Source: an uncultured Gammaproteobacteria bacterium | GTDB lineage: Bacteria; Patescibacteriota; Patescibacteriia; UBA9934 | Assembly (NCBI GenBank): GCA_964414795.1 | Contig: CAYPWV010000004.1 | Location: 1,591 to 65,590 of the forward strand | DNA: 64,000 bases | Reading direction: 5' to 3' | Shown: one piece after another, positions 1 through 64,000 of the stretch | Layout: each line of letters opens with the position of its first letter | Numbering within the stretch: the first letter of the stretch is position 1 | Translations under genes and position numbers: made by a program | Notes under the pieces: model-generated | Told to the model about the DNA's origin: nothing | The model's database searches: none | Seen by the model: the letters and a program-made list of their open reading frames with translations, nothing else

Positions 1-526
1 GACGGTAGCCCATCTCGACCTTCGCTTTCAGTCCGCGTTTGATGTTGATGCTCTTGTTGTCGTTTTCCAACTTCGCCTGACTACAGAGCATCATGAGCAT
101 GAACTTGTCGCTCGGTGAGTTCGTGAACCGCGATCCGTTCGTCCGAATCTCACGGATAAACCCTTGATCCATCATATCCACGATTGTTCCTAGATCTCCT
201 GCGTTACGGCTCAAACGATCTGGTGCCCAAGCAAGGATGCCATCAAACCGCTTGAGCTTTATGTCGTCGATGAGCCGATTGAACTCCGGTCGCTGACCCG
301 ATGCTTTCGCTGAATGGCTCTCGCGACGGATTTCGGTAACGAGTAATCCGTCCCGTTCCGCCGTTGCAAGCATCTCCTTAACTTGTGATTCAATCGATAA
401 AGCTTGAAGTTCGTCTTGTTCTGTACTCTTACGTGAGTACAGGCAGTACCGAATTGGTCCTAACGGTATCGGCTGTTCCCCTTGTAAAACCCCTTTCTGC
501 ACCTCAAAAGTCGCCATGTTGTCCAT
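1..526 (-). CDS. Serine recombinase (resolvase/integrase family), N-terminal catalytic domain; partial, continues past left window edge
   Basis: Reverse-complement translation from ATG at 526: MDNMATFEVQ...YSRKSTEQ...ILAWAPDRLSRNAGDL...KRGLKAKVEMGY. The active-site Ser-containing YxRxS motif and the DRLSR motif are typical of serine recombinases. The ORF track misses it because it runs off the window. Confidence 0.6.
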   Translation of the reverse strand, partial: MDNMATFEVQKGVLQGEQPIPLGPIRYCLYSRKSTEQDELQALSIESQVKEMLATAERDGLLVTEIRRESHSAKASGQRPEFNRLIDDIKLKRFDGILAWAPDRLSRNAGDLGTIVDMMDQGFIREIRTNGSRFTNSPSDKFMLMMLCSQAKLENDNKSINIKRGLKAKVEMGYR

Positions 527-787
527 ATTATTGCCTTGTTATGTGGCATGGACATTAATGCCACGTCTGTCCGGGGTGCCTAGTCCCCAAACTGTAGGTA
601 ACTAAGGAAGAAAGATTGAGAGAATACCATGCGTCTGTTGTTGATTATTTGACGACAAGCAAGTAATAGCTTATTCTGACACTACATGCGATTCAACTGC
701 GCAAACAATAATAACCAGAATAATCAGAACCAGCCCACGCTGGCGTTGTTTGCATAATCGCAAGGATTAGATCAAAAGCAAACAAAG

Positions 788-812
788 GCCAGCGGAAACG
801 CTGGTCTTTTTT
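788..812 (+). terminator. GC-rich hairpin (CCAGCG-GAAA-CGCTGG) followed by T-run; intrinsic terminator-like
   Basis: Seen directly in the sequence, 10 nt upstream of tRNA-Asn. It may terminate an unannotated transcript in the 530-790 gap or act on the opposite strand. Confidence 0.3.
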
Positions 813-821
813 GTGGAATAT

Positions 822-896
822 TCGGGTGTAGTTCAACGGTAGAACGCTGCCCTGTTAAGGCAGATGTTGCAGGTTCAAGTCCTGCCGCCCGAGCCA
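822..896 (+). tRNA. tRNA-Asn (anticodon GTT)
   Basis: Cloverleaf folded by hand: acceptor TCGGGTG/CGCCCGA, D-stem GTTC/GAAC, anticodon stem CTGCC/GGCAG, loop CTGTTAA, T-arm GCAGG-TTCAAGT-CCTGC, encoded CCA. Confidence 0.85.
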
Positions 897-912
897 ATTT
901 AAATCAAATCAT

Positions 913-1203
913 ATGCTTATCGATAAAGATCTCGTGAAAAAGGTAGCGGACTTATCCAAGATCACATTGGAGGATTCAGAGGTTGACCATTTTGTAAAAG
1001 AAATGACCGATGTACTCAACTACGCAGATCAACTCGCCGAAGCCGATGTAACAAATGTTATCCCCACGGATCAAGTAACCGGATTATCGAACGTATTTCG
1101 AGAAGATGTAGTGAATGACTATCCGGCTGATAAGCGGGCGAAACTTCTGAATACAGTCCCAAGGTTTGAGAACGGATATGTCGTCGTCCCTAAGGTCATC
1201 TAA
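913..1203 (+). CDS. gatC: Asp-tRNA(Asn)/Glu-tRNA(Gln) amidotransferase subunit C
   Basis: 96 aa, GatC-like sequence, immediately upstream of gatA and gatB. Confidence 0.85.
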   Translation: MLIDKDLVKKVADLSKITLEDSEVDHFVKEMTDVLNYADQLAEADVTNVIPTDQVTGLSNVFREDVVNDYPADKRAKLLNTVPRFENGYVVVPKVI

Positions 1204-1208
1204 GTACT

Positions 1209-2645
1209 ATGAGTCTAAGTTTTCTATCCATTGAGGAGTTGCACGCCGGCCTAAAGGCCAGGACGTTTACTTGCCGCGAGATCATCGAGGATTGTTTGGC
1301 ATGCATTAAAGAAAAAGATTCTGAAATCCACGCGTTTCTATCCGTCTACCCAGAACATGCTTTGGAACGCGCAGATGCCATCGATAAAAAGATACAAGCA
1401 GGCGAAGCAATCGGTTTGCTTGAAGGAATTCCTTTTTCGGTAAAGGACGTTATCTTGGTCGAGGATATGCAGGCGACGGGTGGGTCAAAAATGTTGGAAC
1501 CATTTGTCGCGCCATACGACGCGACGGTTATAAAACGCTTGAAAGAAGCCGGGGCAATTGTCATCGGAAAGACAAACTGTGACGCTTACGGATTTGGAAG
1601 TTCAACCGAAAACTCTGACTTCGGTGTCACGAAAAACCCACATGACTTAAGCAGGGTGGCCGGAGGATCGAGCGGTGGGTCTGCCGCCTCCGTTGCTGCT
1701 GGCATGTGCGTATTTTCGCTTGGAGAAGATACTGGTGGTTCTATACGCCAGCCATCGTCATTTTGTGGTATTTATGGTCTGAAAGTCAGCTATGGACGAG
1801 TCTCTCGTTACGGATCTATCGCCTATGCTTCTTCGTTTGATTCTATCGGCCCGATGGCCAGATCGACGCGTGATGTTGCCATTGTTCTCTCGGTAATTGC
1901 CGGACACGATCCAATGGATTCGACCTCCATTCCAGGATCATTGCCAGACTATATCGCTCAGCTTGATGCACCAGAGTTGAAACCGAAACGAATCGGTATT
2001 CCAAAAGAATACTTTTCCGGTCTCGATGCAACCATGACGAAACTAATGCACGAGGCGTTAGATACGTTCAAGAAAAGTGGATACGAGGTTGTCGAGATTT
2101 CTTTACCGCACACAAAGTATGCGATTGCTGCGTATTATCTTCTCGTCACTTCCGAGGCTAGCTCCAACCTTTCAAGACTGGACGGAGTTCGATTTGGTTA
2201 CCAAGTACCAGATCCATCCAGCATCGAAGATCTCTACAAACGTTCCCGCTCTCACGGGTTTGGTTCCGAGGTAAAACGACGCATCATGCTTGGATCATTT
2301 GCCTTGTCTTCAGGTTATATTGATGCCTATTACAAACGCGCACAAAAAGTCCGATCGCTCATTCGGGAAGACTTCCGCAAAGCGTTTGAGGCAGTTGATC
2401 TTATCATCACTCCCACATCCCCATTCCCAGCTTTTTCCATCGGCGAGAAAGTTAATGACCCTATGTCCATGTATCTCGCAGATGTTTTCACCGTTGGTTT
2501 TAGTTTAGCTGGACTTCCGACCATGAACGTCCCATGCGGAACAATTGGTCATCTACCCGTTGGGATGCAGATTACCGCCCCGTACCTTGATGAGATATCC
2601 GTTCTTCAAGCAGCAACGGACTTTGAGCGAGCAACCCGTAAGTAA
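1209..2645 (+). CDS. gatA: Asp-tRNA(Asn)/Glu-tRNA(Gln) amidotransferase subunit A
   Basis: 478 aa; amidase signature GGSSGGSAASVAAG; position in the gatCAB cluster. Confidence 0.95.
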   Translation: MSLSFLSIEELHAGLKARTFTCREIIEDCLACIKEKDSEIHAFLSVYPEHALERADAIDKKIQAGEAIGLLEGIPFSVKDVILVEDMQATGGSKMLEPFVAPYDATVIKRLKEAGAIVIGKTNCDAYGFGSSTENSDFGVTKNPHDLSRVAGGSSGGSAASVAAGMCVFSLGEDTGGSIRQPSSFCGIYGLKVSYGRVSRYGSIAYASSFDSIGPMARSTRDVAIVLSVIAGHDPMDSTSIPGSLPDYIAQLDAPELKPKRIGIPKEYFSGLDATMTKLMHEALDTFKKSGYEVVEISLPHTKYAIAAYYLLVTSEASSNLSRLDGVRFGYQVPDPSSIEDLYKRSRSHGFGSEVKRRIMLGSFALSSGYIDAYYKRAQKVRSLIREDFRKAFEAVDLIITPTSPFPAFSIGEKVNDPMSMYLADVFTVGFSLAGLPTMNVPCGTIGHLPVGMQITAPYLDEISVLQAATDFERATRK

Positions 2646-2650
2646 TTCAT

Positions 2651-4096
2651 ATGGAAGATTTAGAAACAGTTATCGGTCTAGAAATTCACGTCGAGCTGAA
2701 AACAGCTTCGAAAATGTTTTGCGCTTGCAAAAACGATCCGACGTGCACAGAACCAAACCGACACGTTTGCCCAACGTGCATGGGTATTGTTGGAACGTTA
2801 CCCCTCCTCAACAAGCGTGCCTTTGAGCAAACGGTTCTGCTGGCATCCGCAATGAAAAGCGCGATCGCTCGGCACACCAAATGGGATCGTAAATCGTACT
2901 TCTATCCTGACCTGCCCAAAGGGTATCAAATATCCCAGTATGACCTCCCGATTGGACAAGGTGGTGAATTGGTTTTCCCGCTGAACGATTCTTTGTGTTC
3001 GGCACGCATGAATCGCGTCCACCTTGAAGAGGATGCGGCGAAATCCCTCCACGATGCGGACAGAACGCTTATCGATTTTAATCGCTCATCCGTTCCGCTT
3101 ATGGAAATGGTGACGGAGCCGGATTTACGATCCTCGGAAGAGGCAAAGGCACTCTTGAAAGCTATTCGGAGACTCGTAAAAGATTTGGGCATCAGCGATG
3201 CGGACATGGAAAAAGGACAGATGCGTTGCGATGCAAGTATCTCGCTGCGAAGAATTGGCGAAGAAAAACTGTATCCGCGAGTAGAGATAAAAAACTTAAA
3301 CTCATTCCGAAGCGTAGAGAATGCGTTGGAATATCAAAGAGAGAAATTAAAAGTGGAATGGGATGCTGGAATCTACCCGACCGTAGCATCAACCGTTCTT
3401 TGGGATGATGACCGCGCAGCAACTTACCCGATGCGATCAAAAGAATCAGCGGCTGATTATCGTTACTTTCCTGAGCCCGATATCTCTGTCGTGGAGTTAT
3501 CAGAAGATGCGATTCAACAACTCACAAAGGAAGTTCCTCGTCTAAGAAAGGACGTATTCGCGACGATGATTGAGGAAGGGATGGAGATGACAAAACTCGT
3601 TAGCATTCTCGACACAGCCGAATTGTTTTGGTCGTTCGATGCCAGTTATCAAAAACTGGATAGCAAATCGAAAAAAGACACGCTTCTTAATTTTTACATG
3701 GCCGAGGTTCCTCTTCTCATGAAGTCAACCGGAACGATACCGTTTAGCGCCGAGGAGATTCTTTTGCTCGTGGAAAAAGTGGAGGACAAGTCTCTTCCCG
3801 TTTCAACGGCAAAAAGATTCCTCAGTTCTTGTGCCAAAGAGGGTGATCTCGCTCGATCTATCGAGGAATTTGAAACGTTGTCACGTACGACAAAAATAAG
3901 TCTGAACGACATTGTTGGTAACGTACTATCCGATAATTCGTCTCTTGTAGACCAGTACATCGCTGGTGAAGAAAAGGTGTTCCAAGCACTTATTGGTCGT
4001 GTTATGCGGGAAACAAAAGGAATGTTTGGTGGAGAAGAAGTCATTGCGGTTATACGCGAGCGCTTAGAGACGATAAAACTTGCTCGCTCTAAATAA
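2651..4096 (+). CDS. gatB: Asp-tRNA(Asn)/Glu-tRNA(Gln) amidotransferase subunit B
   Basis: 481 aa; N-terminus MEDLETVIGLEIHVEL...CAC is typical of GatB; follows gatA. Confidence 0.95.
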   Translation: MEDLETVIGLEIHVELKTASKMFCACKNDPTCTEPNRHVCPTCMGIVGTLPLLNKRAFEQTVLLASAMKSAIARHTKWDRKSYFYPDLPKGYQISQYDLPIGQGGELVFPLNDSLCSARMNRVHLEEDAAKSLHDADRTLIDFNRSSVPLMEMVTEPDLRSSEEAKALLKAIRRLVKDLGISDADMEKGQMRCDASISLRRIGEEKLYPRVEIKNLNSFRSVENALEYQREKLKVEWDAGIYPTVASTVLWDDDRAATYPMRSKESAADYRYFPEPDISVVELSEDAIQQLTKEVPRLRKDVFATMIEEGMEMTKLVSILDTAELFWSFDASYQKLDSKSKKDTLLNFYMAEVPLLMKSTGTIPFSAEEILLLVEKVEDKSLPVSTAKRFLSSCAKEGDLARSIEEFETLSRTTKISLNDIVGNVLSDNSSLVDQYIAGEEKVFQALIGRVMRETKGMFGGEEVIAVIRERLETIKLARSK

Positions 4097-4101
4097 ACGA
4101 T

Positions 4102-5415
4102 ATGGAAATTACTTTCGCTCAATCGTTAGGCGACCAAGATGGTCAACGAGTCTGTCTTCAGGGATTCGCCCAAACAATTCGCAAACAAAGCAAAACCTGC
4201 TTTCTCCTATTACGAGACAAAACGGGCTTGATTCAGTGCGTCGTCGACGAATCATCTCCTGACCTTTTCGCTCAAGCTGAATCTTTGGCGACCGAATCCG
4301 TTGTGAAAATCACTGGACTGGTATGTAAAGAAGAAAGAGCAATGGGAGGGTACGAAGTTCAAATTCAAGAACTGGTTATTCTTTCTGCTTCAGAAGCACA
4401 AAAGCCTCTGCCAATTTTTAGCTCAGACGCGGAGTCTGTTGATCCAAATGTGCGCATGGATTACCGATGGCTTGATCTGCGTAAACCAGAGAAACGGCTT
4501 ATCTTTGAAGTATGGACGGCGCTCGAACATGCTCTTCGTTCTTTTTGGATGAAGAAAGAATTCTTGGAAATTCACTCACCAAAGTTAATGAGCGCCGCAA
4601 GCGAAGGTGGTGCGGAGTTTTTCGAAGTTTCCTACTTTGATCGCAAAGCCTATTTAGCTCAATCACCGCAATTCTATAAACAAATGGCGATGGCTTCTGG
4701 TTTTGAGCGGGTATTTGAGGTGGGGCCGGTGTTTCGCGCTGAACCGTCCTTTACCCCGCGACACGCTACAGAGTTTACTGGCTACGATATGGAGCTTTCC
4801 TGGATTGAGTCTCACGAGGACGTGATGAAGATTTGGGAGGAAGGGATCGCTTTTGCCCTGGCTGAAATCAAGGCGTCTCTGGGGGTGCGCATTCAGAAAT
4901 TATACGGACGTGAACTGGTTGTTCCCCCGTTACCATTTCCACACCTGACCCTAAAAGAAGTAAAAGCGTTGCTCCAAGAACGAGGAATACCCGACCAACG
5001 TGACGGTGATCTTTCACCTGAAGAGGAACGTGAAATATCGGCGATCGTAAAAGAACGCTATGGTCACGAGTTCGTCTACATAACCGAGTATCCCAAGAAG
5101 GTTCGAGCGTTTTACCACATGCGTCTCGAATCTGATCCGTCTCTCACCAAGAGCTTTGATTTGCTTTGGTCTGGAATTGAAATAACGACCGGTGCCCAAC
5201 GGGAGCACCGTTACGAGCAGCTAAAGCAACAGGCTTTGGAGAAGGGTGTTAAAATTGAATCCATACAAACGTATCTCGATTTCTTCCGTTATGGTTGCCC
5301 TCCGCATGGTGGCATGGGAGCCGGAGCGGCACGGATGGTTATGAAGATTCTTGACCTCCCAAACATTCGGGAAGCCACGTATCTCCATCGATCTGTTCAT
5401 CGGTTGACTCCGTAA
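4102..5415 (+). CDS. aspS: Aspartyl-tRNA synthetase, archaeal/type-2 short form; AsnRS not strictly excluded
   Basis: 437 aa class IIb aaRS with motif 2 FRAEPSFTPRHATEF and motif 3 GGMGAGAARMVM. Directly downstream of gatCAB, so I infer a non-discriminating AspRS. Confidence 0.75.
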   Translation: MEITFAQSLGDQDGQRVCLQGFAQTIRKQSKTCFLLLRDKTGLIQCVVDESSPDLFAQAESLATESVVKITGLVCKEERAMGGYEVQIQELVILSASEAQKPLPIFSSDAESVDPNVRMDYRWLDLRKPEKRLIFEVWTALEHALRSFWMKKEFLEIHSPKLMSAASEGGAEFFEVSYFDRKAYLAQSPQFYKQMAMASGFERVFEVGPVFRAEPSFTPRHATEFTGYDMELSWIESHEDVMKIWEEGIAFALAEIKASLGVRIQKLYGRELVVPPLPFPHLTLKEVKALLQERGIPDQRDGDLSPEEEREISAIVKERYGHEFVYITEYPKKVRAFYHMRLESDPSLTKSFDLLWSGIEITTGAQREHRYEQLKQQALEKGVKIESIQTYLDFFRYGCPPHGGMGAGAARMVMKILDLPNIREATYLHRSVHRLTP

Positions 5416-5442
5416 TTAAGTTTAAGTTGGTAAACTGAACCT

Positions 5443-6141
5443 ATGACTAAATCTAAGAAAACCATTGGAATTTTGGCTGGTATGGGTCCACGATCAACGG
5501 CTCCATTCTTGAATATGGTGTTAGACGAATGTCAAAAACAGTATGGAGCAAAGTATGATGATGAATTTCCTCGCATCATGATTTACTCGTTACCAACACC
5601 TTTCTACATTGATAAACCAGTTGATGCGACAAAGTTAAAAGAGGTGGTGTGCGAAGGACTCAAACGCTTGGAGTCAACCGGGGTCGATTTCATCGTTGTT
5701 CCATGCGGGAGCGTACATACATTCTTTGATGATATGGCGGCATCCGTAAGTGTTCCTGTTTTACACATGATTGAGGAATCAATTGTACATATTTCTTCAG
5801 ATGTAACTTCCATTGGTTTAGTTGCCACTAAAATGACAGCTGACGGTAAGCTCTATCAAGATGCCTTGAAGAAAAAAGGAATTCAAACCATCGAATCAGG
5901 TGACTTACAAGCTCAAGTGGATCGGCTCATTCTTGGCGTCAAAACTGGTTGGTCGAAAGCACAACTGGATGAAGAATTTAAGACCTTTATCAATCTTTTG
6001 CACGAACGCGGCGCAGGGGCTGTTTTGGTCGCTTGTACTGATTTGAGCGAACTTGCTAAATCCCCACAGACTCTTCCCGTCTTTGATGCGGTTGCCGGGC
6101 TCGCTCGGTCGACAGTTGAACGATACCTGCGACTGTCTTAA
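5443..6141 (+). CDS. Aspartate/glutamate racemase family protein
   Basis: N-terminal KKTIGILAGMGPRSTAPF and a second Cys motif VACTDLS are typical of Asp racemases. Confidence 0.7.
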   Translation: MTKSKKTIGILAGMGPRSTAPFLNMVLDECQKQYGAKYDDEFPRIMIYSLPTPFYIDKPVDATKLKEVVCEGLKRLESTGVDFIVVPCGSVHTFFDDMAASVSVPVLHMIEESIVHISSDVTSIGLVATKMTADGKLYQDALKKKGIQTIESGDLQAQVDRLILGVKTGWSKAQLDEEFKTFINLLHERGAGAVLVACTDLSELAKSPQTLPVFDAVAGLARSTVERYLRLS

Positions 6142-6159
6142 ATCAATCCCGGCAATATT

Positions 6160-6765
6160 ATGTCGAATCTTTTCTCCCTGTTCATAGTCGGTTTCACTGC
6201 AGCTGCGCTGCCCGGTGCAGTACAAACTACTGTTTTTCTTGTAACCATTGAAGGCGATATACGAAGCGGGCTGAAATTAGCTCTCGGGGCAGCAATGATG
6301 GACGGGCTTTACCTATCCTTGGCATGCCTCGGTTTGGTTTCTTTTATCGGAAACTTTCCCGTTCTTCGTATTGGGATAGGTCTCGGAGGCGTGATCTTCA
6401 TGGTGTATTTAGGCGTTCAAGGAATTCGACAGGCATGGATAGGAAAAACAATAAATGCCGAGAATAAGAAAAGCGGTGGTTTTCTAACCGGCTTCTTGCT
6501 TGTACTGCTTCACATCCCAACCATGCTCTACTTTATTGGGGTAGCTGGTACGATGTGTAGAGAAAATACATCTGTCTCTTCCGCAATTTCAGGAGCCGCA
6601 AGCTTGTTTGTTGGAGCTTTTGTGTGCTTTGTCTGTGTTGCTTTCATAGCGTGGCTAAGTAAACGTTTTGGTGGCAAAGTTTTGATTCGAGTGCTTCAAA
6701 TTGGTTCGGCGGTTATTCTTATTATTTTCGCAATCAAAACTTTCATCAGCTTATTTAGTGTGTAA
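6160..6765 (+). CDS. LysE/RhtB-type amino-acid exporter family membrane protein
   Basis: 201 aa, about 6 TM helices, LysE-like N-terminus. Inference from hydrophobicity pattern. Confidence 0.5.
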   Translation: MSNLFSLFIVGFTAAALPGAVQTTVFLVTIEGDIRSGLKLALGAAMMDGLYLSLACLGLVSFIGNFPVLRIGIGLGGVIFMVYLGVQGIRQAWIGKTINAENKKSGGFLTGFLLVLLHIPTMLYFIGVAGTMCRENTSVSSAISGAASLFVGAFVCFVCVAFIAWLSKRFGGKVLIRVLQIGSAVILIIFAIKTFISLFSV

Positions 6766-7010
6766 CAAAAATGTTACATGGGCCGGGACTGGCTAGTCCT
6801 AAAAGGCTTGAAAAGACCTAAAAATACAAGGGTAGGGAGGGGGTTAGACAGTTGGTAACCAGACTTCACTTTCGGTGGTTTGTAAGCTATACTTTCGTTG
6901 TCTAGGTTCGACCTCCTTACAGGGGCATATTTTGCCTATCCGGATCGCACGCAATAAGCGGCATCCGGTTAAAACGACACTCGTACGATCCGTACGGGGG
7001 GTCGGGCCTA

Positions 7011-7038
7011 GACACCACCGGGTGTCGCTTTTTGTTTT
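7011..7038 (+). terminator. Intrinsic terminator (GACACC-ACCG-GGTGTC + TTTTTGTTTT)
   Basis: Seen directly. It ends the ~250-nt ORF-less structured region after the LysE-like gene. Confidence 0.45.
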
Positions 7039-7078
7039 AGAGCCACACCACGGGGTCACTAATTCCTAACTGCCCCGT

Positions 7079-7813
7079 ATGGCTCAATCGTTCGAGTGCT
7101 TCGAATGTAAGCACGTCTTCAATAAGCCCCACGACCCGTTACTGACGATCGGTAGTTTTATTCTTTTCGTCGTTGCCATCGGTTTTCTGTTCGGGTTCTT
7201 TCCGATCAGCATCGGTCTTTTCTTACTCATCTGGTGGATGAATCAAAGTCACTGTCCAAAGTGCAAATCGAAACGCATCGTTGCCACAACCAAGGCAGTT
7301 GCATACGTTGAAAGCAAAGAACCGACTCGAGTCCAACAGCCACACAAGAAGGGCTGGACTGGTTTGCAAAAGTTTATCGTCGGGATCGTTATTTTCACTG
7401 CCGCATCACTTGGTTTTCTCGCTATCGTTGCGGCGAATGCTCCCAAGCCACCAACCCTTACCCAGGAACAAATCGACGCAATGAACAACCTTGTTACCTC
7501 GATTAGTTTCTATAAGGATTCCGAAGGAACACCGCAAGTAAAACTGTCATTCAAGAATACTTTCGACAAGACCATTGATGCAGTCGACGTGCGGTTCTAT
7601 CCGCAAAATGCAGCTGGTGAATATCTCGAGTTCACAGAGTTTGGCGGTGACGAACCGATGCCGTATGTGTTCTGGTCACAACAAACGGTTGCACCTGGTG
7701 AGACTGAAACCGACGACTCTAACTTTCTTCTTTATCCAACCGCAACACAGGCAAAAAATGTAGAAGTCATCCGTGTCCATTTCAGCGACAGTACGGAAAT
7801 CACAAGGCAGTAG
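7079..7813 (+). CDS. Hypothetical membrane protein with split Zn-ribbon (CxxC...CxxC) and two TM helices
   Basis: CFECKH...TM...CPKCKSK, second TM, then a soluble domain. No family recognised. Confidence 0.45.
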   Translation: MAQSFECFECKHVFNKPHDPLLTIGSFILFVVAIGFLFGFFPISIGLFLLIWWMNQSHCPKCKSKRIVATTKAVAYVESKEPTRVQQPHKKGWTGLQKFIVGIVIFTAASLGFLAIVAANAPKPPTLTQEQIDAMNNLVTSISFYKDSEGTPQVKLSFKNTFDKTIDAVDVRFYPQNAAGEYLEFTEFGGDEPMPYVFWSQQTVAPGETETDDSNFLLYPTATQAKNVEVIRVHFSDSTEITRQ

Positions 7814-8315
7814 GCTCTTCGGGAGTAGTCGGCGGCACCTCTGGTGATTGCGGATCATGAATCACGAGACCCTCGTTCTTATACTGTGCCTGAAATACGG
7901 TTATATCTTCGAGCATCATGTCTAACTTCCTCTTTTGTTCATCAGTCATCTCTCTTTTGCTCTCTTCAAACTTCTCAAGACGCTTCTGTTTGAAAGCTGC
8001 AGCGACTGGGCTGAACTTATGGTGCCGGTGCTTTAAATAGAAGAACACGGCACTCGGGTCTGCACGATTGATAAGCTCAAGAAGCTTGGATTCAGCAACA
8101 TCGTCGAGAACGTCTGCCCCAGCTTCCATTGCCTTGTTATATGCCTTGGCGAAAGCGGGATCCTCGTCTCTCCAGCGATATATAGTGGATCGCGAAACAT
8201 CGATCTTCTTACAGACGGCTTCGAGAATTGGCATCTTCACGAGCTGCTCAAGCAACAGCTGTTTCTGGAGTTTTATGCGCTGCTCAGCCCTCGGATATTT
8301 CTTTTTGGTTTTCAT
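7800..8315 (-). CDS. HTH protein resembling phage terminase small subunit (TerS-like)
   Basis: KIDVSRSTIYRWRDEDPAFAKAYNKAMEAGADVLDD is typical of TerS/HTH_23-like phage proteins. It sits in an operon with two DNA methyltransferases. Confidence 0.45.
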   Translation of the reverse strand: MKTKKKYPRAEQRIKLQKQLLLEQLVKMPILEAVCKKIDVSRSTIYRWRDEDPAFAKAYNKAMEAGADVLDDVAESKLLELINRADPSAVFFYLKHRHHKFSPVAAAFKQKRLEKFEESKREMTDEQKRKLDMMLEDITVFQAQYKNEGLVIHDPQSPEVPPTTPEEPTAL

Positions 8316-9069
8316 ATGGAGGGTTTATCATTTGCGCCCTCTCCCCAGAGAGTCGTTCCCATAACATGACGATCGTTTCGCAATACTCGACATCTATCTC
8401 AATCATGAGGCACTTACGTTTCGTCTGCTCACATGCAAGAAGGGTAGAACCACCGCCTCCGAACGGGTCATAGACGGTATCCCCGATCTCGCTGCTGTTA
8501 AGAATCAGCCGACGAAGCAAACCGATCGGCTTGGATGTCGGATGATATCTACTTTTACTCGGCTTCGGATATACAAGGATGCTCTTGTCCTTGGACTGCA
8601 TGAACTCGTGTCGTCCGTACCAGCCATAGAGAATAATCTCGTGTTGAGGCAAGTAATCCATGCGACCAATGACTGCGTGCGTCTTCGCCCATATGAGCAT
8701 CTGTGCAAATTTAAATCCCGTTCGCTCCATTCCGTTACGAAGTGCAAAGAGCATCTTGTCCGTGTTGAAAATATAGACCGAGTTTTTATCCGCCATTGCT
8801 GACACGATCGGCTTCATCCAGCTTTCGGTGAACGACTGATATTCTTCTTCGGTCTGCGCATGATCATTCAGAATTACTTTTGGTTTCGCGAGTGATTGTG
8901 TGAAGTCCGCTTTTCCTTCCACATACTCACATGCATACGGAGGGTCAGTCAGCACAAGATCGATCTTTCTTTCCTGCAATACTTGTGTAATATTCACTGA
9001 GTCGGTCGAGTCTCCACAAAGCAAGTAATGCTCGCCGAGTTTTACAAGGTCTCCTTTTTGAATCGTCAT
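8284..9069 (-). CDS. DNA methyltransferase (N6-adenine/N4-cytosine, DPPY type), no ParB domain
   Basis: DPPY motif (LTDPPYACEY) and C-terminal SAM motif DPFGGGGSTLLACEQ. Paralogous to the C-terminal half of the upstream gene. Confidence 0.85.
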   Translation of the reverse strand: MTIQKGDLVKLGEHYLLCGDSTDSVNITQVLQERKIDLVLTDPPYACEYVEGKADFTQSLAKPKVILNDHAQTEEEYQSFTESWMKPIVSAMADKNSVYIFNTDKMLFALRNGMERTGFKFAQMLIWAKTHAVIGRMDYLPQHEIILYGWYGRHEFMQSKDKSILVYPKPSKSRYHPTSKPIGLLRRLILNSSEIGDTVYDPFGGGGSTLLACEQTKRKCLMIEIDVEYCETIVMLWERLSGERAQMINPPYENQKEISEG

Positions 9070-9070
9070 A

Positions 9071-10345
9071 TTAGTCGTTGAGTTTTTGTGCGACCTTTCC
9101 GGTCATCTTTTCGAACCGTCGAATGATCACATCGCAGAATGCTGGATTGATCTCGCACAGTCTCGCCCGCCGATGCATCTGCTCGCACGCAAGCAACGTG
9201 CTTCCACCGCCACCAAAAAGGTCAATCACGATGTCTCCGGGCTTTGTACAACGTTTGAGAGGCTTCTCGTGAAGGCTCAAAGGCTTTTGCGTAGGGTGTT
9301 CGTATTCGTTTGCTGGATCACGCTTCGCGAGCCAAATATCGAAGATACTGAAAATATCGTCGTGCGTGCGGTTTCCTGCGTCCACATTTTGGTTCATGAT
9401 CTCGTGGAGGTTTGCGATGTCTTCGTTGAGATACGGTTTACCGATTGTTCCATATACGCACGGCTCGTAAGCTTTGTTGAATGCCGTCTGCGGAGTCATG
9501 TTGAAGTTGTTTTTGACCCAAAGACACACGCGTTTGTTTTGAACTCCGTGCTTTGCGAATAGTTGCTGGAACATCCAGATATATCGCTGATCACAATAAT
9601 AGAAAACGTGAGCATCAGGCTTCGCAACGGCTAAGGTGTTTGCGAGAATTGTACTAATAAATGTGCCGTATTCTTCATCAGATAACGAATCGTTCACATC
9701 GCCTTGGTACTTACCGTCTGTAGAAATGCCATTGCTATAGTCCAACCCAAGATTGTAAGGCGGATCGCAGGAGATAACGTCGGCGCGATCATCACCCATG
9801 AGCTGAACGACGACGTTTGGATCTAACGAATCTCCGCAGACAAGACGATGGTCTCCGAGCTGAAAAATGTCCCCGAGTTTTGTTGTCGGCTCCTCGTGTG
9901 AGGGTTCTTCCTTTGGTGCAGCTTGGTCATCGATTCCGCCGATATCTGCCCAGACAGCCGACAAATCCTTGTCATCGAACCCAACATCAAGAAGCATGGA
10001 CAAGTCGAATTCCTTCAGAAGTTCATAATCGAATTCGCCAGTATTGCGATTGAGACGAAGTGTCAGCTCTTTCTCGCGCTCAAGATCGGGAATGTTTACG
10101 TAGACGACAGGAACTTCTTTAAAGCCAAGCTCTTTAGCGACAAGCAAACGGAACGCACCTCCTATCACAATATTCAGCCGTTCAGGAGTAGAATTACATA
10201 TTATCGGGTCAACTAGACCGAAACGCGTAATACTCTCCGTGAGTTTTTCTTTTGCCTTCTTATCGTGCTTACGAGCACTGTACGTGGTGGGGATGAGTTT
10301 ATTAATGTCGACGTATACAGTCTGAATGTTTTCCTGTGTGCTCAT
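9071..10345 (-). CDS. ParB-like nuclease domain fused to DNA methyltransferase
   Basis: N-terminal ParB/Srx fold (PIICNSTPERLNIVIGGAFRLLVAKELG), then DPPYNLG and DLFGGGGSTLLACEQ. This phage/plasmid-type architecture is common. Confidence 0.85.
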   Translation of the reverse strand: MSTQENIQTVYVDINKLIPTTYSARKHDKKAKEKLTESITRFGLVDPIICNSTPERLNIVIGGAFRLLVAKELGFKEVPVVYVNIPDLEREKELTLRLNRNTGEFDYELLKEFDLSMLLDVGFDDKDLSAVWADIGGIDDQAAPKEEPSHEEPTTKLGDIFQLGDHRLVCGDSLDPNVVVQLMGDDRADVISCDPPYNLGLDYSNGISTDGKYQGDVNDSLSDEEYGTFISTILANTLAVAKPDAHVFYYCDQRYIWMFQQLFAKHGVQNKRVCLWVKNNFNMTPQTAFNKAYEPCVYGTIGKPYLNEDIANLHEIMNQNVDAGNRTHDDIFSIFDIWLAKRDPANEYEHPTQKPLSLHEKPLKRCTKPGDIVIDLFGGGGSTLLACEQMHRRARLCEINPAFCDVIIRRFEKMTGKVAQKLND

Positions 10346-10492
10346 ACATGTGTTCTTAATTTCTTAATGAACACATCAAATCATGCCTTTCACCCTAGGC
10401 GACATGCAGCGCTCCTATAGTGACCGCTCCCTGAAAACGTAAAAATAGCCATGGGACGGCTACTTTTTACGAGTTATGCACTATAGGAACTT

Positions 10493-11161
10493 TTAGATAT
10501 TTGGGTTTCGTTTGTCGACTTCGACAAAAAGATGTTTCACGAGTCGAAAACCCAATGTCCGTTCGTTGATAGCGATCTTAGTTGTGAGCTTAAAGACATT
10601 GAATCCAATCCTGTTCAATCGACGGACTGCATCATAAAAAGCCGGTTCGCTGTTGTATCCCGTGTATTCGCACAGCGCCTTGGTTTTCCGATACGTTTTC
10701 TTTAAGCTGGAGAGCATTCGCTGCATTTTCGGTGAAAGCAGGTGCGTTTTACTGGGATCGTCCTGATCGACTAAAAACCCTTCAATGGTAATGCGAAGAT
10801 GGTGCCTCTGAGCTAATGGCTCATTGATTTGCGTTACCCGATCTTCGATTTCATCGATCAAAACATCCGACGGTTCTGATTCTTCGGTTATTTCATCGGT
10901 CGAAGTTCCTTCAGGATCATGAATGAGGCTTTTTCTGTATAAACCTTGAAGATACTTCGTCCATTCTTCAATGGCATCGTTGCGTTCGAAAAGCTTGTTT
11001 ATGAATTCTGGTATCGGTATTGGTTTGAGGAGTTTATCCAAATCAGTGACAGAAGCGATTTTCTCGCTCAAAGCCTTGTCCCTAGCTATCATTTCATCGA
11101 CATATAAGGAAATCCCTGCTTTATCGGGTGGATTGGCGAGATTATTATTCTTTACGACCAT
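10493..11161 (-). CDS. Hypothetical protein, acidic middle and possible winged-helix C-terminus; first gene of the methyltransferase operon
   Basis: The track ORF extends to 11323, but that overlaps the divergent OLD gene. The internal ATG at 11161 (MVVKNNN) leaves an AT-rich divergent promoter gap. Confidence 0.35.
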   Translation of the reverse strand: MVVKNNNLANPPDKAGISLYVDEMIARDKALSEKIASVTDLDKLLKPIPIPEFINKLFERNDAIEEWTKYLQGLYRKSLIHDPEGTSTDEITEESEPSDVLIDEIEDRVTQINEPLAQRHHLRITIEGFLVDQDDPSKTHLLSPKMQRMLSSLKKTYRKTKALCEYTGYNSEPAFYDAVRRLNRIGFNVFKLTTKIAINERTLGFRLVKHLFVEVDKRNPNI

Positions 11162-11251
11162 ATTGCTCTTAGAATAGCAAAAATAAGGGGTAATTGATAG
11201 AATAACCGTATCTAACTTTTGATTATCCTCGAAATCGATCCGGGAAATGGT

Positions 11252-13267
11252 ATGTATATTGAGGATATCCAAATAGAGAATTTTCGCCTTCTTCAAGATG
11301 CGAATATTCAACTCGAAAAACAAACGACCGTAATAGTCGGTCGTAATAATAGTGGAAAGACATCTCTCACTGAGATTTTTCGGAGACTGCTCCAGGATGG
11401 AAGTCCTGTTTTTCGACTAGAGGACTTTTCCCTGTCCGCACATGAGCTTTTTTGGACTGCATTTAGTTCAAAGTTGGCGGGTAAGGACGAAAGCGAAATT
11501 AGAAGTTCTTTACCAGCCATTAAAGTCACATTGACTGTCTCTTATGATAAAACAGCAAACCTCGGTGCATTAAGTGAATTCATTATCGATCTCGATGATG
11601 CGTGCACAAAAACCAAGATCGAAATTCGCTATGAGCTGGAGGATGGAAAGTTACAGGCGCTCTTTGCATCCATAGAGCTTGACCCGAAGGGAACGGAGGA
11701 AAATAACAAAGTTGCTTTTTTCAAAAAAATGAAAGAGGTGCTGCCTAAACTTTACAAAACATCATTGTTTGCGATTGATCCAAATGATGAGTCGAATGAA
11801 AAAGCGGTGGAGTGGAATAGGCTTGCATCGGTCATTCAGGCTGGTTTTATTAATGCTCAGCGCGGTTTGGACGATACAACACATAAGGATAACGCGGTTC
11901 TCGGTAAAATATTTGGAGTTCTTTTCGAGACAGCCCTATCGGCATCCGCACTCCCTACCGATCAAACAACGGCACAAGTTCTAACAGATGCAGTACATGA
12001 AATTCAAGAGGAGGTCGATACAAAGTTTAATAGTCAGTTGAACGCGCTTGTACCGGCATTCAAACTATTCGGATATCCCGGCTTGTCAGATCCGAAATTA
12101 CGAACGGAAACAACTTTTGATGTTGAACGACTTTTAACGAATTATACAAAGGTGGTTTATTCTGGGACGAACGGAGTTCATTTACCAGAAGCCTTCAATG
12201 GTTTGGGAGCGCGAAATCTGATATACATTTTGCTGAAGCTTTACGAATTTTTCAAAACGTTTAAAACGACTCCCTGTTCGCCAGGAGTCCATATCATTTT
12301 TATCGAGGAACCAGAGGCTCATCTGCACCCACAGATGCAGGAAGTCTTTATTAAAAAATTAAGCGAAGTTGCGGCAGCTTTTGCTAAGGATTGTGGAGAC
12401 GGCGAGGAGTGGCCGGTACAATTTATCGTTACAACTCATTCATCCCACATGGCAAACCGGGCATCCTTCAGTGCCATCCGATATTTTCTTGTAACGGAAA
12501 CAAAGCAGTCCGACATTACATACTGCCGAACGAAAATCAAGGATCTAAATACAGGCTTGACGGGCATATCTGCTGACGACAAAAAATTCCTTCATCAGTA
12601 TATGACCCTGACCCGATGCGATCTTTTATTCGCAGACAAGATTATCTTGATTGAAGGTACTTCCGAACGATTATTACTGCCAAAAATCATTGAAAAGTTA
12701 GACAACGGAAAACAGCCGGAAGAAAAATTGTCGAGCCAATACATTTCGATCATGGAGGTCGGTGGTGCATATGCGCATAAATTCTTTGACCTTCTCAACT
12801 TTTTGGAGTTAAAAACGCTTATCATTACTGATCTCGATAGCGCGAAGCTTTCTGGTAGAAAATACAAGGCGGAACCCGTACAGAGCGGAACCCGTACAAC
12901 AAATTCCTGTCTTAAGACTTGGTTTGAGAAAGACGATATTTCTCCAACTGAACTTCTTGCGAAGGTTGACGCAGAAAAAATAAAGGAGGATCGTCGTATC
13001 GCCTATCAAATTCCTGAGACGCCTGGGGATTTATGTGGTCGTAGCTTTGAAGAGGCGTTTATTTTAGCAAATACTGCTTTATTTGATCTTACATCAACAA
13101 CTGCTTGGGATCTCGCGGGTGAACAAAAGAAATCAGAATTCGCTTTGAAGCACGCGATTGATGTACATGAATGGAATTCTCCTCGTTACATTACAGAAGG
13201 TTTGATTTGGCTCTCTCAGAATCAGTCCCCCATAGGGGCAATTGTTGCTCCAACTCCCGAGGAATAA
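11252..13267 (+). CDS. OLD-family ATP-dependent endonuclease (ABC ATPase + TOPRIM), GajA-like / class 2 OLD
   Basis: Walker A GRNNSGKTS, H-loop TTHSSHM, TOPRIM Glu in ILIEGTSERLLLP and DxD in ITDLDSAKL. Start chosen at ATG 11252 (MYIEDIQIENFRLL). Confidence 0.8.
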   Translation: MYIEDIQIENFRLLQDANIQLEKQTTVIVGRNNSGKTSLTEIFRRLLQDGSPVFRLEDFSLSAHELFWTAFSSKLAGKDESEIRSSLPAIKVTLTVSYDKTANLGALSEFIIDLDDACTKTKIEIRYELEDGKLQALFASIELDPKGTEENNKVAFFKKMKEVLPKLYKTSLFAIDPNDESNEKAVEWNRLASVIQAGFINAQRGLDDTTHKDNAVLGKIFGVLFETALSASALPTDQTTAQVLTDAVHEIQEEVDTKFNSQLNALVPAFKLFGYPGLSDPKLRTETTFDVERLLTNYTKVVYSGTNGVHLPEAFNGLGARNLIYILLKLYEFFKTFKTTPCSPGVHIIFIEEPEAHLHPQMQEVFIKKLSEVAAAFAKDCGDGEEWPVQFIVTTHSSHMANRASFSAIRYFLVTETKQSDITYCRTKIKDLNTGLTGISADDKKFLHQYMTLTRCDLLFADKIILIEGTSERLLLPKIIEKLDNGKQPEEKLSSQYISIMEVGGAYAHKFFDLLNFLELKTLIITDLDSAKLSGRKYKAEPVQSGTRTTNSCLKTWFEKDDISPTELLAKVDAEKIKEDRRIAYQIPETPGDLCGRSFEEAFILANTALFDLTSTTAWDLAGEQKKSEFALKHAIDVHEWNSPRYITEGLIWLSQNQSPIGAIVAPTPEE

Positions 13268-13269
13268 AT

Positions 13270-15003
13270 ATGCCGGAAATTAACTCAACCAATCCCGCAG
13301 AAGAGGCATCAAAGTCTGCATTGGAAAAAATGTTTTTTGCCATAGGTAATAATCAGAATTTTTTGTTGGAAGCAGGAGCAGGAGCCGGAAAAACATTCTC
13401 ACTTATCAAAGCTCTTCAATATTTGATCGAAAAGAGAGGCGCGGAGTTTTTGCGTAAGCACCAATCGATCGCGTGCATTACCTACACAAATGTCGCCAGT
13501 GATGAAATTCGATCTCGAATCGACAGTCATCCAGCTGTTTTCTCTTCAACAATCCATGCCTTTTGCTGGTCACTTATCAAAGACTTTCAACCCGAGTTAA
13601 GAAAAAATCTTGCTTTAATAGAAAAATGGTCTGAAAGAATCATAGAGGCAGGAGGACTTGGCGATAAAAAAGTTAAATATGAATTAGGGTATCCGAAGAT
13701 CGACGAAGATATCTTACTTGGACACGGAGACGTGATTACACTCACTATCGCTCTCTTGGACAGTCAAAAGTTCCGTGATATTTTTGTAAGTCGTTACCCA
13801 GTGGTGCTGATCGACGAGTATCAGGATACAGATGAAAACTTCGTTGAAGCCCTTAAGAAGTACATGTTTGTAGGCGAACGCAAGCCACTAATCGGATTCT
13901 TCGGAGACCATTGGCAAAAAATTTATGAGGAGGGCGGCGAGCAGGTTGAACATCCAGAATTATCTGTTATAGGAATGGGGGCAAACTTTAGATCAGCTCC
14001 TGTCATTGTGGATGTTCTCAACAAAATGCGACCAGAACTCGCTCAAGCAGTGAAGGATGCTACGCTACTTGGAACCGCTAACGTTTATCACACGAACTCA
14101 TGGGCAGGTGTACGGCAAACCAAGCCCCACTGGAAGGGTGACCTACCCGCCGATGAGGCTCACAATTACCTTGAGAAGTTAAAACAGATTCTCATTGATA
14201 CTGGATGGGATTTTACATCTGGTAAAACTAAAATCCTGATGCTAACCCATAACGTTTTGGCAAAGGAGCAGGGATATAGCGGCATTGTCGAAGCTTTTGA
14301 TGGAAAAAATGATCGTTTCGTCAAAAAGGAAGATCGCCATATTAAATTTCTAGTAGAAGTGGTTGAACCACTCTGCTTGGCTTACGAACAAAAACGTTTC
14401 GGTGAAATGTTCAAAGTGATTGGCGGTGGACATCCGACGATTCATTCTCACGCGGACAAGACGGGCTGGAAAAGAGATATGGAAACACTGATGACTATTC
14501 GTTCCAGTGGAACTGTGGGAGATGTGATTGATCACCTCAAATCGACTGGTAGACCACACCTGCCAGAATCAGTTGAGCGAAAAGAAAGTAAACTTTTATT
14601 GCCGGTCGATCAGCTAGTCAACGATGAAGTTGAATCGATTGATAGACTTCGTGCTTTACGCGGCGTTCCTTACCAAGAAGTTGTCGCCTTGGCAAAATTC
14701 ATTGATGAAAAAACTCCATTTTCTACAAAGCACGGGGTAAAGGGTGCAGAGTTTGAAAATGTTCTTGTTGTGATCGGTAGAGGTTGGAATCATTACGATT
14801 TCAATCAAATGCTGGAATGGTTTCACACGGGTACACCATCGGACAAACTAAAAGCTTTTCATCGAAATAGAAACCTCTTTTACGTTGCCTGTTCACGTGC
14901 AAAGGCAAATCTTGCCTTGTTTCTTACACAAGAACTATCCGATGATGCGTTATCCCAACTCACTTCTTGGTTTTCCCAGGAAAACATTCATCCTATGACC
15001 TAG
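13270..15003 (+). CDS. UvrD/Rep/PcrA-like SF1 helicase, GajB-like partner of the OLD nuclease
   Basis: Walker A EAGAGAGKTFSL and helicase motif ACITYTNVASDEI. ATG at 13270 is 2 nt after the OLD stop; the track start at 13171 is an upstream extension. Confidence 0.8.
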   Translation: MPEINSTNPAEEASKSALEKMFFAIGNNQNFLLEAGAGAGKTFSLIKALQYLIEKRGAEFLRKHQSIACITYTNVASDEIRSRIDSHPAVFSSTIHAFCWSLIKDFQPELRKNLALIEKWSERIIEAGGLGDKKVKYELGYPKIDEDILLGHGDVITLTIALLDSQKFRDIFVSRYPVVLIDEYQDTDENFVEALKKYMFVGERKPLIGFFGDHWQKIYEEGGEQVEHPELSVIGMGANFRSAPVIVDVLNKMRPELAQAVKDATLLGTANVYHTNSWAGVRQTKPHWKGDLPADEAHNYLEKLKQILIDTGWDFTSGKTKILMLTHNVLAKEQGYSGIVEAFDGKNDRFVKKEDRHIKFLVEVVEPLCLAYEQKRFGEMFKVIGGGHPTIHSHADKTGWKRDMETLMTIRSSGTVGDVIDHLKSTGRPHLPESVERKESKLLLPVDQLVNDEVESIDRLRALRGVPYQEVVALAKFIDEKTPFSTKHGVKGAEFENVLVVIGRGWNHYDFNQMLEWFHTGTPSDKLKAFHRNRNLFYVACSRAKANLALFLTQELSDDALSQLTSWFSQENIHPMT

Positions 15004-15027
15004 AATGAGACTACATTTTCATGAAAT

Positions 15028-15834
15028 ATGCATCTCGTTGATTTTGGTATAGATAATCGTAAATTAGCTTCTCTCATCTGGTTGGTGATCGCTTTTCTCT
15101 GGATGTTGTTCAATAACGATATCCGAAAAAGTTTGTTGCAAGTAGTTAAGGCAGTTTCTCATCCGAAAGCATTAACAACACTCTTTTTATGTTCTGTCTA
15201 TGTGTCTTTAATCATTTTCTCACTTGAACATCTCGGCTATTGGCATTTGGGAATGCTCGCGGATTCGATTTTTTGGTTTATTGGAACGGCTCTAGTGCTG
15301 GTAGTGAACTCGAACGACATGGTGGACTCTGAGAAGTTTAAAATAAAGTTGCTTCAATATTTCTCGCTCTCAATCATTTTAGACTTTTTCGTTAACTTAT
15401 ATAGCTTCAGCTTCTTAACAGAAATGGTGATTCTGCCATTAATAACTTTAGTCTTTCTTCTTTTTGCAGTAGCTAATGGCAATATAAAGTACAAAGCGGT
15501 TACTTCTTTAACGACAGTTCTTCTCACGATCGCAGGTCTATTTTATTTATGGAGATCGTCCATCGGGCTATATACCGATCTGCCAGTAATAAATACTTTT
15601 GGAACATTCGAAAACTTTTTATTGATCCCAATATTAACCTTGCTATTCATCCCGTTTCTATACGTCATAGTAATGACCATGGGGTACGGCGCTCTATTTT
15701 CACGAATCCAATTCTTTTTTAAGAATGATCTATCCTTGCAAAGAAGTATAAAATGGAAGGCGGTTAAAACTTGTAACGTAAATTTGAAACGACTAAATAT
15801 TTTCTCTTCATCTTTTTACAAAACCTACGTTTAA
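15028..15834 (+). CDS. Hypothetical polytopic membrane protein (about 7 TM) immediately downstream of the helicase
   Basis: 25-nt gap after the helicase gene; AT-rich; no recognisable family. Confidence 0.4.
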   Translation: MHLVDFGIDNRKLASLIWLVIAFLWMLFNNDIRKSLLQVVKAVSHPKALTTLFLCSVYVSLIIFSLEHLGYWHLGMLADSIFWFIGTALVLVVNSNDMVDSEKFKIKLLQYFSLSIILDFFVNLYSFSFLTEMVILPLITLVFLLFAVANGNIKYKAVTSLTTVLLTIAGLFYLWRSSIGLYTDLPVINTFGTFENFLLIPILTLLFIPFLYVIVMTMGYGALFSRIQFFFKNDLSLQRSIKWKAVKTCNVNLKRLNIFSSSFYKTYV

Positions 15835-16257
15835 GACCATACAAGCAACTGACTTTGTTCGTGTCTTGTTCGTATTTTTACCATTGTAAAAGTCCACTGA
15901 TTTCAGTATTTCTGCGCATGGTACCCCATACTGTATCGTCTCATTTGTCTCATTTCGATACGACCGGAACAGGGTCGGCAAGCATATAGAAGGGTGCTCC
16001 AAAGTCCCCTCAAAGTCTTCAATCTAGACCGGGCCGCAGAACCACAAAGTAGAAACCAAAAACTGGTTTCTATTTTGTTTTTGGTTTCACTTTGTGGTAA
16101 ACCCTACAGTGAACCGAACGCAGTGAGGTTCTACTGTAGGGGAACTATGAGCAGAAACCTCACAGTTTCTGTTTTGCGTTTTGTGGAGTATCCAAACAAC
16201 ATAAAAAATGCTAATCTAAAATCATAATAAGGTTTTAGATGACGTAATTAGAAAAAT

Positions 16258-16473
16258 ATGGCCAGGATTACTTTTGAATCAGTTTTCAAAAAGAATTTAG
16301 ATGGATCCTTCGAACCAACACAACGAATCCGTGTAGGTGGTGTTGAATTTGGTCCTGGTATTCGATTTACTCCTGGCGTCTCTTTTGTTGGCATCGACTT
16401 CACTCAATTGGTTGGAAAAGATTTCGAGGTTGAAACTGACGGTAGTGTTATGGTTTTAAAGGGTGCATATTGA
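16258..16473 (+). CDS. Hypothetical small protein (71 aa)
   Basis: ORF in the AT-rich cassette, preceded by a structured leader. Confidence 0.3.
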   Translation: MARITFESVFKKNLDGSFEPTQRIRVGGVEFGPGIRFTPGVSFVGIDFTQLVGKDFEVETDGSVMVLKGAY

Positions 16474-16825
16474 TATGACACCTAACGAACCAACACTAAA
16501 TAATAGCTCTCAATCAGACTCGGATGAGCTTCCTATTAAGTTTCCAATAGATCCTAAAGATTTATATAAACATCTTGACAGACAAACAAATTTGATCATC
16601 GGAATTTTTTCAATCGCGATCATAACAATGCTTTGTATGGTAGGGGGACTTCTTATTGATGCCTTTCATTTTAACTCAGCAACTTATAGAGAGTATTCTG
16701 AAAAGATAGATACACTTAATCAACTTCAAATAACAAATAAAAGTCTTCAAGAGCAGATTCAAACAAACGAAAACGCAATCCTCCAACAAAATACACAAAT
16801 TCTAAACATCCTCAATACCAAATAG
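16463..16825 (+). CDS. Hypothetical type-II membrane protein (N-terminal TM + Q/N-rich coiled coil)
   Basis: TM IIGIFSIAIITMLCMVGGLLI followed by a heptad-like Q/N-rich tail. Confidence 0.35.
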   Translation: MHIDMTPNEPTLNNSSQSDSDELPIKFPIDPKDLYKHLDRQTNLIIGIFSIAIITMLCMVGGLLIDAFHFNSATYREYSEKIDTLNQLQITNKSLQEQIQTNENAILQQNTQILNILNTK

Positions 16826-16846
16826 ACCTGCCTAATCAATTCTTTT

Positions 16847-17146
16847 ATGATTTATTTACTTCTTTTAATCATTATTGCATTACTCACTTATAATGCATTT
16901 TTTACATCAGAAAAAATTGAGCAACGAGAGATAAAACGGATGCAGAAATTATTTAATACGCCGCTGTATCCGAATGCAGTAAAATTTATAGCAAACGACG
17001 AAAGAAATAACTTATATCCTGACGAAATTGTTAAATTAGGATTAAAATATACAACGAGAAGAGAAGCGACAAATAAGTTAATTGAAACCAAGAAGCAATA
17101 CCCAAATCTAAGTGAAGAAGAAATCCAAATATTCGCCCAACTATAA
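16847..17146 (+). CDS. Hypothetical small membrane-anchored protein (99 aa)
   Basis: N-terminal TM MIYLLLLIIIALLTY, then a charged soluble domain. Confidence 0.3.
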   Translation: MIYLLLLIIIALLTYNAFFTSEKIEQREIKRMQKLFNTPLYPNAVKFIANDERNNLYPDEIVKLGLKYTTRREATNKLIETKKQYPNLSEEEIQIFAQL

Positions 17147-17179
17147 AAAGATTCAACACGATTAAACTTTATAGGCTCT

Positions 17180-17488
17180 ATGATTCCATTAGCAGATATT
17201 ATCCAAATTGCCATATTTTGTGCCATTGTCATTTATACGTGGGAAACGCACACTCTTCGCGAATGGCAGCAAAAACAAGTACAACTCACTATCCTCAATA
17301 TGGAGATGGATCGCCGTGGTAAGGACGCTATAATTCCAAGTTATTATCCGAAGGCGGTTTTGGAGATTTATCACGACGCATATTTCGATCCCAACGAAAT
17401 GTACTCACCTATTTATCGCATCCCACTTAACTTTGTTCAAAAGATAAAAAAGTTTTTTCACAGCTCTCGACAAAACACCCGTCGCTAA
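17180..17488 (+). CDS. Hypothetical small membrane-anchored protein (102 aa)
   Basis: N-terminal TM IIQIAIFCAIVIY; third consecutive single-TM small ORF in the AT-rich cassette. Confidence 0.3.
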   Translation: MIPLADIIQIAIFCAIVIYTWETHTLREWQQKQVQLTILNMEMDRRGKDAIIPSYYPKAVLEIYHDAYFDPNEMYSPIYRIPLNFVQKIKKFFHSSRQNTRR

Positions 17489-17701
17489 ATGCAAACTTCT
17501 TACTTTGGCCTCGTTATCCAAAGTTTTACACGACCGGGATAGGGTTTACCGGGCACAAAGGCAGAAATGCTGGTATTTTTTGTCCTGAATTTCTAATCTT
17601 TTCAACGATCAATAGATCATCTTTTAACATGATCAAACTTTTCAGTTACGCAGTTTTGGCACTCACCACACAATCTGCTACTCTCCTCTGAGGAGGTGCT
17701 C

Positions 17702-18328
17702 ATGTTTTTTCTCAGCCTTCTTCTCATCGCCTGCACCGCGCCTGGTGAACGCGTCACAATCAAGGCTACGCTTCTGTCTGCTCAGATAGAAGACGGAGCA
17801 ATCGTAGAAAAAACGCGAATGAAGGAAGGAGTCGAATTTTCGATCACGAAAGGGCTTCAAAATCCGGCGGCAAAAACCGATCCGGCAACTATCGTCGTAA
17901 CCGGAAAAACGCCGGAAATGGTCAACCTGACTCCTGGAATCTATTGCGTTACATTCAACTACACGGCGCCAAAAGGTGCGCCGTACGTTGGTGAACGGAC
18001 ATGCTTTTTCGTCGGTCTCCAGCCAGAGACCGTCACTACCACGCTCTGCGCAGATCTTACGGGCGACTGGATCTGCGAAGACATGTGGGGCGCGGTGGGA
18101 ACGCCGGATATATTTTATACGAATAACGACGTGACGATGCATGACTGCAAAGTTGAACTCACGGGTATCAGCTGGGGCGGACAACCAATTACGGTCGTCG
18201 GCAACAAGCTCACCTTCGAGCTTGGGGATTACGCCGCAGACGGCATCGTAGATGAGACCGGGTCCCTCATCACGTTCCGCGTCGACTACGGAATAGGCTA
18301 CTGGTCAACCTGCCAAAAGCTCTACTGA
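17702..18328 (+). CDS. Predicted lipoprotein (lipobox LLIAC), function unknown
   Basis: Strong SD GAGGAGG 8 nt upstream of ATG 17702; signal peptide plus Cys lipobox. The antisense ORF 17678..18184 is rejected. Confidence 0.5.
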   Translation: MFFLSLLLIACTAPGERVTIKATLLSAQIEDGAIVEKTRMKEGVEFSITKGLQNPAAKTDPATIVVTGKTPEMVNLTPGIYCVTFNYTAPKGAPYVGERTCFFVGLQPETVTTTLCADLTGDWICEDMWGAVGTPDIFYTNNDVTMHDCKVELTGISWGGQPITVVGNKLTFELGDYAADGIVDETGSLITFRVDYGIGYWSTCQKLY

Positions 18329-18383
18329 GGATTCCGCTCAAGCCCGACATGCGTCGGGCTTTTTCGTTGCCTCTCCATAGAAA

Positions 18384-19295
18384 TTACCCCTTCAAAAACT
18401 TGCGTACCGCACCTGCAGTCGTAACTACACCCAACAACGAAAGTCCAATCCATTGCACCAAAAAGAGTGCAATGCCATTTTCAAAATAAAACCGTACAAG
18501 ACTCACCGGAACTCCCGAAAAGAAACGTGCAATAAGCGGCTCAAGCGAAATAAGGACAACCGCAAGAAGACCAGTCATGAGCAACGTTGCAGCAAGGGCA
18601 TAAAAAATGGCTTCAAGCAAAAACGGTGCGCGAATAAACCAGTCTTTCGCACCCACCAATTTCATGACTGAAATTTCATCACGATGCGTATAAATACCTA
18701 CACGAATCGTATTGAACACGATAAGAATGGAAATAAGGCCGAAAAATGCCGCAAGTCCCATACCGCCCCAACGAATGTGATTGGTAAACGTGGAAAGACG
18801 TTCAATAACGTTTTGATAATCTGCGTAATCTTTATCTTTAATATACTGAGAAAATTCGGGGCTATTTACCGCTTCAAGAATAAAGGGGAAATCTTCGGGA
18901 TGCTCGGCCTGCACACGCAGTGCATCACCAAACGGATTACCGTCTACTTCTTTAAGTGCCGCCAAAATCTCTGCGTCATTTGCATGGCGTTCGGTAAAAG
19001 AGATAAGCGCCTCATCAGCAGAAACGGTGGTAACATCACGCACTTGGGGCAAACCAATAAGATACCCGCGCACCGATTTCACCACATCCTCACTTGTTCC
19101 CGGAACAAAATACACTTCAACCTGCACCCGATCTTCAATAGCCTTAATGGAAGCATCGGCAAGCACATTGAGAATAATCACTGCGTTGATGGTAACAAGC
19201 GTAAGAAAAAGAACCGACGTAGTAACAAACGAAAGCCAAAAATTACGAAAGATTCCTTGAAAGGCAAACCTGATCATGCGAAAAAATGCGCGCAT
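18384..19295 (-). CDS. ftsX: Cell division permease FtsX
   Basis: Four-TM topology with a large extracytoplasmic loop, directly downstream of ftsE. Start taken at MRAFFRMIRF; the track start overlaps ftsE. Confidence 0.8.
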   Translation of the reverse strand: MRAFFRMIRFAFQGIFRNFWLSFVTTSVLFLTLVTINAVIILNVLADASIKAIEDRVQVEVYFVPGTSEDVVKSVRGYLIGLPQVRDVTTVSADEALISFTERHANDAEILAALKEVDGNPFGDALRVQAEHPEDFPFILEAVNSPEFSQYIKDKDYADYQNVIERLSTFTNHIRWGGMGLAAFFGLISILIVFNTIRVGIYTHRDEISVMKLVGAKDWFIRAPFLLEAIFYALAATLLMTGLLAVVLISLEPLIARFFSGVPVSLVRFYFENGIALFLVQWIGLSLLGVVTTAGAVRKFLKG

Positions 19296-19296
19296 A

Positions 19297-19980
19297 TTAT
19301 CCAAGATGATATTTTCCTTTTGCGATATCGGAAACCACTTCTCCTTTTTGCATTGTAATAACGCGGCGATTAAGCGCATTCACGATGTCGCGATCATGCG
19401 TTACAAGTACGACCGTGGTGCCAAATTCATTGATACGCTTCAGAAGCTCAATAATTTCTCGTGCGGTTACCGCATCCAAATTACCCGTCGGCTCATCGGC
19501 GAGCATAATTTTTGGACGATGCACGAGCGAACGCGCAATAGAAACACGCTGCTGCTCACCCCCCGAAAGCTGCCGAGGATACCGATGCGCCTTATCTGCA
19601 AGCCCCACAATTTTTAATACTTGCGGAACGATCTCATTGATGCGCTTGTTAGACTCTCCCGCAACTTCAAGCGCAAACGCAACATTTTCAAAAGCGGTTT
19701 TTTTGGGAAGAAGTTTATAATCCTGAAAAACCATCCCAAGCTGTCGGCGCAATGCAGGAACTTGATAATGAGGAATTTTAGAAATATCCCATTCGCCAAT
19801 AAGCACCTGACCTTCGCTGGGTTTTTCTTCTGCGGAAATGAGTTTTGCAATAGTGGTTTTTCCGCTTCCGCTGGAACCGACGATCGAAACAAATTCCCCC
19901 GACTCAATATGAAACGTAACTCCGCGAAGTGCGTGCACATCGGGAGGATAGATTTTCGTAACATTGCGCAGCGTAATCAT
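19297..19980 (-). CDS. ftsE: Cell division ATP-binding protein FtsE (ABC ATPase)
   Basis: Walker A GSSGSGKTT, ABC signature LSGGEQQRVSIARSL, Walker B IMLADEPTGNLD. Confidence 0.9.
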   Translation of the reverse strand: MITLRNVTKIYPPDVHALRGVTFHIESGEFVSIVGSSGSGKTTIAKLISAEEKPSEGQVLIGEWDISKIPHYQVPALRRQLGMVFQDYKLLPKKTAFENVAFALEVAGESNKRINEIVPQVLKIVGLADKAHRYPRQLSGGEQQRVSIARSLVHRPKIMLADEPTGNLDAVTAREIIELLKRINEFGTTVVLVTHDRDIVNALNRRVITMQKGEVVSDIAKGKYHLG

Positions 19981-19994
19981 GAAAGTAGTATAGC

Positions 19995-20194
19995 GTATGG
20001 GAAAGTGGGAAGTAGAGAGTTGTTAGTTTGAAGTGAGTGGATGCTATGTTTTGTCGTGATACAGACAACAGACTACAGACGGCAGATGGGGAAAGTGATC
20101 AGAATCAGATATCTCTTATCTGTCGTCTGTAGTCTGTTATCTAAAAGGAACATCTTTTCACTTCAAACTAACAACTACAAACTTCATAACTTCA
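19995..20194. repeat. MITE-like composite palindromic repeat, family A copy 1
   Basis: Terminal inverted repeats AGTTGTTAGTTTGAAGTGA / TCACTTCAAACTAACAACT; internal IR CAGACTACAGACGGCAGAT / ATCTGTCGTCTGTAGTCTG. Shares GTTTGAAGTGAGTGGATG and ACAGACGGCAGATGG modules with the copies at 42.3, 44.3 and 58.8 kb. Confidence 0.7.
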
Positions 20195-20196
20195 AA

Positions 20197-20231
20197 AGAA
20201 AAGACTCCGTGCATATGCACGGAGTCTTTTC
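20197..20231 (-). terminator. Perfect palindromic hairpin with flanking A/T runs; terminator of tRNA-Thr (bidirectional)
   Basis: AAAAGACTCCGTGCAT|ATGCACGGAGTCTTTT directly 3' of the minus-strand tRNA. Confidence 0.6.
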
Positions 20232-20234
20232 TTC

Positions 20235-20310
20235 TGGAGCCGATGACCGGGCTCGAACCGGTGACCTGCGGTTTACGATACCGCTGCTCTACCAACTGAG
20301 CTACATCGGC
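20235..20310 (-). tRNA. tRNA-Thr (anticodon CGT)
   Basis: RC folds as acceptor GCCGATG/CATCGGC, D-arm GCTC-AGTTGGTA-GAGC, anticodon stem GCGGT/ACCGC, loop ATCGTAA, T-arm ACCGG-TTCGAGC-CCGGT, CCA. Confidence 0.85.
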
Positions 20311-20416
20311 GTTTAGCGGACACAGTAAACCACGAAAGGCACTTTTCGTAAAGCAAAGTTTCCCCTGCACTCCAGACGAGGTAGAATACCTTAAAAGAAG
20401 ATAAAAAAAGTATTTT

Positions 20417-21952
20417 ATGGTGGATGGATACGGTCCCGAAATAATCGGAGGTAGAGAACAAGAGAAAACAATTCTTGAACAAAAAATAACGACTTTCTAT
20501 ACCTATGTTGCATCACTTTCTCGTGAGCTCAGTGCATCTGCACGAAGAAAGGCGGTCGTAGAAGCAATCAATGAACGATTTACCGAGAAAGAGTGCAAAC
20601 TTCTCGAAAAAGTTCACGACATTCTTTGGATTGATACGGAGGTATTTTGTAAAAGAACCGGTCAAGAAGTTGCACCCCCAAGCCTCCGTGAGGATATACG
20701 ACGTATTGTAATACTCGAAGAAAAGAATCCCGGAATAGGAAAACGTATCTTTGAAAAATATGGGTATCTTCCTAAAAAAGATGTTTCGTTGGAAGAAATT
20801 CAATGTATGGATACATGCACTGCAGATTTCTTTCATGCCTTTCTCGAGCATTTCGATAATACTCGTGAAGGAGATATACAAACCCTCATAAATATCTGCA
20901 CCGGACTAGAGTCAGCAATACAGCAGAGCAACAAATTATCAGCCGTTCTTGAAATCTTTGATATGTTAGAAAAAAATACTGTTCTCTTGAGAAAGATAAG
21001 AGGTTTACTATCAGAACTTCATACATATGCTATTGATGATCTTCTTGAAGAACTAAGAAACAAAAACGAATATCTCAATAGTGTTGCACAACGCAACAGT
21101 CTTTTTATTACCACCTGTCGTAGATCAGGAATCATAAATCAGGAAAAAACAGTTGCTGAAAAAGAAAAATTGGAAACAGCGCTTGCGCTCATGCTTGGTG
21201 CAAAAGGACTTAACGTGCGAGATTGCTTAGAAGCTTGGCAAAGCACTACTATCGATAACCAGCAAACCATAGAAAAAAATCTCTACGCCATTGATAAGCT
21301 TGAACAAGCAATGCCAGGATCAGCCGCAAAGCTTTATAAACAGTTCGGCATTCGTCACTTCGCACGCTATCCCCAAAAGCTTCTTCTTCGTCAAGCGGAG
21401 TATGCAGAAAATGACACGGTGCCTTATGGAATTGCCCTCTATCCAACCGCTGATCGCAACGGCACATTTTCTTATGACGAAAAAATGTTCACAAATTTGA
21501 GCAATGACTTAAAGGGCATAGGTTGCGAACTTCGTGTAATGGAAGTGAAGGGAAAGCACGATATTGGTCGAAGATTTTTTATGCTTCGGGATGCTTTTCC
21601 AACTCATCTTATTGAGTTTGCAGTCATTGGTGGCCATGGAGATGCAGAGAGCATCACCCTAGGAGGCGATCAAGCGCGAGAAACACTTTCGAAAAAAGAT
21701 TTAACAGGAAGAGGGATGAAAAGAATCGGGGGGTTTTTTGTTCATCAACCATCAATCGTATTGGTGTCTTGCTCTACAGGAAAGGAATCTGGAATAGGTC
21801 AGGAAATTTCGAGTATTTTTGGCGCAGAAGTTACAGCGCCCAAAGAAGACGCAGCTCGTGCAAGTATTCGTGCACAAAAGCGAAACGGAAAAATTATCTT
21901 AAACGCCACCTACAACGTAGAAAAAAACCAATACCTACAGGGAAGATCGTAA
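20417..21952 (+). CDS. Large hypothetical protein with C-terminal caspase-like (CHAT/peptidase C14-type) His-Cys dyad
   Basis: The beta-strand+GHG motif (EFAVIGGHGD) and, about 45 aa later, the beta-strand+Cys motif (IVLVSCSTGKE) match the caspase/CHAT catalytic dyad geometry. The N-terminal ~370 aa is helical. Confidence 0.5.
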   Translation: MVDGYGPEIIGGREQEKTILEQKITTFYTYVASLSRELSASARRKAVVEAINERFTEKECKLLEKVHDILWIDTEVFCKRTGQEVAPPSLREDIRRIVILEEKNPGIGKRIFEKYGYLPKKDVSLEEIQCMDTCTADFFHAFLEHFDNTREGDIQTLINICTGLESAIQQSNKLSAVLEIFDMLEKNTVLLRKIRGLLSELHTYAIDDLLEELRNKNEYLNSVAQRNSLFITTCRRSGIINQEKTVAEKEKLETALALMLGAKGLNVRDCLEAWQSTTIDNQQTIEKNLYAIDKLEQAMPGSAAKLYKQFGIRHFARYPQKLLLRQAEYAENDTVPYGIALYPTADRNGTFSYDEKMFTNLSNDLKGIGCELRVMEVKGKHDIGRRFFMLRDAFPTHLIEFAVIGGHGDAESITLGGDQARETLSKKDLTGRGMKRIGGFFVHQPSIVLVSCSTGKESGIGQEISSIFGAEVTAPKEDAARASIRAQKRNGKIILNATYNVEKNQYLQGRS

Positions 21953-21955
21953 CAA

Positions 21956-22762
21956 TTACCACACAAAAACCCATGCAGGATGTTCTTCGGCGTGGATGCG
22001 CAAAACGTCAGCAAGCGTGGGCTTGTTGATAGCAATGCCGCGCAGATGAATCCAAGCCGTGTCGTCTTTTCCTCCTGCATCAACCACTTTTAACACCCAA
22101 AACGCATCGGTACCCACAAAATCAGCACGAACTTCATCAACCTGCATCGTTGCCGCACCTTGCGCCCATGCAGGAAGATCGGAAACAAGGAAGACCCCCA
22201 AGTCTCCCCCGTTTATCGCCGAACTATCTTCCGAAAAATACCGCGCAATATCCGCAAAGGGCATATCGAGATCAATCTTATCGAGCACATTTTGTAAACG
22301 CATTTCTTGCGAAGGAAGCGCTTTATCTCGCAGTGCATGTGCAGCTCGCATGCGGAAAAAAGGTTCTTCGAGATACTTTTCTTGCTCATACGAAGAAATC
22401 CCTGCATGTGCAAGCGCTGCCGTGTCGCTCTCCGTAAAAAGCGCATCTTGCACCGGCACATCCGCACCATCTAAAAGATCTTTTACACGGGCATCACGCA
22501 CTACAAACGCAAGGGCCTTGGGAAATGCTTCTTGATACGTAGATGCAACCTGAAGCGCCACAAACGCATGTACCGTTTCAACCACACGATGATACGAAAC
22601 CGGAGAACCATGTACCCACGCAGGTGGAAAAACGAGATATGAAACACCTCGCATCATGCCGTCCCCCACATGAAAAAAAACCGCACTCAATTGCAGCAAA
22701 AACCACAATACAAACACCCCACCCCCTACCCCCCACCCCCATTTTTTCTGACGCTCCGTCAT
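21956..22762 (-). CDS. Membrane-anchored parvulin-type peptidyl-prolyl isomerase (PrsA/PpiC-like)
   Basis: N-terminal TM and PpiC motif INGGDLGVFLVSDL. Confidence 0.7.
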   Translation of the reverse strand: MTERQKKWGWGVGGGVFVLWFLLQLSAVFFHVGDGMMRGVSYLVFPPAWVHGSPVSYHRVVETVHAFVALQVASTYQEAFPKALAFVVRDARVKDLLDGADVPVQDALFTESDTAALAHAGISSYEQEKYLEEPFFRMRAAHALRDKALPSQEMRLQNVLDKIDLDMPFADIARYFSEDSSAINGGDLGVFLVSDLPAWAQGAATMQVDEVRADFVGTDAFWVLKVVDAGGKDDTAWIHLRGIAINKPTLADVLRIHAEEHPAWVFVW

Positions 22763-23190
22763 AGCACATCACTCTCTTGCACAGAACTTGGCGAGAAAAA
22801 ATAATAAAACCACTTTACGGGATTACTCAGCGCAGGATCGGTAGCAATATCACCGCCTTCATTTGTTCCTTGGGGGTCGATACGTTGATCGACCCGTACT
22901 TCCGCATCATCTACCACGTACATCGTTTCTCCTTCTTTTGCTAAATTTAATTTGGTGCGCGCCTCACTTTCTACTGCAGTTTCTGTAGAGAGTTGCGCAA
23001 TGAGTTGCAAAGATGCGAGATGCTGCGTATTTAATGCAGCATTTTCTGCCTCCATGCGATCAAGCTCGGTAGCAATATCGATATTGCGCACATATTCGCG
23101 CACAAACGCAAAAGCAACAAGCAAAAGAAGCCCGATAACGCCAACGGTTATCCACGTACGCGAAGAAAATGTTCGTACACTATGCGCCAT
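22759..23190 (-). CDS. Septum formation initiator family protein (FtsB/DivIC-like)
   Basis: Single TM followed by a coiled coil (ELDRMEAENAALNTQHLASLQ), about 140 aa, upstream neighbour of the Mur ligase. Confidence 0.5.
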   Translation of the reverse strand: MAHSVRTFSSRTWITVGVIGLLLLVAFAFVREYVRNIDIATELDRMEAENAALNTQHLASLQLIAQLSTETAVESEARTKLNLAKEGETMYVVDDAEVRVDQRIDPQGTNEGGDIATDPALSNPVKWFYYFFSPSSVQESDVL

Positions 23191-24490
23191 ACCCTAACGA
23201 TAATAGCACGTCACGGGCGATGTGTCGGTCATCCCAAGGAATCATTTTGCCATCTGCAACCGCCATCACGGGCTCGGAACCTTTCCCGGTAATAAGAACA
23301 ATATCCCCCGCTTGCGCCTGCTCGAGCGCAAAACGAATCGCCTCTTTCCGATCGCTTTTAAGAAACAAATTCTCCCCATCTTTCTTGCCGCGCTCACGAG
23401 CTCCTGCTGCTACCGCTTCAATAATACGTTGCGGATCTTCGTCATAGGGATCTTCGTTGGTGACAATCACCACGTCTTCATGCTCAGCTGCAAATGCACC
23501 AATAAGCGGCCTACGCGCCTTATCGCGCCCGCCTCCCGCCGAACCATGCACACCAATCACCTTTCCGGTATGCGGAGGAAGCGACGCAAAAAGCGCCTGA
23601 AGTGCATACGGCTCATACGCATAATCTACAATCACCGCAAAAGGCTGGCCAGCGATGATACGCTCAAAACGGCCTGCAACATCATGCAGTTTTTCAGATG
23701 CACGAAGAACATCGGGAAGCGCGAATCCACATACTCGTACCGTAGCAACCGCAGCAAGCGCATTTAACCGAGAAAAATGTGCGGGCAAGTGCCAATACGC
23801 CGTACGATCTTCAACCTGTATCTGTGCGCCCTCCGCATCGTGTGAAATTTCGTGCGCAATAATATTTTTATTTCCCCCATCCCACCCAAATCCCCAATGC
23901 ACATCCGCAGGAAATTTTGCAAAATATTCCGCATACGCATCATCACTATTCACAATGATCTGCTTCGAAATCTTTTTTCCTCCTATCACCTTATGCGGAC
24001 GCTGTGTAAGATGCGAAAAAAGCAAACCCTTCGCCTGTTGATATTTTTCAAAACTTCCATGCGATTCAATGTGCTCAGGGGTGAGATTGGTAAACACGGC
24101 AATATCGTAATTGATACTTACGTGACGAAACTGCGCCAAACCTTGCGATGACGTTTCAATAATCGCATACGTACATCCCGCATCTTTCATATCACGCAAC
24201 ATTTTCTGCAACGCAAAACGCCCCGGCATCGTCATCTTCATGCGATTTTCAACCGCTTTTCCTGCAATAGAAAATCCGGCCGTAGACGTATATCCCACCT
24301 TTTCGCCAAGCTCGGTAAGCAATTGCGCAATAAACTGCACGGTCGTCGACTTTCCATTTGTTCCTGTAACACCAATAACGATAAGATCATTCGACGGATT
24401 GCCGTACACCATTCCCGCAAGATAGCCAAGCAGTGCATGATATGCCTGAAGTGCAGGTTGAGGAATGTATTTTTTCAGCGCGTGCAGCAT
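23180..24490 (-). CDS. murE: Mur ligase family protein, MurE-like (short N-terminal domain)
   Basis: P-loop VIGVTGTNGKSTT and a C-terminal DNPR-like VIVTNEDPYDEDPQRI. Only ~40 aa precede the P-loop, so a FolC/MurT-like alternative is not fully excluded. Confidence 0.7.
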   Translation of the reverse strand: MLHALKKYIPQPALQAYHALLGYLAGMVYGNPSNDLIVIGVTGTNGKSTTVQFIAQLLTELGEKVGYTSTAGFSIAGKAVENRMKMTMPGRFALQKMLRDMKDAGCTYAIIETSSQGLAQFRHVSINYDIAVFTNLTPEHIESHGSFEKYQQAKGLLFSHLTQRPHKVIGGKKISKQIIVNSDDAYAEYFAKFPADVHWGFGWDGGNKNIIAHEISHDAEGAQIQVEDRTAYWHLPAHFSRLNALAAVATVRVCGFALPDVLRASEKLHDVAGRFERIIAGQPFAVIVDYAYEPYALQALFASLPPHTGKVIGVHGSAGGGRDKARRPLIGAFAAEHEDVVIVTNEDPYDEDPQRIIEAVAAGARERGKKDGENLFLKSDRKEAIRFALEQAQAGDIVLITGKGSEPVMAVADGKMIPWDDRHIARDVLLSLGYGA

Positions 24491-24493
24491 AAT

Positions 24494-24709
24494 TTACTTT
24501 TTCTCTTCCCAATCTTTCAAAGAAATTTTTGCCTGACGTAAAATCTCTGCAAGTAGGGATGCGCCAATGTCATGTTTATGGGAGTTTGGGATATGTAAAA
24601 TGAATGATTCTTTGATCATGAATGGATGCTTACCGCCGTATTCTGGACCCAAAAAACCCAATAATCGCAATCTGCGTACAAGTTCACGCCAGGACACGGG
24701 TTTTGGCAT
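24494..24709 (-). CDS. hicA: HicA-family mRNA interferase toxin
   Basis: 71 aa; WRELVRRLRLLGFLGPEYGGKHPFMIK is typical of HicA (YcfA-like). Confidence 0.7.
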   Translation of the reverse strand: MPKPVSWRELVRRLRLLGFLGPEYGGKHPFMIKESFILHIPNSHKHDIGASLLAEILRQAKISLKDWEEKK

Positions 24710-24959
24710 AGTTTTCTGTGCGAATCTTTTTTGTTTGCATTCCAGGAATGGGAATATTTTTACGGATCTTCAAAAAGAGCCAGGATTCAATAATCTCTGC
24801 AAGTTCGCTTCGGCATTTTTCTAATGTCTTTCCACTCGCCCACACGCCATCAAGACCAGGAACCTCGCCAAAATAGGTTCCATCGCTCAACAGTTTATAT
24901 TTCGCTTTTGCAAGTTGTTCGGAAATATAGCGAGTTATCATACACATATACCATAACAT
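24684..24959 (-). CDS. hicB: HicB-family antitoxin (UPF0150)
   Basis: YFGEVPGLDGVWASGKTLEKCRSELAEIIESWL matches the HicB N-domain; 26-nt overlap with hicA. Confidence 0.65.
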   Translation of the reverse strand: MLWYMCMITRYISEQLAKAKYKLLSDGTYFGEVPGLDGVWASGKTLEKCRSELAEIIESWLFLKIRKNIPIPGMQTKKIRTENYAKTRVLA

Positions 24960-24983
24960 ATCCTTTTGTAAGCTGGAAAGAAC

Positions 24984-25016
24984 AAAAAATACTCCGAAAA
25001 CCGGAGTATTTTTTGA
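24984..25016 (-). terminator. Perfect hairpin AATACTCCG-AAAA-CCGGAGTATT flanked by A6/T6 (bidirectional terminator)
   Basis: Seen directly. It lies 3' of the minus-strand tRNA-like gene. Confidence 0.55.
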
Positions 25017-25119
25017 TCATTCGGGACGTGCCTAACGGCACACCTGACAACAGAAGTAAACCATAAAAAGAACATTTCTACAAGAGCTTGTGGAAAAATG
25101 TGCCGGACCACTGAGGTAT

Positions 25120-25196
25120 TGGTGGACTGGACGAGGATTGAACTCGCAACTCCCGAATGATAAGTCAGGTGTGTTACCAATTAATACCACCAGCCC
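25120..25196 (-). tRNA. tRNA-like gene with atypical D/anticodon arms (identity unassigned; possible pseudo-tRNA)
   Basis: RC gives a good acceptor (GGGCTGG/CCAGTCC with one G-U), a canonical T-arm GCGAG-TTCAATC-CTCGT and CCA. The anticodon stem CCTGA/TCGGG encloses an 8-nt loop CTTATCAT, or a 7-nt loop with a mismatch and anticodon TAT. The D-stem is poor; length is 77 nt. Confidence 0.4.
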
Positions 25197-25390
25197 AGAT
25201 GATCCGGCGAAAGGCATCATATCATAAACATACGAACAAGATACGAACAAAAAATACCCCCATAAAAACAGAGTCCCCCATAGCTCCGAAGAGTACGAGG
25301 GAAGACGATCGGCAGCGCACGAGGGCGCCACCGAATTTTGGGAGAACTCTACCTGTCTCCCTGTCAGGTGCCTCTTCGCCTCGGGGAAGG

Positions 25391-26290
25391 CTAGAAGCGG
25401 TAACCGATGCCGGCGTCGGCGACCCCAGTACCGGCGAACAATCCGCCACCTCCGTCGGTGATCCAGAGGCCACTGCCCCCGGCGCTGCCCGTAACAAAAA
25501 GGTGCCCGTCGTCACCCAGGTTGATCTCGAGGAAGAGGCGGACCTGGCCTCCATCCCCCTTGAGGGTGACAAGGCCGTCATCGAACCCGCCGGCCTCGAT
25601 GTGGAAGTAGCTGATCCGCAGGCCAGCACGACCACGAGAGCTGCCGTAGAAGAGGCCTGCTCCGCCGCTTGCGCCGGTCGAAGCGCTACCGGCGACCATG
25701 AGCGTGGCACCGGCCTCCCAACCCACGCCCGAGGGCTTCAACTGGGAAACCGACAGCCCAACGCTCGAGGTCCAGAGACCTTCGATATGGGTTCCTGCCA
25801 GGTGCGGGTCGTCCATCCAGATTCCTCCGCCGGCGCCGGTGACGGCCAGGCGGACCGGACTTGCGTCGCGGCCATTGGTGCCGTTGGTACCGTTGACACC
25901 GCTGCAGACATAGTAGGTGTTGGTCACCTCGCTCATCTGCAGAGCCTTGTCGCCGTTGAGATCCAAGCCGACTCCGACCTTGACCCCACCTGCAGGGCAA
26001 TGCGCGCCCGGCAGTTCGGGGACAGAGGTCGAGAGGGTGCTCTTGCCGTTCACCCCATCGGTACCATCCACGCCGTCCACGCCGGGCTTGCCGCGGTAAC
26101 CGCGTTTGCCCTCGACGACGGGGACCGTCGTGATGACCGCGCCGCCGCCCTGTTCGCGGATCCGGAGCTCCGCGATCTGAGTGGCCAGGCAGGCCACCCG
26201 CTCCTCGAGCGTCCCGAGGCACATGGCCGGGGGGCTGGTGGGAGCGCTGTCGGCCAGGGCGACTGAGAGAACCAGAGAAGCGATCAGCAT
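25391..26290 (-). CDS. Secreted collagen-like repeat protein with Gly-rich beta-rich C-terminal domain ending in aromatic residue (..GIGYRF)
   Basis: Signal peptide MLIASLVLSVALADSA; G-X-Y repeats GKRGYRGKPGVDGVDGTDGVNGK. The region is visibly GC-rich and all six frames are open, so antisense ORFs are spurious. Confidence 0.5.
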   Translation of the reverse strand: MLIASLVLSVALADSAPTSPPAMCLGTLEERVACLATQIAELRIREQGGGAVITTVPVVEGKRGYRGKPGVDGVDGTDGVNGKSTLSTSVPELPGAHCPAGGVKVGVGLDLNGDKALQMSEVTNTYYVCSGVNGTNGTNGRDASPVRLAVTGAGGGIWMDDPHLAGTHIEGLWTSSVGLSVSQLKPSGVGWEAGATLMVAGSASTGASGGAGLFYGSSRGRAGLRISYFHIEAGGFDDGLVTLKGDGGQVRLFLEINLGDDGHLFVTGSAGGSGLWITDGGGGLFAGTGVADAGIGYRF

Positions 26291-26736
26291 GGAAACACGT
26301 CCTTTCCCGGCTTGTATGCCGGAAATCAGAGGGATTTTCTATCGAGACTAGAACTAAAAAAGAGCGGTTACAGAGGTCTTTTGGGGTCTTGGGGACCCAG
26401 AAAGACTTGTGCCGCAAGAGGGGCTTTCCCAGGGCGAGATATCAGCGTATGCAGTGGAGGAGCATGCACACACGACCTCTCGCCCTGGAAAATCCTCTCA
26501 AAGCGGGACGTTCTAGAGTACCAAAAAAGAGGAGAAAAGTCAAATATATGAAGGGTTATATTATATTGTCCACAAGTTGTTTGACTACTTAAAAATGACG
26601 TGTTTAAATGGAAATAAGCAATCGTGATGCAAATCCTGATTGATGTCATAAATACACTCCCCTGCAAAACAGGTGGGGTGTATTTACTTTCTGCTTCTTT
26701 ATTCTTTTTTCCTTTTTTACTATGCTCTCTATAGCT

Positions 26737-26970
26737 ATGAAAGCTCGTATCCTTTATTACACCGTTCTTCTCCAATCTGAAAAAGAAGGTGGTTTTACGG
26801 TTACCGTTCCCGATCTTCCTGGATGCGTTACGTTTGGATCAACCGTTGAAGAAGCGCAAGAAAAGGCAAAAGATGCTATTACGGGATATTTGGCAAGCAT
26901 TAAAAAGCACAAACAAAAAGTTCCTCATCATACGCACAGTCTTGTTACTTCAGTCGAAGTTCGCGTGTAG
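26737..26970 (+). CDS. HicB-like antitoxin (UPF0150), second copy
   Basis: YTVLLQSEKEGGFTVTVPDLPGCVTFGSTVEEAQEKAKDAITGYL. Confidence 0.55.
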   Translation: MKARILYYTVLLQSEKEGGFTVTVPDLPGCVTFGSTVEEAQEKAKDAITGYLASIKKHKQKVPHHTHSLVTSVEVRV

Positions 26971-27100
26971 TCATTACATTTTCTATCAACCAACAACGGG
27001 AAAACGAGTTGTGGCTCCCCATCACACCAAAGATCTTCCTCGGGGTACGTTGATGGCTATTATTCATGCATCGGGTATTGCGAGAGAGGATTTCTCTTAG
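26873..27100 (+). CDS. HicA-like toxin remnant overlapping the HicB-like ORF out of frame (possibly degenerate)
   Basis: The C-terminus GKRVVAPHHTKDLPRGTLMAIIHASGIAREDF matches the HicA C-terminal half. The N-terminus overlaps hicB by ~100 nt in another frame, suggesting a frameshifted or decaying toxin. Confidence 0.35.
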   Translation: MLLRDIWQALKSTNKKFLIIRTVLLLQSKFACSHYIFYQPTTGKRVVAPHHTKDLPRGTLMAIIHASGIAREDFS

Positions 27101-27164
27101 AGCAGACATTAGAGCAGACCCTCTGGACAGGGATATTTGTTTCTTTTACAATCCCCAAAACCGC

Positions 27165-27260
27165 AAAAAATCCTCTTTCTTGGCCAGAGTGAGCGGATAC
27201 AACGTCTCCTCCTCGCTGTATCTCGTTACCCTCTGGCTGCGAAAGAGGATTTTTTGTTAA
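27165..27260. terminator. Long bidirectional hairpin terminator (AAAAAATCCTCTTTC..GCCAGAG../..CTCTGGC..GAAAGAGGATTTTTT)
   Basis: Seen directly downstream of the M23 peptidase gene. A second GC hairpin GCCCGAGAGG..CCCTCGGGC follows. Confidence 0.5.
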
Positions 27261-27335
27261 GCAAAGCGCCCGAGAGGAGATTCCCCCTCGGGCACACGAC
27301 CTCTTGGTGCCCAACGAATCGGGCGCGCGTAGAGG

Positions 27336-29135
27336 CTAGTCGGTAACGGTGAACGTAAGTCCACAGCCGTCGGACGTGGGATCATCGGAAGCGGAGACGG
27401 TTTGCGAAACGCCGTGCCACGTTGCGGTAGCCGTTCCCTGCAACGTTCCCGCAGGATACGGGGCCAGACACGACCAGCTTGTGGTGGAGCCAACCACGAA
27501 CTCGACCGAGAACCGCAAGCTGTCGCCTTCGGCCATGCTGCGCGTATAGGTTACGCGCGTGGCGCTGGTGACGGAGGCGAGAAAGGGCACCCAGCCGGCG
27601 GGAGATCCGCCGTTTGGCGTGTACTCACCCGAAAGCGTGATGCGACTCGCCTCCACTCCACTCGGGGTTTCCCAGGTGAGCGTGAGCTCATCGCTCGTTG
27701 CTTCTTCGGCCGTGTCACTCGCCTCGATCTCTTCTTCCTCTTCGGTCGCAGTGTCATCGGTTTCTTCGATTGCGGTATCTTCCCCTTCTTCCGCAGCAGA
27801 GTCGCCCTCGTCTTCTTCTTCCTCGGACAAATCGCCCGCGGCGCTGAAGGAACCTTCATCCTCTTCCGGCCCGCCGCAGGTGGTGAGATCAGCTTCGGTG
27901 AGGCAATACGTATCCGTGCTGCAGCTCCCCTTTACGCTCACCACGCTTGCGAACTCGCTCGGATCAACTTCGAGAACCGAACGGCTCCAAAAGCCGGCGA
28001 GCAAATACGTGCCCCAGGTCTCGATGGGCATAGCGATGCCGTTGCTCATGAGATAGACGTCGCTCGCGTCCGACGGCGACACCAGGGTGCCATCGCGGTA
28101 CGTGAGCGCCGAGGTATCTTTGATGGGATAGCGGTCGATGATGTTGTCGAGGTCTGAATTCTGCGGAAGATCGCTGTAGCTTGCTGCATAAATCCCCCAT
28201 GACTGCAGCACGCCTTCCCATCCGGTCGTGCTCACCTTCTGGCGCTGATCGCTTGCGCTCTCGTTGCCAAACAGCATCCACACGCCGGTTCCGCCCTCGT
28301 CGTCGTACACGGCGGCCACCTCGGAGTCGTCGGTGATGTCGTCGCCCACGGTCAGGCACGCAAGCTCAGCGTCCGAGATAAGCGCAATATCGGCGAAACT
28401 ATAGTTCCGCGACACGAAGCTGCTTTCGGTGATGAACGTGCGTGCTGATCCCCCTTCCATGAGATACACCGCGCTGTCGCTGGGCGTTTTCACGAGGCTG
28501 CCGTCGGGATGCCAGAGCGCAACCGGCAGCGCCGAGGTGTAGGAGTGGCCGGCGGTGAGATCGCAGTTGAGGTCATCGACCGCGATGCTCTCCACGCTGG
28601 TGCCGAGCGTGCCATCGGCCGCTGAGAACTCCAGTCCCTCGATCGAGGTTCCGTAGATCCCGTCTTCCGCCGCATCGCCGTCGTGCCTGCCGATGTGCAC
28701 GTGATCACCGGTTGAGGCGCCCGTGGTTCCTTCGAACCCGATGAGCTGACCGGCCGCCACTTCGCTCTCGCTGTCGATGAAGATAGACGAGAGGTGCGCC
28801 ATGATGATGTAGGTGCCGTCACCCATGTCGATGTTCACGTGGTAGCCGAAGTTGGTGTCGGCGTCCGTATCGTGCACATACGCCACGCCGTCCACCGGTG
28901 CATAGAGCGGATCATCGGCGTCGTTGGGCGTATCGAAGTCGGCGTCGTAGCGGGTAGAAGTTCCGCTGTGAGAGTAGCTCCCGCCCGGCCCTTGGCTGCA
29001 GCGATAGCTGTCGCCCGAGGCAAACGGCAAGTTGATGGTGATGGCGTCGTAGCCACCGCCGCTGTTGCCGTTTGTGGCGTTCTGAGAGCAGCCGTTGAGC
29101 AGCATGACGAACAGCATAGAGATGAAAACGAACAT
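27336..29135 (-). CDS. Peptidase M23 (LytM/lysostaphin-like) lipoprotein with acidic linker and C-terminal beta domain
   Basis: Lipobox LLNGC (start taken at MFVFISM, 29135). M23 motifs HVNID (HxxxD) and DHVHIG (HxH). Long E/D-rich linker EEEEDEGDSAAEEGEDTAIEE. GC-rich. Confidence 0.7.
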   Translation of the reverse strand: MFVFISMLFVMLLNGCSQNATNGNSGGGYDAITINLPFASGDSYRCSQGPGGSYSHSGTSTRYDADFDTPNDADDPLYAPVDGVAYVHDTDADTNFGYHVNIDMGDGTYIIMAHLSSIFIDSESEVAAGQLIGFEGTTGASTGDHVHIGRHDGDAAEDGIYGTSIEGLEFSAADGTLGTSVESIAVDDLNCDLTAGHSYTSALPVALWHPDGSLVKTPSDSAVYLMEGGSARTFITESSFVSRNYSFADIALISDAELACLTVGDDITDDSEVAAVYDDEGGTGVWMLFGNESASDQRQKVSTTGWEGVLQSWGIYAASYSDLPQNSDLDNIIDRYPIKDTSALTYRDGTLVSPSDASDVYLMSNGIAMPIETWGTYLLAGFWSRSVLEVDPSEFASVVSVKGSCSTDTYCLTEADLTTCGGPEEDEGSFSAAGDLSEEEEDEGDSAAEEGEDTAIEETDDTATEEEEEIEASDTAEEATSDELTLTWETPSGVEASRITLSGEYTPNGGSPAGWVPFLASVTSATRVTYTRSMAEGDSLRFSVEFVVGSTTSWSCLAPYPAGTLQGTATATWHGVSQTVSASDDPTSDGCGLTFTVTD

Positions 29136-29194
29136 GGTGTGAAGTCCCCTGGAGAGTAAGTGATGATTCACTTGTATTCCCCCTTGAAAGGGAG

Positions 29195-29275
29195 TCCTTT
29201 GGAAATTCAGGGGGAAATGCAAGTGAAAGTTTGAAGTATGAAGTTGGTAGTTTGAAGTGAAAGGATGTTATTTTT
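29195..29275. repeat. Partial family-A repeat (GTTTGAAGT x3 arm + TTCCCCCT/AGGGGGAA hairpin)
   Basis: AGTGAAAGTTTGAAGTATGAAGTTGGTAGTTTGAAGTGAAAGGATG shares the GAAGT-rich arm with the full copies. Confidence 0.5.
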
Positions 29276-29621
29276 TAATAGTTTTTATAAAAGCGTTGAG
29301 CATATTCATCTCTTCATCTAACAATTGTTTTGCTTTTCCCATATCCCGTACATCAATCATTTTTATGCGTAATGCACACAGACATTGCGTCTGTAATTCC
29401 GCAAGAGAGCCTCTTGCCGTAGCGAGAAATGAAAGAAAATCTTTCTTTGTAGAACGATAACTGCCTTCCGCAATGTTGCTCGCTACGCTAATAGCAGATC
29501 TTCTCATCTGAGAAACTAATCCGAATCTTTCACTGTCAGGAAATATATTTGTAACTCTGTATATTTCCTCCACAATCTCCATGGCTTTTTGCCAAATAAG
29601 TAACTTGGTATGACTAAACAT
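29268..29621 (-). CDS. Four-helix-bundle protein (TIGR02436-like)
   Basis: LLIWQKAMEIVEEIYRVTNIFPDSERFGLVSQMRRSAISVASNIAEGSYRSTKKDFLSFLATARGSLAELQTQ matches the family signature. Start taken at MFSHTKLL. Confidence 0.65.
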   Translation of the reverse strand: MFSHTKLLIWQKAMEIVEEIYRVTNIFPDSERFGLVSQMRRSAISVASNIAEGSYRSTKKDFLSFLATARGSLAELQTQCLCALRIKMIDVRDMGKAKQLLDEEMNMLNAFIKTIKK

Positions 29622-30100
29622 AGAAAACCTTCCATTCACTTCAAACTTATCACTTCCCCACTTCACACTCTCACATATTGCCCGGGGCAAGGACTCCCCT
29701 CCTTACCCCTTTAGGACTTAGATATCAACGACTGCTGGCCCAGCTGACGTTTTGTGTACGCAGTGATTGTCCACGAACACAGTGCGATCAGGTGCGCGAG
29801 CACGGGGTGATACAGACGTAACCGAACGTTCCTTGGAAAGATTCGTCTGTGCGAATTCCTCGGTCGTTCTGTATCTATCTCACCACAAAAAAAGAGGTGT
29901 TCAGGACGTGTGCACTAAAAAAAGCATCTTTTTCCAACATTTCCCAAAGAAAATAAAACATCTTGATACACTGTCAGAAAACACTGCACACTTTCTTCTC
30001 CAACGCGCGATAAAAAGCTCCTCGCTGTTCTGCACCTTCTTACACAAAAGAAAAAGTTGTCAGCCGTGCACAAACTGTGGATAAGTGGTGAAAAATAGCC

Positions 30101-30135
30101 TCGTCATTCCGGACTTGATCCGGAATCCATCGCAT
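30101..30135. repeat. REP-like palindromic repeat, family B (single copy)
   Basis: TCGTCATTCCGGACTTGATCCGGAATCCATCGCAT. The same consensus occurs at 45.5, 50.3 and 62.7 kb. Confidence 0.65.
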
Positions 30136-30151
30136 TTCAAAAAATATCGAA

Positions 30152-30186
30152 CTAAAAAAGCTCGAAACATCGTTCGAGCTTTTTTT
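30152..30186. terminator. Perfect hairpin AGCTCGAAC-ATCG-TTCGAGCT with A-run/T-run (bidirectional terminator)
   Basis: Seen directly. Confidence 0.55.
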
Positions 30187-30196
30187 CGTATCGTTT

Positions 30197-30499
30197 CTAT
30201 TCGAGCGTTACGTGTGCATGATTTGCCAACTGAAAGATGTACGATTCTAGACGTTGGTATTTCGCGCGAAGAGAAACAAATTCGAGATCGAGTGTTTTAT
30301 GTAAAACGACAAACCCATCTATGTGGGTAATAAGATCACTCTTCAGTGTCTCTACTTCTTGCTTGGTAGCAAAACGTTCGAGATCTTTCTTGGTTGCAAA
30401 ATCTCGCAATTCCTCTTTTAGTTCCTTTTTGGTCACCATGTTATCGCGCATGAAGTGCACGATGTCGAGAATGTCCTGAAGCATGTGTTCTTGGCTCAT
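30197..30499 (-). CDS. Hypothetical small helical protein (100 aa)
   Basis: ORF only; charged coiled-coil-like (KKELKEELRDFATKKDLERFATKQEVETLKSDL). Confidence 0.35.
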   Translation of the reverse strand: MSQEHMLQDILDIVHFMRDNMVTKKELKEELRDFATKKDLERFATKQEVETLKSDLITHIDGFVVLHKTLDLEFVSLRAKYQRLESYIFQLANHAHVTLE

Positions 30500-30726
30500 A
30501 AAAAAACGTTATTGTTTATAAATACTGAAGCCAAGATCTTGAAAATATAAAAAGCTTCGAGGGATGTTCTTACTATAGAAAAGAGCACGACGTGCGTCAA
30601 CTTTCTTTTCTTCACTACATAACATTGACAAGCAAAAATTTTCTTGCAAAGCTCCATATGATGCTTATTTTGGCATTAACGACTCCCCACAAGGGAGCCG
30701 TGTATTTTTTTTAACAATATCTATGT

Positions 30727-31125
30727 ATGCATATAAAATCTTTTGACAATTGGAATCTTCATAAAAAGAATCTTGATGTGCGAGAAAATCTCTTTCTTTT
30801 TCATGAGGGTGAAATTTGGTGGAGCGCGGTAGGTGTCAATATCGGTGATGAGTCTTGTGGAAAAGGTGAAACATTTCGAAGGCCAGTACTTATTTTGAAA
30901 AAGTTGTCACAAAAAAGCTTTATTGGCATTCCTCTTTCAACAAAGAGAAAAGCGGGATCTTGGTTTACAGAAATACGTATCCATAACGAAATACAAACTG
31001 TACTTCTCTATCAAATTCGCATGTTCAGCACACGAAGATTTCAACGAAGACTTACAACATTAGATTATGCTGATTTTCTTCACATAAAAAATAAGCTTGA
31101 GAACTTGCTCAAGCTTACTTCTTGA
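30727..31125 (+). CDS. MazF/PemK-like mRNA interferase toxin; no adjacent antitoxin seen
   Basis: HEGEIWWSAVGVNIGDESCGKGETFRRPVLILKK...IGIPLSTKRK resembles the MazF/EndoA core (G.E..G.RPVLV ... T). Confidence 0.45.
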   Translation: MHIKSFDNWNLHKKNLDVRENLFLFHEGEIWWSAVGVNIGDESCGKGETFRRPVLILKKLSQKSFIGIPLSTKRKAGSWFTEIRIHNEIQTVLLYQIRMFSTRRFQRRLTTLDYADFLHIKNKLENLLKLTS

Positions 31126-31375
31126 AATAATCACCAGAGCCAAGGCTCTGGATCGGTGGGAAAACCCAAAAGTAGATAAAATATATAGAATGCCATTTTG
31201 CATGTCAAATTTCCCCACTTTTCCCCTCCTTCTTGTAAAAACCTCAAATTTTTGCTATATTTACTTTTGTCAGGTGCTTTTTTAAGCACGGTTTAAACAG
31301 TTTTTCTCAGCTAGAATGCTCGGCAAACCGGGGCAAAAATCGTGTTCTCTCACCACAGTTCCCGCGAGGTGCTCC

Positions 31376-32143
31376 ATGCGAAACGCACTCTTCCTCATAG
31401 TCCTCATGGGCTGCGGGGACTGCCACGGATGTGGCGGTAACTCCGGCGAAACCGGCGACTCGGGCGGCAACAAGGACACCAACCCGACGGTGACGGTCGG
31501 CACTGCCACCCTCACCTACACCGTTTCGGTGCTGGGTGAGGAGGCGGGAGACGCTGCAGTGAACGTGGAGTGCGAGGCCCAGGATTTCGTCTCGACTCGC
31601 TCCGGCGAGACGACCACGGTCGAGGCGCCGAGCTCCTGTCTGGTCACGGCGGGTGACGAGGAGTACACCGACGAGTTCGGGTACCCGATCTACGCTATCG
31701 AGGTCGACGAAGACACGGTTGAGTACTGGGCCGCTCCACCGGTCAGCCTCACCGTGGAGCCCGACCAGACGGTCACCGGCGATTTCTCAGCCTTCAAACT
31801 CTTCGTCCCGGGCAACTATTCGTGCGAGTACGACAAGTACGCGCTCGACGAGGGGGCCGATGAGATGAAGGGCGAGTGGATGCGGAATGAGTCCGTTGAC
31901 ACGCAATTCATCTCCGTAGACCAGAATGGAATCGTGGAGGCGGAAGACAACGCCAACATGAGCGTCATCGGTCGAGACGACGACCACATGAAGATTCAGG
32001 GTGCCAACCTGACCCTGGTCTCTGACAGCGAAAATCCTTCCTACATTTCTCAGTCGAATATCGACATCGAAACGTTCAGCTTGACGGTGGTCAACACCGA
32101 AAGCAAATACGTCGCGGATGTCCGGTGCGGCCTTGACGAGTAG
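31376..32143 (+). CDS. Predicted lipoprotein, acidic Thr/Asp/Glu-rich, in GC-rich islet
   Basis: Start taken at MRNALFLIVLMGCGDC (lipobox LMGC). GC-rich composition unlike its neighbours. Confidence 0.45.
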   Translation: MRNALFLIVLMGCGDCHGCGGNSGETGDSGGNKDTNPTVTVGTATLTYTVSVLGEEAGDAAVNVECEAQDFVSTRSGETTTVEAPSSCLVTAGDEEYTDEFGYPIYAIEVDEDTVEYWAAPPVSLTVEPDQTVTGDFSAFKLFVPGNYSCEYDKYALDEGADEMKGEWMRNESVDTQFISVDQNGIVEAEDNANMSVIGRDDDHMKIQGANLTLVSDSENPSYISQSNIDIETFSLTVVNTESKYVADVRCGLDE

Positions 32144-32332
32144 GGGGATCGCGTGGCCCTCGGACCTGCAGCAGTGCAGTGTTCCGGGGGTCGTTCTTTT
32201 TTTAGCTTGACGGGAGATCCTTCGGTCGACGTAGCACTCCCTCGCCCTTCGCCGGAGGCTTCGGAGCGACAGGTCAGGATGACACACGAAAGCAAACGAA
32301 TCGCAAAAGCAGCTCGGATGAGCTGCTTTTGT

Positions 32333-35300
32333 TTATGGGGTAACAATAATTACTCCGCTATATTCGACCCAAGGATCAATATCTGAATTATCATCAGGAT
32401 AAATTGCGTACGAACACTCGCTATAAGTTTCATCAGATGCCGATTGTATATCATTACCAACCCCCGCAAAGCATCCTGATCGGCCGTCTTCATCGGCGAT
32501 GTTGCCGTCTTCGCACGTGCCCGTACACCAGCCCCAGTTATCGCGGATGTGGATGCGGGGTTTGAAGACGCAGGCGTCGGGGACGTCGTCGCCGGATTGA
32601 TCTACCCAGCAGGGGAAGGAATCGTAATCGTCATCGCCGTCGGCGGGGCTGTCGGAGCAGGCGGCAGAAGAATCGCGCAAGATTTCGGACGAACACGTGT
32701 AGATGTGATTGTACGTGAAGTAATACGGATCACAGCTTTCATCCGTGAGTCCCCACTCGGTTTCTAAGTCACATTTTGAATTTTGCGTGCCTTCTTGCAA
32801 GCCGCGGGCGTTTTTGAAGAAGTTATCATCGGCGTCGGATCCGGTGAAGGAACCGCCATCCACATCATCTCCCCAATCCACCATTACCCTACGAATAGGC
32901 AGCTGATTTTTATCTGCAGCTGCGTAGAATTTGATGGTAGCATTGAAGAACTGAACTCCGGATTGGTCACCCGTGTCTTGGCTGTTGAGCGTAATAGCCT
33001 CTTCTGTTCCCTCTTCACATAACACGCCGTCGTCAGAACAAGACCCTACATCAACCGACCACACTTGCGGAGCAGTTCCCTCTGCGGGACGAACATCGTA
33101 TGTCGTGTACGCATCTGCATCATCAGCACCGTAGCGATCGGCAGAAAGACCTGCGCTTCCCCATGCAGCATTCCAAGAATAAAGTGTGTCGTGGATGCCA
33201 ATATCTGCCGCAGCAAAGAGTTGGTTAACTCTACTAAAAACCGAAGCTGTTGCACCACTTGTAGGACTTACTGACCAAACCTCATCAACCGAGAAGCCCA
33301 CCTTATACAGCTTTAACGTAAAGTCGATGAATGAACGTGCGAGTGCCGTTGCAGGAGCCGTGAAGTTTTCGTATGCATCCGGCGCGTATTCGATGAAGTC
33401 ACCATCGCAAGAATTGAGATTGTCGGTACCATTAGGTGGTACCAAATTTCCATCACCATCCTCACATGCCGCAACTTGGAGCGGCGTTTCTGAGGCATCG
33501 CGGGTTCCTGGATTGGTGGTGATGAATCCAAACGGCGTAGGAACGGTATCGGCAGAGTATTCCATGTTGGGATAATCTGCGTCATTGATATTCGTGAATG
33601 TGGAGTTTGGATTAAGAATACGGTCCGTAAACGCGTATCCTGCGTAATTCGTTGCATCACTTACCTGGAGCACATTTTTACAAGACACATTCTCAAAGCT
33701 GGTATCTTCCTGGAAATGAAGATAGCGATAATTTCCATAAGAATCTCCTGCGTAATCTCCGGAATCGATATTGAAGACATTTGCCGCGAGTTCATCGGTG
33801 TATTCAACACCTTGCGCACGACAACTCTTGAGCGCTGTTGCCATATTGTCGAATTGCGCGAAACCATCGGCAGCAGCATCATCGCCATCACTTGGTTGAC
33901 GCCCTACCGCAAAGGAATTTTCAGGAAGAACACTCTCATAGTCGAAAGCTGAACTATATGCTTCAAGCATTGCCTCGGTGTATGCACCATCTGGGTCACA
34001 CGAACCTCCATCAGCATATGCACCCAGAGGAATGCAGACGTACGGGCAGTCATTTACTTCGAGTGAGGAATCACCTGTACATGCATCTGCCATATGGCCC
34101 AAACCATCCTCCCAAGCTGCTTGACCAAGCAACGTCCAGTATCCGTCAGGACATACGGCATTGTCTCCACACGCACTTATCGTTTCACTTGTATATGACT
34201 TACCGCGAGTAAGATCGCCGTCCCAATCGCTCTCCGCACATGCAATGTCGTTGTTATCATAAGAACCCGTATCCTCGGGAACGTTGCTCGTTCCCAAATC
34301 CACGTAAAAGTCGGAGTTTACACATGCGTAGGTGTCTTCAAAGTAGCCGGCTCCCGTGTATTTTGCTTGCAGATCGGTGTCTCCGGCCAATTCATCAACG
34401 GGCAACCATGAAATACATGCTTTCTTATTGCGATCGCCAAGAATGTTTGTTGACGTATCTTTCTCTAAACAGAAACCGTTGAGGCCGTACATCACATCTT
34501 CACGCGTGGTTTTTGCGCATGTTCCGCCTTCACCGCACTGTTCATTTTCTGTGCAGTAGCCACCTTCCCGATCACCGCTTTCACACAATCCCAACTGACC
34601 GTTTACATCAACACAGGTATCCGATGAACAGTTTGCATCTATAGTACAAATCGTTCCCGCATCAGCATAGGTTTCGAGATCTCCTCCGCAAACGGAGAAG
34701 TCTGCATCCCAGTCTTTGCCGTACACGCGAGAGTCTTGACCGTCACCAAACGTTACCTTGGTGTACGAACAATCGCAATCCTCACCATACGCACAGGTGG
34801 TGGTATTTTCAAAGCCAGAAAGCAGGCTGTACGGTAATGCATCGCCCTGCGGATCGCTTTCAACGGATCCTGGGTTTGCGGGCTCGTACCAACTTTCCAC
34901 CACTTCGTTGGGGAATGGACTATTGCTTTCGGGATATGCACGACAAATCTTTCCTTCGGTGGTGCCGTCGGTGTAGGTTTCACCGTTTGGTGTAAGCAAA
35001 CACTGACTATTTACGCACGAACCCAACTTCATTGCGGCATCGGCAACAAATGTTTCGCTTGAATCGCACGTGGTTGCATCCCCGGTCGCAGAATCATAAT
35101 CCTCAATTTCAACATCATCGCCCACATCTGCACATGCACCGCCGTAACACGTTTGTCCTTCGCTGCAATCTGCTGCGGTTTGACATGCGGTGCTGCTCAC
35201 GTCGTAACACGAACCCACAATACATGCGCCGTCTGAACACTGGTCGCTCGTTGCACATGCAGCGCCATTTTCTTCGCAGTATCCTACCGAGCACGACTCT

Positions 35301-38300
35301 CCTTCATCTTCTGAGCACGTACCCGCATTCAAGACAAGAGCGTAATCTTTTGCCTCAACGATTCCCGCAGCAACGGCGTCATCCGGCGACAAACACGTTC
35401 CTGCACCCGCAGGACCGCATCCTGCGTCCACATCATCACAGGTGCCTCGAAGATCTCCGTTGAAGTCACAATAGCCGATAGGACTTACATCAGCCTGAGT
35501 GAGCGCCTGAACTGGGAAAAGATTAGGGATCGCCATGCCCGAGTATTCATTGCCGTACCACGATGTATCGCGACTTGCATACCAATCCGTATCATAAATT
35601 ACTTCGGGTTTTTCAAAATCCCAATCGGAACAGAAAGAAGATCCTGTTGTTGCATCGTAATCTTTGCACAGTGCAATATCGCCACACGTGGTTACAAAGC
35701 TTGCGGTTGTGGCATCCCACTGCGTATTGGTACTTGAACATGAAAGCCATTCTGAGCAGGAACGATCGCGGTTTACTTTAAGCACGCTGTTCGTGTCGTT
35801 TTCCTGACGCGGCACGCTTGAGAATCCTGTTTCTGCAGAACCGCTTCTCCACTCACTGAATGCTCCTCCAAAAGAGGCTGTCGCAGAAAATGGGTCAACA
35901 CGCACCTGCGTTGCACAAGAAATTGCTTCAATATTTGCGCCGGATTCGCTTTGCACGAGCGGACAATCGGTAGCGTCGTAACACGAGCCACCGAACGTGT
36001 AGAGATCATCGCGATCGTAGTCGCGCGAACTAGTACGTTCGTCGGTAAGTTTTTCTTTGTATGTTGCTCCGTCGCTTAAATCGTACACTTCGCCGTAATC
36101 GTACACGCAGCGCGTTGCACATAAGTCGATCGTGTCTCCGCTTGCCGTGGTGATAGTAGTGTCTCCTGCGTTCTCGCAATCGATAGGGTCAACAAGACCA
36201 TACGCCTCTGTGCCAAAGAGGGTATCCGCATGACGACTTGCTACTTCGGTTGCCGATGCATTTGCCGAGAGCGACGTATCGCCGGTGTCGTAGAACATGG
36301 CGCAGCCGTTTTTGAGGGAAACTTGTCCATCACACTTTTGGCTATCTGAGAGACCGTACTCGCTTAGGCTGTCGTTATTGAGGTAGAAGTAGGATGTACC
36401 GTCGGTTGCGCCGTAGAGCTCGCCATCGTCTTGCGCAAGTTTATCTTGGAATTCGGTACATGTGTCGTACGTTGCTGAACACGTACCTGCCCAGCCCGTA
36501 AATCCATCATCGCCATTATTCCAAATACCCGATTCCGTTCCTCCAATAACGTACGAAGGATTTTCTGCGTTACACGTTTCATCTGATGCGCAGTCTGCGT
36601 TGCTTCCACAGGCATCTCCTTCGTTGCCAAGGGTATCTTCACATGTTCCGTAACAGAAATCATCGGTTTCGGTGCGGAACCAGCCGGTGTATGCCGTGCC
36701 GTCAACCGTCACATCGGTACGATATTCGCACGTTTGGTTGAGCGGATGTTTAAAGTAGAACGTTTCTGCTTCATTTGTAGTAAATGCATCACAGAAAAGC
36801 TCATCGTGCGCACAGAGAATATCGTCGTACGTATCCGGAAGATTCATGAGGTACACGCTGTCGGCTCCCTCGGTGCTGTTGCGATCTTGACTCCACTCCG
36901 GATCACCCAGTTCCATACATCCCGCAACGTCGTCATCACACGTTACCGCATCGTTTACCACAAGGAACATGTCTTGATCTGCCGGCACCACGGTTGTTTC
37001 TGGGCCGTAGGAAACCGCCGTATTATCCATGTCCCATGCAGGAGTAAAGCCGTCTTGCGTAAACAAGCATGACGACTCTCCTGCGGAAATCGTACATAAG
37101 TACGCTGAATCGGTATCAAATGAAGTATCACTAAAGGTAAAGTAATAACATGCGGTTGCCGACGTTGCGATGTCGGGCAAACCGTCGCCATCTATATCGA
37201 GGTTGTTACACGTTGCGTGGTAGGTTTTTGCAGACGTGCTTTCGCTTTCTTGCGTTTTAAAGAATGCCGCACACCCCACCTTATCTTCATCGCACAACGA
37301 ACTAAAGCTCTTCAAATACGCAGTATCCCCTTCTTGCGTGGTGTACTCCTGGCAACCAAGGTAATACTGCGGGCTTGTTTCTCCAGTGAGCGACTGATCG
37401 CATGACGCAGGTGTAACCCAAGAATCGCGAATGACATTGAGGCTTTCTTCTCCTTCGCGGAGCACCACATTGTCCACGTACGCCGAACCCGTAGGAATAA
37501 GCACGAGTGTTGTGCCGTCACCAAAATCGGGATACGTATCCGCATCCATAATGAGCGGGCCGAGATTAAGCACTTGCCAACCGTCATCAAGCTCAACCGC
37601 ATCATCAAAAGCAATGTCGATTTCTGGCGCAGCAGGATCGGCATTGAAGTCAAAACCAAGTTGCAGCGTTCCGGTTCCCTTTGCAACCACGCTTACCGTG
37701 TAGGTTTTTCCTGCAAAAAGTTCGTTATCAAGCGTTCCGCAGTACGTACTTTCTTCTGAGATGGTGCATTCGCCACCAAAGCTCCGCGATGTGCCATCGC
37801 AGCCCGACGCATCGGTACATGCAGATCCGTTATCGACAATGAATGACGTAACCGGACCGGTAAGCAGCATGGAATGACCGTCTGCCGCAAGCGATTCGTT
37901 ACTGTACGTTGCATCCGATGCCGACTCTGCATCCCAAGAATTCAACGTTCCGTCTTCAAAAAGATCTTCAAATACCAAGCGACTGTTGCGGCTTCTGCCT
38001 CCTGCATACGCACGACAGCCATTTGCAGCTTCTTCGCACGACGTGCTTTCTTCGCTGTATCCGTAGTAGCGGCACTCACCCGAATCTGAAACATAGTAAC
38101 CGCCTGAATCTTCACACGTTGCCTCCTGATCTGCGGCAGTATCACCTGCGATTGTGGTTTTGCGATATGCCTGACATGCATCATTTACCGTAACGGTTTG
38201 TTGCCAGTTTCGGTAATGAATATTGCCGTTTTCATCATAGAATTCGCGACAATCGGGGTTGGTGAAAATGTCTGCACGCGCGTTGCAATCCTCACTATCC

Positions 38301-41300
38301 CAATCATAAACGCTATCCCCGTCATCATCGGTTTCATCGGCACAGGTAATGCCGTCATCATTTGCTATCCAGCTGCTACAAGGTGCCTGGTCAGGAGCAG
38401 TATCGGTAACGCCGTCGGTACCCGTGTGCGTGTAGTCGGAAGATCCAAGATTTGATTGGAGTAATTTCCAGGTACGCAATTGATAGCCATCTTCATCAGA
38501 TCCTTCCCACGTATAGTACGTTGCGCCATTATCGGAAGAAACATTTGCATCTGCTTGTGCCTGCGTTACACATGCGCGCATGAAGCTGTAATATTCCTGC
38601 TCTTCGCTGGTAAGATTAGTAAACTCATCACATCCTACTTGCTCCGCAGAACATTCGGTTGCAGTATCGGGGATAAAGTACACCGAATCAACACCGTCAG
38701 GTTCATACAGCGTTGCTTCTTGGCGGTACGTGTCGTAGCCCGAGCACTCTGCGGGACATGTATCTAGTTCTGTAGCGATACCCGAGATGTCGGGATCACC
38801 GTTTGTTGGCGTATACATCGTGCAGCCCATGTCTTGCTCGCTACATACCTGTGCATAGTTTGCGCATTCTGCAGGATCATCCTCACTTCCGGTGCATCCC
38901 AAATACGTAGGAGCAACTTTCACAACAACCGTGGAATAATTCGTGTCGTTATAACCTTCCACCGGAGAAGAAACATCTTCACCTTGTTCAAGCTGCACGC
39001 TGTCGATGTAGCCATTAAAAGGATGTAACGTGAGATCGCCAAAAATACGCAACGAAGAGTCGCTCAGCGGAGGAACGGTAAACGTACAAGAGAAACGCTC
39101 GTAGTCTGAAGATGCGGGCTGCATATCTTCAATACCTACGCCTGTGGTAACCGCAGATCCAGCAAGATTGGTGTACGAGTCATCACAATTTCCCGTTATT
39201 GCAAGCCCCTCGATATCGATCCCTGTTCCTGTTTCGTCGTACAAATCAAGAGAAACGGTTGCAGAAGCGCTGTCTCCGTCATCTCTTTGGCGTGCATAAA
39301 ACGACAACGTGTACGTACGCGCCTGTCCGAGTTCAATTCCTGGCTGATACAGCGCGCCGCTGCCGTCTGATTCTCCGGGAGAAACCGCCACCTCACCTTC
39401 ACGCGCATACGAACCGTCGGTGGAAATGGTGGATGACCAAGAAGTATCAGTCGTGTGCAGGTTGTACCATCCATCGGGCTCTTCATCGGTATCGTCATCT
39501 TGCTCAAAGCTTGGATTATGTACCGTGTTTAAGCGCAAATCTGTATCACGCTCAATAAGCGTAGAACATCCGCCATTTTCTTCGTCACACTCCTCTACCT
39601 GGCTGTTGAAGTAGATGCGATCTGCATATTTTGCAGTATCTGCATCGGCGTCGGCAATGCTGTCGATAGCTGCATATGCATAGGTGCCATCTTCTTGCTC
39701 TTCTTTTTGCGTTGCATACCATCTACAGCCCACGGTATCTTCGGTGCAAGGACCCGGATCAACGGTATTTTTTAAGAGCGCGGTTGATGTACCTTCTGAA
39801 TCTTCAAATGCCAAACAGGATGCCGCATACTCTGGGCAACTTTCCCCACGGAATCTCCAGGTATTTTCTTCGGCAACACAGTATCCGTAGCCTCCTACGC
39901 AATTGCCATTTTCATCTTGGGCAATACAGCTGGGCATGTCTACACACGACTGCGCACGTTCATCCGCTTTGTCGGTAAGGAGCGTTTCACCGTAGGTTTG
40001 CATGCGGCACTGCGTATCGGGGTATTTGAGCACCCAGTCTGGATCGATCATTTTGCACCAGGGATGATTATCATCGGGGAGACCGTCGGGACCGCACGAG
40101 GTAAAACCGTCCATGACCTCTTGCAATGTTGCGGGATCTTCTACCGGATTTGCGGTTGCATTTGCGGCAAGTTCCCAGCCGATAGAAATAACCCGTGCTT
40201 TACGCAACTTTACCAAGTTTCCGTAACAAAAACCGTACGTATAACAAAATGCATCTTGATTTCGCGCAACGTCGGCGGCAGGAATAAGCGGCCACGAACC
40301 GTCAAGCAAGCCCTCATCAATTGCCTCTGCAACGGTGAGTGGCGCTCCTGCATCTGCACGAGCAACTGCGGAGATAAAATTAGCATCAGCAACACAGTTA
40401 TACAGTCCGCGAGAATCCGAACCTGGACAAGTAATGAAATCGGAAAGGATGCTGTAATTGCTTATTTGTAAAGGTGAAAAAGCAAGCAGAGAGCGGTACC
40501 TCTGCGCCGCGTCTTCGGTAGTATCGAGCGCAAAACTTTCCGGATCGAATGGATCAACCTGCGTGGTATCAAAATCAAACATGCCTTGCCAAATACGCTC
40601 TTGAACCTTTGATAATAACGTGTTACTAAACACGCTTCCCGCATGCACACCCAACGACAAGAGCAGATCTTTGTTTGTTAACATGGCGAACGTTGCCTGT
40701 TCTCTTACCTTTGTGCTCGCGTCTTGTGATTCTTCTACTTGCTTCTCAAGAATACTTGCAGGCGTTTCCACTTTTTGTGTAATAGCATTAACGACATCTT
40801 TAAAACCATTATCTTGCAACTTCTTTTGTACGCCAATAAATGGAAGAAGTGTTGTTTCTCCAAAAATATCTGTGGAAAGCTGCAATCCTGCACCAAATTC
40901 CGCTTTTTGCGGATCATACATGTTTGCAAGCTCTTTCAGAATAAGCTGATTTTTTTCTCCATCAGATTTATCTGTGAGATCTGCAATAAAAGAATTCCAC
41001 GTTCCTTCGGGGCCAAACATTTTGTTAAAATCACATTTTGGCTCGGGACGTTTATATACACCTTTAATGCCAAGTTTAAATTGTATCAAGGTGTAGGGAG
41101 ATGACGGTGCGCACAAATTAAAATTCGATAACAAACCTCCCGCACCTTCGATGGTGTCGGAAAGTGAGCCGATAGCTTCTCCAGCGATATCAGCACCTAA
41201 TTGCCCCAAATAAGTTCGTTCGGGCGTGCCATCGTAGAGCGGCTGTTCGGCAGGGCCACCGGTTGCAATACGTACCGCAGCATCGTATGCCAAACGATCA

Positions 41301-41524
41301 GCGGTAAAAGAAACTGTATTCACCAGTGCGGTTGCAACTGCGGCTTGCATGGTACTTTGTAAAAAGTATTTCACGCTATCTTTTACCCAAATAGCAAACT
41401 GTTGTGCATCAAAAACTGGAGCGCCTTGTGCGTGCGCGATATTTGCCCCCAAGAGCGGCGTGCTCAAAAAAAACAACGCCAGCCAGGCAGTAAAAAGCTT
41501 TTTTGCAAAATCATGAATACGCAT
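32333..41524 (-). CDS. Giant secreted Cys-rich protein (3063 aa), probably cell-surface/adhesion
   Basis: One uninterrupted 9.2-kb ORF. Signal peptide MRIHDFAKKLFTAWLALFFLSTPLLGANIAHAQ. A less Cys-rich N-terminal ~330 aa is followed by a large number of Cys residues with D/G/T/Y/S/E richness. At least two stretches resemble jelly-roll/CBM-like domains (..DGWYNLHTTDTSW..; ..DGTLNSWDAESASD..). Antisense ORFs are spurious. Confidence 0.85.
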   Translation of the reverse strand: MRIHDFAKKLFTAWLALFFLSTPLLGANIAHAQGAPVFDAQQFAIWVKDSVKYFLQSTMQAAVATALVNTVSFTADRLAYDAAVRIATGGPAEQPLYDGTPERTYLGQLGADIAGEAIGSLSDTIEGAGGLLSNFNLCAPSSPYTLIQFKLGIKGVYKRPEPKCDFNKMFGPEGTWNSFIADLTDKSDGEKNQLILKELANMYDPQKAEFGAGLQLSTDIFGETTLLPFIGVQKKLQDNGFKDVVNAITQKVETPASILEKQVEESQDASTKVREQATFAMLTNKDLLLSLGVHAGSVFSNTLLSKVQERIWQGMFDFDTTQVDPFDPESFALDTTEDAAQRYRSLLAFSPLQISNYSILSDFITCPGSDSRGLYNCVADANFISAVARADAGAPLTVAEAIDEGLLDGSWPLIPAADVARNQDAFCYTYGFCYGNLVKLRKARVISIGWELAANATANPVEDPATLQEVMDGFTSCGPDGLPDDNHPWCKMIDPDWVLKYPDTQCRMQTYGETLLTDKADERAQSCVDMPSCIAQDENGNCVGGYGYCVAEENTWRFRGESCPEYAASCLAFEDSEGTSTALLKNTVDPGPCTEDTVGCRWYATQKEEQEDGTYAYAAIDSIADADADTAKYADRIYFNSQVEECDEENGGCSTLIERDTDLRLNTVHNPSFEQDDDTDEEPDGWYNLHTTDTSWSSTISTDGSYAREGEVAVSPGESDGSGALYQPGIELGQARTYTLSFYARQRDDGDSASATVSLDLYDETGTGIDIEGLAITGNCDDSYTNLAGSAVTTGVGIEDMQPASSDYERFSCTFTVPPLSDSSLRIFGDLTLHPFNGYIDSVQLEQGEDVSSPVEGYNDTNYSTVVVKVAPTYLGCTGSEDDPAECANYAQVCSEQDMGCTMYTPTNGDPDISGIATELDTCPAECSGYDTYRQEATLYEPDGVDSVYFIPDTATECSAEQVGCDEFTNLTSEEQEYYSFMRACVTQAQADANVSSDNGATYYTWEGSDEDGYQLRTWKLLQSNLGSSDYTHTGTDGVTDTAPDQAPCSSWIANDDGITCADETDDDGDSVYDWDSEDCNARADIFTNPDCREFYDENGNIHYRNWQQTVTVNDACQAYRKTTIAGDTAADQEATCEDSGGYYVSDSGECRYYGYSEESTSCEEAANGCRAYAGGRSRNSRLVFEDLFEDGTLNSWDAESASDATYSNESLAADGHSMLLTGPVTSFIVDNGSACTDASGCDGTSRSFGGECTISEESTYCGTLDNELFAGKTYTVSVVAKGTGTLQLGFDFNADPAAPEIDIAFDDAVELDDGWQVLNLGPLIMDADTYPDFGDGTTLVLIPTGSAYVDNVVLREGEESLNVIRDSWVTPASCDQSLTGETSPQYYLGCQEYTTQEGDTAYLKSFSSLCDEDKVGCAAFFKTQESESTSAKTYHATCNNLDIDGDGLPDIATSATACYYFTFSDTSFDTDSAYLCTISAGESSCLFTQDGFTPAWDMDNTAVSYGPETTVVPADQDMFLVVNDAVTCDDDVAGCMELGDPEWSQDRNSTEGADSVYLMNLPDTYDDILCAHDELFCDAFTTNEAETFYFKHPLNQTCEYRTDVTVDGTAYTGWFRTETDDFCYGTCEDTLGNEGDACGSNADCASDETCNAENPSYVIGGTESGIWNNGDDGFTGWAGTCSATYDTCTEFQDKLAQDDGELYGATDGTSYFYLNNDSLSEYGLSDSQKCDGQVSLKNGCAMFYDTGDTSLSANASATEVASRHADTLFGTEAYGLVDPIDCENAGDTTITTASGDTIDLCATRCVYDYGEVYDLSDGATYKEKLTDERTSSRDYDRDDLYTFGGSCYDATDCPLVQSESGANIEAISCATQVRVDPFSATASFGGAFSEWRSGSAETGFSSVPRQENDTNSVLKVNRDRSCSEWLSCSSTNTQWDATTASFVTTCGDIALCKDYDATTGSSFCSDWDFEKPEVIYDTDWYASRDTSWYGNEYSGMAIPNLFPVQALTQADVSPIGYCDFNGDLRGTCDDVDAGCGPAGAGTCLSPDDAVAAGIVEAKDYALVLNAGTCSEDEGESCSVGYCEENGAACATSDQCSDGACIVGSCYDVSSTACQTAADCSEGQTCYGGACADVGDDVEIEDYDSATGDATTCDSSETFVADAAMKLGSCVNSQCLLTPNGETYTDGTTEGKICRAYPESNSPFPNEVVESWYEPANPGSVESDPQGDALPYSLLSGFENTTTCAYGEDCDCSYTKVTFGDGQDSRVYGKDWDADFSVCGGDLETYADAGTICTIDANCSSDTCVDVNGQLGLCESGDREGGYCTENEQCGEGGTCAKTTREDVMYGLNGFCLEKDTSTNILGDRNKKACISWLPVDELAGDTDLQAKYTGAGYFEDTYACVNSDFYVDLGTSNVPEDTGSYDNNDIACAESDWDGDLTRGKSYTSETISACGDNAVCPDGYWTLLGQAAWEDGLGHMADACTGDSSLEVNDCPYVCIPLGAYADGGSCDPDGAYTEAMLEAYSSAFDYESVLPENSFAVGRQPSDGDDAAADGFAQFDNMATALKSCRAQGVEYTDELAANVFNIDSGDYAGDSYGNYRYLHFQEDTSFENVSCKNVLQVSDATNYAGYAFTDRILNPNSTFTNINDADYPNMEYSADTVPTPFGFITTNPGTRDASETPLQVAACEDGDGNLVPPNGTDNLNSCDGDFIEYAPDAYENFTAPATALARSFIDFTLKLYKVGFSVDEVWSVSPTSGATASVFSRVNQLFAAADIGIHDTLYSWNAAWGSAGLSADRYGADDADAYTTYDVRPAEGTAPQVWSVDVGSCSDDGVLCEEGTEEAITLNSQDTGDQSGVQFFNATIKFYAAADKNQLPIRRVMVDWGDDVDGGSFTGSDADDNFFKNARGLQEGTQNSKCDLETEWGLTDESCDPYYFTYNHIYTCSSEILRDSSAACSDSPADGDDDYDSFPCWVDQSGDDVPDACVFKPRIHIRDNWGWCTGTCEDGNIADEDGRSGCFAGVGNDIQSASDETYSECSYAIYPDDNSDIDPWVEYSGVIIVTP

Positions 41525-41540
41525 ACCAAAACAAGATCGT

Positions 41541-42224
41541 TTAAGGGATTGTTACCGAGGTGTCTGTTGATGCGTCATCTTCTTGCAGGGAAGTTGCCGC
41601 TTGTCCAAGTGCATCAAGATAGACAGTCATGACCTGCTCATCGGAGAGCGCATCAAGAGTTGCGGCGTCCATACCTGAGCTCAAAAGAAACTCACGAACC
41701 TCGCCTACAGAAAGTTGCTGCAGGGCGCCCACCGTATCGACAAGCGTGGGTGTGGAAGTATTCTCCGCAACCGGAGCTTCTGATGCTAAAAAGTCTGCTA
41801 CAGCACCTGCCTGCAGTAATTCTGATGATGCACATGTTTTACCGAGTGCGCAGTTTGGATCCCCTCCCTCGCCGATCTCTATACCATCCGCACGTCCATC
41901 AGAATCGGTATCTGCGATGTAGGGACTTGTAGAAAAGATATGGAGTTCGTCGTAATCGGAAATACCGTCTGCATCGGTATCTGCAATGCGCTGAAGCGCA
42001 ATTTCTTCGCTTTCTTTTTCGGCCGACGTGCTGTAGCGCGGGCCTGTATAAGAAACAAGGAATGGCTTCTTTACATTGCTAAAGAAAAACAGACTTCCAA
42101 AAATAACTGCTCCTACACCACAAACGGCAAGAAAACCAAACGCCACACGCTCCTCGTGTGTAGATGTTTTTTTTGACCGCTCGAGTAACAAGCGTGCTCC
42201 GGATTCTTGGGGCACTTCACTCAT
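41541..42224 (-). CDS. Membrane-anchored protein with thrombospondin-type-3/dockerin-like Ca-binding repeats, immediately upstream of giant gene
   Basis: Start taken at MSEVPQES (42224), since the track extension is repeat-derived. TM FGFLAVCGVGAVIFGSLFFF. Repeats DTDADGISDYDE and DTDSDGRADGIEIGEGGDP. 16-nt gap to the giant gene. Confidence 0.55.
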   Translation of the reverse strand: MSEVPQESGARLLLERSKKTSTHEERVAFGFLAVCGVGAVIFGSLFFFSNVKKPFLVSYTGPRYSTSAEKESEEIALQRIADTDADGISDYDELHIFSTSPYIADTDSDGRADGIEIGEGGDPNCALGKTCASSELLQAGAVADFLASEAPVAENTSTPTLVDTVGALQQLSVGEVREFLLSSGMDAATLDALSDEQVMTVYLDALGQAATSLQEDDASTDTSVTIP

Positions 42225-42298
42225 ATGCGTCTCAAAGTATATCAAAAAATGCACCTCCGTATTCAGGGAAGGTACATCATGTGTGCATAGGTTTTTGG

Positions 42299-42582
42299 GG
42301 AAGTTCTGAAGTGGTGAAGATATGAAGTTGGGAAGATGTGAGTAGGGGCGGAACATCTTCCGCCCGTACTGAAGTGAGTGGATGTTATGTTTTTGTTGGG
42401 ATGAAGATGAAAGACAGCAGACTACAGACGGCAGATGGAAGAAATGATTTGAGGTCACAAGATCCTGAGCTCGGCGAAGGATCTCGAGAAGACCATTTGT
42501 CAGGAGACTTTTCCGTTCCATCCGTCCGATAGGTTCTTCCGATCACTTCAAACTCTTAACTTCCAGCTTCAAACTCTTCTCC
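42299..42582. repeat. MITE-like composite palindromic repeat, family A copy 2
   Basis: Modules are a GAAGT-rich arm, GGGCGGAACATCTTCCGCCC hairpin, GTACTGAAGTGAGTGGATG, GACAGCAGACTACAGACGGCAGATGG, CACAAGATCCTGAGCTCGGCGAAGGATCTCGAGAA, and the CACTTCAAACTCTTAACTTCCAGCTTCAAACTCTTCTCC arm. About 80% similar to the copy at 44.3 kb. Its end is translated as the rsmA C-terminus. Confidence 0.75.
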
Positions 42583-43367
42583 AAAACACTCCACACCTCC
42601 AACGACACCTCCTCGGGTCGGGCGAGCGGGCTGAGGCCTTGTGCTGCAAGAAGATCGCCTATTTCTTCGCGTTTTCCCGCGCCTGCTTGGGCGAGGGTTT
42701 GCCGCAATTGCCTGCGAGGATGTGCGAAACCTTTTTTTGCGAGTGCAATAATGCGTTCAGCACGATCTTGCGGATACTTTTGCTCTGCAGTAAGTTTTAA
42801 AACCACCGAGTCTACCTTGGGCGGAGGAGTAAAAGCTCCTGGCTTTACCGTGCAAATACGCTTTCCCTCGGTTTTTAATTGCATTGCCACAGAAAGCACA
42901 CTCATGCCGGGCGGATGCGCGAGGATGCGATCTCCTATTTCTTTTTGCAACATCACTACCGCAGACACCGGAGGATGCGCGCACCAAAAAACATCATTCA
43001 CAATTGCGGTTCCGACATTATAGGGAAGATTGCTCACCAAAAGCCAAGGCTCTCCTTTGAGAAGATCTTGCCAATGTATTTCCGTTGCATCGGCATGCAC
43101 AAGCGTTGCTTGGGGAAAGCGATCTCGCAAATCGGGAAGTAAATCTGCATCAATTTCAATAAGCATCAAATCCTCTCCCCTTCCCTCTTGCACGAGCTTT
43201 TCATAGAGTGGCACCGTGAGCGCCCCACGACCTGGACCTATCTCAACTATTTTCTTTGCGGAGTCAAAATCTACCGCCGCAAGAATCTTCTGAATGATTG
43301 CTGCGTCGTGAAGAAAATGCTGGCCAAAGCTTTTTTTAGCGGCTGAATGTTGCTTTGTACCAATCAT
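42543..43367 (-). CDS. rsmA: 16S rRNA (adenine1518/1519-N6)-dimethyltransferase
   Basis: QHFLHDAAIIQKI...IVEIGPGRGALT is the KsgA/RsmA SAM motif. The last ~13 codons are encoded by the repeat arm. Confidence 0.9.
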   Translation of the reverse strand: MIGTKQHSAAKKSFGQHFLHDAAIIQKILAAVDFDSAKKIVEIGPGRGALTVPLYEKLVQEGRGEDLMLIEIDADLLPDLRDRFPQATLVHADATEIHWQDLLKGEPWLLVSNLPYNVGTAIVNDVFWCAHPPVSAVVMLQKEIGDRILAHPPGMSVLSVAMQLKTEGKRICTVKPGAFTPPPKVDSVVLKLTAEQKYPQDRAERIIALAKKGFAHPRRQLRQTLAQAGAGKREEIGDLLAAQGLSPLARPEEVSLEVWSVLEKSLKLEVKSLK

Positions 43368-44277
43368 AGGTTTTTTGCAAGCCGTCTTGAAATGACGTGC
43401 GCATCTTCCATCCTAAAAGCTCTTGCGCAGAAGAAGGATCGAGCACACTCTTATACACCTCGCCCGCACGTTCGGAAGCAAAAACAAAAGGATGTTCTTT
43501 TCCGTGTATTTTGAGAAGCTCGTCCACAAGCTCGCGCACCGTTACCTCTTGTCCGGATCCCACGTTTATCGTGCCCGACAAAGAACTTTGCGCAGCTTGC
43601 ACTAATGCCTCCACTGCATCGCCTACATGCAAAAAGTCTCTTCCTGCAGACCCATCACCAAAAATAGTAAACGGCTCGCCTGTAACCAGAAGTTTATCAA
43701 GAAAAAGAGAGATGACGTTGCCTTCACCCATGGGCTTTGCTACCTGCTGCCTGGCACCGTACAGGTTAGAAAAACGCAGTGATATGCAAGAAACGCCTTC
43801 GGTTTTTGCCGCGCTTTGCAGATAGTGTTCAAACGTTTGCTTGCCAATGCCATAGGGCGACAATGGCTGCGCATCATGCAACAGCGGCGTGGGACGAACA
43901 GGATGATCGCCATAAATTGCACCGCCCGACGACGCAAAAATAATCTTTCCTACACCTGCATTTTTACACCACTCTAAAAAGCGTACCGAGGCAACGATAT
44001 TATTTTTTGCGTCATTAATAGGAAAAAGCACAGAATTTGTAACGCTAATCTGCGCCGCAAGATGAAACACCACATCCGGACGAGCCTCCATAAGCACTTC
44101 GCGTACATGCGGATCCGTAAAATCTAAACGATGCACTTCAACGCTTTGCGGAAGAAAACGCAATTTCTCTTTTTTATGATGATCAACAACAATCACCCGA
44201 TCACCTCGAGCGACGAATGCGTCAGCCAAATGAGAACCGAGAAATCCCGCACCGCCGGTGATGAGAATAGTGGACAT
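43336..44277 (-). CDS. NAD-dependent epimerase/dehydratase (GalE-like)
   Basis: Rossmann ILITGGAGFLGSHLADAFVARGDRVIVVD and catalytic Y..xK. Start taken at MSTILITGG because the track's N-terminal extension is repeat-encoded. Confidence 0.85.
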   Translation of the reverse strand: MSTILITGGAGFLGSHLADAFVARGDRVIVVDHHKKEKLRFLPQSVEVHRLDFTDPHVREVLMEARPDVVFHLAAQISVTNSVLFPINDAKNNIVASVRFLEWCKNAGVGKIIFASSGGAIYGDHPVRPTPLLHDAQPLSPYGIGKQTFEHYLQSAAKTEGVSCISLRFSNLYGARQQVAKPMGEGNVISLFLDKLLVTGEPFTIFGDGSAGRDFLHVGDAVEALVQAAQSSLSGTINVGSGQEVTVRELVDELLKIHGKEHPFVFASERAGEVYKSVLDPSSAQELLGWKMRTSFQDGLQKTYDWYKATFSR

Positions 44278-44280
44278 AGT

Positions 44281-44577
44281 TGGGAAGTTATGAAGTAATG
44301 AAGTTCGGAAGAGATGAAGTGGCGGAACATCTTCCGCCCGTATCAAGTGAGTGGATGTTGTTTTTTTGTGGGATGAAGATGAAAGACGGCAGACTGCAGA
44401 TGGAAGAAATGATCTGAATTCACAAGATCCTGAGCTTTGCGAAGGATCTCGAGAAAATCCATTCGTCAGGAAACTTTCTTAGTCGTGCGATAGGTCCTTC
44501 GCTGTCGCTCAGGATCCTACTCAGTAAAAAACTACCTTTCACTTCAAACTTATAACTCCAAACTTCACACTTTCTCC
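44281..44577. repeat. MITE-like composite palindromic repeat, family A copy 3
   Basis: Same module order as copy 2 (GGCGGAACATCTTCCGCC; CAAGTGAGTGGATG; GACGGCAGACTGCAGATGGAAGAAATGATCTGA; CACAAGATCCTGAGCTTTGCGAAGGATCTCGAGAA; CACTTCAAACTTATAACTCCAAACTTCACAC). It sits between two paralogous epimerase genes. Confidence 0.75.
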
Positions 44578-45482
44578 CTATACCATTTCACCGTTTCCTC
44601 TATTCCCTCCCCCAACTGCTTAACCGGCTTCCAGCCAAGAACATCTTGCGCTTTTGCGTAAGAAAGTGAAACACGAGAAACGAGGTCGGTGACTTCTGGG
44701 CGATAGAGGGGCTTTTGCGATGCACCAACCGCCTGCGCAACGTGTGCAAATATTTCTTCGGTAGACGTTTCAATGCCTGTTCCGATATTCATCACCGTTT
44801 CGTTGGAACTAGCGAGTGCGCGCAAAAACGCATCAACCACATCGGCAACATACACGTAATCACGTGTTGTTTTTCCGGTTCCGTTAATAAAGGGCGACTC
44901 TTTGGCAAGAAGCTTCTTGGTAAAGATGGCGATCGCTCCGCATTCCTTGCTTCCATCTTGGCGAGGACCGTACACGTTTGCCAAACGCAATGTGCACGTT
45001 GAAAGACCAAGTTGCAACGTAAAATAGCGCAAATAGCGCTCACCGGTAAGCTTACTTACCGCATAGGGTGTGAGCGGTTTTGGCACTGCGTCTTCGGTAA
45101 TGGGTAGAATATCTTGGTTGCCATATACCACACCGGTCGAGGCAAAGAGGACACGTTTTGCACCCGAAATGCGCGCCGCATCCAAAACGTTAATTGTACC
45201 GAGGATATTATGCTCCGCATTTTCCACCGGTTCACGCACCGAAGCGCGATCATCAATATGTGCCGCTAAGTGGATAACGTATTCCGGACGAACATCCATA
45301 AACATATCTGCCAAATGCGTATCGCGAATATCGCGCTGTACATAGGTTGCTTTTTCATTACCCCATACCGGATGCGCAGGAACAATATCCACCACCGTCA
45401 CCTCATCTCCACGCTCAACAAGCGCATCTACAAGATGCGAGCCAATGAATCCCGAACCGCCGGTTATAAGAATACTAGACAT
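44565..45482 (-). CDS. NAD-dependent epimerase/dehydratase, second paralogue
   Basis: MSSILITGGSGFIGSHLVDALVERGDEVTVVD. Confidence 0.85.
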   Translation of the reverse strand: MSSILITGGSGFIGSHLVDALVERGDEVTVVDIVPAHPVWGNEKATYVQRDIRDTHLADMFMDVRPEYVIHLAAHIDDRASVREPVENAEHNILGTINVLDAARISGAKRVLFASTGVVYGNQDILPITEDAVPKPLTPYAVSKLTGERYLRYFTLQLGLSTCTLRLANVYGPRQDGSKECGAIAIFTKKLLAKESPFINGTGKTTRDYVYVADVVDAFLRALASSNETVMNIGTGIETSTEEIFAHVAQAVGASQKPLYRPEVTDLVSRVSLSYAKAQDVLGWKPVKQLGEGIEETVKWYREKV

Positions 45483-45489
45483 AGCATGC

Positions 45490-45574
45490 GCGTCATCCCG
45501 GGCTTGACCCGGGATCCATCGTTATTTAATTAAGCTATTGGCGATGGATGCCGGATCGGTGTCCGGCATGACGA
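45490..45574. repeat. REP-like family B, inverted pair
   Basis: GCGTCATCCCGGGCTTGACCCGGGATCCATCGTT ... AACGATGGATGCCGGATCGGTGTCCGGCATGACG, between the prfB stop and the epimerase start. Confidence 0.7.
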
Positions 45575-45575
45575 A

Positions 45576-46691
45576 TTACACAGAACTCTCCCTCCTCTTT
45601 TCTCTTCGCAAATACGACTCGATGAAAGCAAGGATATCACCTCCAAGGACTGCTTCGGTATCTGTGGTTTCTTCATCGGTACGATGATCTTTTACCATTT
45701 TATACGGATGAAGCACGTAACTGCGAATTTGGTTGCCCCACGCGGCGGTTTTGTGTTCGCCTTTTACATCGGCAATTTTTTCTGCGCGCGCCTCTACCAT
45801 GAGCCGATAGAGCTTTGCTTTAAGAAGACGCATGGCGATTTCTTTGTTCTGCGATTGCGATCGCTCGTTTTGACACGAGACGACGATATTTGTAGGAAGA
45901 TGCGTGATGCGAATTGCGGAATATGTGGTGTTTACCGATTGCCCACCCTTGCCGGACGAAAGATACGTATCAATACGCAAGTCATCTGGATCAAGCTCAA
46001 TGGCGGACGCGTCTACCTCAGCAAATTCGGGAAGCACTTCGCAAAGCGCAAACGTGGTGTGACGCATTTGCTCGGCGTCAAATGGCGAAATGCGCACCAA
46101 GCGATGCACGCCATGTTCGCTTTTTAAATACCCATACGCATATCTTCCCTTAATGACAACCGTAATACTTTTGTATCCCGCAACTTCCGCAGGAGATTCT
46201 TCCATAACCTCTACCGACCATCCCTGCTTCTCTGCAAAGCGCGTATACATGCGGAGTAACATTGCCACCCAGTCATTTGCATCCGTTCCTCCAGCTCCCG
46301 CGTGGAGAGAAATAATGGCGTTTCGTGTATCAAATTCTCCCGAAAAAAGCATCTTAAATTCCATGCTCGCAAAACGTTCTTCAATAGCCGCAATCCCCTG
46401 TTCTACCTGCACCTTCGACACCTCATCATCCGTGTTTTCAACAAGTGCGAGTAAATCTTTATATTCTTGTGTGTCCGCTTTTATTTTTTGCCACGCTTCA
46501 GCTTCTTTTTTTAAATCGGATGCTTCTTGCGCAACTGCACGTGCTTTTTCGGGAGCGTTCCAAAATGCAGGATCGTTCATCTCCGCTTCAAGCTCTTGTA
46601 CACGCACAAAAACCGCATCAAGCCGCAAGGTTTCCCATGCGGATTGAATGCGCTCTTCGAGTATCTTTATGCGATCCGCAAGTAACGACAT
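45576..46691 (-). CDS. prfB: Peptide chain release factor 2
   Basis: SPF tripeptide and GGQ motif (GGQSVNTTYSAIRITHLPT); 371 aa as one continuous ORF with no programmed frameshift site. Confidence 0.9.
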   Translation of the reverse strand: MSLLADRIKILEERIQSAWETLRLDAVFVRVQELEAEMNDPAFWNAPEKARAVAQEASDLKKEAEAWQKIKADTQEYKDLLALVENTDDEVSKVQVEQGIAAIEERFASMEFKMLFSGEFDTRNAIISLHAGAGGTDANDWVAMLLRMYTRFAEKQGWSVEVMEESPAEVAGYKSITVVIKGRYAYGYLKSEHGVHRLVRISPFDAEQMRHTTFALCEVLPEFAEVDASAIELDPDDLRIDTYLSSGKGGQSVNTTYSAIRITHLPTNIVVSCQNERSQSQNKEIAMRLLKAKLYRLMVEARAEKIADVKGEHKTAAWGNQIRSYVLHPYKMVKDHRTDEETTDTEAVLGGDILAFIESYLRREKRRESSV

Positions 46692-46696
46692 GTGCG

Positions 46697-47053
46697 CTAT
46701 AGTTTAATGTCGTTTGCAAACCTTCCCACCACGGGCAATTCCCATTTTTCACCTTTATATGCATGCCATGCTCCTCCAAGAACAAGAAGAATCATAAGCA
46801 AGTTATACACACACACCGCAAACCATCCAATAACAGGAATAAGCCATGCAACAAATGGGCTTAAAATTGCACCTGCAACACAAAGCACCGTTACTATCAA
46901 TCCCTGTTTCCCGTGCCAAAGAGAAAAGCTGTGTTTTTTTCCCAAATAAAGAGGAACAAAGAAAAGGGGCGGAATGTACCCAATAGCTGAAAACAAACGA
47001 GACTGTTCATCGGGCATCTGCGTCTTCGGAGAAGTTTCGGGAGTTGTATTCAT
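46697..47053 (-). CDS. Small membrane protein (2-3 TM), DUF4870-like
   Basis: Hydrophobic pattern only. Confidence 0.35.
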   Translation of the reverse strand: MNTTPETSPKTQMPDEQSRLFSAIGYIPPLFFVPLYLGKKHSFSLWHGKQGLIVTVLCVAGAILSPFVAWLIPVIGWFAVCVYNLLMILLVLGGAWHAYKGEKWELPVVGRFANDIKL

Positions 47054-47124
47054 ACGTCTTGATCGTACCAGATTCCTTGAGAGACGCCAAACAAAAATCC
47101 CAGCGTATTGCTGGGATTTTTGTG

Positions 47125-48783
<1,659 letters not shown>

Positions 48784-48815
48784 TCAGAAAGTTTTTGGTT
48801 TATGGTTGGGGAAAG

Positions 48816-49118
48816 TTACGCGATGATTGCCATGACGTCGCTTGCGCTTACTACAAGATACTTTTTTGTTTCTCCTCCGTCCTTTACTTCAACTTCATCC
48901 GGTGCGTATTTTTTGAAAATAATTACATCGCCTACATTCACTTCCATTGCTTCGCGAGATCCATTTTCTAGCATTTTTCCGGGGCCAACGGCAATAACCG
49001 TTCCTCGTTCGGGGCGCTCTTTATCGCCGCTATCGGGCAAAATAATGCCAAATGACGTTACGTGTTCTTTTTCCACTGCTGACACAATTATGTGACTTCC
49101 GAGAGGTTTTAACATCAT
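48816..49118 (-). CDS. groES: Co-chaperonin GroES
   Basis: Start taken at MMLKPLGSHIIV; mobile loop and ..GTVIAVGPGK..; the track start is an upstream extension. Confidence 0.9.
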   Translation of the reverse strand: MMLKPLGSHIIVSAVEKEHVTSFGIILPDSGDKERPERGTVIAVGPGKMLENGSREAMEVNVGDVIIFKKYAPDEVEVKDGGETKKYLVVSASDVMAIIA

Positions 49119-49159
49119 AAAGTATGGTAAAGAATTTTTTATCCTGATTTTTACAAAAA

Positions 49160-50596
49160 TCATTTTATCTCGTCAAGCACTCCCTGGTCGAGAGTGCTAA
49201 TTCTACTCTGCCCTCCCGCAAAAACAAGAGCAAAAGAAACCGCGGTATAGGCCATTCCGCTCCAAGATGTCCACAGGGCGTGATCGAAGAGAGCGAGGGA
49301 GAAGAGAGTGGTGAAGAGGGGGTAACAGATGGTAGACGGTAGATGGTAGATAGTGAGAGTCGAAAAATGAGACTCAGAAACATCTGTAGTCTGTCGTCTG
49401 CCGTCTGTAGTCTTGATACAAAGGAATATCCATACTCCTAATCCCAGCACTCCACACCCAACTACTCCCACTTCTGCAAGAATCAGCAAAAACACATTAT
49501 GCATCGGCTGGTAGGCCCACGCAGGAAGTGAAGCTCCCTGTACTTGCGCAACGGCCTGAGGATATTCGTATAAGCCCGTGCCAAAAAGACCGTCGCGATA
49601 CATGACTTGCCACCAAGTGCTCATCTGCTCTACGCGCTCTGCAATCGACTGTTGTTCGGTAAATGATTGTCCGCGCAGTGCAAGGATGCTCGGAGAAATA
49701 AATTGCAGCGACCACACGAGAACGGGAAGAAGAAATGCGAGTAAAAGTATTTTTTTATGCTGACGTGAAACTGCATATGCCGCGATGCTTGCACACGCCA
49801 TCGCAAGCGCTGCACTGCGAGATATGCAAAAGAGGACGAGGAGGATGGATGTGATCAAGATAGTTATTTGTAATGAGCTTGGTGCCATCTTGTGTCGGGA
49901 TGACGAGGTAGCTAGAGCTCCAAAAACAAGTGCGATTGCTACGCCAAAAATATTAGGGTGTGGAAATGATCCGTACATGCGCAATATTCTATCGCCATGA
50001 ACCGTAATGATCGCATCTCCAAGATGCGCTGCGTTGCGTGATGCAAGACCAAAAAATGTACTTGCAGGCGACCATCCCGCAATCATCTGCCAAACGCCCA
50101 ATAATAAAACGGGAATAAAACTCGCAAGCAACACTATAACAACACTGCGCACATCTTGTTTTGCGGCTTGATACGTTGCGTATCCAAGAAATATCGCAAA
50201 ACATATATTCAGTATCCAGGCATGGGCGGGGGAAGGATACGTGAGGAAAAAGATGAGGAGAGAAAACAGACAACAGATGGCAGACGGGAGACATGCGTCA
50301 TGCCGGACTTGATCCGGCCTGCCTGTCCGGTAGGCAGGCATCCATCGCATTAAGAAACGATGGATCCCGGGTCGGTGCCCGGGATGACGAATGTGACGAA
50401 CAACCAATCTCCATCCCACTGCCGCACCCAATGCAAGAAGCATGGTGACGTACACGCTGATGACGCCAAATTCAGATTCGGTGGTTCCGACTATAGGTTG
50501 CCAAAAGATGTAGCGCATTTGCCAGGGCAATAAAAAAAGACATGCGAGAGTGAGAAATTTCGGCCATTGTTCTCGTAACAATAAATACCATCTCAT
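49160..50596 (-). CDS. O-antigen ligase (Wzy_C/WaaL-like) family polytopic membrane protein carrying an in-frame REP-like repeat insertion
   Basis: Wzy_C-like RMYGSFPHPNIFGVAIAL. Residues ~65-100 (VRHIRHPGHRPGIHRFLMRW..DACLPSAICC) are encoded by the family-B repeat pair at 50296-50393. The 3' end (49290-49440) overlaps a partial family-A repeat, so the exact stop is uncertain. Confidence 0.55.
   Translation of the reverse strand: MRWYLLLREQWPKFLTLACLFLLPWQMRYIFWQPIVGTTESEFGVISVYVTMLLALGAAVGWRLVVRHIRHPGHRPGIHRFLMRWMPAYRTGRPDQVRHDACLPSAICCLFSLLIFFLTYPSPAHAWILNICFAIFLGYATYQAAKQDVRSVVIVLLASFIPVLLLGVWQMIAGWSPASTFFGLASRNAAHLGDAIITVHGDRILRMYGSFPHPNIFGVAIALVFGALATSSSRHKMAPSSLQITILITSILLVLFCISRSAALAMACASIAAYAVSRQHKKILLLAFLLPVLVWSLQFISPSILALRGQSFTEQQSIAERVEQMSTWWQVMYRDGLFGTGLYEYPQAVAQVQGASLPAWAYQPMHNVFLLILAEVGVVGCGVLGLGVWIFLCIKTTDGRRQTTDVSESHFSTLTIYHLPSTICYPLFTTLFSLALFDHALWTSWSGMAYTAVSFALVFAGGQSRISTLDQGVLDEIK
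49290..49440. repeat. Partial family-A repeat (inverted orientation)
   Basis: GTAACAGATGGTAGACGGTAGATGGTAGATAG ... CATCTGTAGTCTGTCGTCTGCCGTCTGTAGTCTTG is a palindromic version of the ACAGACGGCAGATGG module. Confidence 0.55.
50296..50393. repeat. REP-like family B inverted pair, located inside a coding sequence
   Basis: GCGTCATGCCGGACTTGATCCGG-(CCTGCCTGTCCGGTAGGCAGG)-CATCCATCGCAT ... AACGATGGATCCCGGGTCGGTGCCCGGGATGACGAATG. The reading frame of the host ORF is maintained. Confidence 0.7.
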
Positions 50597-51495
50597 AAAC
50601 CTGCTTGCTGCATATGTAAACGTACAAATGCAGAAATTGCCGCACGCCGATCATCATCATGGAACTTGAGTATATGATCGTTGATCACGACATGCGTAGA
50701 CTGATTGCGTTTTGTTTTAATACGCTCCGAAAAAAGCTTTTCCTGTATCCATCGCGCACAAGATTCTGGGAAAAAGAATGGGAGATGCACCACATTTCCT
50801 ACGGTCATGGACGAGACAATGCGAACAAGCTGCACGTGCGGAAGAGTCTCGCGCATCCACGTATTTTCTTTACAAAATTGCTCTCTCAGTGCATCGGATC
50901 CGCCAATCCATGCAAGCGACGTAGCCCAATACGCCAAATACCAATCTTCATCCCCTTCTCGTAGCGATCCGAGCGCAAGTGTCTGGCTATCCACAAAAAA
51001 ACTCAAACACACGGGATCTATTTCAGCCTCCCCCGGTCGCATACGAAACAAACGCAAAGGGAGCATGGCAAATAATCGTGCAGTCCATATTTTCCCTGGA
51101 CGCGTCACGATAAAAAGATCGATATCGCTTCCCCTGTGCGTGAGATGCCATGCTAAAGAGTTACATACCGCAACGCCTACAATGCCCGGAATACGCATAA
51201 GATACGATGCGATACGAAGCGCTTTTGCATGTTTTCTCTGCGCATCGAGATACTTTCTTTCACGTTCCCTTACCCACTGTTCGCACTCTTTCAAACTGAT
51301 ATACAGTCCAAAACGGTCGCTATGCGCACGAATCCAAACGGATTGCGCGATGCAGTCTTCAACTTCATTAAGCGTATAGACACGATCCGGAGCAAGAATC
51401 CATTGATGTGCTTCGCGATACGTGAGGGGAAACTGAAAATAGGCAAAATATGCCAGAGTACGAAAAAGAGCTTTTTCAAGTGCGGTGGGTTCCAT
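50593..51495 (-). CDS. Hypothetical protein with nucleotidyltransferase-fold motif (hG[S]x..DxD)
   Basis: LTHRGSDIDLFIV resembles the Pol-beta superfamily NTase signature. Weak. Confidence 0.35.
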   Translation of the reverse strand: MEPTALEKALFRTLAYFAYFQFPLTYREAHQWILAPDRVYTLNEVEDCIAQSVWIRAHSDRFGLYISLKECEQWVRERERKYLDAQRKHAKALRIASYLMRIPGIVGVAVCNSLAWHLTHRGSDIDLFIVTRPGKIWTARLFAMLPLRLFRMRPGEAEIDPVCLSFFVDSQTLALGSLREGDEDWYLAYWATSLAWIGGSDALREQFCKENTWMRETLPHVQLVRIVSSMTVGNVVHLPFFFPESCARWIQEKLFSERIKTKRNQSTHVVINDHILKFHDDDRRAAISAFVRLHMQQAGL

Positions 51496-51524
51496 ACCCC
51501 TATCCTACCAAGACCTACCATTTT

Positions 51525-52547
51525 CTACGACTTATCCATTTTAGTACGTCGGTCGCGACCGACGTACACAGATCCTTCACGAATTCCGTGCAGTGCACCA
51601 ATAGTAATGAAAATGAAATCGCGTAAACGAATGATCATCGTAAATGCAATTGCGGGAGTGCCTATACCAAGTGCGACTAACATCGCGGTCATACTTGCTT
51701 CAAAAAGGCCTAATCCTCCCGGAACAGGGATAAAAAGCACAAGACCTGGGATGGTGCTTAACAAAATCGCTTCTGAAAAAGTAATCGACTGACCAAAGCA
51801 AAAGGCAATAAACCCCATTTCCACCGCACGAAATCCTGTCATCATGAGCGAAAGTACAATGACCACCACAAGCGTGTGCGATCGTCCTGCAAAAAAATGC
51901 GTCATAGCTCCTTCAACTTCTAAGAGCCATTCCGCGAGTACCTCTATTTTTTTATGCTTTTTAAAAAAAGGACGCTGTAAAAAGGCGTGAAACACATTCC
52001 ATCCTTTTGCAACCGACACGAAAAACAACGTCATTAACGTTACAAAAACTCCAAGAATAATATATGCTGCAACGCCAAATGTGCCTGCACCCACGCCTGT
52101 AGAAAGCGCGAGTACCATGCCGAGCGTTACGTATAACAGAAATGCAGAAATTTCGAATGCCAAGTCGAGCACTACGGAACTTGTTGCGGTGTTTGTGGAG
52201 ATTCCGTCATGCGCAAGAAGGGCGACACGCACTGGCTCCCCTGCTACCTGGGCAGCAGGCGTAAGATAGCCCATTGCAAATCCACTCATGCGATGCAAGA
52301 ATAAACGGAAATAGGAGATATGTACTTCTTTTTGCATTTCTCCCAAAATAATCTTCCACCGAAGCGTATACAGTCCAAAATTCAGGAGCGAAATGCACAC
52401 GAAGAAACAAAACGGGAGTAAACCAAATTGCGTGAGCTCTTTCCATGTTAATACAATTCCTGCTTTCCACACCAAAAAAACAAAAAGCGCCCCGCCAAGA
52501 AACGTTGCAAAAATGGCTGCTACGATATGGTAGGTGCGCTCTTGCAT
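51525..52547 (-). CDS. Flippase-like (UPF0104/MprF-TM-like) membrane protein
   Basis: About 8 TM; LRWKIILGE...MGYLTPAAQVAGEPVRVALL resembles UPF0104. Confidence 0.5.
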   Translation of the reverse strand: MQERTYHIVAAIFATFLGGALFVFLVWKAGIVLTWKELTQFGLLPFCFFVCISLLNFGLYTLRWKIILGEMQKEVHISYFRLFLHRMSGFAMGYLTPAAQVAGEPVRVALLAHDGISTNTATSSVVLDLAFEISAFLLYVTLGMVLALSTGVGAGTFGVAAYIILGVFVTLMTLFFVSVAKGWNVFHAFLQRPFFKKHKKIEVLAEWLLEVEGAMTHFFAGRSHTLVVVIVLSLMMTGFRAVEMGFIAFCFGQSITFSEAILLSTIPGLVLFIPVPGGLGLFEASMTAMLVALGIGTPAIAFTMIIRLRDFIFITIGALHGIREGSVYVGRDRRTKMDKS

Positions 52548-52551
52548 GGAT

Positions 52552-53304
52552 TTACGTAAGAGTAAGAGGAGGTGTTTTCTTTATACGAGGCTTTCCTAAA
52601 AAGACTGCGTACATCAGATACGTGAGTACCGTACTCATAATAATATACATCGTAAGTCCTGCGGGAAGTGTCGTTGCACCCAAGATAAGCATCATAACCG
52701 GAAGTGCATAGAGCATGCTCTTGTTCATCGCCGCCGCCATGTCTTCATCAAGCGAGGCGGCACCTTCGCGAGCTACTTTTGGTGGACGTTGCGTAACCAT
52801 TTGCCGGGCTTGAATATACTGCGTAACACCCGCAATAATACCAAGAAGTGGAGATACCACACGCAAATCCATACCCAAAAAAAATGCACTCATCGTTCCG
52901 GGGTTATGCACAAAGCCATAGAGAGCTCCTGCATTCACCTCTCCAAGCCCTGCAGAAAGCACTTGGTAAAGCGCAATAAAAATAAACATCTGCACAATTG
53001 CCGGCAAACAGGATGCAAACGGATTCACTTTATGCACCTTGTACACTTCCATGAGCTCCTTTGCCATGGCTTCCTTATTGTCCTTCAAACGCTCACGAAT
53101 TTCAGCAATTTTTGGCTGAATTTCTTGCATTTCTTTTTGTGCCTTGAGTGATTTATACGTAAGCGGAAGAACAAGGGCTTTAACCAAAATAGTAACAAAA
53201 ATAATGGCAAGACCCAGCCCTCCCCACGCAGGAAGAAAATCGTACACCGCAACAAGAAGATTATAGAGCGGCTGATAAAGAACGATGTAGAAAAGATTTC
53301 CCAT
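52552..53304 (-). CDS. yidC: Membrane protein insertase YidC (short form)
   Basis: LAIIFVTILVKALVLPLTYKSLKAQKEMQEIQPK..NPFASCLP; 250 aa short YidC. Confidence 0.85.
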   Translation of the reverse strand: MGNLFYIVLYQPLYNLLVAVYDFLPAWGGLGLAIIFVTILVKALVLPLTYKSLKAQKEMQEIQPKIAEIRERLKDNKEAMAKELMEVYKVHKVNPFASCLPAIVQMFIFIALYQVLSAGLGEVNAGALYGFVHNPGTMSAFFLGMDLRVVSPLLGIIAGVTQYIQARQMVTQRPPKVAREGAASLDEDMAAAMNKSMLYALPVMMLILGATTLPAGLTMYIIMSTVLTYLMYAVFLGKPRIKKTPPLTLT

Positions 53305-53307
53305 AGA

Positions 53308-54576
53308 TTATGCTGCATCTGTTGAATTCTCATCAAGAACCTCGGGTGTTTCGAGGGAAACTTCGTCCGTGCTTGATACTTCTTCTGACGCAGAATCTTC
53401 GGCTGTAGTTGCAGGTTCAACCACCACACCTTCTTCTAAGATATTAATTTTCCAGCCCGTCAACCGAGCTGCCAAGCGTACATTTTGTCCTCCACGACCA
53501 ATAGCAAGAGAAAGTTGTTCTGTTGCTACTTTTACGGTTGCAACGCGTTCTTCTTGATTAAGATCTAGCGAAATAATTTTCGCAGGAGCAAGCGCTTGAG
53601 TGATGAAGTGCGTAGGATCATCATTCCATTCAATAATATCAATCTTTTCTCCCGAAAGTTCAGCGATAATGGTTTGAATGCGCGTTCCCCGCTGACCGAT
53701 ACATGCACCGATAGGATCCACACGAGGATCGCGCGAAGACACGGCAATTTTTGTACGAGATCCTGCCTCACGTGCAATGCCACGAATTTCTACTGCGCCT
53801 TCGCTTATTTCGGGAATTTCTGTTTCAAAAAGCTTTTGCACGAGCATTTCGTGCGTACGAGAGAGCAAAATCTGTGGACCACGTTGACCCAACGATACCT
53901 CTCGCACATACACTTGCACGCGATCTCCCGAGCGATACCGATCGGTGGTCATTTGATCTTCTGGGCGCAAAATTCCTGCGGTGCGACCAATATCCACTAA
54001 CACAATGCGACCTTCGCGGCGCTGGACGGTTCCGGTAATCACGGTTCCCTCAATATCTTTGTATTCATTGAAGATAATTTCTCGCTCAGCCTCGCGGAGC
54101 TTTTGCATAATGACCTGCTTTGCGGTCATGGCTGCCATGCGACCAAATTCTCCCGGCAAAGGCAGTTCGCGGCGCAACGTTTCGCCAAGGGCTACACTCA
54201 TCTTCAATACCCGTGCATCAGAAATCATGATGTCGGTTTTTGGATTAAATACCGGCCCGCTTTCCGAAGGAAGATCTTCGGGGATAACCTCTCCCGCAAT
54301 ACGACGTGCTTCACGAAGTGAAGACGCTTCCGCTTCTTTTTGACGAATTTCTTCAAGCTCCTCGGGAGAAATATCTTCAACAACGGTTTTTACATCAAAT
54401 ACGCGAACACCTCCCGTTTCGGGATCAAATTGCGCTTCGAGATTGTGATATTTATCACCAAAATCTTTGCGATACGCTGCAGCAAGTGCGGCTTCAATAG
54501 TTGAAAGTACCGATTCGTACGCTAAACCTTTTTCCTCACAAATTTGACGCATGGCTTGTTCGATTGCAGAAGACAT
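53308..54576 (-). CDS. nusA: Transcription termination/antitermination factor NusA
   Basis: N-terminal domain followed by S1 and two KH domains (..GIAREAGSRTKIAV..; ..IGQRGTRIQTI..; ..AIGRGGQNVRLAARLTGWKI). Confidence 0.9.
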   Translation of the reverse strand: MSSAIEQAMRQICEEKGLAYESVLSTIEAALAAAYRKDFGDKYHNLEAQFDPETGGVRVFDVKTVVEDISPEELEEIRQKEAEASSLREARRIAGEVIPEDLPSESGPVFNPKTDIMISDARVLKMSVALGETLRRELPLPGEFGRMAAMTAKQVIMQKLREAEREIIFNEYKDIEGTVITGTVQRREGRIVLVDIGRTAGILRPEDQMTTDRYRSGDRVQVYVREVSLGQRGPQILLSRTHEMLVQKLFETEIPEISEGAVEIRGIAREAGSRTKIAVSSRDPRVDPIGACIGQRGTRIQTIIAELSGEKIDIIEWNDDPTHFITQALAPAKIISLDLNQEERVATVKVATEQLSLAIGRGGQNVRLAARLTGWKINILEEGVVVEPATTAEDSASEEVSSTDEVSLETPEVLDENSTDAA

Positions 54577-54589
54577 AAGTGAAAAGTTT

Positions 54590-54680
54590 GAAGTTGATAG
54601 TTAATAGTTTGAAGTGATTGGTATCCTTCTTTCTAAACGAATGACCTGGCGGAACAGCCAGGTCAGATATATGCAGAATA
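54590..54680. repeat. Partial family-A repeat (GTTTGAAGT x2 + GACCTGGCGGAACAGCCAGGTC hairpin)
   Basis: Shares the GTTTGAAGTGA motif and a GGCGGAACA-type hairpin with the full copies. Located between the nusA start and the yraN stop. Confidence 0.5.
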
Positions 54681-54704
54681 CCTTATGATGTTCAGGAACG
54701 CAAG

Positions 54705-55067
54705 CTAGCCTACAGACGGAAAATGCTGCAAGAAAATAGGCTTTTGCGGAAACATATCCAGCGCAATAACGTCAATGCGATATCGGATATTCTTTGTACC
54801 GAGAGTGCGAAGATATGCGTACAATGTGCGCGTTATTTTTCTGATTTTATACGGCGTTACCGCTTGCTCGGGAGTTCCGTACGTGTGTGAACGTCGCGCC
54901 TTTACTTCAATAAATACCCAAATCCCTTTTGGATCTTTTGCGATGATATCGATTTCACCTAAACGTGTTCTAAACTGCCTTGCAACAATCTTCCATCCTA
55001 ACCGTTCAAGATACTGCGCTGCATATTCTTCCGCCCATGTTCCTTGCATTTGTTTTGTACTTGGCAT
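54705..55067 (-). CDS. yraN: YraN family (UPF0102) endonuclease
   Basis: QYLERLGWKIVARQFRTRLGEIDIIAKDPKGIWVFIEVKARR. Confidence 0.75.
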   Translation of the reverse strand: MPSTKQMQGTWAEEYAAQYLERLGWKIVARQFRTRLGEIDIIAKDPKGIWVFIEVKARRSHTYGTPEQAVTPYKIRKITRTLYAYLRTLGTKNIRYRIDVIALDMFPQKPIFLQHFPSVG

Positions 55068-55132
55068 AAAAGAAAAAACTCACCGAGTGGGGAGTTTTTT
55101 CGGGCAATACCTGTAATGTAGCACATTTTTTT

Positions 55133-55609
55133 CTACCGAGCGCGACGAGGAATGTATTTATGTTGCGCAATGCTTGTATTGCGACGCAACCGCTCTTCGG
55201 GCATTTCTCTTTTATAGTGAATAAAGAGCTTTCTTCCTGCATACACTATCCCCAACATCCAGAACAAAAACCAAAAACGAGAACCGAAGAACGAAATTTC
55301 TTCAAACGAAAAGAAGAGCCAAAAGAAACCGAGGATGCCCCACGTTATGGTTTTTCCGGTAAAATCTGCGAGAAAGTTTTTCATCGCTTTATCTACTTCG
55401 GCATTTCTTTTTGCAATGCGTGCAAGCATTGCTGCAATAATCATTCCCGAAAAAAGAACAAAAAAAGTAACGTTAAACACATGTCCCATCCGCACGGGAG
55501 TCATATCAAACCAAAAGGAGAAATCGAGAATGTTTAACATAGTTGCGTGCATGGTAACGAAGCGCTCCGTGTTCGTCAAAACGCTTGGTACACCCGTGCC
55601 CAATGCCAC
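55133..55609 (-). CDS. Hypothetical membrane protein (about 4 TM)
   Basis: ORF plus hydrophobicity; the overlapping plus-strand ORFs were judged less likely. Confidence 0.3.
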   Translation of the reverse strand: MALGTGVPSVLTNTERFVTMHATMLNILDFSFWFDMTPVRMGHVFNVTFFVLFSGMIIAAMLARIAKRNAEVDKAMKNFLADFTGKTITWGILGFFWLFFSFEEISFFGSRFWFLFWMLGIVYAGRKLFIHYKREMPEERLRRNTSIAQHKYIPRRAR

Positions 55610-56118
55610 GGCGTCACCTGTACGCGCTCAACTGCACGCAGTCCGGTATGCGCAAGCATAACATCGAGCTTTTTTGGATCGATACGAAAATCCCACCGCG
55701 GAGCAAGCACATGAGCGCCTTCGGGCGACCAATCTACCACCACAATTTTTCCTTCTTTTCCCAAACTTCGCGCAATGCGTAAAAACGTTTCTCCATGATT
55801 TTTAAACATCCATGCGGTGTTTACCACAAATACTACATCAACATCTGCAAGAGGAATTTCGTGTTCACCTTCAATATCCATCCACAAAAAATCTACATGA
55901 TGGAGCAAATACTGCCGACGCAAACCTTCAAGCATCTCAAGCGTATCGTGCGCAATATCTAATCCCACCACTTTTCCTTTTGCTCCTACGCGTGTTGCCG
56001 CAGGAAAAAGCACATGACCCGTACGCCCTGGCCCAATATCAAGCACGCACTGCCCTTCTTCAAGCCCGGCAATATCAAGAAGCACTTGTGTAGGAAGAAA
56101 TGCAGATCCTGCGCGCAT
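55576..56118 (-). CDS. Class I SAM-dependent methyltransferase
   Basis: VLDIGPGRTGHVLFPAATRVGAKGKVVGLDI is SAM-binding motif I. Confidence 0.7.
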   Translation of the reverse strand: MRAGSAFLPTQVLLDIAGLEEGQCVLDIGPGRTGHVLFPAATRVGAKGKVVGLDIAHDTLEMLEGLRRQYLLHHVDFLWMDIEGEHEIPLADVDVVFVVNTAWMFKNHGETFLRIARSLGKEGKIVVVDWSPEGAHVLAPRWDFRIDPKKLDVMLAHTGLRAVERVQVTPWHWARVYQAF

Positions 56119-56120
56119 AG

Positions 56121-56366
56121 TTACACACTAAAAACTGACCGAACAAATCCACCCACAATAATTTCAAACAGGTTCGTCATAATCATCACGCCAATAATGA
56201 TAATTCCTACACCAAGTAATTTATAAAATGTTGTTGTGCCTCCTCCGCCAAACGTACGATCGGCCCAGGGCACTGAGCCTAACAGCTCGTAAAAAAATCT
56301 CGTTTTCCATACAAAGCAAAAACCTACAAAGCCGATAACCATTCCAAGAAGAATACGCGTGAGCAT
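56121..56366 (-). CDS. Small membrane protein (81 aa)
   Basis: Two TM helices; ORF only. Confidence 0.3.
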   Translation of the reverse strand: MLTRILLGMVIGFVGFCFVWKTRFFYELLGSVPWADRTFGGGGTTTFYKLLGVGIIIIGVMIMTNLFEIIVGGFVRSVFSV

Positions 56367-56427
56367 AGAGTATTCGCAGTATACAACAAAAAAACCTCAA
56401 AACTCTTCAAGAGTAATGAGGATTTTT

Positions 56428-56504
56428 TGGTGGACGCTGAGGGATTCGAACCCGCGACCCTCTCGGTGTAAACGAGATGCTCTAACCAGCTGAGCTAAGC
56501 GTCC
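56428..56504 (-). tRNA. tRNA-Val (anticodon TAC)
   Basis: RC GGACGCTTAGCTCAGCTGGTTAGAGCATCTCGTTTACACCGAGAGGGTCGCGGGTTCGAATCCCCTCAGCGTCCACCA; anticodon stem TCTCG/CGAGA, loop TTTACAC. Confidence 0.85.
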
Positions 56505-56596
56505 TTACTGTTGGGAACGAAAAAGAGAATACAACATCCTTTTGGTCTTGCCAAGGGTTTCATCCTTTAGTATTCTTTCCCGGCTTACAGAAACCT

Positions 56597-56683
56597 GCGG
56601 ACGTGGCGGAATTGGTATACGCGCTAGCTTGAGGGGCTAGTGCCAGCAATGGCTTGAGGGTTCGAGTCCCTCCGTCCGCACCA
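56597..56683 (+). tRNA. tRNA-Leu (anticodon GAG), type II with long variable arm
   Basis: Acceptor GCGGACG/CGTCCGC, anticodon stem CTAGC/GCTAG, loop TTGAGGG, variable arm TGCCAGCAATGGC, T-arm GAGGG-TTCGAGT-CCCTC, CCA. Confidence 0.85.
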
Positions 56684-56685
56684 GA

Positions 56686-56716
56686 AAAAGCTCAACTTCG
56701 GTTGAGTCTTTTTTGT
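56686..56716 (+). terminator. Intrinsic terminator (GCTCAAC-TTCG-GTTGAGTC + TTTTTTG) after tRNA-Leu
   Basis: Seen directly. Confidence 0.6.
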
Positions 56717-56765
56717 TGAAAAAATAATTGTTTTCAAATCCCTTCCCTGGTATGCTTTTCTCACT

Positions 56766-57428
56766 ATGTCTTTTGGACTTTCTCGCGGTTTCCGCTTTGG
56801 GCTGTACGGTATTGCGGTTTTTATTCTTGCGGCAAGTATGTATGCCCTGGCAAAACCTTCGGTAAGCGGAAGTGTTCCTCCGGTTTCTGAAGCCGATCAC
56901 GCACGGGGCGGCACAAGCGCCCCAGTAACGCTTATTGAATATTCAGATTTTCAATGCCCTGCATGTGCGGCATTTGAACCGCTTCTTGCAAACGTCCTCA
57001 CAGTCTATGGAGATAATCTCCAGGTTGTTTATCGCCACTTCCCCCTCTTCACTATCCATGCAAATGCCGAAGAAGCTGCCTATGCATCCGAAGCAGCTGC
57101 ACAGCAGGGAAAGTTCTGGGAAATGCACGACCTTCTCCTTGATCGCCAGGCTGACTGGGAAAATCTTGCAGACACTACAGATATGTTTGTCGCATATGCG
57201 GATATTCTTGGGTTAAATGTTGAACAATTTAAAACCGATCTTACCAGTGATGTGGTAAAAGATCGTGTAAAGGTTGATGTAAAATCCGCAAACGCAGCGA
57301 ATATCAACTCAACTCCAACATTCTATCTCAACGGAACTGCGCTTTCTTTTCCAAAGACAGAAAGCCCTGAAGTGTATTTAAGGGCACAGATTGACGCTGT
57401 ACTTGCTGCAACACAACCAACGCCGTAA
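56766..57428 (+). CDS. DsbA-like thioredoxin-fold thiol:disulfide oxidoreductase, membrane-anchored
   Basis: N-terminal TM and CxxC active site in YSDFQCPACAAFEP. Confidence 0.75.
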   Translation: MSFGLSRGFRFGLYGIAVFILAASMYALAKPSVSGSVPPVSEADHARGGTSAPVTLIEYSDFQCPACAAFEPLLANVLTVYGDNLQVVYRHFPLFTIHANAEEAAYASEAAAQQGKFWEMHDLLLDRQADWENLADTTDMFVAYADILGLNVEQFKTDLTSDVVKDRVKVDVKSANAANINSTPTFYLNGTALSFPKTESPEVYLRAQIDAVLAATQPTP

Positions 57429-57531
57429 ATGTACGGGCGGATCAACGTATCCGCCCCCGAATTCTCGTCTTAATACTTCATTTTCACGATCTCATTATGA
57501 GACGCCATAACATGGCGTCTCTACGCCCTCT

Positions 57532-57963
57532 ATGCTTCCAAAATGGACTCCTGTTATCGCTCTTCTTGCATTTATTGGTCTTGCCGATGCTCTTTACCTT
57601 ACCTTGAGTCACTATTTCGGCATTCCTCTTGCATGTGGTCCCTTTTCGGGATGCGAAACGGTAACGTCGAGTGCGTATTCTGTAATATATGGCGTTCCTG
57701 TTGCTCTTGGCGGTGTATTTTATTACACGGCAATGTTCTTTGGCATCCTATTTGCGTGGGAATACAAATCAGTCACGTATTTTAGATATCTGTGTCTTTT
57801 CTCCGTGTGCGGAGTGCTCGCTTCTGGATGGTTTGTATTTGTGATGGCGTTTTTGCTCCACGCGTGGTGTACCTACTGTCTTATTTCCGCAACCACGTCG
57901 ACATTACTGTTTATAACGTGCATGTACGGACGATATGTCACGAAACCGAATATTATTGCCTAG
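57532..57963 (+). CDS. Vitamin K epoxide reductase (VKOR) family protein; DsbB-functional analogue
   Basis: Four TM; loop Cys pair (..CGPFSGC..) and CxxC (WCTYC) in the last helix, as in bacterial VKOR. Adjacent to the DsbA-like gene. Confidence 0.7.
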   Translation: MLPKWTPVIALLAFIGLADALYLTLSHYFGIPLACGPFSGCETVTSSAYSVIYGVPVALGGVFYYTAMFFGILFAWEYKSVTYFRYLCLFSVCGVLASGWFVFVMAFLLHAWCTYCLISATTSTLLFITCMYGRYVTKPNIIA

Positions 57964-58058
57964 CCCAAACGTCCATACTGCGCAGTGAAAAGAGAGGGGG
58001 TAATTTCGAGATGTAAAATAAAAAGCTACAAAAAAATCTCTCCTTAAACGGAGAGATT

Positions 58059-58802
58059 TTAAATGACGAACTTCCGTTCACGGCCGGTGATGACGCGCAG
58101 GCGCGCGGGGAGGGTGCGGAAGGAAAATTCTTGGGCGATGATTTTTTTTCCGTCGGCTTGAAGGGTTACTTGTTTTGGTGCGTAGACGCGCATGTTGGCA
58201 ACGTGCACTTTTCCTACGTCGTGCTTTTTTCCAAAAAGGGATAAACGAGCAAGACGGGTTACGAGCGTTAACTTTCCGTCGGTTGGGCTTACCACGCCTA
58301 CATCCGGCACTTCGGCGGAAAGATTAATATACGAAAATTGTGTTCGGCGTTTTACCGAAAGCGTGTAGCGGTCATCGCACGAAACCACACACCCTGTTCC
58401 GTCCATCGTTGCCTCGTGCAAAAACCGATGACCATTCACCTCGCCCATATCAATATCCTCAACCAAACGCGCAGAAAGAATGTCGCACGCTGCAACGCCC
58501 TGAGGAACGCCCAAAAGTTCTGCAAACGGATTGTCTGGAGTGATGGGAATGTAGCCCACCACGGTGCGCGTTTCTTCAACGGCATTGAGCACTTTTTCGA
58601 GCGTTGCATCGTTTCCTACTGCGACGATCGTTTTGATGCCTTTGCGAATTTCTTGGTGCAACACTTGCTGTACATCGCGAAAAAAAGCAAGCCGGACAAT
58701 GTTGCCGGTAATGCCAAGATCGGTAAGGCGCGTTTCTATGAGACTAATATCTCGCTCGTACCGCCGATCCTGAAGAAAATCATCGTAAACGTAGATGTAC
58801 AT
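58059..58802 (-). CDS. Diacylglycerol/lipid kinase catalytic-domain family protein (DAGK_cat/YegS-like)
   Basis: TIVAVGNDATLEKVLNAV resembles the GGDGT nucleotide-binding motif region. Confidence 0.55.
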   Translation of the reverse strand: MYIYVYDDFLQDRRYERDISLIETRLTDLGITGNIVRLAFFRDVQQVLHQEIRKGIKTIVAVGNDATLEKVLNAVEETRTVVGYIPITPDNPFAELLGVPQGVAACDILSARLVEDIDMGEVNGHRFLHEATMDGTGCVVSCDDRYTLSVKRRTQFSYINLSAEVPDVGVVSPTDGKLTLVTRLARLSLFGKKHDVGKVHVANMRVYAPKQVTLQADGKKIIAQEFSFRTLPARLRVITGRERKFVI

Positions 58803-58804
58803 GG

Positions 58805-59086
58805 GGGAAGTTGGAAGTTTGTAGTTGTTAGTTTGAAGTGAGTGGATGTTGTTTTGAGTAGGATCCTGAGCTCTGCGAAGGATCTATCGGACAACTAAGA
58901 GAGTCTTCTCATAAATGGGTTTCTCTAGATCCTTCCCTTCGGAGGACCTCAGGGCGCCGCGCAGAGCTCAGGATCTTGTGACCTGGAAGTTCCTTCGGTC
59001 GACTTGAAATCTCCCTCAGGATGACACACTAACCTAAAAGCCTTCCTTTCACTTCAAACTCTTAACTAAAAACTTCAAACTCTCAC
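58805..59086. repeat. MITE-like composite palindromic repeat, family A copy 4
   Basis: GTTGTTAGTTTGAAGTGAGTGGATG arm; GGATCCTGAGCTCTGCGAAGGATC with inverted partner GCAGAGCTCAGGATCTTG; terminal CACTTCAAACTCTTAACTAAAAACTTCAAACTCTCACC. Confidence 0.7.
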
Positions 59087-59479
59087 CTACTCTTCACTCT
59101 CCGCGCTCTTCTTTCCTCCTTTTTTCCCTACATTCACCACCTGCGCAGCTTCTTCACCCATGCGTACCGTACCATTTACCTGAGCGCCGGCGTTTACCGA
59201 AAGCACATCTACCGACAAATCGCCTGTAAACTTTGAAGAAGGCATAAGTTCAAGCTTTCCTAAAATGTGCATCGTACCTCGAACATCTCCCGAAATAACT
59301 GCATTTTGCGCACGAATATCGGCCTCAACCTTTGCGCCGTCACCAATACGCAAATCGCCTGCGGTGGTGATTGTTCCACGAACTTCTCCCTCAATAACAA
59401 TGTCCCCTTCTGCAATAAACTCTCCCTCAATACGGACACCGTGCGCAATGATTGTTTCGTTGTAGGTATTTTTTGCCAT
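59087..59479 (-). CDS. Bactofilin (polymer-forming cytoskeletal protein)
   Basis: Repetitive beta-helical bactofilin domain (GDIVIEGEVRGTITTAGDLRIGDGAKVEADIRAQNAVISGDVRG) with a charged tail. Confidence 0.75.
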   Translation of the reverse strand: MAKNTYNETIIAHGVRIEGEFIAEGDIVIEGEVRGTITTAGDLRIGDGAKVEADIRAQNAVISGDVRGTMHILGKLELMPSSKFTGDLSVDVLSVNAGAQVNGTVRMGEEAAQVVNVGKKGGKKSAESEE

Positions 59480-59496
59480 AAGATGGATAGAGTGTG

Positions 59497-61200
59497 TTAC
59501 ATTTCTTCAATTGCTGCAATGCCAAGGAGGCCTAGGGCGTTAATAAGCACCTGACGCACGGCGCTACAAAGTGCCAACCGCTCTGCGGTTCCCTCGAGAT
59601 CATCTTCTGAAAGGACGCGTACGGATTCGTAGTATCGAGCATATGTTTGTGCGACATCAAAGGCGTATTGAGCAATGACCGATGCCTTGAGCTGCAGTCC
59701 GGCTTGTAAAACGACTTCGGGATATCTCGCAATCGCCAGAAAAAGTTCGCGCTCGAGTGCGTGCCCTACGTGTGTTATTTCTTTTGCGGGCTTTACCCCT
59801 GCTTTTTTAAGGATGCTTGAAATGCGCGCGATGGTATACATCACGTAGGGTCCAGTAAATCCCTCAGCTGCCATCGCCTCTTCCATGGAGAAGGTGATCA
59901 CCTTATCTGGATCTTGTTTGAGCATGCCAAACTTGATGGAAGCAAAGAGCAGGGCTTTTGCCGTTTTTTGAACTTGCTTCTCTTTCCAATCTGCATGACG
60001 AGAGCGGATGGCTTCGACAAGTTTTTTCATCATGGTATCTCTTACGAGGCTCCACCGAATTGCCGTGCCCTTACGAGAGCTCATAGCGCCCTCGGGAAGA
60101 GTTACAAAATCATATCCCAAATGCACCACTTCTCGAGCAAAGCCCATTTTCTTGAGCGTTGCTGCAAGCTGCTTCATGGCAAGTGCCTGGCGAACGTCGA
60201 TTACATATAAGGAACGGTCTGCGTGATAATCTTGTTCTTTATGCAACGCAAGCGCGAGGTCTTTTGCGTTGTAGAGCAATGTTCCATCGGTTTTGCGCAG
60301 TAAATTTACTCCGAGTTTTTCTTCCTCAAGATCAACAATTGCTGCACCTTGAGACATTTTTGCAATGCCGTCGGTAAGCAACTTTTTTACAATTTCGTGT
60401 GACTCTTCAATGAAATCATGTTCGAGATAAATTTTATCGAGCTCTAAACCAAACTCGGCAAATACTTCTTTCAAACCGTCCATCGACCACTTGTGTGTTT
60501 TTTTCCAAAGCGCGACATGTGGACCTTCCATGTTTTCTAAATCGCGTTGGATTTGGGAAACTTCAGCCCGTTTTGTGTCATCATTTTCTACCGCTGCAAC
60601 GCCTTCAACATAGGCGGTATCGAGAAAGTTTAATTTATCTCCCTCTGGTTCAACGTCAGGATAAATATGCATCAGACCCCAAATACACTTTGCAACATTG
60701 TTTCCAAGATCGTTGATGTAGGAAACTGGAACAACCTCATATCCGTTTGCACGAAGGATCTCTACCGCGGATTGCCCGACGGTAAAATTGCGAATGTGCC
60801 CGATGTGGACATCTTTATGCGTGTTGAGATTTGCATACTCCACCATCACGCGTTTTCCTTTTCCGGTGGTTCCTTTTCCGTACCGACTCTTTTGCGTAAG
60901 AACATCCTTTACGGCATGTGCGGCAAAAGCATCGGTGTTGAATACAAAGTTTACATAGGGTCCAACTGCATGAATACGGCTAATAAGCGGGGATGGTCCG
61001 ATTTTTGCAGAAAGTTCGATAGCGATTTCCGCAGGATTGCGCTGCATGCCTTTTGCAAGTTGGAAACAGGGAAAGCTGAGATCTCCGTACTCTGGTTTTG
61101 GAGGTGCAGAAAGCATGTCACCCGTAACGGTGAATGTTTTGCCGATGTGCTTTTTAAGCGCGGTGAGCGCTTCTTTTTTTGCTTGTTGGAGGGCGTACAT
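59497..61200 (-). CDS. argS: Arginyl-tRNA synthetase
   Basis: Class I HIGH (DVHIGHIRN); C-terminal DALR anticodon-binding domain (..YAFDVAQTYARYYESVRVL..). Confidence 0.9.
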   Translation of the reverse strand: MYALQQAKKEALTALKKHIGKTFTVTGDMLSAPPKPEYGDLSFPCFQLAKGMQRNPAEIAIELSAKIGPSPLISRIHAVGPYVNFVFNTDAFAAHAVKDVLTQKSRYGKGTTGKGKRVMVEYANLNTHKDVHIGHIRNFTVGQSAVEILRANGYEVVPVSYINDLGNNVAKCIWGLMHIYPDVEPEGDKLNFLDTAYVEGVAAVENDDTKRAEVSQIQRDLENMEGPHVALWKKTHKWSMDGLKEVFAEFGLELDKIYLEHDFIEESHEIVKKLLTDGIAKMSQGAAIVDLEEEKLGVNLLRKTDGTLLYNAKDLALALHKEQDYHADRSLYVIDVRQALAMKQLAATLKKMGFAREVVHLGYDFVTLPEGAMSSRKGTAIRWSLVRDTMMKKLVEAIRSRHADWKEKQVQKTAKALLFASIKFGMLKQDPDKVITFSMEEAMAAEGFTGPYVMYTIARISSILKKAGVKPAKEITHVGHALERELFLAIARYPEVVLQAGLQLKASVIAQYAFDVAQTYARYYESVRVLSEDDLEGTAERLALCSAVRQVLINALGLLGIAAIEEM

Positions 61201-61289
61201 AGTAATGAGTTGGGCTAGTGGGGCTAGTAGGCTAGGTAAGAAACATGCTTATACCTAGCCCGCCTAGCACAACTAGCCTACTTTAGAAC

Positions 61290-62669
61290 TTATTTAACTA
61301 ATCTCACAAATCCTCTTTTTCCCTTCTGCAATACCAGTGGCAATGCAGAGGCATCAATCTTCATCTCTTCATCCTTCACTACTTCATTACCTACCTTCAC
61401 ACCTCCTTGCCCAATTAACTGACGAGCATTTGTTTTTGATGTGGCTAATTTGGTGTTCACGAGAATGTCGACAAGCGGCGTTCCGTCCGCAACGTGCACT
61501 TCGTCCATTTCTTCGGGTGCGGCATGCTCTTGGAAGACTTGGACGAAATGCGCACGAGCTTTCTCCCCTGCTTCGTTGCCATGATAGAGGCCAACGACAC
61601 GTTCTGCGAGTTCCATTTTAATATCACGAGGATTTTCTCCGGAGTCGAGGCGACTCTTTATGTTCGTGAGATCAGCTTCTGTTGCGTCGAGCACGTACGT
61701 GAAATATGACGTAATCATGCTATCGCCCATGGACATGATTTTTCCAAACATGTCCTCTGGTGCATCATCGATTGCAATCATACCGCCTTCTGATTTGCTC
61801 ATTTTCTTTCCTTCGTCGTTTGTCAGCAACTTTACTGCAACAACGAACTTTTCTTTTGGTTTGTGGCCAAGAACACCCGCTTTCATAAGCGTTCGACCTG
61901 CGAGCATGTTGAACGTTTGATCGTTTCCGCCAATTTCGATATCAACATCCATCGCAACAGAATCAAATCCTTGCATGAGCGGGTACATGAATTCGTGGAG
62001 ACCGATTGGAGATGGAGGTAAAAACTTACTCTTATCCCCTGCGATATAATTTAATTTTTTACAAACAGAACATTTTACTCGAGTTTCTTTAAAAATATCA
62101 CTATTTGTTTCTTCAAAAACCTCCAAAGATTCAAATGAAAATGGAGAGATGAAGGTATTTTTGCAAGAGTCGCAAATAATTTTCCAACTCGAACGCTTCT
62201 CGAACATGTCGCGTTCCATCATTTGTTGCACGGTAAATTGAGACGAAAGCTCAACAACTTCCTTGAGGGTCAATTTCGCGAGCCATTCGTCGTTGAATAG
62301 CATTTTTGCAGGATTTTCTCCGTCGAAGCGAATGATTTTTGCCGCTTGTCCTTTGTACGTTTGCGCGTTCGCCATCACTTCGTCGGCTGTGAGTTGCTTG
62401 CGGGTTGCAGCTTTGTCGGTTGGGTCACCGATCATTGCGGTAAATGAACCGATGAGCAAAATGACCTCGTGGCCGAGATCTTGAAACTCACGCAGCTTTT
62501 TGAACTGCATGGCATGGCCGATGTGGAGGTGGGGAGAAGTTGGATCAACACCCACGTACAAGCGGAGCTTTTTTCCGGATTCGAGAACCTTTTGGAGAGC
62601 TTCGGCAGTTGGATAGACGCGCTCGACGTTATGCGTGAGGACGTGGTTGATAGGATTAGGGATTTGCAT
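61290..62669 (-). CDS. tyrS: Tyrosyl-tRNA synthetase with Zn-ribbon insertion
   Basis: HIGH (SPHLHIGH), KMSKS (KMSKSEGG), C-terminal S4-like domain. Inserted CxxC..CxxC segment (CDSCKNTF..KCSVCKKLNY). Start chosen at MQIPNP because upstream ATGs lie inside the REP repeat. Confidence 0.85.
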   Translation of the reverse strand: MQIPNPINHVLTHNVERVYPTAEALQKVLESGKKLRLYVGVDPTSPHLHIGHAMQFKKLREFQDLGHEVILLIGSFTAMIGDPTDKAATRKQLTADEVMANAQTYKGQAAKIIRFDGENPAKMLFNDEWLAKLTLKEVVELSSQFTVQQMMERDMFEKRSSWKIICDSCKNTFISPFSFESLEVFEETNSDIFKETRVKCSVCKKLNYIAGDKSKFLPPSPIGLHEFMYPLMQGFDSVAMDVDIEIGGNDQTFNMLAGRTLMKAGVLGHKPKEKFVVAVKLLTNDEGKKMSKSEGGMIAIDDAPEDMFGKIMSMGDSMITSYFTYVLDATEADLTNIKSRLDSGENPRDIKMELAERVVGLYHGNEAGEKARAHFVQVFQEHAAPEEMDEVHVADGTPLVDILVNTKLATSKTNARQLIGQGGVKVGNEVVKDEEMKIDASALPLVLQKGKRGFVRLVK

Positions 62670-62680
62670 ATATGTACTTA

Positions 62681-62787
62681 TCGTCATGCCGGACACCGAT
62701 CCGGCATCCATCGTTTCTTGATGCGCTGGATCCCGGGTCGAGCCACTGTCGTTCGCGAACGACGTGGTCGAGCCCGGGATGACGAAG
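62681..62787. repeat. REP-like family B inverted pair with inner palindrome
   Basis: TCGTCATGCCGGACACCGATCCGGCATCCATCG ... GGATCCCGGGTCGAGCC-(ACTGTCGTTCGCGAACGACG)-TGGTCGAGCCCGGGATGACGAAG, between the valS stop and the tyrS start. Confidence 0.7.
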
Positions 62788-62794
62788 ACTCACC

Positions 62795-64000
62795 TTATTC
62801 TCCCACACTTTTTAATTCTCTACGAAGTGCATCGTGACGTGCCTGGGCGTCGGCGAGCTTTTGCTTTTCTTGGGCGATGACGTGCTCGGGAGCACGGGCA
62901 ACGAATTCGGCGTTTTCGAGCTTTGCAGAAAGTTGCGTGACGAACTTTTCTACGGATGCGATTTCTTTTTCTAATCGTTCGCGCTCTTTTGCAACGTCGA
63001 CCATACCCGCAAGAGGCATAGCGATGGTCATGCTGCCAACCACTGCTTTTGCAACTCCTTCGGATGGAATAACGTCCACGGACTCGATGGTGACGCGCGC
63101 CATTTTTTCGATCATGGTTTTGTCGGCACTGAGAGACGCCATAAATGGCGTCTCTACGAACACGTTCACCGTCGCTTTCTGATCCACCTTGTACTGCGCA
63201 CGGATATTACGGATTGCAACGATGACTTCTTGTACTTCAGCAAATTGCTTTTCTGCAGATTCGTTTACCAAATGCTTGAGATCATCAGCTTTCGGCCATT
63301 CAGCAACGATAATAAGTCCGCTTTTCCATTGCTTGTAGATTTCTTCGGTAACAAACGGCATGAAGGGGTGCCAGAGAATGAGGAGACGTTCGAGTATAAA
63401 CAAGAGGATATCGTCTTTTTTAGCCTGAAGGGAAGGTAATCCTTCTCCTTCAGGCTTTCCTTCTGCTTTCGCGATTTCAAGATACCAGTCGGCAAATTCT
63501 CCCCACGTAAAGTCGCGAAGGATTTCTCCGGCGAGCGACAGGTCGTATGACTCGTGCAGCTTTGTCACTTTTCCGACGACAGTTGCAAAGCGAGAAAGAA
63601 TCCACTTGTCTGCGAGGGTGTGGGGTGTTGGGAGTGGGGTGTGACGAACTTCAGAAACACCTCCGAGGACAAAACGGGAAATGTTCCACAGTTTGTTGGT
63701 AAAATTACGGAAGCCTGCAATTTTTTCTTCGGAAAGTTTGAGATCGTTTCCGGGAGTGTTGCCGAGCACAAGGGAAAGACGCGTTGCATCTGCACCGTAT
63801 TTTTCAATCATCGTTAGCGGATCGATAATATTGCCGAGCGATTTGCTCATTTTTCTTCCCTGTTCATCGCGCACAAGACCGTGCAGATAGACCGTTTTGA
63901 ACGGCACATCGTTCACCAAGTACGTTGACATGAGAATCATGCGCGCAACCCAAAAGAACAAAATATCGTATCCGGTTTCAAGAACGGAAGTGGGGTGATA
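62795..64000 (-). CDS. valS: Valyl-tRNA synthetase, C-terminal part (partial; continues past right window edge)
   Basis: KMSKSLGNIIDPL, the anticodon-binding region, and a C-terminal coiled coil (..LENAEFVARAPEHVIAQEKQKLADAQARHDALRREL). Confidence 0.85.
   Translation of the reverse strand, partial: YHPTSVLETGYDILFFWVARMILMSTYLVNDVPFKTVYLHGLVRDEQGRKMSKSLGNIIDPLTMIEKYGADATRLSLVLGNTPGNDLKLSEEKIAGFRNFTNKLWNISRFVLGGVSEVRHTPLPTPHTLADKWILSRFATVVGKVTKLHESYDLSLAGEILRDFTWGEFADWYLEIAKAEGKPEGEGLPSLQAKKDDILLFILERLLILWHPFMPFVTEEIYKQWKSGLIIVAEWPKADDLKHLVNESAEKQFAEVQEVIVAIRNIRAQYKVDQKATVNVFVETPFMASLSADKTMIEKMARVTIESVDVIPSEGVAKAVVGSMTIAMPLAGMVDVAKERERLEKEIASVEKFVTQLSAKLENAEFVARAPEHVIAQEKQKLADAQARHDALRRELKSVGE

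Follow-up and report, generated by a model that had tools for sequence, protein, structure and literature searches.

The CGTC-tagged REPs, families CGTC-1 to -4, form a superfamily of repeats defined by an unpaired CGTC, stems of 8–9 bp beginning with AT, loops of 4–5 nt and a CCA tail (Di Nocera, De Gregorio & Rocco, BMC Genomics 2013, PMC3733652). Their commonest arrangement is the HH dimer, with the tags outside; intragenic copies are known, with published peptides RHPGLDPGS... (E. litoralis dnaE2) and WTPDQVRGD (S. alaskensis truB), and there is no association with a transposase (PMC3733652). The hosts in the 2013 survey were Proteobacteria, Chlorobi, Bacteroidetes, Spirochaetes and Thermotogae, Patescibacteria not being among them, and the superfamily takes in R. 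conorii RPE-4 and RPE-6 (CGTC-4/CGTC-1) and the Neisseria dRS3 repeats, placed in CGTC-1 (PMC3733652). Other comparable systems are the REPINs with their RAYT transposases (Bertels & Rainey 2011; Nunvar et al. 2010; as cited in PMC3733652, PMC6006769) and MITEs such as Correia/NEMIS, ERIC and RUP (review PMC10969869; PMC2229807).

The DNA analyzed here, a 64-kb stretch referred to as the window, comes from a metagenome-assembled contig of a Patescibacteria (CPR) bacterium. Half-site searches of the window, allowing one mismatch, returned seven units at four loci, one single and three inverted pairs, and no further copies (Table 1). The four loci given in an earlier note on this DNA were thus all recovered, each at or within 3 bp of where it had placed them; its limits for the first pair (45490–45574) stood, while 50296–50393 and 62681–62787 for the other two required correction to 50295–50390 and 62681–62785. 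A covariance model run across the full window with filters off scored the five canonical units at 47–50 bits and the hairpin part of U4 at 17.5 bits, with no other match above 13 bits; U7 was missed because of its nested insert. The full consensus was expected 0.00 times by chance (100 shuffles). U3 and U6 are identical 33-mers. The single unit, U1, reads TCGTC / ATTCCGGA CTTGA TCCGGAAT / CCA TCG (50.2 bits; hairpin −11.2 kcal/mol), and no credible ORF runs across 30101–30135.

Table 1. Repeat units, dimers, nested elements and neighboring genes in the window.
Feature	Position	Strand	Remarks
U1	30101–30132/35	+	single CGTC REP unit, intergenic
NAD-dependent epimerase gene	44565–45482	−	P45 ends 7 nt ahead of ATG
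P45, HH dimer	45490–45574	both	U2 + AT-rich spacer 45522–45541 + U3
U2	45490–45521	+	half-site search; part of P45
U3	45542–45574	−	half-site search; part of P45
prfB	45576–46691	−	PCRF/RF-1 domains in orthologue; P45 starts 1 nt past stop codon
Wzy_C/O-antigen-ligase-family gene	49160–50596	−	478 aa; host of P50; Pfam Wzy_C 6.9e-13
P50, HH heterodimer, 96 bp	50295–50390	both	U4 + spacer 50348–50357 + U5
U4	50295–50347	+	half-site search; part of P50
Nested hairpin CCTGCCTGTCCGGTAGGCAGG	50318–50338		in 3′ stem arm of U4, between CCGG and CAT
U5	50358–50390	−	half-site search; part of P50
tyrS	61290–62669	−	probable start ATG 62669, 11 nt beyond P62
P62, HH dimer, 105 bp	62681–62785	both	U6 + spacer 62714–62723 + U7
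U6	62681–62713	+	half-site search; part of P62
U7	62724–62785	−	half-site search; part of P62
Insert in U7 loop, 30 bp	62744–62773		palindrome + second GTCGAGC copy
valS, 3′ part	62795–63961	−	stop 62795–62797; P62 starts 9 nt past stop

The units follow one plan, namely an unpaired (T/G)CGTC head, an 8-bp stem (AT-N-CCGG-R), a loop of 5–6 nt and a CCA tail. CGTC, AT-N-CCGG and CCGG-N′-AT-CCA are common to all seven, U4 having drifted (GCGTC head, CAGG for CCGG). In the HH dimers two such units are inverted with their heads outside, and a dimer can fold as a single long hairpin or as a branched structure. The earlier description of a REP-like palindrome occurring mostly in inverted pairs is borne out by the covariation of the stems: in 144 of 148 units from many genomes the bases at the free stem position (N and N′) are complementary, with four pair types, and pairing holds in 99.1% of the cells of a 44-sequence alignment, versus 86.7% when shuffled and no more than 53% with the partner shifted. 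The structure prediction that had been proposed as a check points the same way, the dimer RNAs folding at −41 to −59 kcal/mol (z −4.6 to −6.4 against shuffles), with P45 at −40.7/−48.2 kcal/mol (z −4.6/−5.4) and P62 at −56.8/−59.0 kcal/mol (z −4.7/−5.5).

The best explanation of the repeats as a whole, with a probability of about 0.85, is that they are CGTC-tagged REPs, small non-autonomous hairpin-forming repeats. The window units share with that family the CGTC head, an 8-bp stem starting with AT, the short loop and the CCA tail, together with HH dimers, sites just past stop codons between co-directional genes, in-frame intragenic dimers encoding 20–30 aa, and no linked transposase. Both published intragenic peptides agree with frames of the window units, and the S. 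alaskensis peptide WTPDQVRGD implies the loop type ACTTGAT. There are two departures: the 6-nt CACCGA loops of U3, U5 and U6 (3/7 units) exceed the published range of 4–5 nt, and the nested hairpins of U4 and U7 also fall outside it. The same motif, often as the same 28-mer, was found in many phyla, and whole dimers are conserved between genomes; the CACCGA loop was absent among the short-middle units of the cross-phylum genome scan and present in 59 metagenome contigs, many from one groundwater site.

The nested hairpins confirm the inner palindromes reported earlier, CCTGCCTGTCCGGTAGGCAGG at 50318–50338 and CACTGTCGTTCGCGAACGACGTG at 62744–62766. The 21-mer in U4 was found again at the same position of a unit at locus L001, where a Wzy orthologue is encoded. 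Hairpins of the related form CTGCCT..AGGCAG also occur within other repeat types. In U7 the 30-bp insert is made up of the 23-bp palindrome and a second copy of GTCGAGC (62767–62773), the other copy being at 62737–62743; removal of the 30 bp leaves the canonical unit CGTCATCCCGGGCTCGACCCGGGATCCAGCG, which is present as such in fetched loci.

Rickettsia palindromic elements, RPE-1 to RPE-8, were reportedly described by Ogata et al. in 2000 and 2002. Like P50 they are palindromes lying in frame within genes, membrane proteins included, and adding surface or loop peptide. The earlier note had drawn this comparison as an analogy; since the CGTC superfamily includes RPE-4 and RPE-6, which have the same architecture as the window units, the relationship goes beyond analogy. 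There are differences, however: RPE-1, the classic in-frame element, is longer (~ 100–150 bp) and has no sequence relationship to the window units, the stems of the Rickettsia units are rich in A+T (peptides VIPAKAGI, SFPRKRES) where those of the window have a CCGG core, and the host there is an obligate intracellular alpha-proteobacterium rather than a groundwater-type CPR bacterium. The Neisseria dRS3 repeats, which belong to the same superfamily under the published classification, form large mosaic arrays in intergenic DNA and are phage/IS integration sites, unlike the dispersed singletons and dimers seen here. REPINs resemble the dimers in that two inverted REPs make a hairpin doublet acting as the replicating unit, but their heads are GTAG/GTGG and they come with a cognate RAYT gene that has REPs on both sides, whereas the head in the window is CGTC.

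Two of the dimers sit between operon genes. Of the 93 nt that lie between the prfB stop (45576–45578) and the epimerase ATG (45480–45482), P45 takes up 85, and P62 separates valS from tyrS. The mechanical start of the tyrS ORF, at 62711, falls within U6, and in this long ORF the Pfam tRNA-synt_1b domain does not start until residue 46; judged from the sequence, the true start is probably the in-frame ATG at 62669. It could be that the elements chiefly serve the host as signals, for example as mRNA 3′-end stabilizers, translation decouplers or gyrase/IHF-type sites, rather than being selfish. The placement of two of the three dimers 1 and 9 nt past stop codons between co-directional genes, as reported for mRNA-acting REPs (PMC3733652), is consistent with this, as is the high stability of the predicted structures, and P45, which stops 7 nt short of the following ATG, could cover the region where ribosomes load. 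Note, however, that the P45 site is empty in a syntenic relative (L002), where the prfB–epimerase gap is 3 nt, that no unit occurs in 30.8 kb of syntenic DNA from this relative and a second one (L003), and that copies also lie inside coding sequence. Neither the P45 nor the P62 hairpins are followed by a U-tract, and they are therefore not intrinsic terminators. A mainly host-serving role is thus considered unlikely, though it is compatible with, and does not exclude, the explanation as selfish CGTC REPs.

The third dimer, P50, lies in frame within the O-antigen-ligase-like ORF, as had been proposed; its contribution, put at ~ 33 aa, is in frame but amounts to 32 codons (exactly 96 bp), with the minus-strand translation RHPGHRPGIHRFLMRWMPAYRTGRPDQVRHD. 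Each strand of P50 has one open frame of three, and the Wzy_C ORF uses the open one. The suggested comparison with orthologues showed that the segment is absent from all 19 aligned homologues, while the N-terminal 70 residues and all sequence past the insert align with them; at the DNA level the 96-bp block sits between conserved codons. The earlier note's alternative of two genes split at the repeat fails, the ORF being continuous over its 478 codons with neither frameshift nor stop. An AlphaFold2 model of the protein (pTM 0.79) has pLDDT below 50 at residues 81–103, between helices H45–70 and H102–118, and the insert is accordingly modeled as a 32-residue Arg-/His-rich loop that joins predicted helices two and three of an intact protein. 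By the positive-inside rule this loop would be cytoplasmic. A second repeat-derived, low-confidence loop lies at residues 402–419. The peptide GIHRFLMRW, as previously observed, recurs in one frame of P62 at 62.7 kb, antisense to tyrS/valS.

Another interpretation of P50 is that the Wzy_C gene is dead or dying, the insertion being recent and the open frame coincidental rather than selected. With one of the strand's three frames open and roughly a third of possible insert lengths divisible by three, an intact ORF would arise by chance about once in nine cases; the second repeat-derived loop can be read in the same way, and the nearest orthologue is only 54% identical, so that the insertion could be recent. 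Against this, the protein keeps 38/38 invariant family columns and most nearly invariant residues, the reading frame is undamaged, and the gene's ATG still overlaps the upstream stop by 4 bp (ATGA). U4 has already drifted and the P50 copy is therefore not brand new. In-frame copies also recur elsewhere: the Wzy orthologue P0007 at L001 carries a single in-frame unit in a different loop from P50, and groundwater contigs have units with Pfam domains on either side in GT4 (L135), RluA (L140) and ValRS (L156) genes, ValRS and RluA being essential. A decaying gene is on balance rather improbable, and the insert is presumably translated and tolerated.

Derivation of the dimers from a DDE-transposase IS, as MITEs moving by cut-and-paste with target-site duplications, is very unlikely. 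Each dimer does have perfect-looking terminal inverted repeats of ~ 33 bp and a length of 85–105 bp, and MITEs too are small, non-autonomous and at times intragenic and in frame. However, MITEs are IS-derived, and neither a parent IS nor duplications were seen in the window: the flanks TAAT/..../GCATGCT, CACAT/..../ATGTC and ACTTA/..../AGACT contain no direct duplication at any of the three dimers. In addition, no transposase gave a Pfam match among ~ 50 window ORFs, and neither the window nor the DNA between paired units of other loci yielded one, Y1/HUH types included. Single units occur (U1, the L001 copy), and the covarying free stem positions suggest that selection acts on the individual hairpins, not on the termini.

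There is equally little chance that the 96-bp block is a repeat-induced chimera of the metagenome assembly. Short dispersed repeats can misdirect short-read assemblers, but the block does not reach the length of typical reads or k-mer-resolved paths, and on either side of it one orthologous gene continues without a change of frame. In-frame inserts of this kind also turn up in assemblies made independently from other samples, and all 478 residues agree with the deposited NCBI protein. An ancestral origin of the 32 residues, as coding sequence merely resembling a repeat, was the other alternative raised in the earlier note. Homologues do differ from one another in the length and sequence of this loop, but the alternative is effectively refuted by the absence of the segment from all 19 homologues and by the DNA itself, a canonical HH dimer 82–84% identical over ~ 100 nt to dimers of unrelated contigs, its architecture being found also at L130, L138 and L161.

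Taken as CGTC-tagged REPs, the dimers P45 and P62 would have landed directly past stop codons in minus-strand operons (prfB to epimerase, valS to tyrS) and would be transcribed as structured spacers between the operon genes. P50 would have landed within the Wzy_C-family gene and survived there because of its exact length and its position in the strand's one stop-free frame. By analogy with RAYT/GTAG REPs, spread may proceed via a trans-acting enzyme on single-stranded hairpins; to our knowledge, no mobilizing enzyme for CGTC REPs has been described. The family was previously known to be widespread over many bacterial phyla, and in-frame copies, membrane proteins included, had already been catalogued; the Patescibacteria are a new host phylum for CGTC-tagged REPs.

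Exactly seven REP units (U1 to U7; see the table below) were recovered by a half-site search of the whole window with one mismatch allowed, and the four loci at which the earlier note had placed a REP-like palindrome were all present. The units were spread over 33 kb of the 64-kb window, and the full consensus had 0.00 chance occurrences expected in shuffled sequence. U3 and U6, which lie 17 kb apart, were identical 33-mers. All units displayed the layout (T/G)CGTC / AT-N-CCGG-R / loop / Y-CCGG-N'-AT / CCA-TCG, in which the head immediately preceded an 8-bp stem (AT-N-CCGG-R paired with Y-CCGG-N'-AT) in seven of seven cases, and the tail, ..AT-CCA, likewise terminated all seven. The loop was CTTGA (5 nt) in U1, U2, and U4 and CACCGA (6 nt) in U3, U5, and U6. 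A 21-bp hairpin (50318-50338) was inserted in the 3' stem arm of U4, while the loop of U7 carried a 30-bp insert (62744-62773) consisting of a 23-bp palindrome and a second GTCGAGC copy; U7 minus these 30 bp is a canonical unit, and was found as such in the fetched loci. The U7 palindrome is bordered by a 7-bp direct duplication of GTCGAGC (62737-62743 and 62767-62773), the sole duplication-like signature among the insertions in this study. Three of the four loci held dimers (P45, P50, and P62). In each, the CGTC ends lay outermost and the CCA ends pointed towards one another over 10-20 nt, the length of the spacers between the conserved ATCCATCG blocks. The G+C content was 55-70% in the units vs ~ 47% in the window, and the dimers were predicted to fold as RNA at -41 to -59 kcal/mol, with z scores of -4.6 to -6.4 against dinucleotide shuffles.

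Coordinates of the repeat units and other features (window positions unless a compared contig, L, is named)
Feature	Position	Strand	Remark
U1	30101	+	half-site search
U2	45490	+	half-site search
U3	45574	-	half-site search
U4	50295	+	half-site search
U5	50390	-	half-site search
U6	62681	+	half-site search
U7	62785	-	half-site search
P45 (U2 + U3)	45490-45574		85 of the 93 nt of the gap from prfB stop to NAD-dependent epimerase ATG; both genes on minus strand
Wzy_C-family gene	49160-50596	-	478 aa; ATG overlaps upstream stop
CTGCCT-N-CCGG-N-AGGCAG hairpins	50318-50338; L001:801-821; L166:2908-2925; L157:2363-2381, 3897-3914; L144:1138-1155
28-mer CGTCATGCCGGACTTGATCCGGCATCCA or its T/A stem variant	L010, L013, L014, L031, L035, L040, L050, L051, L066, L111, L120, others
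Composite repeat family	19999-20196, 29209-29280, 29618-29656, 42372-42581, 44340-44583, 54580-54632, 58797-58885, 59029-59100
Terminase-small-subunit-like HTH protein	7800-8315		Pfam
Type II DNA methyltransferases beside Gabija	8284-9069; 9071-10345		second with ParB-N domain
GajA	11219-13267		PADLOC 3.8e-281
GajB	13171-15003		PADLOC 7.9e-253

A covariance model trained on 44 short units was then run unfiltered over the window. The five canonical units scored 47-50 bits and the U4 hairpin 17.5 bits, values that are partly by construction because the training set included several units of the window. The informative outcome is the absence of further copies, as no diverged unit was detected with the filters off and nothing else exceeded 13 bits. 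Among units from many genomes, N and N' were complementary in 144 of 148, with four pair types. In the 44-sequence alignment, 99.1% of pairing cells were complementary, compared with 86.7% for shuffles and no more than 53% when the partners were slid, the search pattern having fixed six of the eight stem pairs so that the information lies in two pairs only; both of these freely variable pairs covaried. CGTC was preceded by a pyrimidine in 122 of 148 units, a base that may belong to the recognition motif. Selection acts on the unit as a hairpin, and its unpaired ends are conserved. The window also contains a large composite intergenic repeat family, with modules GTTTGAAGTGA..., ACAGACGGCAGA..., and GATCCTGAGCTCGGCGAAGGATCT in both orientations, which is probably the 'Family A' of the earlier note.

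The CGTC superfamily of REPs has an unpaired CGTC tag (variants TGTC and CCTC), stems of 8-9 bp whose first two positions are complementary A and T, loops of 4-5 nt (families with other loop lengths being also noted), and an unpaired 3-nt tail with the consensus CCA (PMC3733652). Its members are dispersed through a genome in multiple copies, mostly occur as HH dimers, tags outside, with spacers usually of 20-100 bp, and are located immediately behind the upstream ORF, where the flanking genes are co-directional or convergent; in-frame intragenic copies exist, and there is no associated transposase (PMC3733652). The unpaired CGTC, the stem, the CCA tail, the HH dimers, and, among the ~ 50 window ORFs scanned and the genes between paired units at 10 other loci, the lack of a transposase were all found for the window units. 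Their loops are 5 nt in three units and 6 nt in three, with the 30-bp insert in U7, as against 4-5 nt, and their spacers of 10-20 nt are slightly short. All testable defining features of CGTC REPs are present, except for the 6-nt loop in three units. Rickettsia conorii RPE-6 and RPE-4 were assigned to CGTC-1 and CGTC-4, respectively, and Neisseria dRS3 to CGTC-1 (PMC3733652). Published intragenic peptides include RHPGLDPGS... (E. litoralis dnaE2), WTPDQVRGD (S. alaskensis truB), and, from R. conorii, VIPAKAGI, SFPRKRES, and DSRFRGND, the R. conorii host genes including an antiporter, NADH-dehydrogenase, AmpG, and a transporter (PMC3733652). The window frames RHPGHRPG..., ...RPDQVRHD, and VIPDLIRNP are the reading frames of these peptides. 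The repeats called 'Family B' in the earlier note are members of the published CGTC REP family, and their host belongs to a phylum that the 2013 survey does not list; both the observation and the interpretation made in the note were right. The REPIN/RAYT system has a GTAG (GTGG) head on each REP, whereas the window units all carry CGTC. It also has, somewhere in the genome, a RAYT (Y1 HUH transposase) gene with REPs on its flanks; no RAYT gene was present within the 64 kb. Literature searches found no match to CCGGACTTGATCCGG and nothing relevant on REPINs in Patescibacteria.

The distribution of the family was examined by scanning one genome per species with the pattern CGTCATNCCGGN{7,37}CCGGNATCCA. 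Among the matches listed were Bradyrhizobium, Bosea, Afipia, Sphingomonas, Nocardia, Methylococcaceae, Desulfobacterales, Dehalococcoidia, Sulfurovaceae, Pirellulaceae, Elusimicrobia, Patescibacteria, and others; in these, the unconstrained loop was often ACTTGAT and a heads-out pair was often present. MAGs of delta-, alpha-, and gamma-proteobacteria shared an identical 28-mer, CGTCATGCCGGACTTGATCCGGCATCCA, and the T/A stem variant of this 28-mer was present in Dehalococcoidia, Sulfurovaceae, and Patescibacteria. Some pairs had a 'GTCATTCCCGCGAAGGCGGGAATCCAG'-type partner, for example in L013, L051, and L056.

For P45, which lies outside genes, the syntenic relative L002 provides an empty site, its prfB and epimerase genes being 3 nt apart. 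P62 begins 9 nt beyond the valS stop. The mechanical tyrS ORF (61290-62711, minus strand) starts inside U6, at 62711; its Pfam catalytic domain does not start until residue 46, and the probable true start is the in-frame ATG at 62669. For these two reasons, P62 is most likely intergenic, and because the longest ORF begins in U6, gene callers may add a 14-residue repeat-derived N-terminal extension. U1 is intergenic. Insertions adjoin stop codons and, occasionally, fall inside genes.

The dimers inside operons may benefit the host, for example by stabilizing mRNA or uncoupling translation. A MITE derived from an insertion sequence would be flanked by a target-site duplication; no direct repeats were found at the borders of the three dimers, and the comparison of P45 with the empty site in L002 revealed no duplicated bases. 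P50 is flanked by a 4-bp inverted match (ACAT/ATGT); since nothing similar flanks the other dimers, this match was put down to chance. The reading as an intrinsic (Rho-independent) terminator was dropped, as no U-tract lies behind the G+C-rich hairpins, where the transcribed (minus) strand reads GCGCAUGCUAUG at P45 and UAAGUACAUAU at P62. The attC and CRISPR-repeat readings were dropped, their defining motifs being absent. An Rfam scan of the whole window at gathering thresholds detected five tRNAs only and no RNA family on the repeats.

The dimer P50 lies inside the Wzy_C-family gene. The closest of 124 homologues of the encoded protein was 54% identical, and the named relatives were 'Patescibacteria group', Uhrbacteria, and Magasanikbacteria; the source organism belongs to the Patescibacteria (CPR). 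When 19 of the homologues were aligned with it, the segment RPGIHRFLMRWMPAYRTGRPDQVRHDA was present in the window protein alone, while the residues on either side aligned and 38 of 38 invariant columns were kept. In the DNA, the extra block coincides with the dimer, 50295-50390, of 96 bp or 32 codons, and the predicted junction peptides between insert and flanks include ...VVRHIRHPGHRPGIHR... and ...DQVRHDACLPSAI.... Just one of the three frames of P50 on each strand is free of stops, and the Wzy_C ORF uses that frame. The earlier note had proposed an in-frame insert in a membrane-protein gene, and this was borne out, with neither of the two refuting outcomes named in the note being observed: the segment is not ancestral, as the 19 aligned homologues lack it, and the ORF is one open frame, not a pair of genes divided by the repeat. 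With an open frame and a length that is a multiple of three, there was no need to invoke ribosomal bypassing or splicing of the insert, and both were set aside.

An AlphaFold2 model built on the alignment gave an overall pTM of 0.79, with pLDDT below 50 at residues 81-103, the loop joining helices 45-70 and 102-118. The P50 insert is therefore predicted to sit in a loop, with the rest of the fold confident. R and H are abundant in this loop, and the matching loop of the homologues is basic too, so by the positive-inside rule it is probably cytoplasmic. In the functional sense P50 resembles the Rickettsia palindromic elements, being an in-frame palindrome with orthologues that lack it and, in the AlphaFold2 prediction, a surface or loop insert that leaves the fold intact. 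The insertion in Wzy_C is one more case of catalogued behaviour. Intragenic copies would persist only if their length and frame left the ORF open, in a tolerant loop. The Wzy_C ORF contains another palindromic repeat (49320-49415, minus strand), unrelated to the first and rich in ACAGAC/GTCTGT, which is likewise in frame and encodes residues ~ 402-430 (TTDGRRQTTDVSES...HLPSTICY); these have pLDDT below 50 and the homologues lack them. A half copy at 50239-50293 abuts P50, and the L002 orthologue has a full copy (L002:6260-6335) in an N-terminal loop (DRRQTTDGR...SIVCCLLS).

Similar insertions recurred elsewhere. The Wzy orthologue P0007, on the JGI contig L001, carries a single unit in frame at another loop, and this unit bears the same 21-bp nested hairpin as U4. 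Pfam domains were found on both sides of the unit-encoded residues in a GT4 glycosyltransferase (L135), an RluA-type pseudouridine synthase (L140), and a valyl-tRNA synthetase (L156), and one ORF (L142/L166) contained two in-frame dimers. In a metagenome scan the CACCGA-loop variant was present on 59 contigs, many from one groundwater site, and L135, L140, and L156 are three of the 59; GatA and GatB on two of these contigs were ~ 50% identical to those of the window. Whole P50-type dimers, 82-84% identical over ~ 100 nt, were found in L130, L138, and L161, and shared the unit, the spacer, the second unit, and the extra hairpin. The dimer behaves as a replicated unit. With filters off, the covariance model detected no unit in 30.8 kb of L002 and L003, relatives represented by genomes such as GCA_965006295.1.

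The Wzy orthologues P0003 (L003:10614-10694) and P0004 contain a different in-frame palindromic dimer, TGTCATCTCGAGCGAAGCGAGAGATCC ... GATCTCTTACTACGTTCGAGATGACA, which has a TGTC head, encodes EILKNQVQESRRSLTTFEMTGK, and occupies the central loop that holds the CGTC unit in L001. A copy of this dimer type at L166:2890-2945 has a nested CTGCCT hairpin. The hairpin CTGCCT-N-CCGG-N-AGGCAG was found nested inside repeats of several distinct types, resembling a module or a tiny palindrome that moves independently. In a pectate-lyase-domain protein (L141:2516-2682), three tandem 69-bp repeats, each with a CGTC unit, form a Ser/Thr-rich linker (…svipgtdpesssssadtesgsstt…).

The elements would be moved in trans by an enzyme that recognizes the hairpin in single-stranded form, together with the CGTC and CCA at its ends, by analogy with the action of RAYTs on GTAG REPs. 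No mobilizing enzyme is known for CGTC REPs (PMC3733652). A Pfam scan of the ~ 50 window ORFs detected no transposase domain, the only related match being an HTH_Tnp_1_2 / Sf6 terminase-small-subunit-like helix-turn-helix in the protein at 7800-8315. The longest ORFs between paired units at 10 other loci likewise revealed no transposase; they encoded a hydratase, a cupin, a GTP cyclohydrolase, aminotransferases, a racemase, and DsbD, with three having no Pfam match. A defence island is located at 7800-15003, in which GajA and GajB make up a complete Gabija pair. Elsewhere in the window, a giant ORF (32333-41524, minus strand) encodes 3063 aa, its L002 counterpart having 3089 aa and a weak CBM_4_9 match. 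The NusA N-terminal domain of the ORF at 53308-54576 (minus strand) spans residues 7-166 against a 119-position Pfam profile, which suggests an insertion of ~ 40 residues, common to relatives of similar length.

One interpretation of these data, to which we give a probability of about one in four, is that CGTC REP dimers are now mobile in CPR genomes of ~ 1 Mb without a RAYT-like transposase, and that their exonization is a recurrent source of protein loops. Current mobility is favoured by the two identical 33-mers 17 kb apart, by whole dimers that are 82-92% identical while the proteins of those genomes are only ~ 50% identical, and by sister genomes without the family.

These results extend the CGTC REPs, selfish palindromes that have been described but are poorly understood, to the candidate phyla radiation, and among the further groups with the motif in these scans were Actinomycetota (Nocardia), Chloroflexota (Dehalococcoidia), and Planctomycetota. 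Repeat-derived peptides in CPR proteins, and N-terminal extensions such as the tyrS start at 62711, can distort alignments and gene calls. In-frame exonization may yield lineage-specific loops in CPR proteins, putative examples being seen in Wzy (two or three independent sites), GT4, RluA, and ValRS. Tiny CPR genomes, with close relatives that have or lack the family, offer an unusually small search space for the mobilizer, and the most interesting practical value is that they could narrow this search. If the dimers are indeed mobile, the mobilizing activity would lie within a very small gene set, or be that of a core replication or repair enzyme, and would be findable by comparing REP-rich with REP-free sister CPR genomes.
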